The notes beneath the pieces are model-generated. The model was not told the DNA's origin. It saw only the letters and a program-made list of their open reading frames with translations, and did no database searches. A DNA stretch of 63,753 nt, the filler included. It is 8 parts of 8 records of this genome, joined end to end, with 100 filler letters (N's around TTAATTAATTAA, not from the genome) between each part and the next. Parts side by side here need not be neighbours in the genome. Positions count along the whole stretch, not along the records: positions 1 to 12,987 come from SRR31147125_29097; 7 more parts are not named here. One strand, written 5' to 3'. The position numbers were made by a program, and so were the translations under genes. This document shows positions 1-63,753 of this stretch, piece by piece; the stretch's first letter is position 1; every line of letters starts with the position of its first letter.

Positions 1-34
1 GACAGAATCGAACTGCCGACACGAGGATTTTCAG
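1..34 (-). tRNA. 3' half of tRNA-Phe(GAA), partial; displaced att-site copy of the integration target
   Basis: Reverse complement reads CTGAAAATCCTCGTGTCGGCAGTTCGATTCTGTC: GAA anticodon loop, 3' anticodon stem, variable loop and T-arm with GTTCGA. Similarity stops at the 5' edge of the anticodon loop (TACT instead of the expected GAGGA). The acceptor end lies beyond the contig edge. Confidence 0.85.
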
Positions 35-74
35 AGTAGCAATCCTCTGTATTTCTAAATAATAACAATAGCTT

Positions 75-99
75 AAAAAAGTGCGCGAAAAATTGCGCT
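75..99 (+). repeat. Left arm-type repeat AAAAAAGTGCGCGAA followed by a second TGCGC copy
   Basis: The 15-mer at 75-89 is identical to 12963-12977; tandem TGCGC units occur at both ends. Confidence 0.7.
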
Positions 100-147
100 A
101 AACAATTCTGCCCCCTATCTCTACTATATTTCCACATAGCAGCCAAC

Positions 148-585
148 CTATTTGCTGCCGTTTTTGCTCTTTATCTGCCTGCCATATTGAGCGTGTTGTT
201 TGATTAAATCATCAAACTCACCAGTCTGCACAGCTTCCTTCACTTTCAGTAAAGTAGCAGCTACCTGCTCTTCATTTTCCAGCTCAATTGCGTTCTTATC
301 TTTAGCGAACTGAATTGGCTTGCTGCCATAACGGATGGTTAGATTGATTTTGCCATCAGCCGTTGCGCTCCACCAACGCTTTACACGTTTTGGCACTTCA
401 ACTTTCTGCTCATTGCCATCAGCGTCTTTCACACGCTTGATTTTGGTTGGCTGATAATCAGAATTAGCAGCAAGCGCAAGCTGTTCATCAATTTTTACAA
501 TGAGCTTGCGCCTGCGTGTTGCTTCCGCTGATGAATTGTTTAATGGTTGGTAAGAAACAAATTTAAGCGAGTTAAGTACTGACAT
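148..585 (-). CDS. Conserved hypothetical protein, DUF6641-like (island-associated)
   Basis: ATG at 585 with AAGGAGG SD. Motifs RRRKLIxKIDEQL, KRVKRWW and IRYGSKPIxF-KxAIE recalled from DUF6641 proteins. Confidence 0.6.
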   Translation of the reverse strand: MSVLNSLKFVSYQPLNNSSAEATRRRKLIVKIDEQLALAANSDYQPTKIKRVKDADGNEQKVEVPKRVKRWWSATADGKINLTIRYGSKPIQFAKDKNAIELENEEQVAATLLKVKEAVQTGEFDDLIKQHAQYGRQIKSKNGSK

Positions 586-755
586 TGTGACCTCCTTTGT
601 GTGTTTAAAGCATTGTATTTTCATACGCTTGAAGAGGTCGACCGAAATCTAATAGCTTACGTTTAGTTGCTGAAGGATTTGACTCTGCATCGAAGAAGAG
701 TTTTAATAATTTCGGCAGACATGCCAATAACTTTATTTAGAAAATAGGGGGGAAC

Positions 756-2732
756 ATGCGTCTCAAACAAATACACATTCCGTCATTTAAAAGCATCGTT
801 AATCAAACGATAGATGTAACGGAAAAATGCATTGGACTTGTTGGGTTAAACGAGTCAGGCAAAACAAATGCGCTTAGTGCTATTAGGATGCTTTCTGAAG
901 ACTATGATTCTAGCTCTAAAGACCGCTCTAAAATTGATAGCAATCTTCCTCATGTTGAATTTGTTTTTGATTTTAAAAATGACGAAGAATTAGAGCAAGG
1001 ATTCATAGAAAATCTGTATGAGGAAAGGACTGTTGCTGGCTGGGATGAGGTTGTTGATATTTCTACTTTGAAAATTTCAGAGTTTAAAATAATACAAGAG
1101 TTAGATTCGGATGAAACAATAAAAACAAGCTATTCTCACCTATTTTCTTTCCAACCAAAAAACTTAAATCAGTATGGCTACTTGAAAAAAGGATGTGGTG
1201 TTCCTGCTGGGGAAATTATTGAAATTAATGGCAAGAATTGGAAAATTAGTGAGGGAATGATAGTTGAGAAAAGTAGCGCTTCTGAAGTGACTAAAGAATA
1301 CCTTACTGACCTCACAAAGGAAATTGTTTTTCAAAAGCTCCATAATGATATTAGCAAAATTCTCCAAACTTATGACTATATACCGTCAATAGTTTACTGG
1401 GAGCATAGCAAAGAGTATTTGCTTCCTTCAGAAATTTCATACAGTACCTTGTTGGCCGAAAATAAACCAAAGAAAGTATCTCGGCCTCTCTTTAATATCT
1501 TTTTGATTTCAGAAGGACTCAATATGAAAAATGAAAAAGATCTTATTGAGAGAGTGACTTTATGGCAGCAAGATTCAAGTCAAAGGAAAAAGGATTCAAG
1601 TAAAATAAATGAATCAATAAATTCCTACATGAAAAATGTTTGGAAGGACTACGATCAAGATATTGAGTTGACGCTTGAGTCAAGTGGAATAACTATACAT
1701 ATACTAGACCCAAACAGTCCCGACAAAAATTATTATGAAATGTCAGAGAGAAGTCAGGGGTTTAAAACATTTGCTTCATTTCTTTTGACAATTGCAGCAG
1801 AAAGTCATGTTGGAGAGTTAGATAACTTCATATTAGTTCTCGATGAGCCTGAAACTCATCTACACCCTAGTGGTGTTAGGTTTATGATGAAAGAGCTTCT
1901 TAAGTTATGCGAAAAAAACAATAACGTTTTTTATGCTACTCATTCTGTATTTATGATCGATAGGGCAAACCTAAATCGGCATTTAATAATTGAAAAACAG
2001 CTTGAGAAGACAATTGTAAAAAGTATAGATAGACAAAGCCTAATAAATGAAAATGTTATATATGAAGCCCTTGGTACAAATATAGATGAATTTTCGATGA
2101 AGCTAAAGAATGTTATTTTTGAAGGAGTTCTCGATAGAAACCTTTTTTCTTTTTATTTGGAGCAATGCCTACCTAAAAAGGATAACCCTTTTGGTGACTA
2201 TGGTTTGCTCGATGGTTGCGGAACTGGTAAAATTGGAAAATACTTTAAGGGGAAGATTTTGCCTGAAGGATCTGTCTGGCGATTAATTTTAGACAATGAT
2301 AAACCAGCAAAGAGTTTAGAAAAAACTATGTTTAAAGACTTTGATGGTGAAATTGGAAAGTCTGTTTTTTTAAATAACTACTCTGAAGAAAAAGATTTCA
2401 TACTTGAAGACTTGTTTCCCGCTGAAATAATAAATGAATCTCTAGATGTAATAAGTAGAAAATACTTTTCAAAATTAGAAAAAATAACTTACGATGAAGG
2501 TAGGTCTGTAAACAATACTTTTTTCGACTATACGAAAGAGAATAGTATAGATTTTGATAGATCAAATTCTATCTTTTTAGAGTTTAAGGAGATTTCTGAG
2601 TCTAAAATCAATGAGATATTGAAAGAAGTAAAGAAAGTCAATACAATTGATAGTAGAAGTGCTTTATTTAAAGAACGTCTTCCCAAATACTCCAATTTTA
2701 TTGACGGCTATATAAAAGAGATTAAAGGATAA
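756..2732 (+). CDS. OLD-family ATP-dependent nuclease (ABC/AAA_15 ATPase + TOPRIM)
   Basis: Walker A GLNESGKT, signature SERSQGF, Walker B VLDEPETHLHP, H-loop ATHS; C-terminal TOPRIM FEGxxD and DND. Confidence 0.85.
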   Translation: MRLKQIHIPSFKSIVNQTIDVTEKCIGLVGLNESGKTNALSAIRMLSEDYDSSSKDRSKIDSNLPHVEFVFDFKNDEELEQGFIENLYEERTVAGWDEVVDISTLKISEFKIIQELDSDETIKTSYSHLFSFQPKNLNQYGYLKKGCGVPAGEIIEINGKNWKISEGMIVEKSSASEVTKEYLTDLTKEIVFQKLHNDISKILQTYDYIPSIVYWEHSKEYLLPSEISYSTLLAENKPKKVSRPLFNIFLISEGLNMKNEKDLIERVTLWQQDSSQRKKDSSKINESINSYMKNVWKDYDQDIELTLESSGITIHILDPNSPDKNYYEMSERSQGFKTFASFLLTIAAESHVGELDNFILVLDEPETHLHPSGVRFMMKELLKLCEKNNNVFYATHSVFMIDRANLNRHLIIEKQLEKTIVKSIDRQSLINENVIYEALGTNIDEFSMKLKNVIFEGVLDRNLFSFYLEQCLPKKDNPFGDYGLLDGCGTGKIGKYFKGKILPEGSVWRLILDNDKPAKSLEKTMFKDFDGEIGKSVFLNNYSEEKDFILEDLFPAEIINESLDVISRKYFSKLEKITYDEGRSVNNTFFDYTKENSIDFDRSNSIFLEFKEISESKINEILKEVKKVNTIDSRSALFKERLPKYSNFIDGYIKEIKG

Positions 2733-2739
2733 TAAATAA

Positions 2740-2771
2740 AGAAAAGCTCCGGCCTTCACCGGAGCTTTTCT
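2740..2771. terminator. Bidirectional intrinsic terminator
   Basis: AGAAAAGCTCCGG-ccttca-CCGGAGCTTTTCT between convergent genes. Confidence 0.8.
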
Positions 2772-2832
2772 CTTCTGTGTGTTGGAGTCTGTGAATTGAG
2801 ACCATAGTCTTTGACTAGCTCTGACTAATTTT

Positions 2833-3057
2833 TTACTCGTTTCCACACTCCCATTCGCCAATGCAGTTTTGCAGACCTTTGCAAGCTACGGCCCCATCGT
2901 TATCGTCTATAAATTGCTGAATCTCATTTACCTGTTCTTCAGTAAGTTCTTCTATTTTACTGATGTCATAGTGACTTAGAATTTTTTCTGAAGCGTATTC
3001 GTACGCCTCTCCTTCAATTCTCTCTTCGAACTTATGCATTTTGGGGATTTTAAACAT
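2833..3057 (-). CDS. Small acidic hypothetical protein
   Basis: 74-aa ORF with AAGGAAG SD, directly downstream of 3078-3842. Confidence 0.6.
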   Translation of the reverse strand: MFKIPKMHKFEERIEGEAYEYASEKILSHYDISKIEELTEEQVNEIQQFIDDNDGAVACKGLQNCIGEWECGNE

Positions 3058-3077
3058 GTTCCGCTTCCTTTTTGTGG

Positions 3078-3842
3078 TTATGGGAAAATTCCTCCAGCAA
3101 CGTTTTGTATGGCCGATTTTGCGTCAGCCATGTAACGAGATACCTTTGTGGAAAGAACACGATTGATGTAGGAAAAGTCGCTTTCGCTTCCTTCAACTAC
3201 TGGTACTTCGAGTTTTCCAATCTTTGCCAGTGATTTGTTGGAAATTTTCTCCCCGTTTTTACTTGCAGCAATTTTAGCCTCATACATATCAAAAGCCACT
3301 TTGTATTTTGCGACTGTAATTGGTTTTGACAGGCTGTAAAGAGCGTTGCTCCTGTTTGGATTGCGCACAACTCGTCCTTTCTCGCCTGTTAGGTTTGCTT
3401 TTAATAACTTGTTCAATGCGTTGTCAACGTAAGTGCGCTTCATTGCTTTTGGTACTTGAATGACAAGCAATTCTTCATTTTGCATTGCTTCAAGTGCGCC
3501 TTGCTCGTCTTCAAGTAGTCTAACTTTGTATGGCTGAAAGGGCTCGGCAAACAGATACACGCCTCTATCAATGTCATCTATTTTTACTTGCCACCAGCGC
3601 TTGAAGGCAGCGTATTTGTCGCCCTCATATCTCACATCCCCAAAATCAGCATAGACCGCTGACAGCTTGCTATTCGTTTCAAAACGATTTGCTCCGTCCG
3701 CTTGCTCACAAAGCGCCACATAGTCCTCGTTCAGCGTCAACGCAAGCCACCACCAGTAGTAGGGCGACTTTTCTACGCCGGTAATTGAAATTTCTTTTTT
3801 TCTGCCAAATGTGGGGTGTTGTGAGATGAAAAATCTACGCAT
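3078..3842 (-). CDS. Conserved hypothetical protein, possible DNA-binding regulator
   Basis: Likely start MRRFFISQHP at 3842. Motifs SPYYWWW, YADFGDVR, FxxWW, LFAEP and C-terminal NVAxGxFP. Transcribed divergently from the 4018-6097 operon. Confidence 0.65.
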   Translation of the reverse strand: MRRFFISQHPTFGRKKEISITGVEKSPYYWWWLALTLNEDYVALCEQADGANRFETNSKLSAVYADFGDVRYEGDKYAAFKRWWQVKIDDIDRGVYLFAEPFQPYKVRLLEDEQGALEAMQNEELLVIQVPKAMKRTYVDNALNKLLKANLTGEKGRVVRNPNRSNALYSLSKPITVAKYKVAFDMYEAKIAASKNGEKISNKSLAKIGKLEVPVVEGSESDFSYINRVLSTKVSRYMADAKSAIQNVAGGIFP

Positions 3843-3967
3843 GTTATCACCGTATGAAAGGGTTGATAGGTGATAACAAGATAATCCATAAACTGTTATC
3901 AATCAACAACATTTTTAATCATAGGTCGGATACGAGAAAGAAGTAGAGTGTTAGTCTGCTGATAACA
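3842..3967. promoter_or_regulatory. Four TGTTATCA boxes in alternating orientation in a divergent promoter region
   Basis: TGTTATCA at 3842-3849 and 3894-3901; TGATAACA at 3871-3878 and 3960-3967. Confidence 0.6.
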
Positions 3968-4017
3968 AAACGGGCAATAAAGCCCACACTCAAACCCCTT
4001 ATAGAAAGGACATAAAA

Positions 4018-4425
4018 ATGAGTGCGAAATCAGACGCAAGCATGCCGACAGCAGACAACCACAACAACACGAATGAGGAGAAGAAGATGGGTAATGAAAT
4101 TCAGAGCTACATGGTGAAGAAAAATACTGTCGTCAAAGTAATTCGCTTTGATGATCCCAGCGATTTTGATAGCGGCCATTTCTATGTGGATGAATGGGTA
4201 ACAGAAGGAATGTTTGGTTTTAATCAAAGCTATCTTGTTGCCACTTTTGAATGCGTCTGTTGTGGAGAGGTCAGCTACGTCTTCGATCACAACTATTGCG
4301 GTTTTGTTGAAATTAACGGAAAAGACCTGATTTTAACCGAGCTTTCAATCGCCGAATTTTGTGCAGAGCATTATTCCGAAGACCACAATGCTATGCGGGG
4401 CAGAGCAGATGACAACGCTGCATAA
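4018..4425 (+). CDS. Hypothetical protein with a CxCCG motif
   Basis: 135-aa ORF with AAGGA SD; alternative start at 4087 behind GAGGAG. Confidence 0.5.
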   Translation: MSAKSDASMPTADNHNNTNEEKKMGNEIQSYMVKKNTVVKVIRFDDPSDFDSGHFYVDEWVTEGMFGFNQSYLVATFECVCCGEVSYVFDHNYCGFVEINGKDLILTELSIAEFCAEHYSEDHNAMRGRADDNAA

Positions 4426-4482
4426 GCAAACGATCAAATAGAAAAAATCCGTACGCATTAACCTTATTGAAAGGAAATTATT

Positions 4483-5346
4483 ATGACTAAGAAGAATGCT
4501 GAAGCAAACGAGCAAGTTGACGTAAACGAGCAGAATTTAGCCGCCAACGCACTTATGACGTTTAAAAATCGTTTTGAAACGATTTGCAAGCGCAGAGAGG
4601 AATGGGAGCAGACGCTGTTCAGCACAGCCAACAAGAGCCTGTATGACATGCTTGCAGAACTTTACAAGCTGTATGACGAAATGAGTGCTGATGATAAAGC
4701 AACTGAATTGAAGCGGACTTGGCTGGTTGACGAAGCTAAGCGACGCGAGATTGCATTTAAAAAGAACAAGCCGTCTTTAATTGAACTGTTGGTGAAGGTT
4801 GCTTTCACCAGCACCGTAAAAGACAGCAGACGAGTTAGTGCATACGTTCGCGTACTGAATATTATTGCTAACACTGAAGGCGTTTACGCAGCAGACATTC
4901 CAAAGTGGATTGAGGCGCAGGGCGGCATTGAAGAAATCCGTCAGCAAACAGCCAAAAACACTGCGACTCGCACTGAGCGTTTTGAAAAAGGTAAAGAAAT
5001 TGTGGCTGAAACTGAAACATTGGCATCTGTCAGCATTGATGCAGCCAGCCCATACGTGTCAGGCAACGTCAACAAGCCTGTTGTTCTTGTCGGCATTATG
5101 AAAGCAGACGGCGTCATCGACATTAAGCACATATGCGTTGAAAACGAAGAAGGCAGCAAGATTTCCGGCAAAACTGCCATCAACACGGCGTTGGCAAATG
5201 TCTACAGCAAGCATAACGACAAGCAGAAGAAAGACGAGCCAAAACAAAAGGCTGAAGAGGTTGCTGACGAGAGCGTGGACAACAGACAAAAGGTTTTGGA
5301 GATGATTAAGCAGGTAAAGGCTGGCAACGTTAATTACGCCGCCTAA
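4483..5346 (+). CDS. Conserved hypothetical protein (helical N-terminus; RVSAYxRVL and WIxxxGGIEEIR motifs)
   Basis: 287-aa ORF with GAAAGGA SD, co-oriented with the AAA+ gene. Confidence 0.75.
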   Translation: MTKKNAEANEQVDVNEQNLAANALMTFKNRFETICKRREEWEQTLFSTANKSLYDMLAELYKLYDEMSADDKATELKRTWLVDEAKRREIAFKKNKPSLIELLVKVAFTSTVKDSRRVSAYVRVLNIIANTEGVYAADIPKWIEAQGGIEEIRQQTAKNTATRTERFEKGKEIVAETETLASVSIDAASPYVSGNVNKPVVLVGIMKADGVIDIKHICVENEEGSKISGKTAINTALANVYSKHNDKQKKDEPKQKAEEVADESVDNRQKVLEMIKQVKAGNVNYAA

Positions 5347-5349
5347 CAC

Positions 5350-5379
5350 AATGACCCCGCCTAAAGCGGCGGGGTCATT
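5350..5379 (+). promoter_or_regulatory. GC-rich intercistronic hairpin without U-tract
   Basis: AATGACCCCGC-8nt-GCGGGGTCATT, a perfect 11-bp stem. Confidence 0.55.
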
Positions 5380-5428
5380 CCCTAACATCCAAATAAATCA
5401 ATTAACGAAAAATTTTAAGGAGATATGT

Positions 5429-6097
5429 ATGAATTACATTACTGAGCCAAAATCGACTGCTGACATGGTATTTGTTGACAAAAGCATTAAAAATCAACTG
5501 CTCGACATTCTTTGCAAGGACTATCCGTTCCCAATAAAAAACGGAAAAAACTCCCTGCTTTTGTATGGTGTGCCTGGCACTGGCAAGTCAACTTATGCAA
5601 AGATTTTTCTGAATGATTTTGAACTGACTTTTGGTGGTATTAATCCACCTATACATACAGTTGACTGCCAAAAAACACAAAATATAACGAGCATTCTTAG
5701 CACATGTAATGCCATTGCTGATAAGGCAGGACTTTTTACTGATTCAAGCTTTCATTATTTTGTTTTCGATGAAGTCGATAACTTGACAGCAGACGGACAG
5801 AGAGCGCTGAAGTCATTTTTGAACAGGCCAAATATCGTATGTGTGTTAACGACTAACCATTTGCAAAAAATTGATGAAGGCTTGATGAGCAGATGTGTGC
5901 AGCTAAATTTTAATGCGGCAAAAGAAGCTGATTGCATTGAGCGTTTTAAGGATGTGCTAGCTGCTAATAAATTGCCAATGCTGCCTGATGTCGCATTGGA
6001 AGAGATTGCTAGATCCAATAATGGTGATTGGCGAGCGATGATGCCAACGCTGATTTGGGCAGCAAACGAATATAAGAAGATGAGCTTTGCTGCATAG
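5429..6097 (+). CDS. Clamp-loader-clade AAA+ ATPase (RFC small subunit / T4 gp44-like), lacking the C-terminal collar
   Basis: ATG 5429 after AAGGAG. Walker A GVPGTGKS, Walker B FDEVD, sensor-1 TTN, SRC arginine finger, GDWR sensor-2. Only 222 aa. Confidence 0.8.
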   Translation: MNYITEPKSTADMVFVDKSIKNQLLDILCKDYPFPIKNGKNSLLLYGVPGTGKSTYAKIFLNDFELTFGGINPPIHTVDCQKTQNITSILSTCNAIADKAGLFTDSSFHYFVFDEVDNLTADGQRALKSFLNRPNIVCVLTTNHLQKIDEGLMSRCVQLNFNAAKEADCIERFKDVLAANKLPMLPDVALEEIARSNNGDWRAMMPTLIWAANEYKKMSFAA

Positions 6098-6124
6098 TCT
6101 CTTATCCTCACTATTTAATGTATT

Positions 6125-6154
6125 AAAGCCCCTTTCTTTTAAGGGGCTTTTTTT
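6125..6154 (+). terminator. Intrinsic terminator
   Basis: AAAGCCCCTT-loop-AAGGGGCTTT followed by a T-tract. Confidence 0.8.
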
Positions 6155-6192
6155 GTATGATTGGCAAAAATTTATGAGAAGGGGGCAATTTT

Positions 6193-6591
6193 ATGGCAAA
6201 AAATTACACGATGTATGAAAAAGAGAGTTGGGCAGACGAGCATTTTCCGCCTGTTGACGAAGCTGCTGATGATGTTGAGCTTGAGCAGAAACTACGTACT
6301 GTCTGCATGAAAGGGGCACGCTACATTGACCAACTGGCGGTTAGTACGAACAGGGCTTTGCACAGCATTCATCCGCCTAATCGTTATTTGCGGTATTTTA
6401 CTAATAGGGGCGATTTAGGAAGTGTTGGCGGTGAAAAGTTCGAAATGATTGCCAGCAGCGGCGGCGTCGAATACACCAACGAATATCAATTTGCGACTTT
6501 GCTGAAAGATCAAGTTGATGCAGAGGTTGTGAAGAAGTCGATTGAGCTTGTGCTTCAGTTTACGAAAGACCCTGCAATAAAAAGTATTTGA
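6193..6591 (+). CDS. Hypothetical protein
   Basis: 132-aa ORF with GAAGGGGG SD; terminator-like hairpin at ~6654-6683. Confidence 0.6.
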   Translation: MAKNYTMYEKESWADEHFPPVDEAADDVELEQKLRTVCMKGARYIDQLAVSTNRALHSIHPPNRYLRYFTNRGDLGSVGGEKFEMIASSGGVEYTNEYQFATLLKDQVDAEVVKKSIELVLQFTKDPAIKSI

Positions 6592-6759
6592 ATGGCGTGT
6601 AGCATAGTCCGTTGTTGAAATCGGCTATAGCATGTCAGTTCTTTGTGAAAAATGGGTCTAGCGAATCGTTAGGCCCCTTTTTTGTTGTGGCTGCTTCTGA
6701 AACCGTTTTTGCATAAATCAAATAAAAAACCATCTTTTTCAGCCATTTCTTTGCAGTCG

Positions 6760-6777
6760 GCATAAATAACTTTATGC
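6760..6777 (+). promoter_or_regulatory. T4-late-type ATAAATA box embedded in a hairpin that occludes the ATG
   Basis: GCATAAA-taac-TTTATGC stem; ATAAATA at 6762-6768, ATG at 6774. Confidence 0.55.
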
Positions 6778-7133
6778 ACAGACGAAATAAAGAAAACAAT
6801 TTACATTGGTACGATGAAAAACGATTAGAGCAAAGGGACAAGCAGCACGAGAAAATGACAGAAGAGTGGCTAAAAGAGAACGGTCTGAAAGCAAAAACAT
6901 TTCAGTCCTCGCCGCTGGAGCAGGTTCAAGCCGCCAGCGTAGCCCATCACTTGCTGACTGACTTTCCACATTTGCTTAACGAGACACAAGCAGAGGCACT
7001 GAACGAATATTCAGAAGCATTCAATAACAAGCGGCTACGTGAGAAAATTACACAGACGCAAGCGTATCGCATTCTGAATATCAGTAAAAAAGTGAATCGT
7101 AAACTGTTCAAGCAATACAGACAACAGGTATAA
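6774..7133 (+). CDS. Basic helical hypothetical protein, probably translated leaderless
   Basis: 119-aa ORF with no SD; ATG lies 5 nt after ATAAATA. Confidence 0.7.
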   Translation: MHRRNKENNLHWYDEKRLEQRDKQHEKMTEEWLKENGLKAKTFQSSPLEQVQAASVAHHLLTDFPHLLNETQAEALNEYSEAFNNKRLREKITQTQAYRILNISKKVNRKLFKQYRQQV

Positions 7134-7139
7134 ACAGGC

Positions 7140-7525
7140 ATAAAAGCAGATAAGCCACTGCATTAACAAAGGGCAAAAACGCGGGGTGAAATATGACGGC
7201 TAATGCCCCCGCACCCGTCAGCAGATTGCTGCGAAGGTCGCTGACATACGGGTGGGTGCCGCAGAGCGACTACAGTTTATGTGGTTCGGAAGTTTGAATA
7301 CGACCGTCTTCCGTTAAATGGCTCTTTTCGCAGTCGTGTTTGTGGTTCTCTTTTTACAATCAAAACACGATGACGACGGCAGTTCTGTTTTTTTTAATGG
7401 AAGCAGGACATAGCCGTCGTTTTGGATTCAGCATTCCCAATCAATCTCGTATCGCTTCGCTGCTAAAGAAAAAAGATAAGCGATGAGCGCAAGCGAAGAG
7501 CAGGCGAACGCAGTTTCGCCTTTCA
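7140..7525 (+). ncRNA. Highly structured non-coding region (ncRNA or single-stranded DNA origin)
   Basis: At least seven stems in ~380 nt with no ORF, including G-U-supported pairing on the + strand (7382-7390 with 7401-7409) and a potential pseudoknot (7181-7220). Confidence 0.55.
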
Positions 7526-7549
7526 CAATACCAGCAAGGAGAAGTGTTT

Positions 7550-7879
7550 ATGCCTAAGTACAAAATCACAATGCTCAAAAGATTTACGGTTGTTGAAAAG
7601 CACTGGGATGAATTCGATACGACAGATCAGAGTAAGTGGGATGAGCTACGTAAAAAAGCATCTGACTGTATTGGTAAGGCAGATGTTGAGAGTGGTTTTT
7701 CGGCAGAAGCACCAGATGATATCGACAAGTGGTATGAACTGTATTACCTGACGATGGACGAAGTTAGTGAAAATAAAGAAGAGGATTGGGATAAGGATGC
7801 TCGATTCGGGCCTGATCGAGTTTTCAAAATTGAGGATAGCAATTCCAATGTTGTGATGGAGGAAGAAGACTATTATTGA
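7550..7879 (+). CDS. Acidic hypothetical protein
   Basis: ATG 7550 after AAGGAG; D/E-rich. Confidence 0.6.
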   Translation: MPKYKITMLKRFTVVEKHWDEFDTTDQSKWDELRKKASDCIGKADVESGFSAEAPDDIDKWYELYYLTMDEVSENKEEDWDKDARFGPDRVFKIEDSNSNVVMEEEDYY

Positions 7880-8214
7880 TAATAGGTCAAAAATCACCAG
7901 CCTAAAACGATAAGTACTTCACCTAAAAAAACCGCATGTCATCTTAAAAGGCTGTAAAAGGTCTTTTGCCTCTGTTTTGCCCTACAACACACGATCGCTA
8001 AATAATGAAGAGTCGAGTCGCTGGCTACAACATCAGCCAGCGATAGACTATTTGTTCTCTTTATGGGATTTGCTGAGAGACCAAAGAAAATTACAAAAAT
8101 AATATCTGTTGTGTAAATTCAGTAGCTTAAGCGCGGATGTTTTCAGGTAGGAATCATTCACTAAAGAAAATATTATTACATATATAGATTATTTGGTTGA
8201 AAGGAGAAAAAACA

Positions 8215-8781
8215 ATGGCAAAAGCAAAAGCACTAACACAAGCAGAAATTGATCAGGTGTTACGTTATGTCGCAAATACCCGTTACGCCACTCGCAATCG
8301 CATGTTGATATTGATTAGCATATGGAGCGGGATGCGCGCCGGAGAAATTGCTGCAATTAAAATCAGCCATGTAATGAATGATGATGGAAGCATTAAGCAA
8401 GAAATTCGTTTAACAGCACAGCAGACAAAGGGTCACTACGCAAGAGTGGTCTTTTTGAATGAGAAATTGCGTGTTGAGTTGGCGGCATATTTGTCAGAAC
8501 GCAATACACAAAACAGGTCATTGCCGCTGTTTGACACAGAGAAGTCGCGTGGCTTTTCTGCTAACACGCTGACGCAGTGGTATTACTGGACGTACAAGAA
8601 TGCAGGCATCAGCGGTGCAAGTAGCCACAGTGGGCGCAAGACTTTCATAACCTCGCTGGCCCAAAAAGGAATTGGCGTACGAGTGCTAGCGAGTTTGGCA
8701 GGTCATCGCTCAATTGCAGTAACCCAAACCTACATTGATGTGAATGATGAAATGAAACGGCAAGCAGTTGAACTTGTTTGA
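8215..8781 (+). CDS. Small catalytic-domain-only tyrosine recombinase
   Basis: GMRAGE (catalytic R), TKG (K), HSGRK (HxxR), LAGH and TxxY. 188 aa with no N-terminal binding domains. SD AAAGGAG. Confidence 0.9.
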   Translation: MAKAKALTQAEIDQVLRYVANTRYATRNRMLILISIWSGMRAGEIAAIKISHVMNDDGSIKQEIRLTAQQTKGHYARVVFLNEKLRVELAAYLSERNTQNRSLPLFDTEKSRGFSANTLTQWYYWTYKNAGISGASSHSGRKTFITSLAQKGIGVRVLASLAGHRSIAVTQTYIDVNDEMKRQAVELV

Positions 8782-8788
8782 TTAACTA

Positions 8789-8822
8789 CTAAATACGCAT
8801 GGAGGTATTTTCCATGCGTATT
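8789..8822 (+). promoter_or_regulatory. T4-late-type CTAAATA box overlapping the 5' arm of a hairpin that sequesters the RBS and ATG
   Basis: CTAAATA at 8789-8795. Perfect 12-bp stem AATACGCATGGA (8792-8803) / TCCATGCGTATT (8811-8822) covering part of the GGAGG SD and the ATG at 8814. Confidence 0.6.
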
Positions 8823-8969
8823 GAAGAAGTCGTATCTGACGCTGAACAGAGAAACGTCGACCAAAAAAAGAAGGCAGCAAAGCAGGCAAAACTGACAGCC
8901 CAAAAAGCCGCCGCCAACCTCAAAATCCGCAAAGCCCAGCAGAAACTACAAAAACTAAATAGCATTTAA
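8814..8969 (+). CDS. Unannotated 51-aa Lys/Ala/Gln-rich protein (MRIEEVVSDAEQRNVDQKKKAAKQAKLTAQKAAANLKIRKAQQKLQKLNSI)
   Basis: Translated by hand. GGAGG SD 8 nt before the ATG, TAA at 8967-8969; shorter than any ORF in the supplied track. Confidence 0.75.
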   Translation: MRIEEVVSDAEQRNVDQKKKAAKQAKLTAQKAAANLKIRKAQQKLQKLNSI

Positions 8970-9024
8970 GCGTAAATCTGGTTATAAATTATGATAGTTC
9001 TAATTGTTCTGCATTGGAGGGGAT

Positions 9025-9630
9025 ATGATTGGTAAATTCTTTCGTAAAACGCGCAAGGCAATGAATTATGAAGAGCTTCGCTCAATCTCAATCGCTGTAG
9101 CGAATAACTTTGGCAACGATAAGGGGTCTATCCTAAGCACTTTGGCAAGGACGGAAGGAGAAACTATTGAATTCATCGAATATATAGATTCAGACCTTTT
9201 AGAGGTGTCAAATCTATCTTCTGTTGATGAACAATTGTTTAGCTTTCGAAGCAAGACACTGGATATGATAGAAAGGTCTTATAATGTTAGGCCTTTAATA
9301 GATAAAAGCTTTTGTGACTATGACAGGAAGTTGCTAGTTGAACATTTTTATTCAGATAAAAGTTATGAAGATGCCATTCAGTCAGCAATAACCGAAGCCA
9401 TTTACTCTCAAGCTGGTTACACTTGTTACGGTATTCTTTGTGAAAAACTAGGCGATAAAGATACTGCTAAATGGTTTCAGTTATATAGTGATCTTTATAG
9501 TGAATACACTAATAAGGTGAACAGGGAGATAGTTTGCAAAGAAAAATCAGATGATTCTTTTTCTTCTGAGATTAGTGTTGTTAAGGGCCAAGTCGATTTG
9601 GCGAGAGCGAGCATTACTGGCTTTGGATAA
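9025..9630 (+). CDS. Hypothetical cargo protein
   Basis: ATG 9025 after GGAGG; low GC. Confidence 0.65.
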   Translation: MIGKFFRKTRKAMNYEELRSISIAVANNFGNDKGSILSTLARTEGETIEFIEYIDSDLLEVSNLSSVDEQLFSFRSKTLDMIERSYNVRPLIDKSFCDYDRKLLVEHFYSDKSYEDAIQSAITEAIYSQAGYTCYGILCEKLGDKDTAKWFQLYSDLYSEYTNKVNREIVCKEKSDDSFSSEISVVKGQVDLARASITGFG

Positions 9631-9699
9631 AGTATTAGAATTTAAAATTTATATATTCAGACGGCTTTTTTTGATCCAATTGCATAAAATATTAAGAAG

Positions 9700-10173
9700 T
9701 TAAAAGTTTTGGTGGTAGATGTCAAAGTTGACGATTTCTACACTGCTTCCTGTTTCGTTTATGTCTTCATATTCACCAATAACTGAATTTAGAGTGAATC
9801 TATACTTTTCAAAAATTAGGCGCAATTCAACGTCATTTTTGTGGAAATGATAAGACTTTATGAATTCCATTGTTTCGCTAAACTGATTTTTGTTGAGAAA
9901 TAAGCCGATATTCATAGCTATTTCGTTTTTGTCATTCTCTATGAAATAGATTCCCCCTAAGTAATTATCTATTGTGCAATTATCTACGTTTAAAATTGTG
10001 ATGTTAGAGCTTTTTTTAGAATCATTGTGTCTACAATAGCAATTAATATGGGAGTGAAAGTCATCATTAATAACATTGATATTGTGACTTAAGATTCCTT
10101 CGATAACAAAATTCAAACTATCTAATCGATATAATTCGTCGATCTCCTCTGTTTTCCACGTTTCATTCCTCAT
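9700..10173 (-). CDS. Hypothetical cargo protein
   Basis: 157-aa ORF, very AT-rich. Confidence 0.55.
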   Translation of the reverse strand: MRNETWKTEEIDELYRLDSLNFVIEGILSHNINVINDDFHSHINCYCRHNDSKKSSNITILNVDNCTIDNYLGGIYFIENDKNEIAMNIGLFLNKNQFSETMEFIKSYHFHKNDVELRLIFEKYRFTLNSVIGEYEDINETGSSVEIVNFDIYHQNF

Positions 10174-10203
10174 CTTTAGAGCCTTTTATTTAAGTTTTGT
10201 TGC

Positions 10204-10887
10204 TTAGTTTGTGTCTTTAGCTTCATTTATCGATTTTGTCATTATGCTTCTACCGTATTTGTGTGCATGATTTAGTTGTTCTGCTGATTCAACGGCATTG
10301 TTGAATTTAGAGTTGAACTCATTGACAAGGACGTCTGTTTTTAGAAAAACTTCATCGCCGTTAAAGGTTATATTTGAATGGTTTTCAATTACAAACATGT
10401 AAAAAATAGATAGGTCATTAAGGTACTTGTTTTCCATCTGTTCGAAGTATGCTTGACTTGTCCCTTCTAGTCTTCCTTTCTTTTCTGTAGCCTTTCCTGT
10501 TTTCATTCTATTTTCTTTTAGTAGGGAGTCTAGCTGGTCGTAATGACTTTTTTGAATGGTCCTATACTGATCAATATTTTTTAGAAATATTTCAGCAACT
10601 TCTTTGTCTTTCAACTGCTGAAGGCTTGATAGTTCATAGGTGCCAATTAGTGATGATTTTTCTGCAAAAGATTCGTTCAATTTATTAAGGCGAGACATGA
10701 ACTCAGACATTATTGCTTGAAATTCATTTTTAGGAGAATTTAAGTCAATTTGTCCTTTTTGGGTATCTATGCCTTCTAGCATCCATTTAACGTCTTCGTC
10801 TGTTACGGAAACCTCTTTTTGGGCGTAGATTGGCAAGGCAGTGATTGTGATAAGTGCTGCTAGAATTGCTGAAATGTAAAGTTTCAT
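10204..10887 (-). CDS. Secreted/periplasmic helical hypothetical protein
   Basis: Signal peptide MKLYISAILAALITITALPIYA; GGAGG SD. Confidence 0.7.
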   Translation of the reverse strand: MKLYISAILAALITITALPIYAQKEVSVTDEDVKWMLEGIDTQKGQIDLNSPKNEFQAIMSEFMSRLNKLNESFAEKSSLIGTYELSSLQQLKDKEVAEIFLKNIDQYRTIQKSHYDQLDSLLKENRMKTGKATEKKGRLEGTSQAYFEQMENKYLNDLSIFYMFVIENHSNITFNGDEVFLKTDVLVNEFNSKFNNAVESAEQLNHAHKYGRSIMTKSINEAKDTN

Positions 10888-10911
10888 GCCCCCTCCAGTT
10901 TGATTGTAGTG

Positions 10912-11394
10912 TTAATTTCTTGCCCTTCTGTCTTCTTGTAAGCCTCTTCTGTTTTCATCATCTTTTTCCATTTCAGAAATATATTTGTCGATGAGGCTTG
11001 AAAGTTCTCCGTTCGTTTTATGTATTTCAATAAGTTTTGTTTCTAGTTTTAGTTGTGAAAGATTGATAAAGTTTGTTTCGGAATTTGGAATGCTTTCTTT
11101 TATGTTTTGAATTGCATTCTGATCAATCGCTATGCTGGCTTTCCATTTTTCAGTCATGCTGGACTTTAGTACGCCTCTTGCTGCTGAAATGGCTATGCGC
11201 GATTTATCTGCAGATCTGATCAGCTCTTCTAGCTTTTGTGTGTTTCTGTGGGCTTTGTTTATTTCTTTGCGCAGTTCAAGTCGGAGGTCTAATGATTTGA
11301 GCTTGCTAGCTTTTCGATAACCGATTACGCCACTAAAGGCACCAATAATTCCAGTTGCCATACCAACGTAGCTAGTCCAGTGTGGGTCTGCCAT
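10912..11394 (-). CDS. Membrane-anchored coiled-coil hypothetical protein
   Basis: N-terminal hydrophobic helix (WTSYVGMATGIIGAFSGVIGY) followed by a heptad-rich region; GAGGG SD. Confidence 0.7.
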   Translation of the reverse strand: MADPHWTSYVGMATGIIGAFSGVIGYRKASKLKSLDLRLELRKEINKAHRNTQKLEELIRSADKSRIAISAARGVLKSSMTEKWKASIAIDQNAIQNIKESIPNSETNFINLSQLKLETKLIEIHKTNGELSSLIDKYISEMEKDDENRRGLQEDRRARN

Positions 11395-11480
11395 GTGCCC
11401 CTCGCTTTCGTTCTTATTGAATTACATCTTTTTCTCAAAAACAATTCAAGTTGTAAATTTGGAGATTGGATATTTCGTTT

Positions 11481-12917
11481 TTATTTCTTATTTATGAGCT
11501 GTTCTAATAGCTTTTGTATCTGCTCGGCTTGTTTGGCATTTTGCTCTACCAATTGCCGTATTGTTGAGCTGTTTTCCTCTTCAGCTTTTTGCTTGTCCTT
11601 TGTTGCCCGTCTTTCGTGTCCTGCAAATTTGTTAGGGTTGTCGCTGACTTTGAAGTGGCTGTAGTGCTGCTCAAGCATCTTTACGCTCGTACCCATTTGT
11701 ACGCTGAGATCGTCAAAACTAATGCCCTTGTAGCGCATACGTGATGCATAAGTGTGACGCAGTGAGTACAGCGTTCTTGCTTCGCCAAAGTCGTCCCTTA
11801 ATAATCCGTCTTCTCTGCCTTCAACTTTTATCCATTTCAGTACACGCTTAAAGGCTTTGGTTAGTTGCTCCTGTACAGCTAGCTCACCGTTTGGATAGCG
11901 GAAGATGTGTTCGTCGCATTCAAACAGTTTGTCCCAATCCAAATCCTTCAAATTGTCAAATCTGTTTTTTATGTTTTCGAGCGGCTTCCAGCAGCCGTAT
12001 TTGACGCCATCTTCGCGCACAAATGGCTCATAACCAATAACAACACGCCTCTTTGTTTTACTGTGCGGCAAAGAGAATTGAATGCTTTCCATGCCGTGTT
12101 GTTTAGTGATGCTCAAATTTTTCCACTTTAAGCTAAGTATTTCACTGCCAGGTCGCATGCCTGTATTGACGAGTATGCGCACAACATCAATAAGCAGTTC
12201 GCGTATCCAAAATGTTTTTTGGCCTATGTTGTCAATGCCGTTGCGACCTTTTTGGTGTAGCAGCTTTTCGCTGTGTTTAAGGTAGCGCCACATGTTTGCA
12301 TTGAGCTTCTTCATTTCCTTGTCGTTAAAGTATGGCCGTCTTTTGCCCTCAACGCCGTCATTAATTGTTTTAGGGATGAACTGAATAAAGTTCTTCTCTT
12401 TTGCTTTGCGGAACAAGTAATTGAGGGCTGAGTTGTGCGTGGCAATAGTGGATTGAGTTGGCGCATGGCCAATCATCTCTCTACGCTTGTCTGAATACAT
12501 GCGCAGGGCAGTAGTGTCGATATTGTGGCACATGTAACTGCCGAGTATGGGTTGGATATATTTGTCTATTATCTGCACATAGTTTTTGGGTGTCTGCTGA
12601 CCCGTTCTTTCAGCTTCGTCCAATAGCTCTTTTCTGTAGAGTTGGCAGATGCTTGAAAACCTACGTGTTACGTCTATTTTGCCTGTCTTCTGCGCATACT
12701 GTATTTCTCTGTAGCGTTCTTCTGCGGCAGCAGTGGCTTGCTCAAAGTCAGCACACTTGGTGCTATAAACAACCCATTCTCCGCTGTTTCTGCGAATACG
12801 GGCTTGCCAACGTTTGCTTCTATTGCGCTTGAATAGGACGACAGCGCCATTGCATATGGCGCGCTCATCTTTCGGAATGGTATTGAGGGGTTGGGCGGTT
12901 TGCTGTTTATCTGACAT
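11481..12917 (-). CDS. int: Tyrosine integrase of the island (arm-binding N-terminal domain, core and catalytic domains)
   Basis: N-terminal KRxRSxxWQARI, NTGMRPG, SKT, YSLRHTY, QMGTSVKMLEQHY; coiled-coil C-terminal tail. Confidence 0.9.
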   Translation of the reverse strand: MSDKQQTAQPLNTIPKDERAICNGAVVLFKRNRSKRWQARIRRNSGEWVVYSTKCADFEQATAAAEERYREIQYAQKTGKIDVTRRFSSICQLYRKELLDEAERTGQQTPKNYVQIIDKYIQPILGSYMCHNIDTTALRMYSDKRREMIGHAPTQSTIATHNSALNYLFRKAKEKNFIQFIPKTINDGVEGKRRPYFNDKEMKKLNANMWRYLKHSEKLLHQKGRNGIDNIGQKTFWIRELLIDVVRILVNTGMRPGSEILSLKWKNLSITKQHGMESIQFSLPHSKTKRRVVIGYEPFVREDGVKYGCWKPLENIKNRFDNLKDLDWDKLFECDEHIFRYPNGELAVQEQLTKAFKRVLKWIKVEGREDGLLRDDFGEARTLYSLRHTYASRMRYKGISFDDLSVQMGTSVKMLEQHYSHFKVSDNPNKFAGHERRATKDKQKAEEENSSTIRQLVEQNAKQAEQIQKLLEQLINKK

Positions 12918-12962
12918 AGGGCACCTGTATAAAAACAGCTATTGATTGACCTATTGTATCAG

Positions 12963-12987
12963 AAAAAAGTGCGCGAAGAGTGCGCGA
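12963..12987 (+). repeat. Right arm-type repeat AAAAAAGTGCGCGAA-GAGTGCGCGA
   Basis: Direct repeat of 75-89 with tandem GTGCGCGA units. Confidence 0.7.
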
Positions 12988-13087
12988 NNNNNNNNNNNNN
13001 NNNNNNNNNNNNNNNNNNNNNNNNNNNNNNNTTAATTAATTAANNNNNNNNNNNNNNNNNNNNNNNNNNNNNNNNNNNNNNNNNNNN
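12988..13087. other. Artificial contig-join spacer (N-run with TTAATTAATTAA); six more identical spacers follow
   Basis: 100-nt N spacer with a six-frame stop linker, repeated at 24024, 29191, 35006, 43122, 53360 and 58635. Confidence 0.98.
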
Positions 13088-13147
13088 AATATTTGTCTAA
13101 CTTTTGGGGTCACTTCAGCAGCGCGTGTCCGGCTTTTATTGTTTAAT

Positions 13148-13429
13148 TTACCGGTGCTCCGTCTCGACGGATACAACATCGGCCTCGCTGTTTTGCTCCA
13201 CAAAGCGCCGGACGTTTTCCAGCACGCTGTCTGCCTGCGCTGTGGTTGCTGTGAGTGCGGCAATGCCCAGCACGATGGTCTGGTGAATATCCTGCTCGTC
13301 CGCTTCGATAACCGAGACGTTAAACGTATGGCGGATTTTTGCCGTCAGCCGCTTGACCTCGCTGCGCTTATCCTTGAGGGAATGCACCCAGGGCGCATGT
13401 AGTGTGATTTCCATGACTGCGGCTACCAT
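13148..13429 (-). CDS. DUF503 (YlxP-like) family protein
   Basis: SLKDKRSxVKxL-FNVSVxE-QDxHQ-LG pattern. Confidence 0.85.
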   Translation of the reverse strand: MVAAVMEITLHAPWVHSLKDKRSEVKRLTAKIRHTFNVSVIEADEQDIHQTIVLGIAALTATTAQADSVLENVRRFVEQNSEADVVSVETEHR

Positions 13430-13473
13430 TAGACCACGCCTTTCATATCCGGTTTTGCTCTGCCGGATGTGCC

Positions 13474-13833
13474 TTACCGTCTTTTAAAATTCGGCACGAC
13501 AAACCGGCCCAGATATTTTTTATTGCAAACGAAAATCCAAACGGCCGCCCCGACGAAAATAGGAATAATTATGACGGCGGCAACAGACGTGCTGCTTGTT
13601 CCCTGCAGGCGCGGCAGGATCATCGCCAAAACAACAACCGTCAGGCCGATCAGCACGTACGACGGAGAGATGAGTCTCTGATATTTTTTCCGCTTACTGC
13701 CGTCCATCTCCTGAACAATATTTGCATAGATAACAAACCGGCTGGCCGATCCGAAAAAGTTCCCGACGCCCACGGCGATAATGCACAACCCAAACACAGC
13801 CAGTGCGATCTGGTCCGTTTGCATAGTATTCAC
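13474..13833 (-). CDS. Small three-helix membrane protein
   Basis: Three hydrophobic segments; GAGGG SD. Confidence 0.6.
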   Translation of the reverse strand: MNTMQTDQIALAVFGLCIIAVGVGNFFGSASRFVIYANIVQEMDGSKRKKYQRLISPSYVLIGLTVVVLAMILPRLQGTSSTSVAAVIIIPIFVGAAVWIFVCNKKYLGRFVVPNFKRR

Positions 13834-14096
13834 CCTCTAATTCGTAGTATGTACCATTGTACCCTGTGGCCGCCGGTGCGTCAACTTTCTCCAGTCATTT
13901 ATCTTCCTTTCCGGCGCTCGTCACCAGGCGTCAGAAACCTTCCCGTCTTTTTTTGCATCGCACGATCATCACCTTCCCCTGCCGCCCGGCTGGTTTGTCC
14001 TCTCAGGATAAGCGATAATTACCTTTGACAGGTTATTGTGCAGCTGTTACCGTATAAACTGATGTTCTACTTAAATATTACGGAGAGGGAGAAATA

Positions 14097-15404
14097 TTGA
14101 AGAAGATTATCAAATCACTGACAGCTTTTTTTATCATGGCCTCGCTAATAACAGCAACGTTCTTTGCCGCCGGCGCGGCAGGTTACACAAACAAGGCGGA
14201 AGCGCTTAACCGGATGAACCTGTTTTTAGGCACGGAAATCGGCTTTGAGCTGGACCGGGTGCCGACCCGGGCCGAAGCGGCCGTCATGCTTGTGCGCCTG
14301 CTCGGCCAGGAGCAAAACGCCCAAAACGGGGCGTATCATCACCCGTTCAAGGATGTGCCCGCCTGGGTTGACCCGTACGTGGGTTATCTGTACGAGCACG
14401 GCCTGACGAAGGGCACGGAGCCCACGACGTTTGAGCCGGAGACGGACTGCAGCGCACAGATGTACACAACCTTTGTCCTTCGTTCTTTAGGCTACACGGA
14501 GGAAAACGGCAGCTTTACCTATGAGCGCGCGCAAAGCTTCGCCGAGGAGCTCGGGCTGATGTATTACGATGATTCGGCGGATTTCCTGCGGGACAACATG
14601 GTCGCCATATCATATTCCGCCCTGTTTCAAAACGAGCGCAACAGCACGCAGCTGCTCATCGAAAAGCTGATAGCGGACGGCGCCGTCACCTCGGAAAGCG
14701 CCTCAACCGAGCTGCATTATTTCCAGGTTTATACCGACTATCTGGCCGCCTGCCGGGCCTCGGGCCTGGAGGACTCCAACTTGCTGACCACTTCGACCTA
14801 TGTCGAATTTTCGCTCAATCAGCAGCCTTTGAATTACCGCCAGATTACAGAGGCCAAAACGGTGATGGACGGAAACACGTTCACGTACTCTAGCGACAGC
14901 AATATTTACGGCAGCGAGTCCGCCCGAATTCAAAACTATTATGCGGACGGCTGGCTTTACTTGAAGTCCGGCGATGAGAAATACAAGATGCGGGTCGATC
15001 TGGACAAAAACGATTACGCGCCGGAAGACAATCTGGGCGTTCAGCCGTTTTACAACGTAAAGAGCATGTACAAAACGGATGACGGCACGCACTATACGGC
15101 CATTTACGAGCCGGGCGCTTCCAGCTCGCTGCTGGAAACCTTTGCCCCGTATCTCAGCGGCTTGTACGGGCCGCAAAACGTCTTGAAGGGCGGCCTTCGG
15201 GCCGACACGTACTTCGAGCCCGACGGGACGCTGAAATCTCAGACCATGAGCGAGCATGTCTCGTCAACGAATACGGACGAGTATTACGCACTCGAGGTGG
15301 ACTTAAGCGGCGAGATCTATCTTGCCGCCACAGGCGACGAGGTGCAGATCACGCTGCCGGACGATCTGGATACCTACGTCGATATCGGGAGCTTAGACAA
15401 CTAA
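14097..15404 (+). CDS. S-layer homology (SLH) domain surface protein
   Basis: Signal peptide; LDRVPTRAEAAVMLVRLLG and PFKDVPAWVDPYVGYLY-GLTKG SLH motifs. Confidence 0.8.
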   Translation: MKKIIKSLTAFFIMASLITATFFAAGAAGYTNKAEALNRMNLFLGTEIGFELDRVPTRAEAAVMLVRLLGQEQNAQNGAYHHPFKDVPAWVDPYVGYLYEHGLTKGTEPTTFEPETDCSAQMYTTFVLRSLGYTEENGSFTYERAQSFAEELGLMYYDDSADFLRDNMVAISYSALFQNERNSTQLLIEKLIADGAVTSESASTELHYFQVYTDYLAACRASGLEDSNLLTTSTYVEFSLNQQPLNYRQITEAKTVMDGNTFTYSSDSNIYGSESARIQNYYADGWLYLKSGDEKYKMRVDLDKNDYAPEDNLGVQPFYNVKSMYKTDDGTHYTAIYEPGASSSLLETFAPYLSGLYGPQNVLKGGLRADTYFEPDGTLKSQTMSEHVSSTNTDEYYALEVDLSGEIYLAATGDEVQITLPDDLDTYVDIGSLDN

Positions 15405-15426
15405 ACGCAAGGCGGTCTTGCACAGT

Positions 15427-15455
15427 AAAAACGCACGGCTTATGCCGTGCGTTTT
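15427..15455 (+). terminator. Intrinsic terminator
   Basis: AAAACGCACGGC-ttat-GCCGTGCGTTTT. Confidence 0.8.
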
Positions 15456-15543
15456 CGCGTCTGGCCGAATTTTTTTGATATATTGACACACTTTTATATG
15501 TTAATATATACTAGTTTCAACTTATCCGTTTATATTCTAAGAT

Positions 15544-16236
15544 TTGGAGCATCACTTGAAAAGCCATCCAATAAAACCAGTGCAAATTAAGAAGCCGCGG
15601 CTGGACTTCCTGCTGGACGAGCCATCGGATTTTCTGGGTCTGCTCGAAGAGCATCAGGAATCCGAGGACGACCTATATCATCTTCATATCAAGGACGTTG
15701 TTTTAGAGGACCGGTATTTCAGCGGCCTGGAGTTTAACGGCGTCCTTTTTGACCACTGCACGTTTACAAACGTCGCCTTTAAAAACGCGTCGTTTGACAA
15801 TGTCCTGTTTAAAACCTGCGATTTTACAAAATGCAATTTCTCCGACAGCTGGTTTACCCGCTGCGAGTTTAAAACCGTTAAAAACACCGGCGCGGATTTT
15901 CGGAACAGCAAGCTGTTCGACGTGACGCTTGACGACAGCCATTTCAGATATTCAAACTTCTCCGCGTCCGGATTTAACGCCTGCGCCATACTAAACAGCG
16001 ACATGAGCGACACATTTTTCGCCGAGTGCGTTTTCAAGGCCGTCGTGCTGGATGCGTCCAAATTCATCCGGACGGATTTTTTCAAAACGCCATTGAAATC
16101 GCTTGATTTCTCAACGTGTGATCTGGAAGCCATCTGCATTTCCGACGAACATAAGGAGCTCAAAGGCGCCGTCGTCAATTCGTTTCAGGCCACCCAGCTG
16201 GCCAAATTTCTGGGGATCGTTATAAAAGACGATTAA
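15544..16236 (+). CDS. Pentapeptide-repeat protein
   Basis: Tandem [A/C/S]xFxx repeats; C-terminal LKGAVV-QAxxLAxxLGI. Confidence 0.85.
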   Translation: MEHHLKSHPIKPVQIKKPRLDFLLDEPSDFLGLLEEHQESEDDLYHLHIKDVVLEDRYFSGLEFNGVLFDHCTFTNVAFKNASFDNVLFKTCDFTKCNFSDSWFTRCEFKTVKNTGADFRNSKLFDVTLDDSHFRYSNFSASGFNACAILNSDMSDTFFAECVFKAVVLDASKFIRTDFFKTPLKSLDFSTCDLEAICISDEHKELKGAVVNSFQATQLAKFLGIVIKDD

Positions 16237-16429
16237 GAATTTTATACGGCCTGACAAGCGGCAGACATGCTATGCATCTGCCGCTTTTATCATTTTTCGG
16301 GGCAAAATTTGCCGTTGGAAGCTATCAGAAGTATATTTTTCTCTAAATTTGTATTTTTTTGTATTATTATTATTGAATTTTACTAAATAACGAGTATAAT
16401 TACATCGTATATACAATATATAGGGGACT

Positions 16430-16969
16430 ATGTATATGAATATTAGTACAGCAACCGTTATTGCATTGCGCGACCTGAAATGTCTTTCAATTAAAACCAC
16501 TGGCGAGCGTATCATATTGCAAAAAAAGGTTTATCTGACTCAGGAGCTTGGCTTACCTCTAGGATTTGAATACAGTTGGTATCTTCACGGCCCTTATTCG
16601 CCGGATCTGACCACCGCCACCTATCAAATCATACCTGAGGGCTTTAGCATCGTTGATGGCAAAAAGCTCAAGCCTCAATATCAGTCTGTTATTGATTGCG
16701 TTAATGCCATTGAGGAGGATGCTGCCAAGATCAGGTTAAATACGGTATATTGGTACGAGCTCGTCGCTTCAGTCGCTTATTGGTATAAAAAGGACATGAT
16801 GGAAAAGGCGAAAACCGTTAACAAAATAAAAATGTGCAAACCCCAGTTTTCATCGACTCAGGTTGAAACAGCCTACGATTCATTTACGCACCTGAGCCTC
16901 CATCATTCCTGCATCGTCATGTCCGCGCCCGAGGACGAAACCTTCTGCAAACTGGCGAGAGCCACATGA
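16430..16969 (+). CDS. YwgA/SocA (Panacea)-like antitoxin-domain protein
   Basis: RIxLQKxVYL-Y.WYxHGPYSxDL and YELxAS motifs. Confidence 0.6.
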   Translation: MYMNISTATVIALRDLKCLSIKTTGERIILQKKVYLTQELGLPLGFEYSWYLHGPYSPDLTTATYQIIPEGFSIVDGKKLKPQYQSVIDCVNAIEEDAAKIRLNTVYWYELVASVAYWYKKDMMEKAKTVNKIKMCKPQFSSTQVETAYDSFTHLSLHHSCIVMSAPEDETFCKLARAT

Positions 16970-16981
16970 AATAACGAACGG

Positions 16982-17031
16982 TAACCCACTATAAAAAAGC
17001 ACCGTTACCGGTGCTTTTTTATAGTGGGTTA
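16982..17031. repeat. Perfect 23-bp inverted repeat with 4-nt loop (terminator-like or REP-like)
   Basis: TAACCCACTATAAAAAAGCACCG-ttac-CGGTGCTTTTTTATAGTGGGTTA. Confidence 0.85.
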
Positions 17032-17223
17032 AGAACCGGTGACTGTGAACAAGCACGTTGTTGTGCCAATGCCTGCCCCATAGGCTCCAACACGATAGAG
17101 GCAAAAAAGATGCGCGGGATCACCGCGCATCTTCATTTTTTTCAGCCGAAAGGCTCGGCAAGTCCGATAAACCATACCCACCCGAGGTCCCATACATCGT
17201 TTATAAATCTCTTTTGTTACACG

Positions 17224-18120
17224 CTAATCCTCATTATTTGAAAAATAACTGCGTATCACTTCCAGAAACAGCTTAGAGCTTGGATTGGACAAATTTTTCA
17301 GCCAGGCGCAGACATACACAATCTCACCGCCCGGAATATCCAGCGGGATGATGTCCACCGTATCTGATAAAAACGCTTTGGTCAGGCCCAAAGGCAGTAT
17401 CGATACACCGAGGCCGGAACCGACAGACAGCAAAACAGATTCGGCTCTGTCGTAGCGCTGTACAACCTTTGGCACAAAGTGCTGCGCGGCAAAAATGTCC
17501 ATGATCTGGCTGTACAGCTGCGGGCTTTCCGGCTGTGAAATCATGATAAACCGCTCGCTTACAAGCTCGGAAAAATCCAGATCCTTTTTCGCCAGCTTAT
17601 GCCCGTTAGGGACAACCAGTACCAGCTTGTCCGTATGCGTTACCAGATAATCCATCCGCCCGTCATCCGGAAGCATCGACAGATGCGCAAAGTGAAAATC
17701 AAACCGGTTTCCAAGCATAGCCTGTGCCTGCGCGCTGCCGGTATTCTGCGTAATATCAACCAGGATTTCCGGGTATCTTTGCGCAAAAACAGACAGGCAG
17801 CCTGTCAAGATGTACCCCGTCGTTGAGACGGTGGCAACCGACAAATAGCCTGTGCGCCCGCTGTGTATCTGCTCGACGTTGAACGCCGCTTTTTGCAACG
17901 TCGCTAAAACATCTACGGCATACGGCAGAAACGTACAGCCCTCCCGCGTCAGAAAAACATCCCGTTTTGTCCTGGAAAATAGCTGTGCCCCAAGCTCCGT
18001 CTCCAGCTCTAAGATGCTCCGGCTGATTTTAGGCTGCTGTACGCCGTTGAGCCGCGCGGCCTCCGAAAAATTCAGGGTTTGTGCGACTGAAACGAAATAT
18101 TTAAGATGGTCTAAATCCAT
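17224..18120 (-). CDS. LysR-family transcriptional regulator
   Basis: N-terminal LKYF-NFSEAA-QPxISRxIxELExELG-LFxR HTH; substrate-binding domain. Confidence 0.95.
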   Translation of the reverse strand: MDLDHLKYFVSVAQTLNFSEAARLNGVQQPKISRSILELETELGAQLFSRTKRDVFLTREGCTFLPYAVDVLATLQKAAFNVEQIHSGRTGYLSVATVSTTGYILTGCLSVFAQRYPEILVDITQNTGSAQAQAMLGNRFDFHFAHLSMLPDDGRMDYLVTHTDKLVLVVPNGHKLAKKDLDFSELVSERFIMISQPESPQLYSQIMDIFAAQHFVPKVVQRYDRAESVLLSVGSGLGVSILPLGLTKAFLSDTVDIIPLDIPGGEIVYVCAWLKNLSNPSSKLFLEVIRSYFSNNED

Positions 18121-18384
18121 TGGCTGCCTCTAGAATCTTTCTTTGTTATTCATTAATTACATCACACTATGTCTAATTTAAATTATAGCATTTATATATT
18201 TACATTTCAACAAACGCAATATCTTCTGTTCATTTCGTCTGTTGACTTATTTTTTCATTCTTGCTATAATTCAAAAATAGTATTACGTTATTCATTTTCA
18301 GCATTATAGCATGTTTCAATTCATTTATGACCAAAACATGTCCGGTGCGGTAGCGCCTGGATAAACGTTTCAAAGGAGGCTTTA

Positions 18385-19179
18385 ATGCAACATTTTATCA
18401 AACCTGTTTATTTTAAACGCCTGTTTATTTACTGCCTTGGCCTGTTCATTATGGCCCTCGGCGTCTCCATCTCGGTTAAGTCCAATCTTGGCGTTTCTCC
18501 CGTCAACTCTATTCCCAAGGTTCTCAGCGAGGTGTTCACTCAGCTGAGCATGGGCACCTGGACCACCATTATTTTCTGCTGCTTTATCCTGATCCAGCTG
18601 CTCATCCTCCGGCGCGAATTTAAGCCGCAGTGCTTTCTTCAAATACTTTGTTCGTTCCTGTTTGGTTCTTTTGTGGACCTGAGCAATTGGCTCACCGCTC
18701 TTGTTGTACCCGACCCGGGTACGTATCTGCTCCGCCTGATCTACCTTGTTGTCAGTATGGCGCTGGTTGGACTTGGAATCCTTTTTTATCTGGAGCCGAA
18801 TATTTTGCCGCTGCCGGGCGAGGGCGTTATGCTCGCGGTCTCGCGCAAATACAACATTCCCCTGCATAAATGCAAAATCGGTTTTGACTCGACGGTTGTC
18901 GTCATCGCCGCCGTCATCTCGCTGGGCTATTTTCATTACTTTAACGGTGTACGCGAAGGCACCGTGCTGGCAGCCCTGGGCGTCGGCAAATTCCTCGGTA
19001 TCTTTACAACACTGTTTCAACAAAAGCTCCGACGGTTCGCGGAAAAAGATCCGCTTACCAACCAAAATAATGACGCATCTCTCTCCAAGAAAGCCGGGAA
19101 CCCCTTACCACCGACACGCCGCAGAGAATCGCCGGTAGCCTGCCAGCCGTTCGTTTCGGAAAATCTTCCAACGGACTAA
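18385..19179 (+). CDS. YczE/YyaS/YitT-type membrane protein
   Basis: GLFIMALG-SNLGVSP and VREGTV motifs; divergent from the LysR gene. Confidence 0.85.
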   Translation: MQHFIKPVYFKRLFIYCLGLFIMALGVSISVKSNLGVSPVNSIPKVLSEVFTQLSMGTWTTIIFCCFILIQLLILRREFKPQCFLQILCSFLFGSFVDLSNWLTALVVPDPGTYLLRLIYLVVSMALVGLGILFYLEPNILPLPGEGVMLAVSRKYNIPLHKCKIGFDSTVVVIAAVISLGYFHYFNGVREGTVLAALGVGKFLGIFTTLFQQKLRRFAEKDPLTNQNNDASLSKKAGNPLPPTRRRESPVACQPFVSENLPTD

Positions 19180-19214
19180 TAACTCATTAACGCATTGCTT
19201 ACGGAGGTTCTGTT

Positions 19215-19469
19215 ATGATCCACATTTCACGCAAAGTAAAACTACTTTTAGCCGTTATACTCAACATTCTTTTGCTGGCCGTCTTATTTACGGTCTTCAC
19301 ACGATACGCCGACTCCCTGCTGCTGACGCTTCTGTCCACTTCACTGACACATATTTCGGTATGCGGCTCGCTGCTGTATTTTATCTACATCTCTCCGTCC
19401 GGCGACAGAGAAACGGCAGCAGAAGACAACAGCACTTTAAATCATTTTTTTGTACCCGTATCAAAATAA
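19215..19469 (+). CDS. Small two-helix membrane protein
   Basis: GGAGG SD; two hydrophobic helices. Confidence 0.5.
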   Translation: MIHISRKVKLLLAVILNILLLAVLFTVFTRYADSLLLTLLSTSLTHISVCGSLLYFIYISPSGDRETAAEDNSTLNHFFVPVSK

Positions 19470-19586
19470 CGCTCGAGGGGTTTCGGGATCATTTGCGACG
19501 GAATATGTATGCCGCTGTTTACATGACTGGTAACAGCGGCTGCATTTAATATTATTGTATAGCGCCGTCCGAGCGGCGCCACACAA

Positions 19587-19618
19587 ACAAAAAGCCCGCC
19601 GATTGGCGGGCTTTTTGT
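19587..19618. terminator. Bidirectional terminator
   Basis: ACAAAAAGCCCGCC-gatt-GGCGGGCTTTTTGT. Confidence 0.8.
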
Positions 19619-19677
19619 GCCGGTGAAGGCAAGGAGGGAGCTGTGCTTTAGGAGGCAATACAAAGCTAAGCGGATGC

Positions 19678-20949
19678 TTAGACGTCGTATTCAAATTGGG
19701 TGCCGTGGTAATCGTAGCTGTGCAGGTCCATTCCCGTAAATTCGTCGACCCACTCGAAAAACTCCGTATAATTGTCATGCGTCAGCAGATAACACGGCGC
19801 GATGAGCTTGGCATACGTCTGGCCGTTGTTAATCCAGTTCGGCCACAGCGTCTCCGGCGTCGTCTCACCGTCGATCATCGACACAAGCCCGGCGCAGATG
19901 GTGCTTGAGGCCAGCAGCGCCTCGTAATAGATGGCGGATTTCCAGCAGCTTTGGGAGCCGGCGTCCCATTCGGCCACCAGTGTTGTGCCGCCGGTGGCGG
20001 TGATGAGCGTCACATCGTCCTTTTGGGCGGCTTCAACCGCGCGGGCTGCGCCGGCAGCGAAATCGTCCATTGTCGAGGCAATCAGCCAGTGCTCAATCTC
20101 GGGATGGGCGGCGAGAATCGCGCCCGCCTGATTGTAGCCGGTCTCGGCACTGAAGCTGTTAACGGTAGAGCCGTCGGCCACGAAATACCGGTTCTCGGCA
20201 ACATCCGGCAAAAGCTCGACAAGCTTGTCGTAAGAGCCGCGCTCACGCACGTGGATATCGGCGATCACAGAGAAATCAAGTGACATGAAGCCGAGCGTGC
20301 TCACGTCATAGTCGCCCCATTCCTTTTCTGCATTTTCCAAAAGCCATTCGGTCATATCCAAGCCGAAGCCGTAGTTGTCAATCGTCAGGGACGGCTGCAG
20401 CAGGTTGCCTTCGTCGTCCATCACCATGCTCAGCCCCGGAAACCAGATAAGGTTGTATTCATCGCACACCTCCAACGTACGATCCCGAATTTCAGTGGGG
20501 AAATCAAGGAAAAAGCCGTCATAATCCTGAGAAGCCAGTGTTTCGAGCATGCTGATATATGTATCGTTATTATCATTGGCCGAGAAATCCGTCAGCGAAT
20601 AGTTGAGCTTTTCGCCCCACCGTCCGTATGCATCAATGAACATTTGGTGCATGGAGGTCGGCACGCTGAGAATCACAAAGCCGATGTTATAGGAATCTCG
20701 GTTAAAATAGTCCTTGTCGGGGTCGTAGTATCCGGGCGTTCCCGCCATTTCCTCCGGGGAGGGCGTGTTTTTCGACGGTTCGGACGCGCTGCTGTCCGGC
20801 GAGGCGGGCGGCGCGCTGCTTTCGGGCGCGCTGGATTCGGATGTCTGAGGGTTGCCGGAATCATTGCTTGCGCAGGCGACTAGGGTGCATGCCAGAAGTA
20901 CCGCCAGGATTGCCGCTGTGATTTTCTTGCTGAGCCTCATCTGTTTCAT
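19678..20949 (-). CDS. Sugar-type ABC substrate-binding lipoprotein (RbsB-like fold)
   Basis: Lipobox LVAC, Ser/Pro linker, DNYxxG and DDFAxGAARA motifs. Confidence 0.8.
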   Translation of the reverse strand: MKQMRLSKKITAAILAVLLACTLVACASNDSGNPQTSESSAPESSAPPASPDSSASEPSKNTPSPEEMAGTPGYYDPDKDYFNRDSYNIGFVILSVPTSMHQMFIDAYGRWGEKLNYSLTDFSANDNNDTYISMLETLASQDYDGFFLDFPTEIRDRTLEVCDEYNLIWFPGLSMVMDDEGNLLQPSLTIDNYGFGLDMTEWLLENAEKEWGDYDVSTLGFMSLDFSVIADIHVRERGSYDKLVELLPDVAENRYFVADGSTVNSFSAETGYNQAGAILAAHPEIEHWLIASTMDDFAAGAARAVEAAQKDDVTLITATGGTTLVAEWDAGSQSCWKSAIYYEALLASSTICAGLVSMIDGETTPETLWPNWINNGQTYAKLIAPCYLLTHDNYTEFFEWVDEFTGMDLHSYDYHGTQFEYDV

Positions 20950-21024
20950 CCTTTCAAATTTGTTGACCTCTTCCGTTTCGGGGATGCCGCTTATGATGGC
21001 GGAGCCGTCTGACTCCGTAAAGCG

Positions 21025-21339
21025 CTATTTTCCCATATAATTATAATTGACGCGGCGGATTTCGCCGGTCTTTTTATTTTTCCAGCAGATACGCATATTA
21101 AGAGGATGGTTGAGCTTGTTGGCGTCGTTTCCGACGGGGCAGTCAGCCACGCACGCGCCGCAAAACCAGCACTCATCGGGGTACATCACGATGGGCGGCT
21201 TACCCGCCGCGGGATTTGGCATCAGCACGTCGCACCGGCAAACTTCCACGCAGGTATTACAGCCGATGCACTTTGTTTCATCGAAGGTAACGCACTCGTT
21301 CGGCGTAGTAGGATTGGGAATAAAGTAGGCATTATACAT
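21025..21339 (-). CDS. 2x[4Fe-4S] ferredoxin, AprB-like
   Basis: CIGCNTCVEVC and YPDECWFCGACVADCP; start MYNAY behind GGAG. Confidence 0.9.
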   Translation of the reverse strand: MYNAYFIPNPTTPNECVTFDETKCIGCNTCVEVCRCDVLMPNPAAGKPPIVMYPDECWFCGACVADCPVGNDANKLNHPLNMRICWKNKKTGEIRRVNYNYMGK

Positions 21340-21340
21340 A

Positions 21341-23329
21341 TCAGCACTCCTCCAGGCAGCCGTGTTTTTCATAACACGCACGGTAGCTCCCCTCGCTGGT
21401 ATAGATATCCTCGGGGATTTCCTGTGATACTATTTCTCCGTCCTTCTGGAACAGGGCTATAACCACATCTCGTTGCTCGGGATAATCCAGCCGTTCAAAA
21501 TTGAGTGCCTTTGTGCTGCATCGGCGGGCCAGGCAGTGCTGCAAAATAATTTCGCAGACTGACAGGCGTACCTCCGCGCCCAGCGTCCGGGTCAGCTCGT
21601 GCGGGTTGGCCGCTACCGTTTTGGCCAGCTCGTTTTCGCGGATGGAGCCGAGCCACCACAGGCCCATGTCCAGAACCTCTTTATTTTTATAATCACCGCA
21701 GTAATCCTGCATCACGCGGCACAGCCCCAGCTGTACTTCCTTCCAGCCGTAACCCTTATCGCCCTGCACATAGGCGTATATCCGCTTCTTTTCAGCGTTA
21801 ATCTGGCCCTCATCCGGCGCTGTAAGCGCCTGGTTTTTGGCCCATGCGGTAGCCGTACGGCCGGCATACCGGCCGGTTGATGCGGAAAATGACGCGCCGC
21901 CAAGGCCGGATACCTGATTGCCGGCGGCATACAGTCCCTCAAGGGATGAGCGCATATCCCAATCGACCACGATACCGCCGAAGCCGCCAAAGGACGTGTC
22001 GCGCATGTTCGGGCCGTTGACGCCAGGGAGCTTAACGTCCCAGAAGGGTTCCTCGTTGACACCTGCGTATTTCGGATGCAGGACGTTCACCATCAGCATA
22101 TCTTCCTCCGGGTCAAAACCGGCGTCGCGCAGTGTTTTTAAAATCGGCACGGCCGTTTTGCCCTCGTTGCCGATCATCAGGCCGAATATAGCGCGCCTCT
22201 CGTAATCGGGCATGTCCGTCATATCCGCGTAAAACGGCAGCTTGAATTCGCCGTTCATGATCCGCTCCTCAAGGTCGGGCGTCATCAGCGGTCCGCATGT
22301 CTCATAGGGTGATTTCATCCCCATACCCAGCGGCATCCACAACCGCTGGCCTTCGGCCGGCAGGCTGCGACCGTCAACCGTCTCGACGGGCTTGTTATCC
22401 CGGTCGACCCAGGGAATCTCTTTGCCCTCCGAGTCCACAATCGTACAGGGAAACCAGGTGTTGTTGGCGTTGCCCGTGCCGTAAGATGGGTACCGCCGGC
22501 CGCCGGACGAGGCTTGGCTGTATTCCATCAAGGACAGCTTCGCGCCGGCCTCCCAGGCCATCACGTCACCGTCGCCGTCCCAGTTGGGGTCATATTCATG
22601 CGCGTTGGAGCCGACCTTCTCCCAGGCCATTTCCCACAGCCGGATCGGCTGTCCGGTCGATAAGATGGTCGCCTTCGCGCTGAAAACAAAAAACTCGCCG
22701 GTCCGGGTGCTGACGCCTGCCGCCCCAATAACCCGGGCCCCCTGCTTCCCGCCCTGCGTTAAAAGTTTCGTGGTCATAACCCGGTCATACATCGTAATGC
22801 CCAGGCGCTTCATTTCATTGTACAAGGTCGGCTTCAGATTCGCGCCCTTGAGGCGCAGATAGGTTTTATTTGTGTGATCATAGGCAAACATCAGCTTGGT
22901 TTCGGGGTCCCTGAAGGGCGCGCCCTCAAATTCGCCGTCCGTGTCCCGGGTATTCATGCCGTATGCCTCAAATTCCTCAATGCACGGCCACGATTCGTTG
23001 TATGTTATGTAGGTCGCCGGCCCCATGGCGTACATTTTCGGCGGGAAAAGGCTGATCATTTCGTCGGGAGTTATTTTGCTGGTGGGATGTGTGAGCGGAA
23101 AATACCAGTGATCGAGGCCGACGCCGGCAGAGCCGCTGCGGCTAATGGGTGCTTTGTCCACCACAATGACCTTCGCGCCGCGCTTCGCCGCGCTGATAGC
23201 CGCGAAACAGCCGGCCAGCCCGCCGCCGATAATAAGTACATCACACGCGTCCCGCGTTTCCTGTCCGTATTTGACGGGATACGGCCAGGGCGCCGGTACA
23301 TTTTCCTCGAGATACTGCCTGTATTCCAT
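21341..23329 (-). CDS. FAD-dependent oxidoreductase, AprA/SdhA family
   Basis: DVLIIGGGLAG, RSGSAGVGLDH, GDGDVMAWEAGA, GLYAAG; start MEYRQY behind GAGGGG. Confidence 0.85.
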   Translation of the reverse strand: MEYRQYLEENVPAPWPYPVKYGQETRDACDVLIIGGGLAGCFAAISAAKRGAKVIVVDKAPISRSGSAGVGLDHWYFPLTHPTSKITPDEMISLFPPKMYAMGPATYITYNESWPCIEEFEAYGMNTRDTDGEFEGAPFRDPETKLMFAYDHTNKTYLRLKGANLKPTLYNEMKRLGITMYDRVMTTKLLTQGGKQGARVIGAAGVSTRTGEFFVFSAKATILSTGQPIRLWEMAWEKVGSNAHEYDPNWDGDGDVMAWEAGAKLSLMEYSQASSGGRRYPSYGTGNANNTWFPCTIVDSEGKEIPWVDRDNKPVETVDGRSLPAEGQRLWMPLGMGMKSPYETCGPLMTPDLEERIMNGEFKLPFYADMTDMPDYERRAIFGLMIGNEGKTAVPILKTLRDAGFDPEEDMLMVNVLHPKYAGVNEEPFWDVKLPGVNGPNMRDTSFGGFGGIVVDWDMRSSLEGLYAAGNQVSGLGGASFSASTGRYAGRTATAWAKNQALTAPDEGQINAEKKRIYAYVQGDKGYGWKEVQLGLCRVMQDYCGDYKNKEVLDMGLWWLGSIRENELAKTVAANPHELTRTLGAEVRLSVCEIILQHCLARRCSTKALNFERLDYPEQRDVVIALFQKDGEIVSQEIPEDIYTSEGSYRACYEKHGCLEEC

Positions 23330-23616
23330 AGACACGTCCCCCTCAAAGGCATACTTAAAGACTGCAAAACCGCTATCTTTACCCAAGCGGCAAGAGATAG
23401 CGTCTCATGATTACAATAATAAATTGGCTGCCGGCAAAGCCGCGTAGATTTATTATAGCATCAGCTTGTGCACCCCGTTAATGCCCCGGTAGTATAAATT
23501 TGGGTTATACTGACCGTACTGGCAACATGATTGACAGTTGATTTTGTACGTTTTGTATAGTAAACTAGTCATGTTACACCCATTCTGACGAATAATCGTC
23601 GCAAAGAGGTGCTGAT

Positions 23617-24023
23617 ATGAAACTCAATTCCGGCATCATCGCCCACGCGCTCCCAAGCGAACCGCAATATATCTGCGGGACGCCGGACCACAGCCTGACA
23701 TTGACAGATATCCGCATGCTGACGCCGGAATACGGCCTGTTTTCCGACGATATTCTTTATTTTGCCGTATGGGACGAGCTTCGAGAGCTCGGCGACCATG
23801 TTCCGGCCTATCTATGCTGTGTCGGCGGGGGTGAGGACGCCCTGGCGTTTTTTAAACGCGCCAAAATCAAAGGCTTTATTCTGGAGGACCAAAGCCCGTT
23901 TATGGCCTTCGGGATTATCCAGAGCATTTTTCATCGCTACCATGAGCTTGAACGAAGCCTGATGGAAGCGGTGATGCTCCGCGCACCGACAAAGACCATC
24001 TTAAACTGCTGCGCTGAGTTTTT
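23617..24023 (+). CDS. Probable PucR/CdaR-type regulator, N-terminal part (truncated by contig end)
   Basis: GAGGTG SD; divergent from the oxidoreductase operon; N-terminal region resembles such regulators. Confidence 0.45.
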
Positions 24024-24123
24024 NNNNNNNNNNNNNNNNNNNNNNNNNNNNNNNNNNNNNNNNNNNNTTAATTAATTAANNNNNNNNNNNNNNNNNNNNN
24101 NNNNNNNNNNNNNNNNNNNNNNN

Positions 24124-25046
24124 ACCTCTGTACCAAGGTAGAATTCAACAATATCACATTGATTAGGACAATCATTACATTCTAATAGTTTTGTGGAATA
24201 TTCATTATCTATAATATCAAAGCCAGCGAAATTACTTTCTTTTCTTTCAGTATCTACTTTCTCCTTAGCCATAAGCGCAGCTCCCCATGCACCCATTACA
24301 TCATGGTATTTAGGCACATCTATTTTCATCCCTAATGTCTTACTAAATGCATTAACTATTCCCTTGTTTGCTGCAACTCCTCCCTGAAATACAATAGGTT
24401 CCATAATTTCTTTACCTTTTGCTAGATTACTTAAATAGTTTCTTACCAAAGCCTCACATAAACCAGCAATAATATCCTCCATTGAATGTCCATTTTGCTG
24501 TTTGTGAATCATATCAGACTCTGCAAACACCGCGCATCTGCCCGCTATTCTTACAGGTGCTTTTGATTTTAAGGCATATTCCCCAAAATCATTTATTGGC
24601 ATCCCTAATCTACTCGCCTGTCTGTCCAAAAACGAGCCTGTACCAGCAGCGCACACTGAATTCATCGCAAAATCTGTTACAATTGAATCTCTCAGCAAAA
24701 TTATTTTGGAATCCTGTCCTCCGATTTCTAAAACAGTCCTAACTTCTGGCAGATATTCTATAGCTGCAGTAGCATGAGTACTTATTTCATTCTTTACTAA
24801 ATCAGCGCCAAGCATTTTTGCCGCCAGCTGCCTTCCGCTTCCTGTTGTTCCAATGCCTGCAATATCAATATCTAAATAGTTATAAAAACTTTCTCTAAGC
24901 AAAGTCATAGCATTCTGAATGGCTGATATAGGTTTACCTTCAGTTTTTACATATATTTTATTTATTACGTTCTTTTCATCATCCATTAACACAATATTTG
25001 TACTAACAGAACCTACATCAACTCCTAAATACGCACTTTTATCCAT
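24124..25046 (-). CDS. Acyl-CoA dehydratase activase (BadF/BadG/BcrA/BcrD ATPase), 3' truncated
   Basis: LGVDVGSVST, GTTGSGR, EIGGQDSK, CAAGTGSFLD, RCAVFAESD. Confidence 0.92.
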
Positions 25047-26156
25047 CTTTTGCCTCCAGATAATTCTGATAAGCTTTGTTCTTATCACTTCTCCTTTTCA
25101 GCAAATCAATAAAAGCTTCTACCCGGGTCATATATCCTGCTTCTCCTGTCATCTCATCCATTACTAAAGTCAATATAGGTATATTAAAATCTCTAGAAAC
25201 TTGTACTAGTAAACTCTGTGCAACTATTTCAGGTATACATCCTAAAGGGTAAAGCTGAATAATCCCGTCGTATCCATCTTTTGCATGAATTATTGCATTA
25301 CCGACTGTCTCTCTGGTATGACCTCCTATACAATGGTTAATATAGTCCTTTGCAGCTTTTTTGTAATCATTAACTTGTGTTATTGGCAAAGTTGATTTTA
25401 TTATATGCTCTACTACCCAATTGCTTATTGTTACGCATCTTTCAACTAATACCCCCATTGCGCACAATTTGCTTTCTAATCTTAAGTTTGTCCAAGGGTC
25501 AATAGTTCCGTATATTTCACCAACAATAGCTATTTTCAGGGGCTTTGTAAAAGGATTTAGCGGTGTGGATAATAGCATCTCTTTTGTTATCCTAATCATA
25601 TCCAATATTTCTTTTGAACCATATGCTTTCAGCACATTTTTCCTGAAAGTATTATATATTTTTTCTGCAGTCCCTTTTTTAGTCTCTAATGCTGCTGTGT
25701 TTCTATATAACCGCTCTAGACTATCAACTTTTCTGCAAATATTAGTTGCGTTAAACCCAGCTCTAGATATATTTAGCACATTAAAATTCCCAACAAGCGT
25801 CTTTATACGCCTTATTAGTTCGCTTACTCCTTTTTGGCAGTTTTCCAAAATTATTGTTTCCATCTTTATGCCGACATCTTCAAGTATTTCTTTCTGCATC
25901 TGGCAGTAGTACCCAAATCTGCATGGTCCCATGAACCTACCATCAAATGAGTATCTGCACCTAATTCATTAGCTTGTATTAAGTTTCCTACTGTTATCTT
26001 AAGTGGTAAACAAGCGCCCTCAGGGGCGTATCTTGAACCTAATTCCAAAGTTTTCTTACTTGTCATAGGTGACATTACATAGTCAATATCTAAATCATCC
26101 AGCAATCCTTTAACCATTATATATACATTTCCCATGTGCGGAAACGCTACTTTCAT
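25039..26156 (-). pseudogene. 2-hydroxyacyl-CoA dehydratase / CoA-activase-associated protein, split by a one-base frameshift near 25929
   Basis: N-terminal part MKVAFPHMGN..PEGACLPLK..MVGSW continues in another frame as GPCRFGYY..DEMTGEAGYMTRVEAF. Confidence 0.75.
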
Positions 26157-27089
26157 TTTTCCTTTTCCTCCAATTAATTGTATCAATAAATGCTTCAATT
26201 CTTGTATCCATTCCCGCTTCTCCTGTGTGCTCATCCAATAGCAAAGTCATAAAAGGTATATTTCTTTGTCTAATTCTTTTTTCGACCATATATCCTACAA
26301 AAGAATCTTCGCCGCATCCAAAGCATGTTAGAAAAATAATTCCATCAATATCACTAGAATTCATCACTTGGTATGCACATCCTAAAGCCTTTGTTCCATA
26401 ATCCCAATATAATGGTTTTTCTAAAACTTTTGTGTTCTCTTTCAAATGACGACTATCATAATAATCCAAAGTTATAACATCAGCATTATGTCTTTGTATT
26501 TTATTAACCAAATCTAAATTTAAAAATCTGTCATATACTGTGTAAGCATGCCCCATAAGCAGTATCTTAATATTTTCATTATCAGTTTTTATCTTGCTTT
26601 TATTGAGAGTAGTGCCGATTTTTTTAATTCTATTTTTTTTGTATTCAATAACCGCCTGATTATAGGCATCCTGTGAAGCTTTTTTAGTAAAACCTAGTTT
26701 TTGTCCTGTTTCAATAGCCGCCTTAAGTCCGCCATTACTTTTTTTATGCATATTAATCTCTGTATCTATTATAAGCTGAAGATTATCAATAGATGAATAA
26801 ACCATATTAGGTAATCCACCTACCATAGGGCAGATATATTCTTTTTTTGATATGCTGGTATATCTGGGAATAAACAGGATATCAGCTTTTTTACTTACAT
26901 CTATTACATGACCTATGTATGCCTTTATCGGCATACACGCTTCACTTATGCAGAAACTTATACCATCATTCAGTATTTTTTGATTTGTACTGGATGATGT
27001 TATAACCTCAATTCCTAACTGCGAAAAAAAATATTCCACAATAAAGAATATTTAAAGAAAAGCATACCTTGTGGTATTCCTATTTTCAT
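26110..27089 (-). pseudogene. DUF2229 CoA-activase-related protein, frameshifted near 27036
   Basis: GGAGG + ATG 27089 gives MKIGIPQGMLFFKYSLLW, out of frame with EYFFSQLG..CMPIK..ICP..CFGCGxDS..DEHTGEAG. Confidence 0.7.
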
Positions 27090-27280
27090 AGTTAAAACCT
27101 CCATTTGTATTTTAAGCTTCATAATAATTTTTATTCTGTTTATATATGGAATCAACTTTAGTATGTTTTTAATTCTGTATGAAAATATATTAATATGATA
27201 TAATTGAGTAAATTTTACTTAACTATTTTTTAGTATAGCTAGTCTATAATAAATCCAAATAAAATAATGAGGATACTACA

Positions 27281-29005
27281 ATGGAATCAACAAATCATAG
27301 GAAGATTAACATAATAGATAAAATTGAAAACTCAAATGATAAATACGGCTGGGTTATACTTGGTTTATACATTGTATTATTGTCTTCAATTTCCTTTTTC
27401 CACGAACCTTGGTTTGATGAAGCACAATCATGGATTATTGCAAGAGATGTATCATTAAAAGATATTATCTTTTTTATTCCCCATTACGAGGGGCATCCTC
27501 CTTTGTGGTATATATACCTTATACCTTTTGCTAAATCTGGGTTACCTTATGAGTTTGGCTTAAAACTAGCGGCAATAATTATTAATTCAATTTCCGTTGG
27601 CTTACTTATTTTTAAAGCACCATTTAAAAAAATCATTCGGTACACAATACCTTTTACATATTATTTTTTCTTTTTATATGGAGTTGTCAGTCGTTGTTAT
27701 AATCTCACAATGCTTGGTTTTATTTTAATGGCAATAACTTATAAAAACAGAAATATAAAGCCATTATTATACATTTTATCAATGATGTTAGTATGCGCAT
27801 CCACCGCATATGGCTTATTGTTTTGTGCAGGGTGTGCATTAATTTGGACAATTGAAATAATTGCAAAAGAAAACAATATTAAAAAGCTTTTACCACGTCT
27901 TATTAAAGACAAGCGTTTTTTTGCATTAATCTTGTTATTAATATTTGCCATATTATTAGTATTTTTAATCATCCCAAGAAAAGACACTTATGCCGCTAAC
28001 TCTAGCTTATACACCACTTCATTGATTACAAGACTTTTCTATATGTTCATCCTTGCGCCTATAGAGGCAACATTCTTTACTGCTATTCCAGGAAATTATT
28101 TTATAAGAGATTTTGAGATTCAACCTTATATTTATATTGTTGGTTCAATATTATTTTTACTATTTGCACTCATACTTTATTTTGTTGGAAAGAGACATAA
28201 AAAGATTCTTATACTTATTTTGCCATATACTTTCTTTGCAATTTTTTCTGCAAGTGTTTATTTTACAGAACACCATATAAGTATAATTACATATTTTTTA
28301 TTGTTTTGGTTTTGGATATGCTTTGATAGCAAACATAAGCAAAAATTGCTGCTGCCCAAAATCCTTAGCAATAAAATGCCCAATGAAGATATTATAAAAG
28401 CTAAGAAACTTCTATGGATACTTCCTGCTATTCTTGTTGTAATCCCTTTTTATTGGAATATTTGTGCCTGCACATCCGAAATTCAAGTTAACTACTGCTC
28501 TGCCCGAGATGTCGCCAACTTCATATCCAAAAATAATATGGAGGATAAGCTGATTATGACTGAATGGGTAAATGCTAAAACTTCAAACAACACAACATAT
28601 ACTGATATCAACTGCCAATCAACCCCTTCAATTTTAGCTTATTTTAATGAAAACATTTTCTACACTCTAAATAACGGCGACAATAATCTATGCTATAACA
28701 CACACATAATTCCAACAAAAAGCGAAATTGCTAATGCGTATGAAACTTGGAAAAACTTAGGTGCTCCAGACGTATTAATTGGTCATCCCCACATCGGTCT
28801 TGTCTTTGAATTGGAAGTAACAATCAAAGATTATGCTCTAGTAAAGGTGATTAACGAAAAGAGAATTTCAAAAAACGATTCTACCATATTAGGTGGGTTC
28901 TTGCGCATTTATATACGCAGAGACTTGTTAGATTATTATGGATTTGAAGAGATTGATGAAGACCAGTGGATGGATATCCTAATGGGAAAAATCCAGATTG
29001 ATTAA
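27281..29005 (+). CDS. Polytopic membrane protein, GT-C-like glycosyltransferase
   Basis: HEPWFDEAQSWIIAR and YEGHPPLWY motifs, many TM helices, very low GC. Confidence 0.7.
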   Translation: MESTNHRKINIIDKIENSNDKYGWVILGLYIVLLSSISFFHEPWFDEAQSWIIARDVSLKDIIFFIPHYEGHPPLWYIYLIPFAKSGLPYEFGLKLAAIIINSISVGLLIFKAPFKKIIRYTIPFTYYFFFLYGVVSRCYNLTMLGFILMAITYKNRNIKPLLYILSMMLVCASTAYGLLFCAGCALIWTIEIIAKENNIKKLLPRLIKDKRFFALILLLIFAILLVFLIIPRKDTYAANSSLYTTSLITRLFYMFILAPIEATFFTAIPGNYFIRDFEIQPYIYIVGSILFLLFALILYFVGKRHKKILILILPYTFFAIFSASVYFTEHHISIITYFLLFWFWICFDSKHKQKLLLPKILSNKMPNEDIIKAKKLLWILPAILVVIPFYWNICACTSEIQVNYCSARDVANFISKNNMEDKLIMTEWVNAKTSNNTTYTDINCQSTPSILAYFNENIFYTLNNGDNNLCYNTHIIPTKSEIANAYETWKNLGAPDVLIGHPHIGLVFELEVTIKDYALVKVINEKRISKNDSTILGGFLRIYIRRDLLDYYGFEEIDEDQWMDILMGKIQID

Positions 29006-29290
29006 AAATTATTAAATTTTATTAATGAAATCATTTTTACTAATCAGCCAATTAAGGTTGTTTAATCATATTAATGGTGTTTTTTCAGCTAATAATAAGG
29101 GCTAATAATAATATTTGCTTATAACGAACAGTTGTGCTATAATTAGATAAACAATAACGGCAGGAGCAAAGAAATGAACTTAATCGATAANNNNNNNNNN
29201 NNNNNNNNNNNNNNNNNNNNNNNNNNNNNNNNNNTTAATTAATTAANNNNNNNNNNNNNNNNNNNNNNNNNNNNNNNNNNNNNNNNNNNN

Positions 29291-29670
29291 AAAAGCTGAA
29301 CAATGTCGTTTGCGGGGCCGAGCGACTCATGTAAGATAGTCCGCCAGACTACAGTCATGATCACCGGGGTCGTCATCATCGGGATCAAAAAGAGAACCCG
29401 AAAAAACCTTTTGAATATGACTTCCCGCCACACCAGCAGGGCAAGACTGAAGCCTATGAAATACTGTATGAGAACCGAAAAGACCGCCATCAAGCTGAGT
29501 CGGGTCAGAGATTCCCAGAAACGTTGATCTGAGAAGAGGCGGGACCAATTATCTCCGCCGATAAAATCCAACCCCGGTTTAATTACATCCCAGCTGGAAA
29601 AACTGACCCGGATCGTGAAAAGCAACGGGAAAAGGATGATCGCCAAAAGGACGATCAGACCGGGCAGCAA
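29291..29670 (-). CDS. Carbohydrate ABC transporter permease (partial)
   Basis: LPGL-FPL-VSF, GxDNW, LIPMMTTPV motifs; true start may be GTG 29692 with a T-run indel. Confidence 0.85.
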
Positions 29671-29766
29671 AAAAGTGTTTGTTCTGTAACACTATCAACC
29701 CCTATGAATTTGTCTTATTCCCTAAAAAAAACGGTGCCGCAGTGATCACGGCACCGTGGCGGTCAA

Positions 29767-31290
29767 TCAGTTTTCCAGAGCAACTACTTTTTTGTAAGCT
29801 TCACGGACACGGTCCTCGCCGATACGGTCGACAATGCTCTTCCATTCCTTGGCAACGTCATCCATCGCCTCCTGGGCAGATTTTTGTCCGGCCAGGGCGG
29901 CTGAAACGCCTGTAGCCATAGCCGTCATAAACTGACCGACACCGGGAACACGGAGATCAAAAACACGGTTGTTGCTCTCATCCATTCCGGCCAAAGTTTC
30001 CACATAGGTGGTTGCCGTTTTTTCATCCCAGCCCAGCTTATCGATCCATAATTTTGCATCAAAATGGGTCGTACGATAAGGGTTCACCCCAAACCTGCCA
30101 ATCTGCAGATCGTGCAGGGTATTGGCCTGATTACTGAAAAAACAGAGATAATCGAAAGCCATCTCCTTATTTTCGGAAGAGTTGGAAACGGCGGAGGTCC
30201 ACCCCCAGGTGATGTAAGGAGCCCGATTAGGCGGGTCGAACGTATCCCACTTACCTGTTTTGCGGTTCCAGACCTGTGAAGCTCCGGGTAACGGTGCAGC
30301 TGCTACCTTGTTGCGGATTTTGGAGTCTTCCTGCATTGCCTGAATAAAAGCATCATCCCAGCTGTAGCTCATCAAGGTCTGGCCCCCGCCAAAAGAGAAG
30401 ATCTCATCACCCAAGCCAAAATTGTTGCCGCCCGGAGGAAAGGACTTCTGCGCCTCAACAAACAGTTCCAGGCCCTTTACCCAACCCGGCGTGTTTACGA
30501 GAGGCTCCATGGTTTCAATGTCAAAGAAAAAGCCACCACCCACGTCAGGGTGTTTGGCGTAAGGCGCCACCCGGCTGATAAATGCCGAAAACATCAAGTC
30601 GTCACGTTTGGCCACTTCAGCACTTCCGAAATTGGGCTTGCCGTCATTGTCCCAGTCCCAATTGGAAAAGAAGAACGCAATTTCATTATATTCTTCCCAG
30701 GTCTCAGGGACTTTGAGTGTCTTGCCGGTTTTCTCGTTGTACTTTGCTGCCATTTCAGGATTATCGAAAATGTCTGTCCGGTATTTGAGATAGTGACGGT
30801 CACCGTCAACCGGATACTGGATCATCGTATCACCCCAGGTGGCAACATCCTTGTAGTTCTGGGTGACTTCCTGCATGCTCTTCACAGACTGGTATTTCTC
30901 AGGGACGGGAGCCAGGTAGCTTTTGAAGTCACCGATCCACAAGGAGCCGTAGAAGAGGATATCGTAGGCATTCTGTTTGGTCTGAAAGGGTATCATGATC
31001 CGTTGAAACAGATCGCCAAACGGAACATGGACCACATTCACTTTAGCACCGGTCAACTCTTCAAACTGACCGGCATGCAGGGCGGTTGGTTCTCCGATAA
31101 CCGGCACCGCATGGGTGATAATGTTCAGGGTTTGACCTGAATAGTCTTTTGCGTCAATGGCTGCAAACGAGCATTCTCCGGGGACATCCTCCTCAATACC
31201 GAATTTAGTGTAGTCAGCACCAATGAGACTGGTTGCGCTCGAAAACGATACGAGGGTTATGGCAAGTGTTAATATGACAGCACGCATCAT
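29767..31290 (-). CDS. Carbohydrate ABC transporter substrate-binding protein
   Basis: Signal peptide; PVDGD-YRxD, PETWEEY, APLPG and NPYR motifs. Confidence 0.88.
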   Translation of the reverse strand: MMRAVILTLAITLVSFSSATSLIGADYTKFGIEEDVPGECSFAAIDAKDYSGQTLNIITHAVPVIGEPTALHAGQFEELTGAKVNVVHVPFGDLFQRIMIPFQTKQNAYDILFYGSLWIGDFKSYLAPVPEKYQSVKSMQEVTQNYKDVATWGDTMIQYPVDGDRHYLKYRTDIFDNPEMAAKYNEKTGKTLKVPETWEEYNEIAFFFSNWDWDNDGKPNFGSAEVAKRDDLMFSAFISRVAPYAKHPDVGGGFFFDIETMEPLVNTPGWVKGLELFVEAQKSFPPGGNNFGLGDEIFSFGGGQTLMSYSWDDAFIQAMQEDSKIRNKVAAAPLPGASQVWNRKTGKWDTFDPPNRAPYITWGWTSAVSNSSENKEMAFDYLCFFSNQANTLHDLQIGRFGVNPYRTTHFDAKLWIDKLGWDEKTATTYVETLAGMDESNNRVFDLRVPGVGQFMTAMATGVSAALAGQKSAQEAMDDVAKEWKSIVDRIGEDRVREAYKKVVALEN

Positions 31291-31332
31291 CGACCTCCTA
31301 ATTTTTAAAAATCTGGAATGGTTTGTCGGGCG

Positions 31333-32376
31333 CTAAGGGATCAGTACCGCTCTCCCTTTCACTTTTCCGTTGTGCAGATCCTGCAGCGCCTGATTGGCGT
31401 TGGCCAGTTGGTATTCCTGGGTAGCCAATGTGACTAATCCGCGGCCTGCCAGAGCCATCAATTCAACCAGTTCAGGGTAGGTTCCTACTAGGTTGCCGAC
31501 GATGGTTTTCTCCGAAGTGATCATGTCGATGGTTTCGACCTCCAACCGTCCGCCGTACCCGACAATATAGTAGAAGCCGTCATTTCTGGTCATAGCCAGT
31601 CCCTTGGCAATGGCATCTCCCTCTGCCACAAAGTCTATTACCGCCTCAGCTCCGTGGCCGTTGGTAAGGGCCAGGACCTCTTCAACACAGTTCTCATCTG
31701 CTTTGATGGTGTGGTGGGCACCGACTTCTCGTGCCAACTCCAGGGCCAAATCTGATTTGTCGGTGACAATAATCTCAGCAGCACAGAGTGAATTGAGCAC
31801 CTGAATACCGATATGGCCCAGGCCTCCGGCGCCGATGATAACCGCATATTGCCCAGGTAAAAGATGACGAGAGGCCTTTTTGGCGGCCCGGTAGGCTGTA
31901 AGGCCTGCGTCGGTATATGGAGCAACTTCCTTGGGGCTCAGGTTTTCAGGTATTTTTATCAGAGTGCGAGCACTTGTTTTCAAATATTCAGCATAGCCGC
32001 CATCGGCATTGATTCCCGGGAAATAACTCCCGACGGCGTGCATATCGTTGCCCCTCCTACAGGCCAGGCAACTCCCATCCGTTGCCAGAGGATGAACAAT
32101 GACCGGATCTCCTACCTGTACATTGTGTACGGCACTGCCGACAGCCTCAACCCACCCGGCGTTTTCATGACCAAGTATATGCGGCAACGTGACAGAAGCG
32201 TGGTCACGCCAGATACCTTCGATAATGTGCAAGTCAGTGCGGCATACTCCTGCCCCGCCGATCTTTACTATAACATCGGTAGGCGATTCAATTCTGGGAT
32301 CTTCCACATCCTGGACAGTAACCCATTCTGGCTGGGTCAAGGGTTCATCGTACGCATGCATTAAAGCGGCTTTCAT
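31333..32376 (-). CDS. Zn-dependent NAD(P) alcohol dehydrogenase
   Basis: GVCRTDLH, GHENAG, DAGLTAY, GAGGLG. Confidence 0.92.
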   Translation of the reverse strand: MKAALMHAYDEPLTQPEWVTVQDVEDPRIESPTDVIVKIGGAGVCRTDLHIIEGIWRDHASVTLPHILGHENAGWVEAVGSAVHNVQVGDPVIVHPLATDGSCLACRRGNDMHAVGSYFPGINADGGYAEYLKTSARTLIKIPENLSPKEVAPYTDAGLTAYRAAKKASRHLLPGQYAVIIGAGGLGHIGIQVLNSLCAAEIIVTDKSDLALELAREVGAHHTIKADENCVEEVLALTNGHGAEAVIDFVAEGDAIAKGLAMTRNDGFYYIVGYGGRLEVETIDMITSEKTIVGNLVGTYPELVELMALAGRGLVTLATQEYQLANANQALQDLHNGKVKGRAVLIP

Positions 32377-32425
32377 CTGCTACCTCCATTTTATGAATTA
32401 CGGTTTTATGCTTCACAGAGCAAAA

Positions 32426-32440
32426 GCAAGCGCGATGCCA
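32426..32440 (-). promoter_or_regulatory. Sigma54 (-24/-12) promoter for the ADH-ABC operon
   Basis: Minus strand TGGCATCGCGCTTGC (GG-N10-GC), 50 nt upstream of the ADH start; a divergent bEBP gene is adjacent. Confidence 0.8.
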
Positions 32441-32696
32441 AAAAGCCCCAGCCAGCATAAAACCCATGATATTAGGTAGGTACAGACATTCCTCTACAAT
32501 AGATGTTATCTGAGTTGTTCAAATTATGAGTACTTGTCTGTGGAGCGGTGTTGCCAAAATGAACACAAATAATTGACGTAGAATTAAAATCTTAGGTCGC
32601 TTGCCTTTATCGAATGAAGTTGTTAGGATGGGCGCCTGATTCGGGGTTTGGGAATTTGTTTGGTCAGACAAGGAATTCATTCGGAGCAGCTCTGAA

Positions 32697-34580
32697 ATGG
32701 TTCTTCTTTCAAGGCAAGACAAGATACGGCGTGCCAGGGTCATGCTCGAAAAAAAAGGGGTGACGAATTCCGAATTCATCCGTCGTGACATAAGCGATTC
32801 ATGGGGTCGCTGTCTCGATGATGGGCTGGATCCTCAAGGTGTACCCACGAAAAAGTCACTTACTAACCACCAACTGGAAGGGTTATTAGACGAGAACCAG
32901 TACCTGCTCTCGCTGAGCCTGATGGAGATGCAAAACCTCCATCGTCAGATTGCCGGGTCCAATTTCATTATCCTTTTCGCCAACCACGAAGGGGTTATTT
33001 TAGATAACATTTTGGACACCAGTTGGCCTAAAGAGCAGGCTGCTGAATTTAATCCAGGCCAGAAGTGGAACGAGTCTGTTCGTGGCACTAACGCTTTAGG
33101 GCTTTCGGTAGCCACCCAGAAATCGGCAACGGTACACGCCGGCGAACATTTCTTCAGAGAGGATAAGGGGCTCACCTGTGCTGCAGTGCCGATTTTTAAC
33201 CCCCATGGTCATATGGTAGGTGTTCTAGACGCTGCCTCAGACTGTCGTTCCCGCCAGCAACATACGCTGGCCCTGGTGAAAATGTCTTGCCTGACTATCG
33301 AGAACGGGCTGTTTCATAACTGCTACAGCGATAAGCTGATCATCGGCTTTCACAGTCGAAGTGAATTCTTAAGCACCTTGCACATGGGCTTGATTGCCTT
33401 TGAGGAAAACGGCGCTTTTATTTCCTGCAACCACGCCGCACGCTATTTGCTGCAAGGTATTTCTTTACAGCCGGGCGTCTGCTTCAATAATATCTTCCAG
33501 GCAAAAGAAAATGATTTCGGAAATATCATGAGAAGCGCTCTCCAGATGTTTCTCTCCGATGTCAACGGGAGTGCTTTTGCAATTAAGGTTGTCAATTCAC
33601 CCTACCAGGGACAATGGGGCTCACATCTATATTTCAATGGCAAGCATCGACGACAGGAGACGAAAGATCCGCTCCTGGTCTTTTCGGACCCGGCCGTACA
33701 GAAAGCGCAGCAGACCATTCGCCGAGCAGTCGCGCTGAAAGCACCCATATTGATTCAAGGCGAGACAGGAACGGGAAAAGAGGTGATGGCTCGTTTTGCC
33801 CACGCCGCCAGCGGCCGCGATGGTGAGTTTATCGCACTCAATTGTGCAGCCCTGCCGGATGGACTGGTTGAGTCGGAGTTATTCGGTTATCAGGGTGGAG
33901 CCTTCACCGGAGCCAACAGCAAAGGGGCGGAAGGGCTGTTTCAAAAAGCGCACGGCGGCACTCTTTTTCTTGATGAAATCGGAGAGATGTCGTTTCAACT
34001 TCAGGCCAAACTACTTCGATTTTTGGACCATTGGAAAGTTCGTCCCGTCGGTTCCGTTCAAGGACAGGTCCTGGATATCCAACTGATATCGGCCACCAAC
34101 TCCAATTTACAGGAGGCCATCGCCAATAAGCAGTTTAGAGCAGACCTGTTCTATCGCATCAATACCGTAAATGTGATCCTCCCCCCACTGGGCGAAAGGT
34201 CCGACATTGAGGAACTGATTAAAACACTTCTTTTGCGATTAGACGGATCACGCAGCTTATCAAAAGCAGCACTTGACTTTTTATCATCCCGCCGTTGGCC
34301 CGGCAATATTCGGGAACTCAAAAATATCCTCACTCGGTTGCAGGTTACAGCGGATCGAGCTGAAATATCACTTGAGGATGTGAAAGAGGGGTTGATGTCT
34401 TCTATGGAAGATGAAGGCACTAACCAGACAAGGAAGAGCCTGTTCGACCATGAAGTGTATCTTGTAGAACAAACCTATAAGAAACTTCAGGGCAATGTCT
34501 CTGCAGTTGCAAGAGAACTCAAAATTTCCCGAAATAAAGTCTACAAAATTCTCAAGAATATAGAATCAAACAGACCCTGA
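32697..34580 (+). CDS. Sigma54-dependent activator, AcoR-type (GAF-AAA-Fis HTH)
   Basis: SWxRC, GTNALG GAF motifs; GETGTGKE, ESELFG, GAFTGA, LFLDEIGEM, WPGNIREL; C-terminal HTH. Confidence 0.93.
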   Translation: MVLLSRQDKIRRARVMLEKKGVTNSEFIRRDISDSWGRCLDDGLDPQGVPTKKSLTNHQLEGLLDENQYLLSLSLMEMQNLHRQIAGSNFIILFANHEGVILDNILDTSWPKEQAAEFNPGQKWNESVRGTNALGLSVATQKSATVHAGEHFFREDKGLTCAAVPIFNPHGHMVGVLDAASDCRSRQQHTLALVKMSCLTIENGLFHNCYSDKLIIGFHSRSEFLSTLHMGLIAFEENGAFISCNHAARYLLQGISLQPGVCFNNIFQAKENDFGNIMRSALQMFLSDVNGSAFAIKVVNSPYQGQWGSHLYFNGKHRRQETKDPLLVFSDPAVQKAQQTIRRAVALKAPILIQGETGTGKEVMARFAHAASGRDGEFIALNCAALPDGLVESELFGYQGGAFTGANSKGAEGLFQKAHGGTLFLDEIGEMSFQLQAKLLRFLDHWKVRPVGSVQGQVLDIQLISATNSNLQEAIANKQFRADLFYRINTVNVILPPLGERSDIEELIKTLLLRLDGSRSLSKAALDFLSSRRWPGNIRELKNILTRLQVTADRAEISLEDVKEGLMSSMEDEGTNQTRKSLFDHEVYLVEQTYKKLQGNVSAVARELKISRNKVYKILKNIESNRP

Positions 34581-34611
34581 AGCCACTCTTTCAGATTCGA
34601 AGCCGCAAAAA

Positions 34612-34902
34612 TTGCAAAGTCTCTTCCTGCAGATGGCCAAAGACAACCCGACACGTTATGGCGAGTGTCTGTTCGAACTGAATTATTTTACCAATATCCT
34701 CGTTGCAGTCGGGAAGGTCAATGGCAGGAGAATGCGTCCGGTTGAGGCTGCCGAAAAAACGCTGATGCTGTGCAATGAAGGAATCAAAAAACTGCTATTA
34801 CTGGAGCAGCAGACAAACCAGACAACCTTCATGAAAATTCTTGTGAAGGAAAGCCCGGTAAAGCTTTTTCAGATCGGCTGGCATAGTGAGACCAACGGAT
34901 AA
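34612..34902 (+). CDS. Small hypothetical protein or gene remnant
   Basis: 96-aa ORF ELNYFTNILV-GRRMRPVEAAE; no clear SD. Confidence 0.35.
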   Translation: MQSLFLQMAKDNPTRYGECLFELNYFTNILVAVGKVNGRRMRPVEAAEKTLMLCNEGIKKLLLLEQQTNQTTFMKILVKESPVKLFQIGWHSETNG

Positions 34903-35110
34903 GTAAACAGCAATGCGCATATGTTTTTGAACCTGCGTGTTGACAAGCGGACTGTTCTTGTGTACACATTTTTATGTAATTCAATTCATTTAGGAGATTT
35001 TATGTNNNNNNNNNNNNNNNNNNNNNNNNNNNNNNNNNNNNNNNNNNNNTTAATTAATTAANNNNNNNNNNNNNNNNNNNNNNNNNNNNNNNNNNNNNNN
35101 NNNNNTTTTT

Positions 35111-37009
35111 TTACCAGGCAAAGTCAATTTTAAATTCGTCAGGATTCAATCCCCATTTTTCTATAAGCCATTTTCCGGCCCGCATATCGTACTTATTGCG
35201 TGTTTTCGAATCGGCAGTTGAAATCATTTCAATTACTCCTTCCTGAATTTCGGCACTACTTTCATCAATACAATCGATAACATTTAATGCATGGCAACGG
35301 GCAAATTCATTCTTGCTTTTCAGAACCGAAAGCAAGGCTTTTTTCGCCGTTTCTTTTTCTCCTAAATTATATAGCGCTTCGGCTGCAACAGAAACAACAT
35401 TCGCCGAATTATCTTCGCAGGCCAATTTTAGTTCAGGTATTGTACTTTGGGCTTCATCTTCCAGAATTAATAAACCGGTGGCTGCCCAGTAGCGAACAGC
35501 ACTTTCTTCATTTTTCAGAAGTTTTTTTAGTTTTTCAATATTCTCAACCTTACCAAGTGTCGCCAATTCAGCTGCTTCAGCAACTTCATTCAGATTTATT
35601 TTACCCGAACGCATGTAATCGTAAATGGGTTTGTCGTTTGCACGGTCAACACGGTCGGCTTCAGGAATAAAACCGGTATCGTTAATTTTCATTGTCCATT
35701 CTTTATTGGCAGCGCGCATTCGTTCCAATACATCTTTGTATTTTGGGTCGTTTGCCAGGTTGTTAATTTCCCATGGATCGTTTTCCGTATCGTACAACTC
35801 CTCTGTTGGTTTTGTGTTCCAGAATGCACTTTGTGCTTCGTTACATTCTCCCTTTTCATAAGCCTCTTTCCACGAACGAATTGAAGGTGCCCTGAATAAA
35901 TATTCCAAACGTTGCCCGTAAATACGATAAGGCATGTAATTTCTTATGTAGCGGAATTTTTGGTCGCGTACTGCGCGGCACATGTCGTAGCGTTCGTCCA
36001 TTCTGCCTCGGAACATGTAAGCGTATTCCGGATCAGCTGTTTTTTGCTGGCCAAGGAAAGCGTTTCCCTGTAAATATTCAGGTATTTCTGTGCCAATAAT
36101 ACTAAGTAGTGTCGGAACCAAATCAACAAAACTAACCAGGCGATTAACTTTCGAACCGGCTTTTTCAGAGGGAAAAAGGTATTTGTATTTTTCAGGAATG
36201 CGAACAATAAATGGCACGCGGGTGCCGGTTTCGTATACATAGCGTTTGCTGCGGGCGAGTACACCGCCGTGGTCGCCGTAATAAAAAACAATCGTATTTT
36301 CAGCCAGTCCCGCATCGTCAATTTCCTTCAGCCATTTGCCAATTTGGGTATCCATATCTTCCATTTTGTCGTAATATTGCGCCCAGTCGTGCTTCATTTC
36401 GGGCGTTGCCGGATGATGTGGCGGAATAAAAACCTCCTCAGGACTGTGGCGAAGTTTGTCGTTCGGAATTGATTTATGAATGCAACTTTCGTGCGAAATG
36501 CCAGTGTTGAAAACTGCAAAAAATGGTTTCCCATCGGGGCGGTTTTTCCAGTGTGCTGTATTGCTGCACTCGTCCCAAAGTTCTTCCGGGTTTATATTAT
36601 TTACATTGTAATCAGTTTTCGAATTGTTAGAGCAATAGTAGCCGGCCTCGCGCAAGTAAACAGGGTATGGTTTTACAATATCCGATTTTGGATAATAACT
36701 GCGCATGTGCTGGTTACCGTTCGAGCAGGCGTAAACTCCGGAAATAATGGTGTTTCGGGCCGGGGCACAAACCGGAGCATTTGCATAGGCGTGTGTATAT
36801 AAAAATCCTTCCGATGCCAGTTTGTCGAGGTTGGGAGTAGTGGCAAAATCGTCGCCGTAACAGCCTAATAGCGGGCTGTTATCTTCGCTGGTTAACCATA
36901 AAATATTCGGAAGTTCTTCCGGTATTTTTTCGGTGCAGGAGGTGAATGTTGTACAAGTAAAAACAATTGCAAAAAGTATTGCAAGTTGAGTCAAATTGGT
37001 AAATTTCAT
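35111..37009 (-). CDS. Cys-type sulfatase lipoprotein with C-terminal HEAT repeats
   Basis: PNILWLTSED, CAPAR (CxPxR), GDHGG, ELYD-DPWE; HEAT-like VRYWAA. Confidence 0.92.
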   Translation of the reverse strand: MKFTNLTQLAILFAIVFTCTTFTSCTEKIPEELPNILWLTSEDNSPLLGCYGDDFATTPNLDKLASEGFLYTHAYANAPVCAPARNTIISGVYACSNGNQHMRSYYPKSDIVKPYPVYLREAGYYCSNNSKTDYNVNNINPEELWDECSNTAHWKNRPDGKPFFAVFNTGISHESCIHKSIPNDKLRHSPEEVFIPPHHPATPEMKHDWAQYYDKMEDMDTQIGKWLKEIDDAGLAENTIVFYYGDHGGVLARSKRYVYETGTRVPFIVRIPEKYKYLFPSEKAGSKVNRLVSFVDLVPTLLSIIGTEIPEYLQGNAFLGQQKTADPEYAYMFRGRMDERYDMCRAVRDQKFRYIRNYMPYRIYGQRLEYLFRAPSIRSWKEAYEKGECNEAQSAFWNTKPTEELYDTENDPWEINNLANDPKYKDVLERMRAANKEWTMKINDTGFIPEADRVDRANDKPIYDYMRSGKINLNEVAEAAELATLGKVENIEKLKKLLKNEESAVRYWAATGLLILEDEAQSTIPELKLACEDNSANVVSVAAEALYNLGEKETAKKALLSVLKSKNEFARCHALNVIDCIDESSAEIQEGVIEMISTADSKTRNKYDMRAGKWLIEKWGLNPDEFKIDFAW

Positions 37010-37132
37010 TTTTTAGTTGATTTAGATTGAAGCCTAAAAGTAAAAATTAAGTCTCAGTTTCCAGTCTCAGTCCCCATATTTTTTTGAATAAATAACACCA
37101 ATCCAGCCCAAAAGTAAAAGCATCCATATTTT

Positions 37133-37160
37133 TGTCATCCCGAAGCGTAGCGAGGAATCT
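37133..37160 (+). repeat. Single REP-like element
   Basis: TGTCATCCCGAAGCGTAGCGAGGAATCT matches the GTCATCC..GCGxAGCG..AATCT type of intergenic repeat. Confidence 0.45.
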
Positions 37161-37308
37161 GTTTCTTATTTCCCGGATACCAGTGGAATAAAAAAAATAT
37201 CCTTTCAGTAAAAATATTTCTTACTACAGTTTGATTTTTTTGAAGAAAAGGCTTTCGTGCTGATTCGTTTTAAATTCAGTAACTTTAGCAGAAGTAAATT
37301 CAATAAAA

Positions 37309-37872
37309 TTGGAAAAGGAATTAGTTACAGCCATTTTGCTCGGAATTGGATTAAGTGCCAGTTGTGGATTCCGGGTGTTTGTGCCGATGTTGCTGGCAAG
37401 CATTGCAGCGCGCTTTGGTTTTTTACCTGTAAACGAAAGTTTCGAATGGTTAGCCAGCAATACTGCCATTGCCTGTTTCGGAGCTGCAACTGTAGTCGAA
37501 ATTCTGGCCTATTACATTCCCTTTGTCGACAATCTGTTAGATACCTTAGCCATGCCGCTTGCCATTGGAGCAGGCACTTTGTTAACGGCTTCTGTTCTTC
37601 CGGTGGAGGCTGATTTGTTAAAATGGGTACTCGGTTTTATAGTTGGTGGCAGCGCGGCTTCAATCTTTCAGGGAGCCACATCTGTTTCGCGTCTGTCGTC
37701 GTCGCAATTTACTGCCGGGCTTGGAAATTCGGTAATTGCTACCGGCGAAAATGCAGCTGCTTTTGGCTTGCCGGTTTTGGTAATTGCATTTCCTCTTTTA
37801 ATTGGGGGATTTATTTTCTTAACACTGTTTTGGCTTTTAAAGAAGTTGTTTTTTCGTAAGAAATCGAAATAG
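37309..37872 (+). CDS. DUF4126 membrane protein
   Basis: GIGLSASCGFRVFVP, EILAYYIPFVDNLLD. Confidence 0.85.
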   Translation: MEKELVTAILLGIGLSASCGFRVFVPMLLASIAARFGFLPVNESFEWLASNTAIACFGAATVVEILAYYIPFVDNLLDTLAMPLAIGAGTLLTASVLPVEADLLKWVLGFIVGGSAASIFQGATSVSRLSSSQFTAGLGNSVIATGENAAAFGLPVLVIAFPLLIGGFIFLTLFWLLKKLFFRKKSK

Positions 37873-37950
37873 TTTTAATCTGGATGAATTGACCGTCAAC
37901 GATTTTCATCTTTCAATTGTTGCCGGGAAATAGTGATTTTGAGTTAAAAT

Positions 37951-38340
37951 CTATGCGACAATCTCAACCCTGTTTCCTTCCGGATCGAGTATTACACTTT
38001 CGTAGCAGCCGTCGCCGGTTGTGCGAGGTTCGCCAAGAATTTTAAAACCATCCTTTCGAAGTGTTTCTGTTCGCTCAATCACTTTTTGTTTTGAGCCAAC
38101 TTTAATGGCAAAATGAATGAGACCGGTAAATTGCTTAAGCGGATTGTCTTTTGTTTTCGGAATACCAGGCATTTCCATTAATTCGAGGCGGCAATCGCTT
38201 TTAAACGAAAGCATGTACGAGCGAAACTCCCGGCTGTGGTTATGATAAATTTCGTTAGAAGAAGCATCGAAGTATTTAAAATAAAAATTTCTGAGTCCTT
38301 CCAGATTGTATGTCCAGATGGCGATATGGTCGATTTTCAT
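37951..38340 (-). CDS. VOC/glyoxalase family protein
   Basis: MKIDHIAIW, LELM, PRTTGDGxYESVILDPEGNRVE. Confidence 0.9.
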   Translation of the reverse strand: MKIDHIAIWTYNLEGLRNFYFKYFDASSNEIYHNHSREFRSYMLSFKSDCRLELMEMPGIPKTKDNPLKQFTGLIHFAIKVGSKQKVIERTETLRKDGFKILGEPRTTGDGCYESVILDPEGNRVEIVA

Positions 38341-38401
38341 GGTCTTTTTTTTGTTCAATTAAAAATACAAAACCTTTATATGACAAGCGAGTTATAAATT
38401 G

Positions 38402-39058
38402 TTAAATTTTACATTCCCATTCGGCATAAAACTGGTTTAAAAAATCTTCCATAAAAGAATGACGTAATTTTGCCATATCATTTGCCGTTTTCGTGTTTAG
38501 CCGGTCTTTCAGCAAAAGTAATTTTTCGTAAAAGTGGTTAATGGTTGGAGCCGTAGTTTTTTTATATGCTTCAAAACTTTGGTGCATTTCGGGTTGTATA
38601 TCGGGATGATAAAGCAAGCGCCCTTTGTGACCGCCATAAGCAAAAGTGCGTGCAATACCAATGGCGCCAATGGCATCCAACCGGTCGGCATCCTGCACAA
38701 TTTGTGCCTCCGTAGAAATTGCCTTTGTTTCAACGCCTGCACCTTTAAACGAAACCTGCTCAATTATTTCAATAATTTTTGCCGAATTTTCAGCCGGAAT
38801 ATCAAGCTCGCTAAGCCATTCTTCTGTTTTCGAACTTTGGTCTTTATTGTTTAATTTCCAGTCGTCGAGGTCGTGCAGCAAGGCCGCCATTTCAATCAGA
38901 AATGCGTTTCCTCCTTCTGTCTCCGAAATTTTTAAAGCCAGGTTTCTAACGCGGTGAATATGCCACCAATCGTGTCCCGAACCTTCACTTTCAAAATGCT
39001 GTTTTATATACTTTTCTGTACGAGAAAGCAACTCTTTCTTTCGAATTTTAGACTCCAT
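38402..39058 (-). CDS. HD-domain phosphohydrolase
   Basis: GHDWWHIHRV, ALLHD, VQDADRLDAIGAIGIAR, NHFYEKLL. Confidence 0.92.
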   Translation of the reverse strand: MESKIRKKELLSRTEKYIKQHFESEGSGHDWWHIHRVRNLALKISETEGGNAFLIEMAALLHDLDDWKLNNKDQSSKTEEWLSELDIPAENSAKIIEIIEQVSFKGAGVETKAISTEAQIVQDADRLDAIGAIGIARTFAYGGHKGRLLYHPDIQPEMHQSFEAYKKTTAPTINHFYEKLLLLKDRLNTKTANDMAKLRHSFMEDFLNQFYAEWECKI

Positions 39059-39263
39059 AATTCAAATTTTGCTTTGCAAAAGTAGTTTTTAAAGCCTAAA
39101 AAACGTTAATGTTTTTAATGTGATTTTGTAACTTATTGAAAATGAGCGAGTAAAAACGGCGATGTTTTTGTGTGTGATTTCAAGCACAGTCAACCACATC
39201 TGTTTTTTGTTATTTTTACCCGCATTGAATTTAGGGACAGTATTCACAGATAGGATTTAGGAA

Positions 39264-40928
39264 ATGATAGACAAAACAAAACTTACTCTGCCGTCGATGT
39301 TTTACAACTCGGTAGAGAAATATTCTGATAAAACTTCTATTGTTTTTGCAGGCGAGGAAGATTACACCTACAAAGAAATGGGGGAAGAGGTGGAGCACGT
39401 TGCGGAGTTATTGCTTGAGCGTGGAGTAAAACGCGGCGACAAAGTGGCCATTTTAAGCACAAATATGCCCAACTGGGGAAAAGCATTTTTTGCCACTTCG
39501 GTAATTGGAGCTGTTGCAGTTCCTATTTTGCCCGATTTTCATTCCAACGAAATTCAAACCATTATAGAGCATTCCGAATCGAAACTGTTGTTTGTTTCCG
39601 ACGGTTTGTACAAATCGTTGAATAAAGAAACAAAGGCTTTGGTTGAACATCTGGTTTTGGTCGATAATTTTGCGATTATCCCAAAAGAAAGTCAGGCTGC
39701 CGATCTTATCTTATTGGAAACATCGGTGCCAAAGTCGGTACGTAAATTTTTACCTGTAGATGTTGAAGAGGACGAATTGGCCTCGATTATTTATACTTCG
39801 GGAACCACCGGAAATTCGAAGGGGGTAATGCTAACGCACAAAAATCTGGCGTGGACAGCACAACAAAGTCGCACCTTACAAAAAATTGTACATAAAGATC
39901 GTTTTTTGTCTTTATTGCCACTGTCGCATACACTCGAAAATACGGTAGGATTTTTATTGCCGATTATGTACGGAGCATCGATACACTACCTGCGTAAACC
40001 GCCTGTGGCTTCGGTGTTAATGCCGGCCCTAAAAAAGGTAAAACCAACAGTAATCCTGTCGGTGCCGCTTATTATCGAAAAAGTATACCGGGCAAAAGTT
40101 CTGCCTACTTTCCGTAAAAACGGAGTTATGCGCTTTTTAAGTACGTTTGCTCCAACCCGGAAAGTATTGCACAAAGTGGCCTGCAAAAAATTATACGAAA
40201 CCTTTGGCGGTAAAGTGCATTTCTTCGGAATTGGAGGTGCTAAACTCGACTCGAACGTTGAGCGCTTTTTATACGAAGGCGGCTTCCCGTATGCCATTGG
40301 TTACGGATTAACCGAAACTGCGCCTTTATTATCAGGGGCGGTACAGAAAAACCGTAAAGTTGGCTCGGCCGGAATTGCCATGGAAGGTGTGAAATTACGC
40401 ATTGCCAATCCCGACCCGAAAACCGGCGAGGGCGAAATTCAGGCGCAGGGCGAAAATGTTATGCAGGGCTACTACAAAGCTCCCGAAATTACAAAAGATG
40501 TATTTACCGAAGATGGCTGGTTTCGTACCGGCGACCGTGGTTTGTTCGACAAGAAAAATATGCTCTTTATAAAAGGCCGTATTAAAACCATGATTGTTGG
40601 TGCCAGCGGCGAAAATATTTACCCCGAAGAAATTGAAACGGTAATTAACAAAATGCGTTTTGTGTTGGAATCGCTGGTGGTAGAAAAGAAAGGAAAACTG
40701 GTAGCCATGATTCACCTGAACATGGAAGAAGTGGAAGAGAACTTTAAGAACATGAAAAGCGAGGCACAGCAATATTTTGCCGAAAAATCGGACGAGATTT
40801 TGGAGGAGATTATGAAAAAGGTAAATGCCGAAGTAAACAAGTTCTCGCGCATTAACCAGGTTGTACTCATGCCAAATCCGTTTGAACGTACACCTACGCG
40901 AAAAATTAAACGCTTTTTATACGTATAA
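39264..40928 (+). CDS. Long-chain fatty acid-CoA ligase (AMP-binding)
   Basis: YTSGTTGNSKG, GYGLTET, GWFRTGD, GENIYPEEIE. Confidence 0.93.
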   Translation: MIDKTKLTLPSMFYNSVEKYSDKTSIVFAGEEDYTYKEMGEEVEHVAELLLERGVKRGDKVAILSTNMPNWGKAFFATSVIGAVAVPILPDFHSNEIQTIIEHSESKLLFVSDGLYKSLNKETKALVEHLVLVDNFAIIPKESQAADLILLETSVPKSVRKFLPVDVEEDELASIIYTSGTTGNSKGVMLTHKNLAWTAQQSRTLQKIVHKDRFLSLLPLSHTLENTVGFLLPIMYGASIHYLRKPPVASVLMPALKKVKPTVILSVPLIIEKVYRAKVLPTFRKNGVMRFLSTFAPTRKVLHKVACKKLYETFGGKVHFFGIGGAKLDSNVERFLYEGGFPYAIGYGLTETAPLLSGAVQKNRKVGSAGIAMEGVKLRIANPDPKTGEGEIQAQGENVMQGYYKAPEITKDVFTEDGWFRTGDRGLFDKKNMLFIKGRIKTMIVGASGENIYPEEIETVINKMRFVLESLVVEKKGKLVAMIHLNMEEVEENFKNMKSEAQQYFAEKSDEILEEIMKKVNAEVNKFSRINQVVLMPNPFERTPTRKIKRFLYV

Positions 40929-40955
40929 TAACTAAACAATCAATATATTTTTGAG

Positions 40956-40988
40956 AAAACCGCTGGGGAAGACCTTGGCGGTTTTTTT
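40956..40988 (+). terminator. Intrinsic terminator
   Basis: AAAACCGCTGGG..CCTTGGCGGTTTTTTT. Confidence 0.7.
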
Positions 40989-41089
40989 GTGGGGTTTGTT
41001 TTGATAGTTGACATATGTTTGTTGGGATATTTTTGTTAAATTAGATGTAAAATAATAACACCTTTAATACTAAAATTAGCCTAAATTAT

Positions 41090-42253
41090 ATGGAAACAAC
41101 GATGTCCGAAATCCCTACAAGACAAAAAGGGGATTCATTAGAGTTAGCCATTGAACATATCTTTAATGTTGCTGGTTTTAAAACGAAACGTAATATTTTT
41201 ATTGCAAAATATGAGATTGATGTAAAAGTTGAGGTAGGAGATAGGACTATAATTGTGGAATGTAAAAATTATCAGAATAGTAGCTTAGCAATACGAAACT
41301 TAATTCATCAATGGAATAGTAAAAACCAAATAATTAATGCGCAAAAGATTATTATCGCTTTAGCAGGTGTAACAATAAAAGAGAGTGATTATAGTTTGGC
41401 TTCAGAATTTGATATTGAACTTTGGAGTCAAGAGGATATTTCTGAGCTATTTAATCTATCGCTAAAACCGTATGAACTAAAGCAAAGAATCCTTCAAAAA
41501 ATTTCATTTAAACCTATAACTATTTCCGAAAGATATCGAACCGAAATTACATATTTGGTAATAAAGCCGCTTTTGTCAAATCATTTTGTAGAAAAAGAAA
41601 AATTATTCTCATTGTTCAATAGGTGGTTAAGAGCATTTATACTTACGGAACTCCAAATGTTTGAAACAAATGCTGAAGAACGAGCAGGATATATCGAGTT
41701 GTTTGAGGGGACGAAAACCAAAAAGGGATTTTTAAATTTAGTTAGTAAAAAAAGGAAAGAAGTTGAGTACTGGCAGGCAGTTAAAGAGCAGCTTGAGTTT
41801 TATGATATTTTACCTAGGAATACACAGGATAAATATTTAGGATATATGAATGATTTAATACGAGAGTATAATGAACAACAAAGTTTTTTCAGTTCAGAAA
41901 ACTATCTCACTCAAATTAAAAAGCTCATTTTGTCGAGATTGCACAATGCCTATGTCAAAGGGCAAAAATGTTCTTTTAAAAATGCGAACATGAAGAATCG
42001 TGTGCTTGTCGATTTTTCTGAGGAAGAAGAGTTCGGTGTACAGGTTGCAGAAATAAAGGCATTTGAAGCAAATGTCCTTAATTGGATAATGACTTCTCAG
42101 TGTACATGGGAAATTAACCAACAAACTCAATTATATACCTGTCGGTGGGCATGCAGTTCATTAGATGACCTTACAGAGAAAGTTTATAGGATATTTACAG
42201 AATATTATGAGGTTGGAACTAAAGATAAGTTGGTAGATACTAACATTAAGTAA
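41090..42253 (+). CDS. Restriction-endonuclease-like protein (N-terminal Mrr-type PD-(D/E)xK domain) with unknown C-terminal region
   Basis: KGDSLE..GF..EIDV..IVECKN..IELW nuclease pattern in the first ~115 aa. Confidence 0.75.
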   Translation: METTMSEIPTRQKGDSLELAIEHIFNVAGFKTKRNIFIAKYEIDVKVEVGDRTIIVECKNYQNSSLAIRNLIHQWNSKNQIINAQKIIIALAGVTIKESDYSLASEFDIELWSQEDISELFNLSLKPYELKQRILQKISFKPITISERYRTEITYLVIKPLLSNHFVEKEKLFSLFNRWLRAFILTELQMFETNAEERAGYIELFEGTKTKKGFLNLVSKKRKEVEYWQAVKEQLEFYDILPRNTQDKYLGYMNDLIREYNEQQSFFSSENYLTQIKKLILSRLHNAYVKGQKCSFKNANMKNRVLVDFSEEEEFGVQVAEIKAFEANVLNWIMTSQCTWEINQQTQLYTCRWACSSLDDLTEKVYRIFTEYYEVGTKDKLVDTNIK

Positions 42254-42265
42254 AAAAAGAAACAA

Positions 42266-43108
42266 ATGAATTATGATTACGCTGTTCACTCAGATATATT
42301 GCTTCATTGGACTGGGAAAGATTTGGATTGTAAGCTTCAGCCGAAATGGTATAATGAGGATAAATCTGATACAAGGAAAAATACTTCTTTGGAAGATGAA
42401 TATTTAAAAAGACTTTATAATATCCTCAAGTATGGAATTTGGGTAACTGAAGAACCTTCATTTGTCATTAATTTACGGAAAGAAAAACCAATGACAATTC
42501 CTGTAGCGAATAGGGCTTGTTTTACTGAGTTAAAATTATCGCAGTCTAGAAAACATGCAAGAGACTATGGACGGCTTGGGATTGGAATGAAACGTCCTTT
42601 TGTTTTCGAGAGAGAAGGTCGTCCTCTTGTGTATTTTGGATATGAGCGGGTTGTAGAACATGATGTTTTTTTTAAAGAATGTGTAGAAAATTTTGAAAAT
42701 AAATCTCTTTTGCAATTTTTTAAACCAATGAATAAAACTCAAGTTCTGAATTATGATTATTATTCAGAATCGGAATGGCGAATTATTGAAAGTCAGTCGT
42801 TAATTACAAATGGAAAATTGATTGATCCTCGTGATCCCAAAAATGCTCAGGAGAATTCTTACTTTAAAAAATTATCTTCAGTTGAGCAAGGTGTACTCAA
42901 ATATTTACTTCCTGTTGATGGTTGGTTATCTTTAATAATATTACCTTCTATTTCTGTTAAAAATAAATTGAATGATCCGAAAAATGAGATTGGGTTCGCG
43001 ATTAAAAATGAAATGAGAAGGATAAAAGAGACTCCTTGTCCTGCCAACCGCGTTGAAAATGGTGTATTACCAATTGAAATTGATATTGATGCATGTCGAA
43101 ATTTTTAA
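42266..43108 (+). CDS. AbiGi-family (DUF2743-like) abortive-infection protein
   Basis: LLHWTG, LxNILxxG, CFTELxL..HxxxYGxxGIG..GRPLVY, ESEWRI. Confidence 0.72.
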   Translation: MNYDYAVHSDILLHWTGKDLDCKLQPKWYNEDKSDTRKNTSLEDEYLKRLYNILKYGIWVTEEPSFVINLRKEKPMTIPVANRACFTELKLSQSRKHARDYGRLGIGMKRPFVFEREGRPLVYFGYERVVEHDVFFKECVENFENKSLLQFFKPMNKTQVLNYDYYSESEWRIIESQSLITNGKLIDPRDPKNAQENSYFKKLSSVEQGVLKYLLPVDGWLSLIILPSISVKNKLNDPKNEIGFAIKNEMRRIKETPCPANRVENGVLPIEIDIDACRNF

Positions 43109-43460
43109 AGTTGGAGAAAAANNNNNNNNNNNNNNNNNNNNNNNNNNNNNNNNNNNNNNNNNNNNTTAATTAATTAANNNNNNNNNNNNNNNNNNNNNNN
43201 NNNNNNNNNNNNNNNNNNNNNTTTTTTTGAAAATTGACATCATAAAAGCAAACCTCCCCCTCCCTCCGGAATTAACTCTGGAAAAAACGCCTTTTAAATT
43301 AGCAATGCAAAACATTAATTACTTACATCAATTGAATTTATATATACTTCAGGTATATCCTGATTGTAATTCAACTACAGTTGAGAGAATTCAGATCATT
43401 AATTATCTGTTGACTAATTGTGGGATTGTAGGATAGTATAAACAAAAGGAGTCATCTATA

Positions 43461-44195
43461 ATGCTTGATGCATTTGAAACGTCACCAATAAAAGTCAAAC
43501 AGAAAACTGTCGTGTCACAGGTCATGGAAGAAATCAAGGAGTTGATTACCAGGGATTCTCTGCAGCCTGGAGATAAACTCCCCAGTGAAAGCGATTTGGC
43601 TTCCATGTTCAATATCAGCCGCTCCTCAATCAGAGAAGCACTGAAAATATATCAGTTTCTGGGTATTGTAGAAACAGCAGGCCCCAAGGGTAAAATCATA
43701 AGCGGAGAGACAAGGATTGCATCGGAAACGATAAACTGGTCACTCCTCCTGGCTTCCCCCAGCTATCCCGATCTTCTTGAACTGAGGCTGGCTATGGAAG
43801 AGCAGGGCTTATGGTATATGGAAGTCTTTAAAAAAGATGACAGAAAACTGCATGAAACTATTATTAATAGACTGGAGGAAGAGGTTGAAAATATGCGAAG
43901 AATTCACCCCTCCAAACCCCTGGAACATCGATTAACTGCCGATTTTAATTTTCATGGACATATTGTAGGTATCTGCCGAAATCCTATATTTAATTCAGTC
44001 TATGAAAATCTTCGTCATTTGATGCTGAACCAATTGATGAAAATTCTGGATAGCGAGAAGCAAAACTCCCTGTTTGCAGATCCGGATTCTCATATGGAAT
44101 TGATAAAAGTTATCAAGAACGGGGATTACACTGAATCCTTTCGGGCATTCAGAAAGCATGTTGTTGAGGTAGAAATATGCAATATAAAACAGTAA
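43461..44195 (+). CDS. GntR/FadR-family regulator
   Basis: PGDKLPSE-ISRSSIREAL; FCD domain DFNFH. Confidence 0.92.
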   Translation: MLDAFETSPIKVKQKTVVSQVMEEIKELITRDSLQPGDKLPSESDLASMFNISRSSIREALKIYQFLGIVETAGPKGKIISGETRIASETINWSLLLASPSYPDLLELRLAMEEQGLWYMEVFKKDDRKLHETIINRLEEEVENMRRIHPSKPLEHRLTADFNFHGHIVGICRNPIFNSVYENLRHLMLNQLMKILDSEKQNSLFADPDSHMELIKVIKNGDYTESFRAFRKHVVEVEICNIKQ

Positions 44196-44923
44196 AACAG
44201 CTCACAGTTGTTGATCAGGTCATGGTCCTTTTGAAGGATATGTTTCTAAAGGGAGATCTTAAACCGGGAGATAAGATGCCTTCGGAAAATGAGTTGGCAA
44301 CTCATTTTGGAATTGGTCGAAATTCTCTCCGGGAGACATTGAAGATTTTCCAGTTCCTAGGTGTTATCAATATCCTTGGAGCCAAAGGCTCTATTGTCCA
44401 AACCTCCGAGAATATTTCAAAAGAGGCTTTAACCTGGACATCTCTTCTAAAAGGAACGGAATATGCCAGCGTTGTTGAGTTTCGGATGGTTATGGAACAA
44501 CAGGGAATCTGGAAACTTTTAAAGTTAAGAGAAACAGAACCCTTTGAATTTAACAAAATCATCAGTCAAATGGAATCTGAAATTGAAAATATGAAGAACA
44601 GTCTGGAGAACGGAAATGAAGAATCCAGAGTCCAGGCTGACTACCGGTTTCATGGAACCCTTATTCACCTCTGTAATAACAGAACCTTTGACACTCTCTA
44701 TGAAACACTACACGCCGTCACAGTGGATGAGATGAAGTTCAATCAGATTCACGGAGATCAAAAAGAATCAACAATAGACAGGCACACAGGCCTTCTCAAT
44801 GCCCTTCAAAATGATAACTTCATGGATGTAAATGCCCTCTTCCGAAATCATGTTGGACAGCTCTATGAACATTTGAATAATAAATTTACCACACCAAACG
44901 AATCTCAGGGAGATCTGGCTTAA
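44177..44923 (+). CDS. GntR/FadR-family regulator (tandem paralog)
   Basis: PGDKMPSE-IGRNSLRE; DYRFH. Confidence 0.92.
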   Translation: MQYKTVKQLTVVDQVMVLLKDMFLKGDLKPGDKMPSENELATHFGIGRNSLRETLKIFQFLGVINILGAKGSIVQTSENISKEALTWTSLLKGTEYASVVEFRMVMEQQGIWKLLKLRETEPFEFNKIISQMESEIENMKNSLENGNEESRVQADYRFHGTLIHLCNNRTFDTLYETLHAVTVDEMKFNQIHGDQKESTIDRHTGLLNALQNDNFMDVNALFRNHVGQLYEHLNNKFTTPNESQGDLA

Positions 44924-45013
44924 AAAGGAATATTGAATAAAGCTTTACAATTGATATTTATATGGCACAATGTGGCATGCCATCGGCATTCCACAAAAGA
45001 AGGAGAAGCATTG

Positions 45014-46054
45014 ATGAAAGATTTCAGAATTACAGGGCCATACAATCTGGAGGTCTTCGAAAAGGAGATTCCTAATCCGGGGCCTTATGAAGTTCTTATT
45101 AAAATCAGTACAATATCAATCTGCGGGTCTGATACACACCTATTTCACGGGACATATAATGGCCCCAGGAATTACCCGATAAACTTTGGTCATGAATGGT
45201 CGGGTATAGTCGAAAGGACAGGAGAAAATGTCCATTCCATAAAAGCAGGAGATAAAGTAACAGGAGACTGTTCCTGTTTCTGCGGGAGCTGTTCCCAATG
45301 CAGGGAAGATCGAAACCTCTGCGAAAGTATTGAAAAGTACGGCATTACAATAAACGGCGCTTCTTCTGAATATATTCTCCGCCCGGAGCGGCATCTTTAT
45401 AAACTCCCCCCAAAAATGGTACTTCCCCATGGGGCTATTGTGGAACCTTTAGCTGTGGGAGCCCATCTTCTTGAACGCACGGGATTTGATATACCCTGGT
45501 TCAAAGACAAAAAAGTACTCGTCACCGGCGCCGGCGGGATCGGAATGGGGATCATTTTCCTCCTCAAACACCTTTATAAAGTGAAACACATTTCAGTCTG
45601 CGATTTAAACAATTTCAGGCTTGACCGCGCCGTTTCCCTGGGGGCAGAAGTTTTCAAAGAAAGCCTCTCATCCGCAAAAAATGGCGTTGATAAATATGAA
45701 AATCTGTACAGTGGGAAAGGTTTTGATTTGATTGTGGAAACAACCGGCAGTCCTGAGGTCTTCAGCAATACACTGAATCTTCTAAATCCCCGGGGGACAC
45801 TGGCCTGTATAGGGATGATACCTGAGGTTAAAATCAACCAGAAATTGATCGTTCTCAAAGCCCTTAAAATTGTCGGTAGTATAGGCGGTACAGGGAATTT
45901 CGATGAGGTTATTGAATCTCTGAATACGTACCCCGATGATGCTGAAAAAATCATTTCACACCAGTTCGAAAGCAGCGAGGAAAATATAAAAAAAGCATTC
46001 CAGATTATCAAGGAGAACAGGGAAAATCTGAAAGTTCAACTTCAGTTTTCATAA
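45014..46054 (+). CDS. Zn-dependent polyol/sugar dehydrogenase
   Basis: ICGSDxH, GHEWSG, CxxCxxCx7C, GAGGIG; ATG 45014 after AGGAG. Confidence 0.9.
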   Translation: MKDFRITGPYNLEVFEKEIPNPGPYEVLIKISTISICGSDTHLFHGTYNGPRNYPINFGHEWSGIVERTGENVHSIKAGDKVTGDCSCFCGSCSQCREDRNLCESIEKYGITINGASSEYILRPERHLYKLPPKMVLPHGAIVEPLAVGAHLLERTGFDIPWFKDKKVLVTGAGGIGMGIIFLLKHLYKVKHISVCDLNNFRLDRAVSLGAEVFKESLSSAKNGVDKYENLYSGKGFDLIVETTGSPEVFSNTLNLLNPRGTLACIGMIPEVKINQKLIVLKALKIVGSIGGTGNFDEVIESLNTYPDDAEKIISHQFESSEENIKKAFQIIKENRENLKVQLQFS

Positions 46055-46061
46055 TAATATT

Positions 46062-46712
46062 ATGAGCATAGACCGAAAAGGATTAAAAGCGGATCAGGTA
46101 TATGAACTGCTTAAGAAAAAAATTATTACCCATGAAATAAAACCTATGGAACCTCTGTCCGAGCGAAAATTAAGTACCATTCTGGACGCCAGCAGAACCC
46201 CCATTCATTTGGCAATTCAACAATTGAAAAAAGAGAAATTCATTAATCATACCTCGGATTTCGGTGCCTATGCAGCTCCGATAACCTATGAGCTGATTCA
46301 GGAAACCTACGAGGTCAGAGAGGTTCTGGAAGGATTGAGCGCCAGGCTCTGCGCCCAGACTCTCACTGATCAGCAAAAAGAAGATCTGAAAAAGATTTTC
46401 GATAAAATGACAAACGCCCTGGCGGAATTGAGATATGAGGAAGCCACAGCTTATGATATCGAATTTCATGGCTTCATTCTTTCATGGTGTAGAAATCAGA
46501 TGCTCTCCGATTTGGTCCATACGGTTTTTGAACATTCTCAACGGATCACCAGACTCACAGAATACGGACCTGAATGGAAAAAAACCGTTCAGCAGCAACA
46601 TCAGAATATATTTTACGCCATCTTGGAAGGACGAAAGGATGAGGCAGAAAAGAATATGAAGATTCACATCGCCAGTTCAAAGGAAAGGCAGCTGGCACAA
46701 ATTACACGATAA
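46062..46712 (+). CDS. GntR-family regulator
   Basis: LSERKL-SRTPI, VREVLEG, DIEFH. Confidence 0.9.
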   Translation: MSIDRKGLKADQVYELLKKKIITHEIKPMEPLSERKLSTILDASRTPIHLAIQQLKKEKFINHTSDFGAYAAPITYELIQETYEVREVLEGLSARLCAQTLTDQQKEDLKKIFDKMTNALAELRYEEATAYDIEFHGFILSWCRNQMLSDLVHTVFEHSQRITRLTEYGPEWKKTVQQQHQNIFYAILEGRKDEAEKNMKIHIASSKERQLAQITR

Positions 46713-46727
46713 CCGAGGAGAAAGATT

Positions 46728-47734
46728 ATGAGTAAACAGAATTGGACTCTACCGCCAGACGGTGGACAAATGGAGAAACCTTCCGGGATTTATTTTCAGA
46801 CTATGAACGGCCAGGAAGTAGAGGATCGGCTGAAGGAGAATGATATTATTATTCTGCCCATCGGTAGTTCAGAAAATCATGGGAAATGTGCCTGTTTCGG
46901 AGAGGATACATTTTTAGTCACCCGAATTGCCGAACAGATCGCCATGGCCACCGGCTGTACGGTGGCGGAACCCATCTGGTATGGCTCCCATCCCTATCAC
47001 CATCTTGGTATGCCCGGTACTATTATCATACCTGAAGAAGATCTCGCCGCTTATATCCGAGCCGTCATCGCAGGGTTATGGAATACCGGATTTCGCAAAA
47101 TCATCCTGCTCAACGGCCATGGCCAGGACTATGTCATCCCACTGGCCATACATCAGTTTGCAAAAAAATATCAAGTCCCCTGCATCCTGGTCAATGTAAA
47201 CTGGTGGTTTGTTATTCCGGAACATATCAGGGACAAGAAACACGGTGGACTATTTGAAACCCCTTTTATTCATGCTGACGAAGTGGAGACCTCCTATTCC
47301 ATGGCCCTTTTTCCGGAGATGATCAATCTTGAACTGGCTGAAAAAGCAATCCCAAAAAAATATTTCCCGATGGTCATATCAATAAATCCGGAAGCGCCTA
47401 TCAAAGTGAGCTTCCGATTGATTTCTGGCTCCAGGTGGGAGCCTCTGCCCTTGAAGTGGCTTCAACCCCCGAAGGGGTTGTCGGTGACGCAACCCTGGCA
47501 GATCCGGAAAAGGCTAAACCAGGCCTTTACGCTATCATGGACTATCTGCAAAAGCTTATTGAGGATATAGACGAAATGTATCCTGCGGGTAAACTTCCAC
47601 CCATTGAATATTTCACAATGAAGGACAAAGCCGAAGTGGAGAGTGTTATCAAAGGCCCCTTAAATGGTGGCAAACATATATACACAATCGCCTACCCTAC
47701 CTGTGGTAGGGAGAATTCTGGAGGTAAAGAATGA
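46728..47734 (+). pseudogene. iolN: 3-dehydro-scyllo-inosose hydrolase (creatininase family), frameshifted near 47366
   Basis: PPDGGQM..GIYFQ, GSSENHG, GEDTFLVTR, YGSHPYHHLGMPGT, NGHGQ, HADEVETS. After KYFP the protein continues in another frame as DGHINKSG..TPEGVVG..PAGKLPP. Confidence 0.72.
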
Positions 47735-48546
47735 AAATTGCAATCAGCGTATCACCGAGGGAAACAAAGTTCGGTCCGATTGTCTTTTCCGGAGATTTAA
47801 ATAAGGCCTATCCGAAACTGAAGGAACTTGGCTATCACGGAATCGAAATGAGCCTCAGGGACTCATCGACGGTTGACCAGGAGGGAATCCTGGAAAATCT
47901 GGAGAAACAGGGGTTAAAACTGATTTCGATTGCCACGGGCCAGAGTTATGTCGATGATGGCTTCTGCCTCTTCACGGATGACAATGAACAACGAACTCGC
48001 TGTGCAGATCGTCTTAAAAACCATATAAATTTCGCTGCAAAGGCAGGAGCTTCGGTGATAATTGGCGGGATCAGGGGGAATAATCCAATATCCGGCCCGA
48101 AAGACAGCAAGTACAATCAAGGCATCAAAACACTGAAAAGCCTGAATGACTACGCCGGAGCCAAAGAGGTCACGCTACTCCTGGAAGGGGTAAATCGGTA
48201 TGAAGTCAGTACCTTTCGCAACCTTTCAGAAATATCGTCAGTTATTGATAAAGAAAAACTGGATAGTATCAAGGCCCTCCCGGACACCTACCATATGAAT
48301 ATAGAAGAGCCGGATATTCTTGAATCCTTTGCGAGATACGAGGACTATATAGGAGCTGTTCATTTCTCAGACAGCAACAGACTTGCCCCTGGGATGGGCC
48401 ATATCAACTTTCAACATATTTACAGAACAGTAAGCAAAATAAAAAAACTACTGTATATAGGCATTGAGATCCTTCCAGAGCCAGACGGAGAAACCGCAGC
48501 CAAGATGGGAATGAATACACTCCGGTTGTGCGGAGAAGAAATATGA
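47731..48546 (+). CDS. iolO: Sugar phosphate isomerase/epimerase, 5-keto-L-gluconate epimerase-like
   Basis: IATGQ, VIIGGIRG, ExxNRYE, DTYHMNIEE, VHFSDSNRLAPGMGH; follows iolN. Confidence 0.65.
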   Translation: MKIAISVSPRETKFGPIVFSGDLNKAYPKLKELGYHGIEMSLRDSSTVDQEGILENLEKQGLKLISIATGQSYVDDGFCLFTDDNEQRTRCADRLKNHINFAAKAGASVIIGGIRGNNPISGPKDSKYNQGIKTLKSLNDYAGAKEVTLLLEGVNRYEVSTFRNLSEISSVIDKEKLDSIKALPDTYHMNIEEPDILESFARYEDYIGAVHFSDSNRLAPGMGHINFQHIYRTVSKIKKLLYIGIEILPEPDGETAAKMGMNTLRLCGEEI

Positions 48547-49607
48547 AGACCGGGAAAATGGAGGCGTTAGTACTGAATGGACCCAATAATTTTGAAATCA
48601 GCCAGCTCTCTATTCCGGAACCCGGCCCCCGGGAGGTCCTCTGTCGGATCAAAGCCGTAGCTATATGCGGTTCCGACCCCGGCTTTATCAGCGGAAAGAC
48701 TGCAGGAGTATGGCCGCCCTCTTACCCCTTCACTATCGGTCATGAATGGTCCGGCATTGTAGAAGCCGTGGGTGCGGAAGTACGAATGTGGAAGTCCGGC
48801 GATAGAGTGGTCGGAGAGGCCCACAACGGCTGTGGTCTTTGCCGAAACTGCAAGGAAGGAAATTACAACCTCTGCCTGAACTATAACGACAAGAAATCGG
48901 AACACCGTCACTATGGCCACAAAGACACAGGTTCGCTTTCCGGTTTCGCCCTCTTCAACCAACGAAGCCTTACCCGACTGCCAGAAGGGGTTTCCTTCGA
49001 AGAGGGAGCGGTCATTGACGCGGCGGGAACAGCCCTCCACGTTTCAGAACTGACAGGAATTACCCCGGGCGGCACCGTAACAATCATAGGTCCCGGCCCC
49101 ATAGGTCTAATGACGGCCAAGGTTGCCCGCGCCCTGGGAGCCGCCCGGATCATCGTGATTGGAAGGGGGAAAAGGCTTCAGACAGCAGGAAACCTTGCGG
49201 CGGATTATACCATTGATTTTGAGAATGAAGATGTTATAGAAAAAATAACAGAAATCACGGAAGGCTCTATGTCCGATGAAGTTTTCGAATGTTCCGGCGG
49301 AAAGGGAACTCTGCAGCAGGCTATTGAGATCGCTAAAAGGGGTGGAAAAGTGGGGATAGTCGGCATCCCCGCTCCGGGGACCTATGAGGAAGTCGACAAT
49401 AAGATGATGATCATAAAGGAAGTCTCGGTTCACGGCTCCCGGGCCAATCCCAATGTGAGTGCAAAACTCCTTTCATTAATTCGCAGCGGACAGCTTGATT
49501 TCAAGGACATTATCACCCATAGCTTTCCTCTCAAAGATTTTGGACAAGCACTGGATGTATTTCTCAACAGAAAAACAGGAGCATTGAAGGTGATAATAGT
49601 ACCCTGA
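48543..49607 (+). CDS. Zn-dependent dehydrogenase (sorbitol/inosose dehydrogenase-like)
   Basis: AICGSD, GHEWSG, CGLCRNC..C, GPGPIG. Confidence 0.9.
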   Translation: MKTGKMEALVLNGPNNFEISQLSIPEPGPREVLCRIKAVAICGSDPGFISGKTAGVWPPSYPFTIGHEWSGIVEAVGAEVRMWKSGDRVVGEAHNGCGLCRNCKEGNYNLCLNYNDKKSEHRHYGHKDTGSLSGFALFNQRSLTRLPEGVSFEEGAVIDAAGTALHVSELTGITPGGTVTIIGPGPIGLMTAKVARALGAARIIVIGRGKRLQTAGNLAADYTIDFENEDVIEKITEITEGSMSDEVFECSGGKGTLQQAIEIAKRGGKVGIVGIPAPGTYEEVDNKMMIIKEVSVHGSRANPNVSAKLLSLIRSGQLDFKDIITHSFPLKDFGQALDVFLNRKTGALKVIIVP

Positions 49608-49825
49608 TAAACTAGAAAAAGAGAGTTCAGGCCTGCACTTCTGAGATCGGAGCCACGGGGGTTTTGAAAAAGCCCTCTCCTCTGACCCCGGAAAGCCATC
49701 TCGACGGGGTCTGGCCGAACTTCTTCTCAGGCATTTTTAAACAGGACAAAGAACTCTTAGAATTGTTCCGCTGTTACATCACCGGGCCTTAAAAATACAA
49801 AGGACTGGAAGCGAAAGTATTCACC

Positions 49826-51385
49826 CTAATCCGAATCAGCGGCGGATGAAGCCAGGCGGAAGCCGATGTGGTTGCCCTCACCGTCCGGGCTAACGCCGTT
49901 GCTCCGATAGGCTACCCGACAGTAGGACGCCGAATGGAACCAGCCGCCGCCCCGCAGCAACCGGGACGAGCCGGAGGCGGGCCCTGTAGGGTCAGATTCT
50001 GCATCACTTGCATAACTTCCATACCAGTCCCAGCACCACTCCCAGACATTCCCGGTCATATCATAGAGCCCCAGTTCATTCGCCTGCTTTGTACCGACCG
50101 TCTTCGTGTCGCCGCCGCTGTTATCGGAATACCAGGCCACATCATCAACCGTGCTGCTCCCCGCGTATTTCCCGCTGTCCGTGTCGCTGCCGCCGCCTTT
50201 GGCAGCGTACTCCCACTCCGCCTCGGTGGGCAGACGATAGCCGTCGGCCGTGCTGTCCCAGACGGCATTGTCGCAGGCCGAGGCATTGGTGTCGAAAGAG
50301 TCCCGTATAACGGCAGAATCATAATTGTAAACAGGGGTTCGATCATTGTACTCACTGGCAGCGTTGCACCAGACCATCACATCCCGCCAGTTAATGGTTG
50401 TTACAGGTTCATCCATCGTATCGCCGCCGGAAATCCCGCCATCCCCCGCCACCCCGGAATTGGAAAAGGTGTAACCGTTGGATACCGCCCAGTCGTAGAT
50501 CTCATCCCAGGTCTCATAGGTTACCTCGGTCTCGGCCAGATAAAAATCCGACACCGTCACACTATGGGTTGGTGTCTCATCCGAATCGCCATCGCCCCAG
50601 GTGTCTCCCATGGTAAAGGTTCCGCCGGTTATGGAGAGCATGGTTATACTCGGAGAAGAAAAAGGAGGAGCAGTAAAGGTGTAATTTTCACTCGTAAACT
50701 CATCATCGGTATCGTTCACCGCCGTCACCTGCCACCAGACTTCTTCATCGTAGGCCAGTTCCGTGGGGTAGGAATACTCTGAAGCAGTCAGCCCTTCTTC
50801 GGCGTCTGCACCAGAGAGATCGGCTTCGGTACCGGCGTATTTAATGGAATAAGAGACGGCCCCATCAACATCATCCCAGTCCAGGGTCGGGGTGGGACTG
50901 CCGGCCGTTCCACCGTCGGCCGGGCTGAGGCCCGTCAGAGTCAGGGTTCCGCCTATCATCAGGCTGAAAACATCACTCCAGGGAGTATAGGAGCCGTTTT
51001 CATTATAAACAATCACCTGCCAGCAAAAAGTATTCCAGTCGGATACTGCCGTTAAAACCTGATATTCAGATTCTATAGCCCCATTTTCGCTGGCCGTTTC
51101 CAGTCCGGCTTCGGTCTCGGCGTATTTAACTCGATAAAACCCTATACCTTCCAAATCATCCCACTCCAGAAGCGGGGTTGTGTCTATCGTGGAAGCCGCA
51201 TCTGCCGGACTGATACCCGTGAGCTCCAATACCGCATCCTCCGAGATCTCCTCCTCCGGACCGTAAACAGGGTAGCCCTGGTAGAAGTCTCCGTCGGCCC
51301 CGGCGTCCACCGGATTTTCATAGGGGTAGGAGCAGCTGAAAAGAAGGATCGAAATTATCAATAAAAGGATTGCATTCTTTTTCAT
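49826..51385 (-). CDS. Lipoprotein with two Fn3/Ig-like repeats and a C-terminal FGE-sulfatase (SUMF1-like) domain
   Basis: Lipobox LFSC; two SPAD..TPxLxWDD repeats; GGTFTMG, YRLPTEAEWEYAA, GLYDMTGNVWEW, RGGxW..GFRL. Confidence 0.88.
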   Translation of the reverse strand: MKKNAILLLIISILLFSCSYPYENPVDAGADGDFYQGYPVYGPEEEISEDAVLELTGISPADAASTIDTTPLLEWDDLEGIGFYRVKYAETEAGLETASENGAIESEYQVLTAVSDWNTFCWQVIVYNENGSYTPWSDVFSLMIGGTLTLTGLSPADGGTAGSPTPTLDWDDVDGAVSYSIKYAGTEADLSGADAEEGLTASEYSYPTELAYDEEVWWQVTAVNDTDDEFTSENYTFTAPPFSSPSITMLSITGGTFTMGDTWGDGDSDETPTHSVTVSDFYLAETEVTYETWDEIYDWAVSNGYTFSNSGVAGDGGISGGDTMDEPVTTINWRDVMVWCNAASEYNDRTPVYNYDSAVIRDSFDTNASACDNAVWDSTADGYRLPTEAEWEYAAKGGGSDTDSGKYAGSSTVDDVAWYSDNSGGDTKTVGTKQANELGLYDMTGNVWEWCWDWYGSYASDAESDPTGPASGSSRLLRGGGWFHSASYCRVAYRSNGVSPDGEGNHIGFRLASSAADSD

Positions 51386-51386
51386 C

Positions 51387-53291
51387 TTAAATCCCCTCCT
51401 GCAGGGCTGCCAGCTCCCCGGATCGGAGAGTCCGCTCTTCTTCCCAGACGGGGATCTTCCTGGTGTTTACGGGGATCAGAAAGCCTGCCAGAGCCCCTAC
51501 TCCCCCGCCGATAAGACCTCCTGTCTGGAGTACAGAGTAAAGATCCAGTTTTTCCCGGGAAGCGGCGGCAGTCTGTGTTGTTAAGGCGCTCTCGTAGGTT
51601 TCAAACTCAGCCGCTCCCAGAAAGTAGGCCGTACCCGAAAGAGCGAAACCCACAGCCCCGACGGCAAAAGCGGCAATTTTTCCGGCCCACATCTGGGGCG
51701 TCCCACTTTCAGCGGCGTCGATCTTCGCGGTCAGCTCGTCGATCCGCTCCTGGAGGGCTTCTATTAAAAAGCCGTCGGTCAGTTCGGCTGTCTGTACTAA
51801 AAGAGAGGACATTTCTCCCATCTCTTCTTTAATCGCTTGTATATTATCTATGGTTTCCGGTAGATCAATTTGCCCGGCTTCAAAGTCGGATACGATCCTA
51901 TCGAGTCTGGCCTCATACCAACCGCCCCGCGCCTCCAATACCATGGTCTCCAGCTCCTGAAGAAGCATGGGAAAGGAGTCCCCCTCCTTTTCCACAAAAG
52001 CGTAAAGAGCTTCGGTGTCCTTAAGGAGAGAAGCCCAGCCGGCGATGTTGCCGTGCCCCAGAGCCACCATTCGCGCCTTCAATGTATCCCTCTGCTCTTC
52101 AATATCCTTCAGGGCTGATAATTTAGCGCTCTCCCGCACTTCCTGAAGATACGCTTCCGTGTGACTTAAAGCAGGTATCAGTAGAACCGATTCTCCCCTT
52201 GTCAGTGAGAACTCCTCATCAAGACTGATATAGTTATCACCCCTGTAGGAAACGGTATAGCTGCCCGCCGGCAAGCCGGTCTCCCCGCTGCCCCGCAGAC
52301 TTCTCTCAATACCTCGGCCCGTCACCTGTGCTACGGCCCCTGAGGGGATCTCGAACCGGACGGTTCCGGAGGCCCGGGGATAGGCTTCCACCGTGACGGT
52401 CTGGCCCTCTGTAATTGCAGCCTCTCCTTCCCAGAAAAGACCATCTCCCTCGAGTCTCAGACGATGGTCACCGACGGGAAGCTCCTTGAAAAGTCCTGTC
52501 CCCAGAGAGCCCAGGGAGCGGTCGTCCAGAAAGACCTCGACATCCTTCTCCGTACTCTTGATAAAGAGTCTCCCGAGAGAGACCTTCAACTCCAGATAGG
52601 CCTCCATCAGTTCCGAAGTTTCCAGTTGCAGAACCTCTTCAGCGGCCAGATTATCCTTCCTGGCATTGATGACCACCTGCCCCAGAGGAATCTTGGATAC
52701 GACCAGCGGGCTGGTCCCCCGGCGCATGCCGTTGACAAAGATTTCCGCCCCTTCCGGTTCGGTAAGGACAAAAACCTCGCCGAAGGCTTCGGCTATTCTC
52801 TCTCCGCTCCCTTCGGAATAGGTCAGACCCGCAAGCTTGTAGGCCAGAAGATTGATAGCAGTATCGGTCATCTCCTCGATGCTGCTTGTGGAAACGGAGT
52901 CGGCATTCACATTCTTCCCCAGGGCGACATCGATGACCTTGGCAGTAACGATATAGCGGCTGCCTACCCGGGAGAGCTCCCCCAGGATAATCAGCTCGGC
53001 GGCTAAAAGCTGGCCGACCTCGACGGCACAGCTGTCATCGGTACAGCCGGAAAGAGAAAAAGCCTGGGCCTCGAGGATCTCCGTAATCTGGGTCTGTTCA
53101 ATAACGTTGTAGACATCGGTCTTGACCATGGCGGTCTCGAAGAGGGAAGAGACAACCCGGGCTTCGGATTCCGGGGCTTCCACTGCCGTAAAAGGGATGA
53201 TAGCCACCCGGGAGCGCTCCTGGGCCGACAAAGGCAGTGCGACAAAGATAAACGCCAAAAATAGAAAGGAAGAAACAAAAGCATTTTTCAT
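51387..53291 (-). CDS. CsgG/TolB-N-like + PEGA domain membrane protein
   Basis: VAIIPF..VIE..EQAF-like..GCTDDSCAVEVGQLL; PEGA motif TEPEGAEIFVNG..GTSP; C-terminal TM helices. Confidence 0.8.
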   Translation of the reverse strand: MKNAFVSSFLFLAFIFVALPLSAQERSRVAIIPFTAVEAPESEARVVSSLFETAMVKTDVYNVIEQTQITEILEAQAFSLSGCTDDSCAVEVGQLLAAELIILGELSRVGSRYIVTAKVIDVALGKNVNADSVSTSSIEEMTDTAINLLAYKLAGLTYSEGSGERIAEAFGEVFVLTEPEGAEIFVNGMRRGTSPLVVSKIPLGQVVINARKDNLAAEEVLQLETSELMEAYLELKVSLGRLFIKSTEKDVEVFLDDRSLGSLGTGLFKELPVGDHRLRLEGDGLFWEGEAAITEGQTVTVEAYPRASGTVRFEIPSGAVAQVTGRGIERSLRGSGETGLPAGSYTVSYRGDNYISLDEEFSLTRGESVLLIPALSHTEAYLQEVRESAKLSALKDIEEQRDTLKARMVALGHGNIAGWASLLKDTEALYAFVEKEGDSFPMLLQELETMVLEARGGWYEARLDRIVSDFEAGQIDLPETIDNIQAIKEEMGEMSSLLVQTAELTDGFLIEALQERIDELTAKIDAAESGTPQMWAGKIAAFAVGAVGFALSGTAYFLGAAEFETYESALTTQTAAASREKLDLYSVLQTGGLIGGGVGALAGFLIPVNTRKIPVWEEERTLRSGELAALQEGI

Positions 53292-53459
53292 ATACTATCC
53301 TTGTTTTCTATTGTTACTTTACATTTTAGTCTACACCCCCGAGGGTACGCAAGTTTTTTNNNNNNNNNNNNNNNNNNNNNNNNNNNNNNNNNNNNNNNNN
53401 NNNTTAATTAATTAANNNNNNNNNNNNNNNNNNNNNNNNNNNNNNNNNNNNNNNNNNNN

Positions 53460-56400
53460 TGCTTCGGCTGGTGGTACTCAAACTATTTGTCCAGATGACA
53501 TGGCAACAGTTTCCGGAGCTTCAGCTGCTAATGGAACCATCCTCTGGACTCATGATGGTTCCGGATCAATCTCAGGCTCAACTACATTAACTCCTACTTA
53601 TACTGCGGACATGTCAGATGCTGGTTCTACTGTGACCCTTACAATGACTGTAACTAGCAACAATACCTGTAACCCTGAAACTGCTTCTGATATCTACGCC
53701 ATTAATATTTATGATTTACCAACAGTGGACAATCCCGGAGAACAAACTTATTGCCAACTAGAAACTACAAGTGCTATTCTATTAACAGGTCTCCCCTCTG
53801 GAGTAGTTTTCGATATAAGCGGAGGAAGCTCAATTGGAATTGCCGATGCAACAGATGTAACTGAAATCCCTTCATTCCTGGCCATCACAGCAGGCTCTGC
53901 TACATTAAGCATTACTCCAAAAGCAAATGGATGTACCGGAACACCCATTAATGTAGTTTATAACATCACAGAAATACCGTTGCCGCAAACAAATCCTAGC
54001 ACGCGTACAATATGCTCTGGGGGAAGTACTAATATCATACTAGGTAGCACAACAACTGGAACAACTTTCACACGGGTTGTTACCAGTGCCGATGCTGGCA
54101 TTATCGGTGCAAGCGATGATACCGGGAATCATATTGATCAGGTTTTAGAAAACAATAGTGGGACAACAGGAACAGTCACTTACCAAATTACAGCACAAGC
54201 CAATTCATGTGCTGGAGGAAGTATACCTCTAACAATTACTGTTCATCCTAAAGTGACAGTTGTTATTGATAATCCAGCTACAGTTTGTTCTCCCTCAACA
54301 GTAGATCTAACTGATCCGACCATAACTTCAGGATCCTCTTCAGGTATAAATTACACTTACTGGACAGATGCTTCTGCAACTAACCAACATACCAATCCCA
54401 CAACTGCAACAGCAGGAACTTATTACATAAAAGGGACTGATCCAGCTACTTCATGTTATGATATTCAACCTGTAGTTGTTAATGTTTCTTCAACTCCAAC
54501 AGTTGTTATTACTAATCCAGCTTCAGTTTGTTCACCTGCTACAGTTGATCTAACAGCCAGTGCAATTACAGCTGGCTCAACTCCTGGCTTAACATACACC
54601 TTCTGGACTGACCCAACTGCAACTACCTCATATTCAACCCCAACAACAGCAGGAGACGACACATATTATATTAAAGGAGAAACTCCTGACGGCTGTTTTG
54701 ACATACAAGCTGTTACTGCTACAGTACTTACAACTCTTGGCACACCCGTATTTAGTGCAGGAACCTCATCAACAGCATGCAAAGGTGATTCTCCAGAAAC
54801 TTATTCAGCAACAGCATCAAATGCTACAAGCTTGATCTACTCTTTAGATGCAATAAGCTTGGCGGGAGGCAATACAATCAACTCAAGTACCGGAGAGGTT
54901 ACATTCGACCCTAACTATACGGGCTCTATGACTATTACTGCAACAGCAAACGGATGCGGTGCTCCTGTGCAGGCAATTCATACAATCACAATTTTTGATC
55001 CTCCGACAGTCTCCCTGTCAACATCTGACACTGAACTTTGTGGGGCAGGTGACTTTACTCTTACTTCTACTAGCTCAGGGGGGTCTACTCTTGAAGAATA
55101 TTCAGGATCATCAGGAATAATCAATATGACAATTCCTGATTATAATAATTCTTCATATTCTTATCCTTCAATAAATATATCAGGTAGTGGTGGTGCTACT
55201 TTATCTCCTTCAGATATTGTTATAGTAACGATAAACCTAACAATAACAAGGGATAGGGATTTAGATTTTTTTCTTGTAGACCCAACTGGAACTAGAGCAA
55301 TGTTGCTTTCTTCAGATAACGGAAGCTGGGGAGATGACTATACAAATACAGTCTTCCGAACAGATGCCAGCACTCCTATTTCGAGTGGCAGCAGTCCTTT
55401 CAATGGCACCTATTTACCTGAAGGTTCTATCACAACTGCACCAGACAGAAGCGGTGCCAGAGGTGGTCTAACATACAATTCCGTAATCCCTGCAAATTCA
55501 CTTGATGGAGCAACTATTGACGGCAACTGGACATTACGCATTTTTGATGATGAATCAGACAGGACTGCTAATTTAATTAATTGGTCATTAGAAATTAATA
55601 AAATAATAGGAAGTGGTTTTACGACAGTTTTCAACGGACCTGGCACAATAGGTCCCGTTACATATTCTGGCTCAAACAACTCAACCGCTACAGTAAATGT
55701 ATCTGCCCCTATTGGGACGCACAGCTATACAGCTACGACTACAGATGCCAATGGATGTTCAACTACGTCAACTCCTGTTACTGTAACAGTTCATGATAGC
55801 CCTAATGCCAGTATTTCTGCTGACTACTGTACCGCTGCTCCAAAAATCAGACTTACGACGACAGCTGGGTTTGCCTCTTACGACTGGGAACCCCTTCCTT
55901 TAGGAGAAACTGATGGCAATAATTATATCGACATTGAAATTGCCGGGATTTACAGTGTTTCGGTTACAGATGCCAATGGCTGCACAGGTACTGCATCAAT
56001 AAATGTTTCAAATGAATACGTAACAAATGGAAGCTTCACATTGGGAAATACTGGATTTACAACACCTGCAACAGGTGGAAATCAATATACATATGTTACT
56101 AACAATCCAAGTGAAAACGATGAATTATGGCCTGAAGGATTATATGGGATTGGAAATGATGCCAATGATTACCATGGCAATTTTTGGGGTTTCGATCATA
56201 CTGATGGAAGTGGAAGTTTCATGATCGTTAATGGTTTCCCAGGTGCTCCACAGCCAACTGTGTGGGAACAAGTAATTACAGGACTTCAGCCTAATACGAC
56301 ATATTACTTTTCTGCATGGGCAATTAGCCTGAACAGTGCAGGTAATGATGCTCAGCTTCGATTTAGTATTAACGGTAGCCAATTGGGTACTATTGCTGAC

Positions 56401-58578
56401 CTCACAACCATTCCTGGCGTAAGCAATAACTCAAATTCGTGGCAACCGGAAGGTCGTTTTTATGGAACATGGAATTCGGGTGCTAGCACTTCTGCGACTC
56501 TTTCAATTGTTGACCTTCAAACTGCTCCCGGAGGTAATGATTTTGGGTTAGATGATATTTCGTTTGGAATTCTTGATCCATCCCCTGCTGAAATTGATTC
56601 TATTACTGTCAATGAAGAAGTTTGTTCAGGAGACAATATAGAATTCAACTCATATATTAGTGGAGGTAAAGAACCCATTACTTACCTCTGGACAGGTCCA
56701 AATGGTTTCTCATCCACTGATGCGAATCCTATCATCACACCCGTTGATCCTTCCTACCCCGGGACTGGAAGCCACACTTATACGTTAACTGTTGGTGACT
56801 GGTATGGTTGTTCAATCGATCCAAAATCCGTTACGCTTACAATGTATGCACAGCCCACATCTGATGCAGGCGAGAATCAGACAGTATGTTCTGATAGCCC
56901 TGAAATAACACTAAATGGGACAATTGGAGGAGCTGCCTCTTCTTCAACCTGGTCAAGTAATGGAACTGGAACTTTTAATAATCCATCATCTTTAACATCA
57001 ATCTATACTCCTAGTGCAAATGATATTGCTAATGGAGGGGTTACACTTAGCCTAACTACTGACGATCCAACAGGTCCATGCTCTGAGACAGTTAGCACAA
57101 TGATCCTAACGATCAATCCATCACCTGTTATAGCAATTGACATTACTATCCCAAGCTGTACTGGAAACAGCAATGGTCAGGCAACAGCTAATGTTACAAG
57201 TGGAACATCTCCATTTACTTATTTGTGGAGTGACGGTCAAACAACACAAACAGCAATAAACCTTAATGACGGTACTTATTCTGTTACAGTAACCGATGCT
57301 CTTGGATGTACTGTTACATCTGCAGATTTTGATATAGTTGAACCTGAACTATTGCTTATACAAAATCCATCCTACATTTCCACACCTCCAAGTTGTTACG
57401 GAGGATCTGACGGTACTGCTACGATTCAAGTAGATGGAGGAACCCCACCATACAAATTCAACTGGCTTGATGCTCCCGGCAGTCAAACCACTCAAACCGC
57501 AACGGGATTATCTGATGGAATATACTGGTTCACTGTTACTGATGCCAACGATTGTAATATGCAAACAGGATTTGCTGTTGTAATTGAGCCAGGAGATACA
57601 GAATTAACTTGTCCATTGCCGCCAACGCCAGTTCAAACAGCACCACTAGCAACATCTGCCGATGTAAACCTAACTGATCCGATTTATGATCCGAGCTGCC
57701 AGAGTATTACATGGACGATGAATGGTGCAAATGTTGTTTCAACACCAACTGCAGGCTTTGTCCCATCTCCATACAACTTTAACGTTGGAACTACAACAAT
57801 TGAATACACAGTAACCAATACTGCCAGTGAAACGCAGACTTGTACATATGATGTTGTGGTTCTTCCCAATGACCCACCAGATATCTCATGCGTTGATCCT
57901 GCTACAAATAACACGAACACTGATGTATGCACAGCGGACTTGAGCATTGGACTTCCAACTGTAAATACAGGAGATAATATAAGCTGGAGTTGGGAAATGA
58001 CTGGAGCCACAATAGCAACTGGAGCTGGCTCTATTCCTGACCCATACACATTTAATGTGGACACAACTTACATCGAATGGACAGCCACAAATATTAGTGG
58101 AACAGATGTTTGTACCCAAATGATTATCGTTATCGATAATCAACTTCCAACATTTACTGTTCCTGCACCCCTTGAAGAATGTGTGGAGTTAATTAACCAA
58201 GCTATATTTTATGCACCTACTACAGATATTAACCCAGATAGACCGGAGTACTTTACATTTACTTCCGGTAGCACAGAACTTGATCTAAACCCACTCAACT
58301 TTGCAGATAATTGCGATTTGAGTTGTGGTACTGAAATACGCTGGAGGATTGATTTTGATGATGGAACTGCCCTTCCTTCAACAGATCCGACCACTTTTGA
58401 AATTGGTCAACCCTCAAGCTACGGTAGCGACATCCAGTTTTTAGGTGATGGAGTAACTTTTGCCAATGTAACCCATACCATCACCTTCTGGATTGTCGAT
58501 TGCCATGGAAATGTTTCCAATCCTCAGCAAACTACGTTAACAGTCACACCAAGACCAAGAATCACAAAACAAAACTAA
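53460..58578 (+). CDS. Giant Ig-like repeat surface protein/adhesin (PKD-like, P-domain, SprB and HYR-like repeats), 5' truncated
   Basis: Open frame from the contig edge, Thr/Ser-rich. TVTDANGC and GGTPPY..W..GQTT..GL..GxY SprB motifs; DLDxxLxxPxG..GxWTLxIxD P-domain; FNVGTTTIxY HYR-like. Confidence 0.85.
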
Positions 58579-58734
58579 TTGCCTATGAAAAATTAGCCCC
58601 TTTATCCTTTGCCATATAGGAAGCCCAAAAAGGGNNNNNNNNNNNNNNNNNNNNNNNNNNNNNNNNNNNNNNNNNNNNTTAATTAATTAANNNNNNNNNN
58701 NNNNNNNNNNNNNNNNNNNNNNNNNNNNNNNNNN

Positions 58735-59417
58735 GCTGTTGATGTGCTTAATCCGCTTCCCCTGGGGTAGCCAGAAAAGTTAAATTGCCCACCTTTATAC
58801 TCGATTAATGGCGCAATGGCAACATTCGATACATATCCCTTCATATCACCCATTATGTAGGGAACATCTGTCCAACCTCCGGCAAAGTCTATGCGTAAGG
58901 GGGCACGGTATTTAAAGTTAATTTTGTCGAAAATACGTGTTGTTGAAGTAGCCTCCAGTTCCGGGGGAACATCACGCGACACAAATTCTATTTTAGTTCC
59001 TGTTGTATCGCAAAGGGCTTTCTTTTCTTTAACTGCCGAGTCGTCATCATTAAGTATGAAAACATCTGGCTTAAGAGCTTGCATTACATCTTTAAAATCA
59101 ATTTTTCCTTTTTCAATGGTTTCTCCATTAAGTGTTGCATAATCCACATCCTGCATAGAGGCAACCAGATAAACCCTGTTATTTTCCGGGTTAACAGGTC
59201 GGCTCGGCCCTTTTAATTCCCTGATAACACTATCTCGCCCAACTCCAACTACTAACAAGTCCCCATAAGCTCTACACTGATTAAAAAACACAGCATGTCC
59301 TGACTGCAAAATATCGTAACATCCCGTGCAGAATACAATCTTTTTATCTTTATTCTTTTCTCTAAGTGATTTAAGTGAATCTAATGAAAGAACTTTTGAT
59401 CTAATTGTTTCGAACAT
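58735..59417 (-). CDS. Cytidylyltransferase (RfaE domain II-like) fused to a GHMP sugar kinase, 3' truncated
   Basis: GCYDILxxGH..LVVGVxxD..KGxxRP..STT, then APLRIDFAGGWTD and PRGSGLSTS. Confidence 0.8.
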
Positions 59418-59768
59418 ATTTTAGTAAGTTTTATTTCTAATGAAAATATTTTATAAATATAGAGTATTATGCCCCGAATAGAACAATTTTCAATTGAATT
59501 TTACGCGAACCTTTGAATGTAAATAATGGAACTTTAAAGTTGTTTGATTAACGTACAAAAAACGAATATTTAACTTCTGGCAAATCAGTCGAATAAATCT
59601 CCTCCCGCAGTTTTAAACAACTTAAAATTCAGACAATCAATCGAATAAAATATTTTTGTTAAAAAAGTTGAAAGTTATTTTTAACCTGTCTAACTTTGTA
59701 AAAAGGACAAAATTTCCTGGTTGATTTTCTGATCTGCATATCTAAAAATGACTATTTCATGCTCAACA

Positions 59769-59816
59769 CCCTTCGACATGTCCGAGGTGACGGTCAGGCT
59801 GAGCAGAGTCGAAGCC
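59769..59816 (+). repeat. REP-like doublet
   Basis: CCCTTCGAC..GAGGTGAC-GGTCAGGCTGAGCAGAGTCGAAGCC, a pair of inverted TTCGAC/GTCGAA units. Confidence 0.45.
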
Positions 59817-59873
59817 CAGCCAGGTTAATTGTTGATGAAACTCAAATTTTTAGGTGATTAAAATTTAAAAGAA

Positions 59874-61019
59874 TTGATGAATAACAGGCACATCTTACAT
59901 ATGGACTTGGATACGTTTTTTGTCTCTGTAGAAAGGCTGCATAACAAGAAACTTATCGGGAAACCTGTTATCATTGGTGGAGCATCAAACAGGGGTGTTG
60001 TTGCGAGTTGCAGCTACGAAACCCGAGCTTTTGGTGTACATTCCGCTATGCCCATGCGCATGGCACGCACACTATGTCCCGAGGCAATTATCGTGCGTGG
60101 CGATATGGATGAATACAGCAAATTCTCCAACCATGTAACCGATATTATTGCAGAAAAAGCACCGGTCTACGAGAAAACATCCATCGATGAACATTTCATA
60201 GATGTTACGGGTATGGATCGATTTTTTGGATGCTATCAGTGGTCGAAAGAATTAAGACAAAAAATTATAAAAGAAACGCAACTGCCCATTTCTTTTGGGT
60301 TGTCAGTAAATAAAACGGTTTCAAAAATTGCAACTGGCGAGGCAAAACCCAATAACAGCATAGAAATACCAGGACAACAGGTGTTGGGATTTATCCACCC
60401 CCTATCAATTAAAAAAATGCCAATGATAGGCGAGAAAACCTCGCAGCAACTATTTTCAATGGGGGTTGATACCATTGGGCTGTTAAGTAAAATTCCACCC
60501 GAAGTAATCGAAAAAGTGCTGGGGAAAAATGGTGTTACCATTTGGAAAAAGGCAAATGGAATTGATCTTACCCCTGTTGAGCAATATTCGACCCGAAAAT
60601 CAATAAGTACAGAATGCACTTTCGAGCAAGATATTATTGATGTAAAAGTACTTAACGATACGCTTATTAGCATGGTAGAGAAACTTTGCTACGAACTGAG
60701 GAGCAAACGAAGGCTAACCTCTTGCGTAACAGTAAAAATACGCTATGCCAATTTTGATACGCACACACTTCAAAAACGAATTTCGTATACATCTTTTGAT
60801 CATCATTTATCAGAAATTTCTAAAGAGTTGTTCCGAAAAATATTCCAACGCCGGATGCGTGTTCGTTTAATTGGAGTTAAGTTCAGTCACCTTGTACAAG
60901 GCGTACAGCAACTTGATATGTTTGAAGATGTACCCAAAATGGTTAACCTTTACTTAACCTGGGATAAGCTGAGAAACCGGTATGGCAGCCATGCTGTAAA
61001 AAGAGGGGTTTCTGTATAA
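59874..61019 (+). CDS. dinB: DNA polymerase IV
   Basis: ILHMDLDTFFVSVE, RGVVASCSYExRxFGVHSAMP, SIDE, VKIRY, RLIGV. Confidence 0.95.
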   Translation: MMNNRHILHMDLDTFFVSVERLHNKKLIGKPVIIGGASNRGVVASCSYETRAFGVHSAMPMRMARTLCPEAIIVRGDMDEYSKFSNHVTDIIAEKAPVYEKTSIDEHFIDVTGMDRFFGCYQWSKELRQKIIKETQLPISFGLSVNKTVSKIATGEAKPNNSIEIPGQQVLGFIHPLSIKKMPMIGEKTSQQLFSMGVDTIGLLSKIPPEVIEKVLGKNGVTIWKKANGIDLTPVEQYSTRKSISTECTFEQDIIDVKVLNDTLISMVEKLCYELRSKRRLTSCVTVKIRYANFDTHTLQKRISYTSFDHHLSEISKELFRKIFQRRMRVRLIGVKFSHLVQGVQQLDMFEDVPKMVNLYLTWDKLRNRYGSHAVKRGVSV

Positions 61020-61020
61020 A

Positions 61021-61051
61021 AAAAGGGATATCTGCAACAAATATCCCCTTT
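61021..61051. terminator. Bidirectional terminator-like hairpin
   Basis: AAAAGGGATAT..ATATCCCCTTT between convergent genes. Confidence 0.6.
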
Positions 61052-61074
61052 ACTATTTATAGCAAGAAATTCAA

Positions 61075-61323
61075 TTAATTTTTAAGATAATCGGAAAACT
61101 TTCCTTCTTCTCTTAATCTTTTTATAAGCTCTGTTATAGCTTTTAATCCATCAATCAAACTTATTTTATCACCAGTAACATCCAGAAATTCGACCTTCCT
61201 ATCTTTTATAAGGCTGTTTCTTTCTAAAACAGATTTATTAAGAAATTGATGCAAAGTAATTAAGTTATAACTTGTTGATGATTCTTTTATTGATACATGC
61301 GCAATATTTATTTCTTTTGTCAT
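61075..61323 (-). CDS. Small hypothetical protein downstream of amt
   Basis: 82-aa ORF starting 11 nt after the amt stop. Confidence 0.5.
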   Translation of the reverse strand: MTKEINIAHVSIKESSTSYNLITLHQFLNKSVLERNSLIKDRKVEFLDVTGDKISLIDGLKAITELIKRLREEGKFSDYLKN

Positions 61324-61334
61324 CTTGAAAAAAT

Positions 61335-62645
61335 TTAATTAAGTTGTTCCAGTAAACTTTCTAATTCCTCTTGATCTACTTCATCAGTATTTTCATCTAA
61401 TTTTGGGAATAATGTAATTCCTTTTCTCTCTTCTTCTGGAGATACTCTTAGCCCAACTGTCTTTTTTAAAACAGTAAACATTCCGTAACTAACGCTAAAA
61501 GCCCAAACAAAACATATAATAACGCCCAAGAGCTGAATCCCTAATTGGTGTAGCAAATTACTAAAAGAAAATATCCCATCAGGAAATAAGATACTTGGGG
61601 CGATTACGACCAAAAGTGTTCCCAATGCCCCGCATACACCATGTACTGGAATTGCACCTACAGCATCATCAATTCGTTTTTTTATTAAAAACTCAAAGGA
61701 TACATTATGTACTATCCCTGCTGTAATGCCAATTACTATAGAAGTTATTGGCGATTGGATATGGGGGGATGCCGTAATTGCAACTAACCCACCTAAACCT
61801 CCTCCAATTACCTTTTCATAAACTGACTTTTTATTTTGAAATTTTGAACAGTGATAATATGCCGAAATGGCGGCAGCAGCACCGGCAATATTAGTGTTAA
61901 GAATAATATACCCAACCTCACCGTTAAACGACAAAGTACTGCCTCCATTAAATCCCCACCATCCAAGCCATAATAAAAACATCCCCAAAGCGGCGTAAGA
62001 GATTTTATAAGGCTTTAATTCTCTTGCACTACCATCTTCATTATATCGCCCAATCCTTGGTCCTAAAAGAGAAAGACCAGCAAGTGAAATCCATGCCCCA
62101 ACAGAATGAACAACAGATGATCCGGCAAAATCAATGAACCCCAAATCTGCCAGCCAGGCTTTGTTATCTTCGAAAAATAGATTTCCCCAAGCCCAATGCC
62201 CAAAAAGAGGATAAATAATAAGGGCTATGAAAACAGAAGCAGTCATATACGGAATAAAACCAGTCCTTTCAGACATTGCCCCTGAGACAATGGTAACGGC
62301 GGTTCCCGCGAAAGCCAATTGAAACATAAAAAATATTATCCCCAATTGGTTCCCATTTGACATTTCCCCATAGTTTGTCTCAAAAAATAGATTTGTGCCA
62401 ATAATACCAATTGGAGATTGGCCAAACATAAAGCCATATCCAAAAGCAAAGAAAATTAAACTTGCAACAGCCCAGTCTATAACATTCTTAATAGCTACAG
62501 TTTCTGTATGGTGTTTTCTTACCATACCAACCTCTAAGCTCTTAAAACCCGCTTGCATCAAAAAAACTAATGATGCCGAAAACAATACCCATAACGCATC
62601 AACCTTGTTGAGCATTAAATTCAGGATCTCTGATCTTTCATCCAT
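61335..62645 (-). CDS. amt: Ammonium transporter
   Basis: LVFLMQAGF, FQLAF, SGAMSER, HWAW, DFAGSSVVH, LGPRIGRY, GFNGGS, IDDAVGAIPVHG. Confidence 0.96.
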   Translation of the reverse strand: MDERSEILNLMLNKVDALWVLFSASLVFLMQAGFKSLEVGMVRKHHTETVAIKNVIDWAVASLIFFAFGYGFMFGQSPIGIIGTNLFFETNYGEMSNGNQLGIIFFMFQLAFAGTAVTIVSGAMSERTGFIPYMTASVFIALIIYPLFGHWAWGNLFFEDNKAWLADLGFIDFAGSSVVHSVGAWISLAGLSLLGPRIGRYNEDGSARELKPYKISYAALGMFLLWLGWWGFNGGSTLSFNGEVGYIILNTNIAGAAAAISAYYHCSKFQNKKSVYEKVIGGGLGGLVAITASPHIQSPITSIVIGITAGIVHNVSFEFLIKKRIDDAVGAIPVHGVCGALGTLLVVIAPSILFPDGIFSFSNLLHQLGIQLLGVIICFVWAFSVSYGMFTVLKKTVGLRVSPEEERKGITLFPKLDENTDEVDQEELESLLEQLN

Positions 62646-63099
62646 ACCTCAAAAAAATATATTTAGGTTAAACATACCCCCTTTATAACACAGGGGTTTT
62701 AAATTAAATAGAATTTAATTCTACTACGCCCTATTGTTTGTTGGGGTTATGTGTTATAAAACATAACTTTTGAGAAACAAATAATATATTCTTATTCTTT
62801 GAGGTAAACATGAACCAAAAAACCACTTATTTTTCTGAGGATTAATAAAAAAATGTGGGACACTTAAATCAAAAACACATTTGAGTTTTATTTAAAAAAC
62901 TGTTGATACTTCAGGTAAATATTTAACATACCAACATGTCACAAAACAATATATTCCATCTAACGAAATAACGACAAACTCCCCTATCCTATTTCCTTTC
63001 GGTTTTCATTACGAGATTATCCAAGCTTAACTTTCCCATTTTATTATTTTTTTGATTTAAATACGATAGAAAATTTTATTTTAACTATAAAACAGGATA

Positions 63100-63753
63100 T
63101 CAGGCCGATACGCCTAAATAAAATCCTTGGTTCCTGAGTTCGTTGATAAAGCCGCGAATATTATTTTCCAGCATGCTTTTATCCTCAATTCCAAAGAGAG
63201 ATGAAATTTCCTCTAATGACTCAGTAAAAGATATTTTATTAACTGCTAACTTCTCGAGTAGAATTGCAAATAAAACAGTGAGGTCGATAAACTTCACATT
63301 CCCTGTCTCCAGTTCGCGAAAAATTAAAACAAAATAATTTGCCTGTTTAGCCTGGGCCTGCTCTATCGGGTACAAATGCACGGGATAGCCAAGTTGTATA
63401 ATTTTATAGTCCGGGTTAAATACCAGCTTATCGCCATGTTCAATTTCCTTATCTGCAAAATGAGGTATAGGTGAATCTGGCATGGTATGAATTTCAATTT
63501 CTATCCATTCAAAATACAGTAAATCTTCCAGCCACGGTTTTTTAGTGGTCTCCTGATAGTTATTTTCTTTAATAAATTCGTAAAATTCAAAAGGCAATTT
63601 CCAAATTTGTGGTGTCTGGCTATCATGCTTCTCAATAAAACCCATTACCAACGTATCCCATTCTTCTTCTGAAAGAATCTCAACGGCAATAGGAAACGCT
63701 TGTTCCAGGGTATTAATCACAACATTATTTGTAAGACGTTTATAGTGGTGAAT
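63100..63753 (-). CDS. DUF2063 / HvfC-like protein (usual partner of DUF692 MNIO enzymes), 5' truncated
   Basis: YxRL..N.I..TLxxAFPI..W..L...F..H..xTPxxWxLPxEFxEF..LxDLxxFEWxE; YPVH. Confidence 0.7.
   Translation of the reverse strand: MHHYKRLTNNVVINTLEQAFPIAVEILSEEEWDTLVMGFIEKHDSQTPQIWKLPFEFYEFIKENNYQETTKKPWLEDLLYFEWIEIEIHTMPDSPIPHFADKEIEHGDKLVFNPDYKIIQLGYPVHLYPIEQAQAKQANYFVLIFRELETGNVKFIDLTVLFAILLEKLAVNKISFTESLEEISSLFGIEDKSMLENNIRGFINELRNQGFYLGVSA

Follow-up and report, generated by a model that had tools for sequence, protein, structure and literature searches.

The window analysed here is a stretch of 63,753 nucleotides, filler included, whose positions 1-12987 are a single metagenomic contig bearing a nearly whole, tRNA-Phe-integrated island of roughly 13 kb. 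Position 12987 is the contig end, followed by an artificial linker (44 N, TTAATTAATTAA, 44 N). The genes and features are listed below, fractions out of 80 referring to the related metagenome loci described later.

1-34, minus strand: tRNA-Phe(GAA) 3' fragment, from the anticodon loop on; distal att repeat, truncated by the window start
75-89, plus strand: end repeat AAAAAAGTGCGCGAA, left copy, exact 15-mer; candidate integrase arm site
148-585, minus strand: DUF6641 protein, 145 aa from the ATG at 585, core gene (PF20346, E 2.3e-21; phrog_31551, E 1.7e-13)
756-2732, plus strand: AAA_15/OLD-like ATPase, 658 aa, candidate anti-phage cargo (Pfam AAA_15, E 2.1e-18)
2833-3057, minus strand: 74-aa ORF, no family match
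3078-3842, minus strand: P274, putative RovC-like transcription regulator of 254 aa, a core gene running divergently from the P287 operon
3665-3690, unstranded: 26-nt inverted repeat, left copy, palindromic core TCGTTTCAAAACGA, within the 5' part of P274
4018-4425, plus strand: 135-aa Cys-rich ORF, no family match, 0/80 loci
4483-5346, plus strand: P287, 287-aa core protein with ssrA-like C-terminus (...NYAA), 64/80 loci
4566-4591, unstranded: 26-nt inverted repeat, right copy, within the 5' part of P287
5429-6097, plus strand: collar-less RFC/clamp-loader-clade AAA+ ATPase, 222 aa, hallmark gene (phrog_168, E 1.4e-24)
6125-6155, plus strand: terminator-like hairpin and T-run after the ATPase gene (dG -15.7, z -3.1)
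6193-6591, plus strand: 132-aa ORF, no family match; 73% identity, to locus L083 only
6760-6777, plus strand: hairpin 1 (GCATAAA/TTTATGC), with box CATAAATA at 6761-6768 and TAAATA at 6763-6768
6774-7133, plus strand: 119-aa ORF behind box 1, 26% identity to an ORF of locus L160
7134-7543, plus strand: non-coding tract, 410 nt (fold z -2.6)
7544-7879, plus strand: 111-aa acidic ORF, no family match
7885-7922, plus strand: conserved non-coding segment, 38 nt, upstream of the short recombinase (92% L083, 91% L150)
8215-8781, plus strand: short tyrosine recombinase, catalytic domain only, core gene (PF00589, E 4.5e-24)
8788-8822, plus strand: box ACTAAATA (8788-8795) and hairpin 2 (arms 8792-8804 and 8810-8822)
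8814-8969, plus strand: 51-aa basic protein (f30 family), N-terminus MRIEEV, core gene, homologues in 15 loci
9004-11394, unstranded: low-GC (32-37%) cargo, four ORFs of 208, 157, 227 and 160 aa, 0/80 loci
11481-12917, minus strand: large tyrosine integrase, 478 aa, inward-facing, beside the missing tRNA (PF00589, E 9.4e-7; phrog_1, E 3.9e-27)
12963-12987, plus strand: end repeat, right copy (15-mer at 12963-12977; GTGCGCG again at 12980), then contig end

The 3' half of a tRNA-Phe gene is where the island has integrated, through the large tyrosine integrase, which is 87% identical to that of a Desulfuromonadales MAG (L001) and 89% identical to that of Desulfuromusa kysingii (L002). The tRNA-Phe-integrated 13-kb element proposed in an earlier, sequence-only reading of this DNA is upheld as regards the integrase and the location at tRNA-Phe; the tRNA itself is represented in the window by just the 34-nt fragment, identical at 34/34 positions to L001 9836-9869 within the L001 tRNA-Phe (9805-9880), and ARAGORN reports 0 tRNA genes there. 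By homology with L001, the intact tRNA would be expected about 62 nt past 12987. The matching end repeats claimed in that reading proved to be exact 15-mers at 75-89 and 12963-12977, the GTGCGCGAA doublet being retained beside the integrase in L001. The second recombinase was likewise recovered, at 8215-8781: its PF00589 match spans profile positions 2-171 of 172, and a 200-aa 'tyrosine-type DNA invertase' model also matches (E 8e-14). The predicted lack of capsid, terminase, primase/Rep, relaxase and AlpA genes held in Pfam, PHROGs and NCBIfam searches of the 16 ORFs of at least 74 aa.

Core genes are shared, with synteny, by 80 metagenome loci. The seven-gene core (RFC-like ATPase, P287, RovC-like P274, short recombinase, DUF6641 protein, small basic protein and integrase) shows 25-60% identity across dozens of loci, in tRNA-integrating islands of 6-15 kb that carry variable cargo. 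The short recombinase is present in 35/80 loci (42-63% identity; 48% in L001) and DUF6641 in 18/80, while f30 homologues in 15 loci begin M[RK][IFLV]xE[IVF]; the N-terminus described in the sequence-only reading as capsid-targeting-like is a motif of just 5-6 residues. A tRNA-Phe, -Met, -Leu or -Lys adjoins the relatives in 5/34 loci scanned, and L141 is a complete 15.2-kb element bounded by 51-nt repeats of the 3' part of tRNA-Met. No annotation was found for this large family, which is apparently undescribed; at the HMM level, the island indeed matches none of the known satellite gene sets.

The hallmark ATPase belongs to the clamp-loader clade. The protein matches the RFC large subunit (E 1.2e-15), and its family profile matches the RFC small subunit (8e-20), T4 gp44 (8e-13) and DnaX (4e-10), in the ATPase and lid regions only, so that the earlier label 'gp44/RFC-like' stands as RFC-like in general and not as gp44-specific. 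In common with RFC small subunit, gp44 and DnaX it has both Walker motifs (A and B), sensor 1 and the SRC arginine finger; across 25 sequences there is no variation in Walker A, in DE, in TTN or in the R and C of SRC. Unlike clamp-loader subunits, this 222-aa protein is without the C-terminal collar that assembles the pentamer, has no clamp gene nearby and in every instance comes with an unrelated 287-aa protein, the P287 gene lying directly upstream of the ATPase gene in all 64 loci that carry it. A model of P287 (pLDDT 80.7) yielded no PDB match.

The OLD-like ATPase, absent from all 80 related loci (0/80), resembles P2 Old/class 1 OLD, PARIS AriA and Gabija GajA as an AAA_15 ATPase on a mobile element (PADLOC: Old, E 1.8e-23; AriA, E 5.2e-22; GajA models, about 1e-14). 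Unlike in PARIS and Gabija, its gene stands alone, accompanied by neither AriB nor GajB. Its C-terminal 240 aa have no Pfam assignment and, on reading of the sequence, may contain a candidate Toprim-like motif.

The box preceding island genes takes the form [A/C]TAAATA at -12 to -6, with no -35 element. Its placement was assessed quantitatively by counting 31 spacings in 67 non-redundant related loci. The hexamer TAAATA precedes ATG by exactly 5 nt in 10 cases and by 17-20 nt in 20 (6, 5, 3 and 6), compared with a background of 1.27 per spacing, the Poisson probabilities being 9e-7 (3e-5 when corrected for 31 spacings) and 4e-7, respectively. For comparison, the Desulfuromusa kysingii chromosome (526,890 nt, 376 TAAATA) has 1 site at 5 nt and no peak, nor is there any TAAATA spacing peak in 1.06 Mb of phage loci. 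Loss of the TAAATA sites in homologues, one of three results that the sequence-only reading had named as refuting it, is therefore not what is seen: the sites are conserved at fixed spacings of 5 or 17-20 nt over 67 loci. The box-N5-ATG layout of box 1 recurs in 9 further loci, the L160 homologue of the 119-aa ORF carrying GCTAAATA-N5-ATG, and the same accessory genes are preceded by a box in distant relatives. One class of genes sits behind the box, among them those for the small basic protein and DUF6626 and also the 119-aa ORF: with a background of 0.039 per 210 nt, [AC]TAAATA is found upstream of 5/6 clustered f30 members, 4/5 of DUF6626 and 4/4 of f47, and upstream of 0/61 ATPase, 4/50 P287 and 2/50 P274 genes.

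Both boxes in the window lie, as had been read from the sequence, in the 5' arm of a hairpin whose 3' arm holds the ATG. In hairpin 1 (dG -13.6, z -4.4, 0/200 shuffles as stable) the ATG at 6774 is 5 nt past the box, at the predicted +1. Hairpin 2 (dG -20.5, z -5.7, 0/200 shuffles as stable), with TAAATA at 8790-8795, Shine-Dalgarno at 8801-8805, predicted +1 at 8801 and ATG at 8814, covers part of the Shine-Dalgarno plus the ATG, and is kept in L001, where compensating substitutions turn a G:C stem pair into A:T. Across the family such gating does not exceed background, occurring at 7/26 sites compared with 63/300 and 48/300 in controls; a second comparison gave 7/17 sites vs 244/600 (p 0.58).

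The hexamer as such is enriched neither in the related loci overall nor in the island, where 13 copies compare with about 20 in mononucleotide shuffles. This would suit an ordinary defence or cargo island, relevant only as a carrier of the OLD-like nuclease and further cargo, with TAAATA-N5-ATG representing a translation start context rich in A and U or else a weak host promoter passed on by descent, and the hairpins incidental or terminators. The presence of an OLD/AriA/GajA-like ATPase and the unexceptional frequency of hairpin occlusion point the same way, as do the several box sites that precede homologous genes, since shared descent inflates the box counts. We nevertheless consider this improbable: the exact 5-nt spacing occurs before non-homologous f30, 119/129-aa, 181-aa and 110-aa ORFs, the hexamer is kept while its flanks have diverged, host and phage control DNA lack the spacing peaks, and the conserved seven-gene core exceeds the needs of a passive cargo carrier.

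The geometry of the box matches that published for late promoters of the T4 family. According to the sections of PMC1524935 and PMC2988020 drawn on here, the T4 late box occupies -13 to -6, with T(-13) poorly conserved and no -35, and phage Aeh1 uses CTAAATA from -12. The island boxes, ATAAATA or CTAAATA as in Aeh1, occupy -12 to -6 directly before genes: among 26 dereplicated sites, A occupies position -12 in 11 and C in another 10, T is present at -13 in only 4/26, and the region upstream is T-rich and without a -35. T4 genes e, soc, 49 and I-TevI are gated by hairpins with the late promoter in the 5' strand (PMC3014915, in the part used here); like these and Aeh1 mobE, the window boxes sit in the 5' strand with the Shine-Dalgarno or AUG hidden, an arrangement in which only box-initiated transcripts would be translatable. 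Unlike T4-family late promoters, these boxes are in a bacterial chromosomal island and seldom form the full T4 octamer TATAAATA, of which 1-12987 holds 0 copies, the 5 matches in the whole window lying outside it. Roughly one in three of the family box sites would also give leaderless mRNAs, which the T4 accounts cited do not describe in the portions drawn upon. A- and C-type boxes coexist in one island, whereas within the T4 family the C type is reported for Aeh1 alone.

We propose that the box would act as a promoter, with transcripts starting 6 nt downstream of it (6774 and 8801). A box exactly 5 nt before ATG would then yield a leaderless mRNA, and one 17-20 nt before ATG would leave room for a Shine-Dalgarno in a short leader. 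In read-through transcripts the hairpin would form and prevent translation, whereas box-initiated transcripts, without the 5' arm, would be translated. The factor reading the box would most likely be a gp55-type late sigma from an infecting T4-like (or ViI- or rV5-like) phage; none of the island's proteins was identified as a homologue of gp55, gp33 or gp45. Were the late sigma supplied by the phage, expression of the box gene class, and hence the island response, would be triggered by infection, and that response could be either packaging, as in a satellite, or defence. We regard such a T4-late-type trigger as plausible, and hold it tentatively. The 'several independent T4-like signals' of the sequence-only reading reduce to the box and its geometry, one strong signal, since hairpin gating is unenriched, the ATPase is not gp44-specific and the island has its own RovC-like regulator; the others are suggestive. 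Also counted against a T4 trigger, alongside these three points, are the missing octamer, the scarcity of T at -13, the mixture of A- and C-type boxes and the missing phage link. On the helper and packaging side that reading found no counterpart: the analysis turned up no T4-like phage linked to hosts of these islands, and likewise no packaging signal, excised circle or occurrence in viromes, the sole public run holding the island being a low-depth metagenome without circle joints.

The regulator P274 is one ground for a self-contained switch, in which the boxes would be the island's own promoters, read by host RNA polymerase together with this RovC/FseA-like protein or by a putative sigma-like protein encoded in the island. 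A cellular signal would induce the island, the ssrA-like tail of P287 would serve as a proteolytic timer, a T4-like phage would be unneeded and transfer would take some other route. RovC-family proteins, FseA for one, serve as the master activators that switch on excision of integrative elements. The P274 family contains at least 1099 protein clusters; its model (pLDDT 77) has RovC 6xz5_A as best and sole match with Z of at least 5 (Z 5.4, next 3.6), PF20109 is weakly matched by 3/18 members, and Atlas neighbours carry PF20109 and PF10074. The likeness is one of predicted fold, with an alignment to RovC that extends along almost the full length of P274, an rmsd of 5.8 over 138 aligned residues and no significant sequence match to RovC, and DNA binding is putative. 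AA ends in 41/57 P287 orthologues accord with a timer, and a box that is island-specific and not a host motif is what a private regulator predicts. No phage link emerged, either, from 50,697 phage records (P287 or DUF6641), IMG/VR (P287 profile) or the remaining contigs of the window, which are from unrelated bacteria and include no phage. Host sigma-70, however, needs a T at -7 that TAAATA lacks, the 26 dereplicated sites show only T-richness upstream and no conserved activator site, and the identical motif occurs in islands of very different hosts. It also coincides with T4-family late promoters in sequence, position and missing -35, and we judge the self-contained switch somewhat unlikely.

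Movement by conjugation was considered as well, the island excising and moving from a cryptic oriT via a co-resident conjugative element, with conserved non-coding segments and palindromes as oriT or recombination sites. Packaging genes are absent, and two short non-coding segments are conserved between distant islands: 7885-7922, and 7148-7215, with 87% identity to L160:4282-4348 (blastn, nhmmer). The latter is part of the 'long structured tract' of the sequence-only reading, which matches no Rfam family and folds beyond shuffles only moderately (1/100 as stable). Paired palindromic sites exist in the 26-nt inverted repeat, whose two copies, the only ones in the island, are 92% complementary, and analogous pairs are seen in L140 and L084. 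We find such an element very unlikely, Pfam, PHROGs and NCBIfam having given no relaxase, coupling or mobilisation-protein match, and the clamp-loader-like ATPase and the box being left unexplained.

That virulent T4-like phages can have satellites has a precedent in PICMI, minimalist satellites of virulent T4-like vibriophages (bioRxiv 10.1101/2023.07.18.549517). In the parts of that report used here, PICMI are likewise small integrase-borne islands with defence cargo, large non-coding stretches and no capsid or terminase genes. They differ in having int, alpA, a DUF3987/DUF5906 primase and a fis integration site, whereas the present island lacks alpA, primase and fis and has unrelated core genes. 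Tycheposons and PICI-like islands (bioRxiv 10.1101/2020.12.28.424599, again as far as the portions used extend) share the inward-facing terminal tyrosine integrase, partial tRNA border repeats and a small conserved module with variable cargo in 10-20 kb. The hallmarks described for tycheposons, namely primases, helicases and polymerases, some with terS or MCP, set them apart, the present family having instead the RFC-like ATPase, P287, RovC-like regulator and short recombinase; minor hallmark profiles may overlap. Among the low-GC cargo of the present island, one of the four ORFs has a signal-peptide-like start.

The 63,753-nt window is not a single stretch of a genome. It is made up of eight contigs of 5-13 kb, with GC contents between 32 and 51%, joined by 100-nt linkers that are artificial and consist in each case of 44 N, TTAATTAATTAA and a further 44 N:

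12988-13087, artificial linker
24024-24123, artificial linker
29191-29290, artificial linker
35006-35105, artificial linker
43122-43221, artificial linker
53360-53459, artificial linker
58635-58734, artificial linker

The large ORFs of the other seven contigs (encoding, among others, a SprB-repeat protein, a sulfatase, an AMP-binding enzyme, an ammonium transporter and a Y-family polymerase) belong to unrelated bacteria, with nothing phage-like among them. Since several unrelated bacteria are represented, neighbourhood across the linkers carries no meaning, and the island under study is the first contig (positions 1-12987, GC 39.5%). As this contig stops at 12987, the right border of the island is a contig end and not a biological boundary.

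The sequence-only reading had placed the island at a tRNA-Phe gene. Support comes from the left end and from a related locus, L001, a Desulfuromonadales metagenome-assembled genome, although ARAGORN finds no tRNA gene in the window and the right border is the contig end. Positions 1-34 (minus strand) are identical over 34/34 nt to the 3' portion of the tRNA-Phe(GAA) of L001, counted from the anticodon loop. There, 120 nt separate the tRNA from an integrase with 87% identity to that of the window (11481-12917), to which the integrase of Desulfuromusa kysingii is 89% identical. Past the homologue of the window's last bases L001 continues with about 62 nt, including a terminator-like hairpin, before the intact tRNA is reached, so that the island extends between a displaced 3' fragment of the tRNA and an integrase-proximal tRNA that would lie just past the contig end. 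An exact 15-nt repeat, AAAAAAGTGCGCGAA, lies inside both ends (75-89 and 12963-12977). The layout is confirmed by a complete relative (L141) in which 51-nt repeats of the 3' part of tRNA-Met, 15.2 kb apart, enclose the same gene order; a tRNA gene was reached in five of the 34 related loci scanned (Phe, Met, Leu, Met and Lys). The island is an integrase-borne, tRNA-targeting member of a conserved family, with the integrase at the tRNA, this side being taken from L001, and the tRNA-3' repeat at the far end.

The 16 ORFs of at least 74 aa were scanned with Pfam, PHROGs and NCBIfam, and PADLOC was applied to ten of them, then to six more and to a 51-aa ORF at 8814 which the sequence-only reading had not listed. 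The genes that matter here are the following:

148-585, DUF6641 protein (family match)
756-2732, AAA_15/OLD-like ATPase (PADLOC Old 1.8e-23, AriA 5.2e-22)
3078-3842, minus strand, P274, a 254-aa RovC-like core protein
4483-5346, plus strand, P287, a 287-aa core protein
5429-6097, clamp-loader-clade AAA+ ATPase (family match)
8215-8781, plus strand, short tyrosine recombinase (family match)
8814-8969, plus strand, 51-aa basic protein (family f30)
11481-12917, tyrosine integrase (family match)

As had been claimed, no capsid, terminase (terS included), primase, Rep, relaxase or AlpA gene is found among the 16 ORFs with any of the three databases; portal and helicase genes are likewise not found. 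An integrase-bearing element might still be mobilised by conjugation; this would concern its route of transfer and not what reads the TAAATA boxes discussed below, and so is partly independent of the three readings of the boxes, but with no relaxase among these ORFs we consider it the least probable of the explanations weighed here. Known satellites are recognised by the primase-helicase alpha together with Psu, Delta and Sid in P4, by a primase or rep with terS or capsid-remodelling genes in PICI, and by RepA and others in PLE. The island does not carry the marker sets of P4, PICI, cf-PICI or PLE as far as the three databases show, in agreement with the earlier judgement that its gene content does not match theirs. 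With PICMI, which combine int, alpA and a DUF3987/DUF5906 primase at fis, it shares int only, lacking AlpA and primase and sitting instead at tRNA-Phe.

A metagenome scan with a profile of the ATPase gave 80 loci, against which all window ORFs were compared by tblastn. The ATPase is present in all 80, P287 in 64, the short recombinase in 35, P274 in 31, the integrase in 25 and the DUF6641 protein in 18; a 132-aa and a 119-aa ORF recur in one locus each, and all remaining window ORFs in none. Clustering of ORFs yields a recurrent order of DUF6641(-), small basic ORF, [f22], short recombinase(+), P274(-), P287(+), ATPase(+), [GNAT], cargo and integrase(-), the recombinase being shifted downstream in the window island and in a marine subgroup (L090-L098). 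In public metagenomes P274 accounts for at least 1099 clusters (90% identity; E<=0.001, 8000 candidates scored), hardly any of them named. For the ATPase the figure is 259 of 532 candidates, and close homologues of it are encoded, among others, in a Ruegeria conchae genome and in 'Deltaproteobacteria bacterium IMCC39524'. The hosts are Proteobacteria from freshwater, marine and sediment habitats. Neither phages nor plasmids matched the 13 kb in megablast, and tblastn of the DUF6641 protein and P287 against 50,697 phage records was likewise without a match. In IMG/VR the ATPase profile retrieved only true phage clamp loaders (25-33% identity), while the single ATPase protein and a freshwater profile of P287 retrieved nothing, a result that is uninformative for elements without viral markers. 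No published description of the family was found in full-text searches (DUF6641, DUF6626, clamp-loader satellites, and TATAAATA with satellites); the supplements on VEIMEs and tycheposons, outside their scope, might list related profiles. The island thus belongs to a new family whose gene set matches that of no known satellite. The one public DNA run containing it is a shallow metagenome with fragmentary contigs at depth 1-4 and no circle joints, an absence that is likewise uninformative, and no RNA run containing it is listed among public sequencing runs.

T4-late-like signals had been attributed to the island in the form of TAAATA boxes before start codons. The boxes do prove conserved and T4-late-like, although the full octamer TATAAATA is absent from the island. 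TAAATA itself is not abundant, with 13 occurrences in the island against about 20 expected, and no overall 8-mer enrichment of box variants is seen in related loci. Its placement was assessed through the distance between TAAATA and the ATG of ORFs of at least 40 aa in 67 non-redundant loci (452 kb). Ten sites are found at 5 nt and 6, 5, 3 and 6 at 17, 18, 19 and 20 nt, compared with 1.27 per spacing elsewhere; the Poisson tails are 9e-7 at 5 nt (3e-5 when corrected for 31 spacings) and 4e-7 at 17-20 nt. Retention of the TAAATA sites in homologues had been set in advance as a test, and these peaks bear it out. Other hexamers of the same composition show no spacing peaks in the 67 loci, and the D. 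kysingii chromosome, with 376 TAAATA in 526,890 nt, has a single site at 5 nt and no peak. Phage loci (1.06 Mb) likewise lack a peak; these were dropped as a positive control, consisting of early-gene regions, and serve as a negative control only.

In distant loci, whose ATPases are 33-36% identical, CATAAATA or GCTAAATA lies ahead of the small basic ORF, the box being 5 nt from the ATG in L149, L116, L114 and L123 and about 19 nt from it in the window, L001 and L148. Sites at 5 nt also precede genes that are not homologous to it or to one another: the 119-aa ORF of the window with its 129-aa relative in L160, a 181-aa ORF and a 110-aa ORF. The box marks one class of genes, lying upstream of f30 in 5/6 cases, DUF6626 in 4/5, the HUH-like family f47 in 4/4, f56 in 2/4 and the short recombinase in 13/51, compared with 0/61 for the ATPase, 4/50 for P287 and 2/50 for P274 (background 0.039 per 210 nt). 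It might belong to a start context inherited by an otherwise ordinary island, a reading to which the recurrence before the basic ORF lends itself and the non-homologous genes at 5 nt do not; we regard it as improbable. Among 26 dereplicated sites, numbered from a start deduced from the fixed 5-nt ATG spacing, position -12 is A (11) or C (10) and -13 is mixed, with T in four, so that [A/C]TAAATA is present in 21. The stretch from -27 to -14 is T-rich, and no conserved column that might represent a -35 element appears from -41 to -14. The box is therefore island-specific, strictly positioned and -35-less.

In eight of the ten sites with the box 5 nt from the ATG (window, L149, L114, L116, L123, L140, L100 and L141) the start codon stands in the context TATG. 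Pairing with CATA of the box in part requires this; it may also reflect a further start-site determinant. In the marine subgroup a 74-nt gap separates the DUF6626 gene from a 160-aa HUH-like gene, itself with a weak REP_ORF2-G2P match (E 0.019); this gap (L098:5843-5918, L091:6330-6402, L090:4360-4420, L083:2575-2640) contains two GCTAAATA boxes, inverted and about 37 nt apart, inside a larger palindrome.

T4-type late transcription relies on recognition by the sigma factor gp55 and on activation by the loaded sliding clamp together with gp33. PMC1524935 gives the T4 late promoter as TATAAATA at -13 to -6, with T(-13) poorly conserved in T4 relatives and CTAAATA from -12 in Aeh1, and PMC2988020 describes promoters without a -35, whose box gp55 recognises and which the loaded sliding clamp activates. 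To these promoters the island boxes, positioned from predicted start sites, are close in sequence, in geometry and in the absence of a -35; they differ from the T4 family in that A-type and C-type boxes coexist in one island. We infer that the box is a promoter. With the box at -12 to -6, the 5-nt sites would put +1 on the A of the ATG and yield leaderless mRNA, whereas the 17-20-nt sites would leave a 12-15-nt leader carrying a Shine-Dalgarno sequence. As to what reads it, the likeliest single candidate is a sigma of the gp55 type supplied by a phage, though one that falls short of an even chance, because host sigma-70 should disfavour TAAATA, the host chromosome lacks the layout and the motif is constant across host classes.

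The alternative that the island's own circuit reads the box, through P274 or an unrecognised factor, draws on the nature of P274. In a structural comparison of its model, RovC (6xz5_A) is the sole match at Z>=5 (Z 5.4, rmsd 5.8, 138 aligned residues; next 3.6). PF20109 is weakly matched by 3/18 family members (best E 0.0036), with no Pfam match in the window protein itself, and Atlas neighbours carry both PF20109 (Trans_reg_dom) and PF10074 (RovC DNA-binding domain), the pair that characterises RovC/FseA regulators; Foldseek gave no match and the PDB no sequence match. P274 is read, with moderate confidence, as a RovC/FseA-like regulator. A candidate regulator is at hand, then, and the closeness of the boxes to T4 late promoters speaks for the phage sigma; we consider an island-encoded reader rather unlikely, though not far behind the phage sigma.

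Both of the start-codon-occluding hairpins previously described at TAAATA boxes are real in the window:

6760-6777, hairpin 1, GCATAAA pairing with TTTATGC; box 6763-6768, ATG 6774
8792-8822, hairpin 2, 13-bp stem containing the box edge, part of GGAGG and the ATG (8814) of the 51-aa basic ORF

The second is conserved in L001, where the recombinase is only 48% identical and the pairing is kept through a G:C to A:T change. Conservation of hairpins at the box throughout the family, which had also been expected, does not exceed background: occlusion is seen at 7/26 sites compared with 63/300 (21%) and 48/300 (16%) controls and, with a wider definition, at 7/17 compared with 244/600 (p 0.58). In PMC3014915, the start regions of T4 genes e, soc, 49 and I-TevI are sequestered by a helix with the late promoter in its 5' strand, and translation is from late transcripts only. 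Both window hairpins, and that of L001 with its covariation, fit the scheme as described there, whereas the family as a whole does not exceed controls. The hairpins would, as in T4 gating, silence read-through transcripts.

The L001 hairpin lies in another island, about 8.9 kb long and also at tRNA-Phe (L001:9862-18751, with a 19-nt repeat at 18733), which carries a related integrase, the short recombinase and a small basic ORF with box and hairpin. P274, P287 and the ATPase are absent from it, and the ATPase was found in neither of the two Desulfuromonadales genomes with a related integrase. The integrase/recombinase/basic-ORF module is therefore exchangeable.

The ATPase had been described as gp44/RFC-like. 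It does fall in the clamp-loader clade, but is RFC-like rather than gp44-like: its family profile matches RFC small subunits at 8e-20, T4 gp44 at 8e-13 and DnaX at 4e-10, over the ATPase and lid domains only. Invariant in the family are Walker A, DE, TTN and the R and C of the SRC motif (G47, G50, G52, K53, D114, E115, T141, T142, N143, R155, C156). Walker A/B, sensor 1 and SRC are thus shared with clamp loaders, whereas the C-terminal collar domain of the pentamer-forming loaders is missing: the homologues found are 214-264 aa long, and matches stop around residue 210-220 of RFC chains of 320-340 aa. The nearest relatives in isolated phages are gp44 of KVP40-like and ViI-like phages (25-30% identity). 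P287 has no Pfam family, only 'hypothetical' Atlas neighbours and no meaningful fold match (at best E 0.77 in Foldseek and, on helical segments, Z 7.1 in VIA). Its orthologues (L084-L162) end in AA in 41 of 57 cases, mostly as LAA, IAA or VAA, resembling the ssrA degradation tag (window C-terminus 5335-5346; background 82/874 ORFs of at least 100 aa), which suggests, on sequence grounds, ClpXP-controlled stability.

The small basic protein keeps an N-terminus M-[RK]-[IFLV]-x-E-[IVF] in 15 homologues, about half of which contain L/I-x-E, after which the T4 prohead protease cuts according to PMC9026906. It is probably the protein credited earlier with a capsid-targeting-like N-terminus, an apparent likeness that amounts to a five-residue match.

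It is attractive, though speculative, to connect the RFC-like ATPase and P287 with late transcription that depends on the clamp; the T4-like helper, the satellite lifestyle and the clamp role are hypotheses. In the fullest version, the family would comprise undescribed, widespread satellites or infection-triggered islands using T4-like clamp-dependent late transcription. Accessory genes would carry gp55-type late promoters, some giving leaderless mRNAs; the collar-less ATPase with P287 would load onto island DNA, or capture there, the sliding clamp of the helper, which would restrict the firing of box promoters to productive infection; and the small basic protein, whose M-R/K-I-x-E N-terminus is conserved, would enter or act on the helper head. 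Taken whole, this is decidedly improbable. Hence the observations of the sequence-only reading are largely right once corrected, and its satellite or T4-trigger interpretation is supported in part.

T4-like phages are among the most abundant viruses of freshwater and marine habitats, and virophages and P4 borrow the promoter code of their helpers. To our knowledge satellites of virulent phages are few, namely PLE and PICMI. If the full reading were true, a very abundant family of mobile islands would have its expression wired to the T4-like late-transcription machinery, and such promoter borrowing, with a clamp-loader-like ATPase, would offer a direct handle on chromosomal elements that sense or exploit lytic infection. 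A cautious reading retains a new set of core genes (three proteins that have no Pfam family), a promoter class that is private to the islands and strictly leaderless in its geometry, the conserved ssrA-like tail and defence cargo, each experimentally tractable.

The candidate defence cargo is the OLD-like protein. OLD-family nucleases combine an N-terminal ABC-type ATPase with a C-terminal Toprim; the ATPase part is found in the window protein, Toprim is undetected by Pfam, and a PDB OLD chain matches residues 353-427 only. PADLOC gave no match for the right-hand cargo and the small protein. Of the four ORFs at 9004-11394, whose GC of 32-37% is well under that of the rest of the island, one encodes a 227-aa protein that begins with a signal-peptide-like stretch and another a 160-aa protein for which a single membrane helix is predicted. 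None of the four matches a family or recurs in the 80 related loci, so this block is probably a recently acquired cargo module.

Fim-type DNA invertases are tyrosine recombinases of ~200 aa that act on short inverted repeats flanking a promoter segment. The short recombinase fits them in size, and matches NF007370 at E 8e-14, below the model cut-off. A 26-nt inverted repeat, both copies of which encode NRFET in frame, brackets the P274/P287 control region; no inverted form occurs in the one public run, at depth 1-4. Paired sites with a palindromic core (TCGTTT..AAACGA or TCGTGTTAACACGA) are located as follows:

window, 3665-3690 and 4566-4591
L140, 3815-3828 and 4323-4336
L084, 5273-5285 and 5716-5728

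They sit in the 5' coding parts of P274 and P287, on either side of the divergent control region, where a recombinase or a regulator may act on them; the strict palindrome pattern has six matches in 5/67 loci, too few for a family feature.

The long structured tract reported earlier is indeed non-coding over 410 nt but only moderately structured (z -2.6). Rfam at E<=1 returned sub-threshold chance matches only. A 69-nt segment of this tract with a GC-rich hairpin (7148-7215) is 87% identical to L160:4282-4348, the proteins of the two islands being 26-33% identical, and may represent a small RNA or a site acting in cis. A 38-nt segment ahead of the short recombinase (7885-7922, L083:2167-2203, L150:1633-1664) is 91-92% conserved.

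Follow-up and report, generated by a model that had tools for sequence, protein, structure and literature searches.

The closest described systems to the locus analysed here belong to bacteriophage T4. For genes e, soc, 49 and I-TevI, the account in section 29 of PMC3014915 describes late promoters that themselves encode the 5′ strand of the inhibitory helix. The promoter sequence is given, in PMC1524935, as a T4 late consensus of TATAAATA at −13 to −6, the first T of which is poorly conserved in relatives; the same paper lists CTAAATA from −12 as the late consensus of Aeromonas phage Aeh1, and records a role for the sliding clamp in T4 late transcription. In the sequence record of T4, gene e reads TATAAATA-CTTAG-GAGGTATT-ATG.

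A second parallel is the fold-back inhibition of the IS10/Tn10 transposase mRNA. When transcription reads in from outside, the start region of this mRNA pairs with upstream RNA, and the element's own promoter starts inside the pairing region. IS10/Tn10 is a mobile element that silences the translation of read-through RNA, and it differs from the present case in promoter type, element class and gene product.

The locus described here lies in a bacterial integrative island in the window (the whole stretch of DNA that was analysed, 63.7 kb in length). Its features, on which the following argument depends, are:

8215..8781, plus strand: mini tyrosine recombinase comprising the catalytic domain only, 188 aa from a conserved ATG at 8215
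8789..8795, plus strand: heptamer CTAAATA, a candidate −10-only (T4-late-like) promoter element that overlaps the 5′ arm of the hairpin by 4 nt
8792..8803, plus strand: hairpin 5′ arm AATACGCATGGA, from sequence, RNA fold and locus comparison
8801..8805, plus strand: Shine-Dalgarno (SD) sequence GGAGG, whose first G, at 8801, is the predicted transcript start
8804-8810, plus strand: hairpin loop GGTATTT, read from the sequence
8811..8822, plus strand: hairpin 3′ arm TCCATGCGTATT, holding the AUG (8814-8816) and codons 2-3
8814..8969, plus strand: gene for a 51-aa basic protein (pI 10.35, 5.8 kDa), predicted to form a single long alpha-helix
11481..12917, minus strand: large tyrosine integrase (PF00589, E 9.4e-07) at the island end, adjoining the N-run at 12988-13087

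An earlier note on this DNA had placed a heptamer, hairpin, SD, ATG and ORF translation within 8789-8969, and each of these elements is where the note had put it. As in T4 e, soc, 49 and I-TevI (PMC3014915, section 29), an upstream strand pairs with the AUG and with some of the SD, and a TAAATA-type heptamer lies in or at that strand. The likeness to gene e extends to the layout at 8789-8805, where 5 nt separate the heptamer from the SD. Against the published consensus sequences (PMC1524935), the island heptamer, with C or A as its first base, matches T4 TATAAATA at 6/8 positions and the Aeh1 variant at 7/7. The differences concern setting and use. In contrast to the T4 switch, this one would operate in a bacterial integrative island with no gp55, gp33 or T4-like gene nearby. 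Unlike T4, the island family also places the heptamer at SD-less, apparently leaderless starts, and a search of the literature found no description of leaderless starts at T4 late promoters.

By comparison of its sequences, the 51-aa ORF is a genuine conserved gene. Among 5.8 billion proteins, a search by word index recovered 23 relatives with identities of 75-86% (E 1.6e-15 to 1.8e-11), of which 18 are exactly 51 aa long and 22 carry MRIEEV, either at the start or behind a short called extension. As DNA, the ORF occurs on eight metagenome contigs, which together with the window make nine loci. Of the variable sites in these nine copies, 21 fall at first, 17 at second and 39 at third codon positions, and the 34 computable locus pairs give a median pairwise dN/dS of 0.11 with dS near 1. 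Because purifying selection at the protein level is this strong, the small ORF is taken to be translated. A second in-frame ATG, at 8799, is unconserved across the other loci, and 8814 is therefore the start.

The protein family is narrow. A profile search (HMM) of 1.84 billion representatives recovered its own cluster and four weak matches, with no longer forms in the 'longer' length class. The protein matches no Pfam or PHROG family, and its relatives in the ESM Atlas are just unnamed small hypothetical clusters. The ORF was absent from 50,697 phage records and from plasmids by tblastn, a search in which the low-complexity filter may hide matches, and it had no relative in IMG/VR; at the DNA level, window positions 7900-9700 had no match in plasmids or phages. 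The 51-aa family is an addition to the class of genes that tend to escape gene callers. An AlphaFold2 model shows a helix over residues 3-50 (pLDDT 87), and our guess is that this 5.8-kDa basic helix is a nucleic-acid binder or a coiled-coil adaptor whose action begins once the island is activated.

The earlier note had gone further, reading the N-terminus as capsid-targeting and the protein as cargo for, or an antagonist of, helper proheads. T4 internal proteins are likewise small and basic, with an N-terminus of Met, basic and hydrophobic residues, and Glu; in the T4 record, IPII and IPIII begin MKTYQEFIAE and IPI begins MKTFKEF. Yet when MRIEEVVSDA is set against MKTYQEFIAE, Met1 is the sole ungapped identity, which leaves the targeting claim unsupported. 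The prohead or satellite reading fares no better, since no capsid, terminase or other virion genes occur among the island ORFs scanned, and neither the phage records nor IMG/VR hold a relative of the small ORF. The start MRYSELIE of the corresponding small protein in Duganella is nearer to the T4 targeting sequence than that of the window protein, but only in a gapped alignment. In these Duganella loci a different small ORF, of 62-68 aa and starting MRY-x-E, stands behind the recombinase, and a start of the form M-R-hydrophobic-x-E-[IVL] recurs among other small ORFs of the islands. Profile comparison (hhalign) with the MR-x-x-E small ORFs of loci L016, L001 and L023 was insignificant (probabilities 2.0, 5.4 and 0.1), and we therefore do not claim a single family. 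Part of the N-terminal conservation can be traced to the RNA stem, because the stem constrains codons 1-3.

This stem is the first of the two elements that would control the gene. At 8792-8803/8811-8822 the DNA holds a perfect inverted repeat of 12 bp with a 7-nt loop. As RNA, positions 8770-8850 fold at −24.1 kcal/mol (z −3.62), a value equalled by 0/200 shuffles, and the full leader at 8782-8850 folds at −22.5 kcal/mol (z −3.95). ViennaRNA extends the 12-bp stem by a thirteenth pair (G-U), and its fold pairs the GGA of the SD together with the entire AUG.

The hairpin that sequesters the start of the small ORF is conserved as plus-strand RNA. Its AUG is buried by the minimum-energy fold in 9/9 close loci. 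On alignment A2 (nine loci), 86/90 stem pair cells are paired (95.6%), while slid-partner controls in the same alignment reach at most 58%; the covariation score is 0.239 versus 0.181 in shuffles, a value reached by 2/500. When the heptamer and the ATG serve as anchors for the two arms, nine core pairs, AAUACGYRU/AUGCGUAUU, are kept in all nine loci, and the two variable 5′ bases within them show only transitions that preserve G-U pairs. Next to the AUG the changes are compensatory: four loci have G-C at the adjoining pair and five have A-U, while at the second pair up G-C occurs in five loci and A-U in two, with the pair broken in the other two. G-U wobbles make up 11/90 pair cells; on the opposite strand or in a DNA duplex they would count as mismatches. 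Depending on the locus, the arms are separated by loops of ~7 to 19 nt, and in L082 and L087 the SD lies unpaired within the loop; occlusion of the AUG is thus universal, whereas pairing of the SD is not. The claim of a start-sequestering hairpin is accordingly borne out in all nine loci, with compensatory changes.

Hairpins that bury the AUG are also present in three Duganella loci, where the arm sequences are different. Those of L023 are AAAUAUCGC/GCGAUAUUU and those of L021 are AAUAUCGCA/UGCGAUAUU, a pair that L017 shares with one G-U wobble. Relative to the close loci, the Duganella helix has in effect one A-U pair inserted. A search of Rfam over positions 6500-9200 gave nothing beyond sub-threshold chance matches.

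The second element is the heptamer. In 12/12 loci of the small-ORF type, exactly 5 nt lie between [C/A]TAAATA and a purine-rich SD downstream of it. Four to five of the seven heptamer bases lie within the stem and two to three lie outside it, and among these outer bases the T and A show no variation in 9/9 loci. Conservation of the heptamer in small-ORF loci beyond what the stem requires is thereby supported. No −35 consensus is apparent upstream of the heptamer across the loci, and a consensus scan found no sigma-70-type site at 8790.

The same heptamer stands before other genes. When heptamer-to-ATG distances were counted for ORFs of at least 45 aa, in all fetched loci and in the window's island, a sharp single peak appeared at 5 nt, with 19/81 cases against 5 in the next bin; seven permuted control motifs gave 0-3 cases at this distance. 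The 19 cases of heptamer-N5-ATG lack an SD and fall into at least five unrelated island gene families, one of which comprises proteins of ~170 aa with a weak, below-cut-off match to REP_ORF2-G2P (E 0.0036). A first-base T variant, TTAAATA, occurs once among these sites, in L016. The layout is concentrated in the islands: 2/13 heptamers in the window's island have it versus 0/44 in the remaining 50 kb, and in two carrier genomes, G004 and G005, each of the four matches to TAAATANNTGTATG falls inside an island locus, with 0 for the reversed control.

Within the window's island, the second form of the layout is found at a gene upstream of the recombinase:

6760..6777, plus strand: second heptamer-hairpin, with ATAAATA (6762-6768) inside the 7-bp repeat GCATAAA/TTTATGC and no SD
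6774..7133, plus strand: 119-aa backbone gene of unassigned function, with homologues in L085, L032, L002, L026, L016 and L020

Here the 7-bp hairpin buries the ATG at 6774. RNA of positions 6745-6830 folds at −15.2 kcal/mol (z −2.6), versus −1.6 for RNA from 6774 on. The 119-aa protein has no Pfam or PHROG match. Its homologue in L085 shares 82% identity with it and those in L032, L002, L026, L016 and L020 share 33-43%, and heptamer-N5-ATG is kept in 7/7 homologous loci although the proteins are merely 33-82% identical. Two of the seven carry the full TATAAATA. If the heptamer is a promoter, the 6774 mRNA would be leaderless.

Because the distance of the heptamer is fixed to the first functional element, be it SD or AUG, we consider it best read as a transcription start signal. 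On balance, and with slightly more confidence than doubt, we favour the reading that the start-occluding hairpin gates the small gene by the start site of its mRNA, the heptamer being the gene's own −10-only promoter. Read-through RNA, from the recombinase or from beyond it, carries the conserved plus-strand hairpin, in which AAUACGCAUGGA pairs with the AUG, with codons 2-3 and with some of the SD. The heptamer, in and just before the 5′ arm, would act as the −10-only promoter element and direct a transcript starting 6 nt past its last A, which is G8801, the first base of the SD, and at the second site A6774. A transcript from 8801 would drop 9 of the 12 arm bases and keep 3. RNA from this position folds at −8.1 kcal/mol (z 0.15), which shuffled sequence equals, and we take such a transcript to be translatable because the arm is mostly missing and the initiation region is unstructured. 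The 51-aa protein would then probably be made only from the heptamer's own transcript. In the second design, with the heptamer 5 nt before an SD-less ATG, only the gene's own transcript would yield a 5′-terminal, leaderless AUG. Under both designs, island genes would be silent on read-through RNA and their expression tied to one promoter type.

Several observations weigh against this start-site switch. Those heptamer bases that lie inside the stem could be kept by pairing with the coding arm alone, and the N5 cases are partly dependent on one another, because homologous genes descend together with the DNA upstream of them. A fixed distance could also be shown by an AU-rich element that serves translation instead of transcription. 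Further, a transcript that begins at the first base of the SD gives the ribosome no 5′ extension, although the same is true of T4 e. Finally, most other genes of the window's island have ordinary SDs and no heptamer.

How the hairpin relates to the gene before it bears on the first alternative. The mechanical ORF of the mini-recombinase begins at TTG 8197, giving 194 aa, and its stop is the TGA at 8779-8781. It matches PF00589 (E 4.5e-24, residues 12-185 of 194) and phrog_216, integrase (E 1.5e-40), and at 188-194 aa it has no separate N-terminal core-binding domain. The start MAKAKALTQ and its AAAGGAG SD are conserved between the window, L082 and L085. A frameshift fusion of recombinase and small ORF was considered and ruled out, the frame of the ORF being closed by TAA at 8790-8792.

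The link of the small ORF to this recombinase is loose. The ORF stands behind the C-terminus of a recombinase in 7/8 metagenome copies, while in L088 both ORF and hairpin are preceded by a different, unrelated gene and no recombinase. In L084 and L086 the recombinases are 43% and 48% identical to that of the window and the small ORFs 76-80% identical; the Duganella recombinases are ~57% identical. The recombinase has 97 relatives in genome_contigs. The earlier note had proposed a tBLASTn search for the ORF downstream of homologous recombinases together with a comparison of the stem. Both came out positive among close relatives. Among the more distant recombinase relatives (41-69% identical), tblastn over the full set of 80 loci in genome_contigs gave a single weak match, which lies elsewhere in L010; alignment A4 drew on 37 of the recombinase loci. 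No analogous downstream small ORF was present at the 40 of these 80 loci that were inspected, and the single recombinase relative in IMG/VR (L090) lacks the heptamer design.

The best-surviving alternative is that the hairpin damps translation constitutively or serves as a coupling device, keeping the small protein scarce or linking its synthesis to ribosomes that finish the upstream gene, with no internal promoter and with a heptamer that is kept only by its pairing with codons 2-3. Four to five heptamer bases do lie inside the stem, the sigma-70 scan found no promoter-like site, and 10 nt separate the upstream stop from the stem in 6/8 loci with a recombinase, with 6 and 15 nt in the other two. 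A ribosome at a stop codon covers ~10 nt beyond it, and by this geometry a terminating ribosome would merely touch the stem and not open it. The stem begins ~60 nt past the stop of the unrelated gene in L088, and the Duganella modules lie 31, 34 and 97 nt past the recombinase stop. Since the spacing varies in this way, ribosome-driven coupling is not a conserved principle of the module. A damper also leaves two observations unexplained, namely the invariant T and A outside the stem and the heptamer-N5 layout before the SD-less ATGs of other families. We consider this explanation rather unlikely.

It is highly doubtful, in our estimate, that the heptamer is instead a translational signal, such as an AU-rich enhancer or ribosome-docking site, to which the hairpin regulates access. 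A ribosome-positioning element would likewise show a fixed distance to the SD or AUG, and the N5-ATG genes have no SD of their own. However, a docking element should hold its distance to the AUG, and this distance is 5 nt in one class of genes and 18-24 nt in the SD class. The exact invariance of TAAATA would also suit a sequence-specific protein better than the general AU-richness expected of S1-type binding.

The inverted repeat could also be a DNA site of the recombinase, of the core type with two arms and a 7-bp spacer. In the window, L085 and L086, arms of 11-12 bp with a 7-bp spacer do lie directly behind the recombinase gene. But the variable loops described above do not keep a fixed spacer of 6-8 bp, the wobble cells would be mismatched in a DNA duplex, the 63.7-kb window holds no second copy, and L088 retains the repeat without any recombinase, all of which make this explanation very improbable. 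Scarcely credible is the possibility, named in the earlier note as a potential refutation, that the hairpin is only a terminator or 3′-end stabiliser of the recombinase mRNA and the ORF untranslated: the stem is stable (−21 to −24 kcal/mol) and lies 10 nt past the stop, but it is followed by GAAGAAG and no U-tract, a plus-strand scan found no terminator-like site, and the ORF is under strong purifying selection as a protein. In L021, too, the scan did not class the hairpin behind the recombinase as terminator-like.

In the −10 hexamer of sigma-70 promoters, the A at position 2 and the T at position 6 are the two most conserved bases. Read as TAAATA the heptamer is without the final T, and read as [C/A]TAAAT it is without the A at position 2. 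It agrees well with published late promoters of the T4 type, and poorly with sigma-70. It resembles T4-like late promoters, as described in PMC1524935, in its sequence, in the absence of a −35 consensus and in its distance to the predicted start; the Aeh1 and T4 variants given there cover C and A, the commonest first bases in the islands, and not the TTAAATA of L016.

The earlier note had proposed a T4-style late switch. Of this proposal, the conserved gene, the hairpin and the heptamer-N5-SD layout stand, while its phage machinery found no counterpart: 0/5 carrier genomes have a match to the gp55 family (phrog_234), for which the T4 positive control scored 2.5e-70. Among the island proteins there is also no sigma-family match in Pfam or PHROG. 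It is thus in the form of a conditional, and one we regard as unlikely, that the heptamers might be gp55-type late promoters and the islands silent until the late machinery of a gp55-bearing phage activates their genes. Were this so, the small helix could act on, or enter, phage heads or DNA, and the family would be a new phage-triggered satellite or defence element that senses late transcription. To our knowledge, the islands would then be the first chromosomal elements known to be triggered by phage late transcription, provided that a phage sigma reads the heptamer.

The small ORF marks the end of a conserved island backbone, common to loci in Methylophilaceae, Polynucleobacter and others, whose shared genes are the integrase, the mini-recombinase, a clamp-loader-like cassette and the 119-aa gene. 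In L083 an integrase homologue (90% identical) lies ~500 nt past the small ORF, where the window has 2.5 kb of other genes; positions 8971-11480 of the window are therefore read as variable cargo. The island also encodes an OLD/GajA-like ATPase. Its clamp-loader-like ATPase (phrog_168, E 1.4e-24) draws attention as a neighbour because T4 late transcription involves the sliding clamp, and we found no evidence that links the two. The 287-aa protein beside this ATPase (4483-5346) has a predicted fold with pLDDT 68.5, and a Foldseek search of the model against the PDB returned nothing at E ≤ 0.001.

For these uncharacterised and widely spread integrative islands, promoter-gated translation would be a family-wide rule. 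The rule would come in two forms that are interchangeable, one with an SD start gated by a hairpin and one with a leaderless start. Both are anchored to one heptamer, and this shared heptamer looks less like a host promoter than like a late promoter of the T4 type. Should it indeed be a promoter, it would be the control point of the islands and would provide a simple sequence rule for finding their regulated genes.

The 51-aa ORF, whose start codon is buried in a hairpin behind a heptamer ([C/A]TAAATA, a candidate promoter element resembling the −10-only late promoters of T4), is accompanied in the same mobile island by another start that combines heptamer and hairpin, at 6760-7133:

6762, ATAAATA heptamer upstream of the ATG at 6774, with no Shine-Dalgarno sequence

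The gene that follows encodes 119 aa of unknown function and is conserved throughout the island family, in every case with an ATG exactly five nucleotides after the heptamer (heptamer-N5-ATG). Strong conservation also marks the leader of the mini tyrosine recombinase gene (8150-8214) in L082 and L085, two related loci carrying a homologue of the small ORF; their leaders contain TATATAAATTA, as against TATATAGATTA in the window, and the gene's own promoter probably lies in this region.

Elsewhere the island carries genes of other kinds:

148-624, minus strand, DUF6641 protein, adjoining the 658-aa ATPase
756-2732, OLD/GajA/AriA-like ATPase of 658 aa (PADLOC Old, E 1.8e-23)
4018-6097, three-gene cassette encoding proteins of 135 aa and 287 aa and a clamp-loader-like AAA+ ATPase of 248 aa

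The first two, spanning 148-2732, are probably defence cargo. In the cassette, the 248-aa ATPase matches phrog_168 (E 1.4e-24), and relatives of the 287-aa protein, which has a helical N-terminal domain modelled at pLDDT 80-90, were found in seven loci; a Foldseek search of its model against the PDB gave no match.

Between 7133 and 7540 lie some 400 nt of relatively high GC content that hold no credible ORF. They share 87% identity with L085, and where the match is best, tblastx gives 88-95% identity in every frame. Rfam returned no matches at threshold for this stretch, which may encode an ncRNA of the island or act as an origin or transfer site. At the integrase end, a masked run of N (12988-13087) directly adjoins the integrase gene and occupies the expected place of an attachment site or target gene; ARAGORN found no tRNA genes in the window.

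Upstream of the mini-recombinase, related loci encode members of a protein family that are roughly 165-195 aa long and carry H-x-H and Y-I-T-K-E motifs:

L001, 1882-2406, family member
L010, 1936-2433, family member
L011, L018, L022 and L035, further members

A heptamer-N5-ATG site precedes every copy. The weak REP_ORF2-G2P match of a single member (E 0.0036) hints at a rolling-circle-type initiator, a candidate absent from the window's island. In several relatives (L018, L020, L026 and L001), an inverted repeat, ACCAAATAA...TTATTTGGT, stands immediately 5′ of the heptamer, occupying the position of a −35 box upstream of heptamer-N5-ATG sites, and it may serve as an operator for an island regulator.
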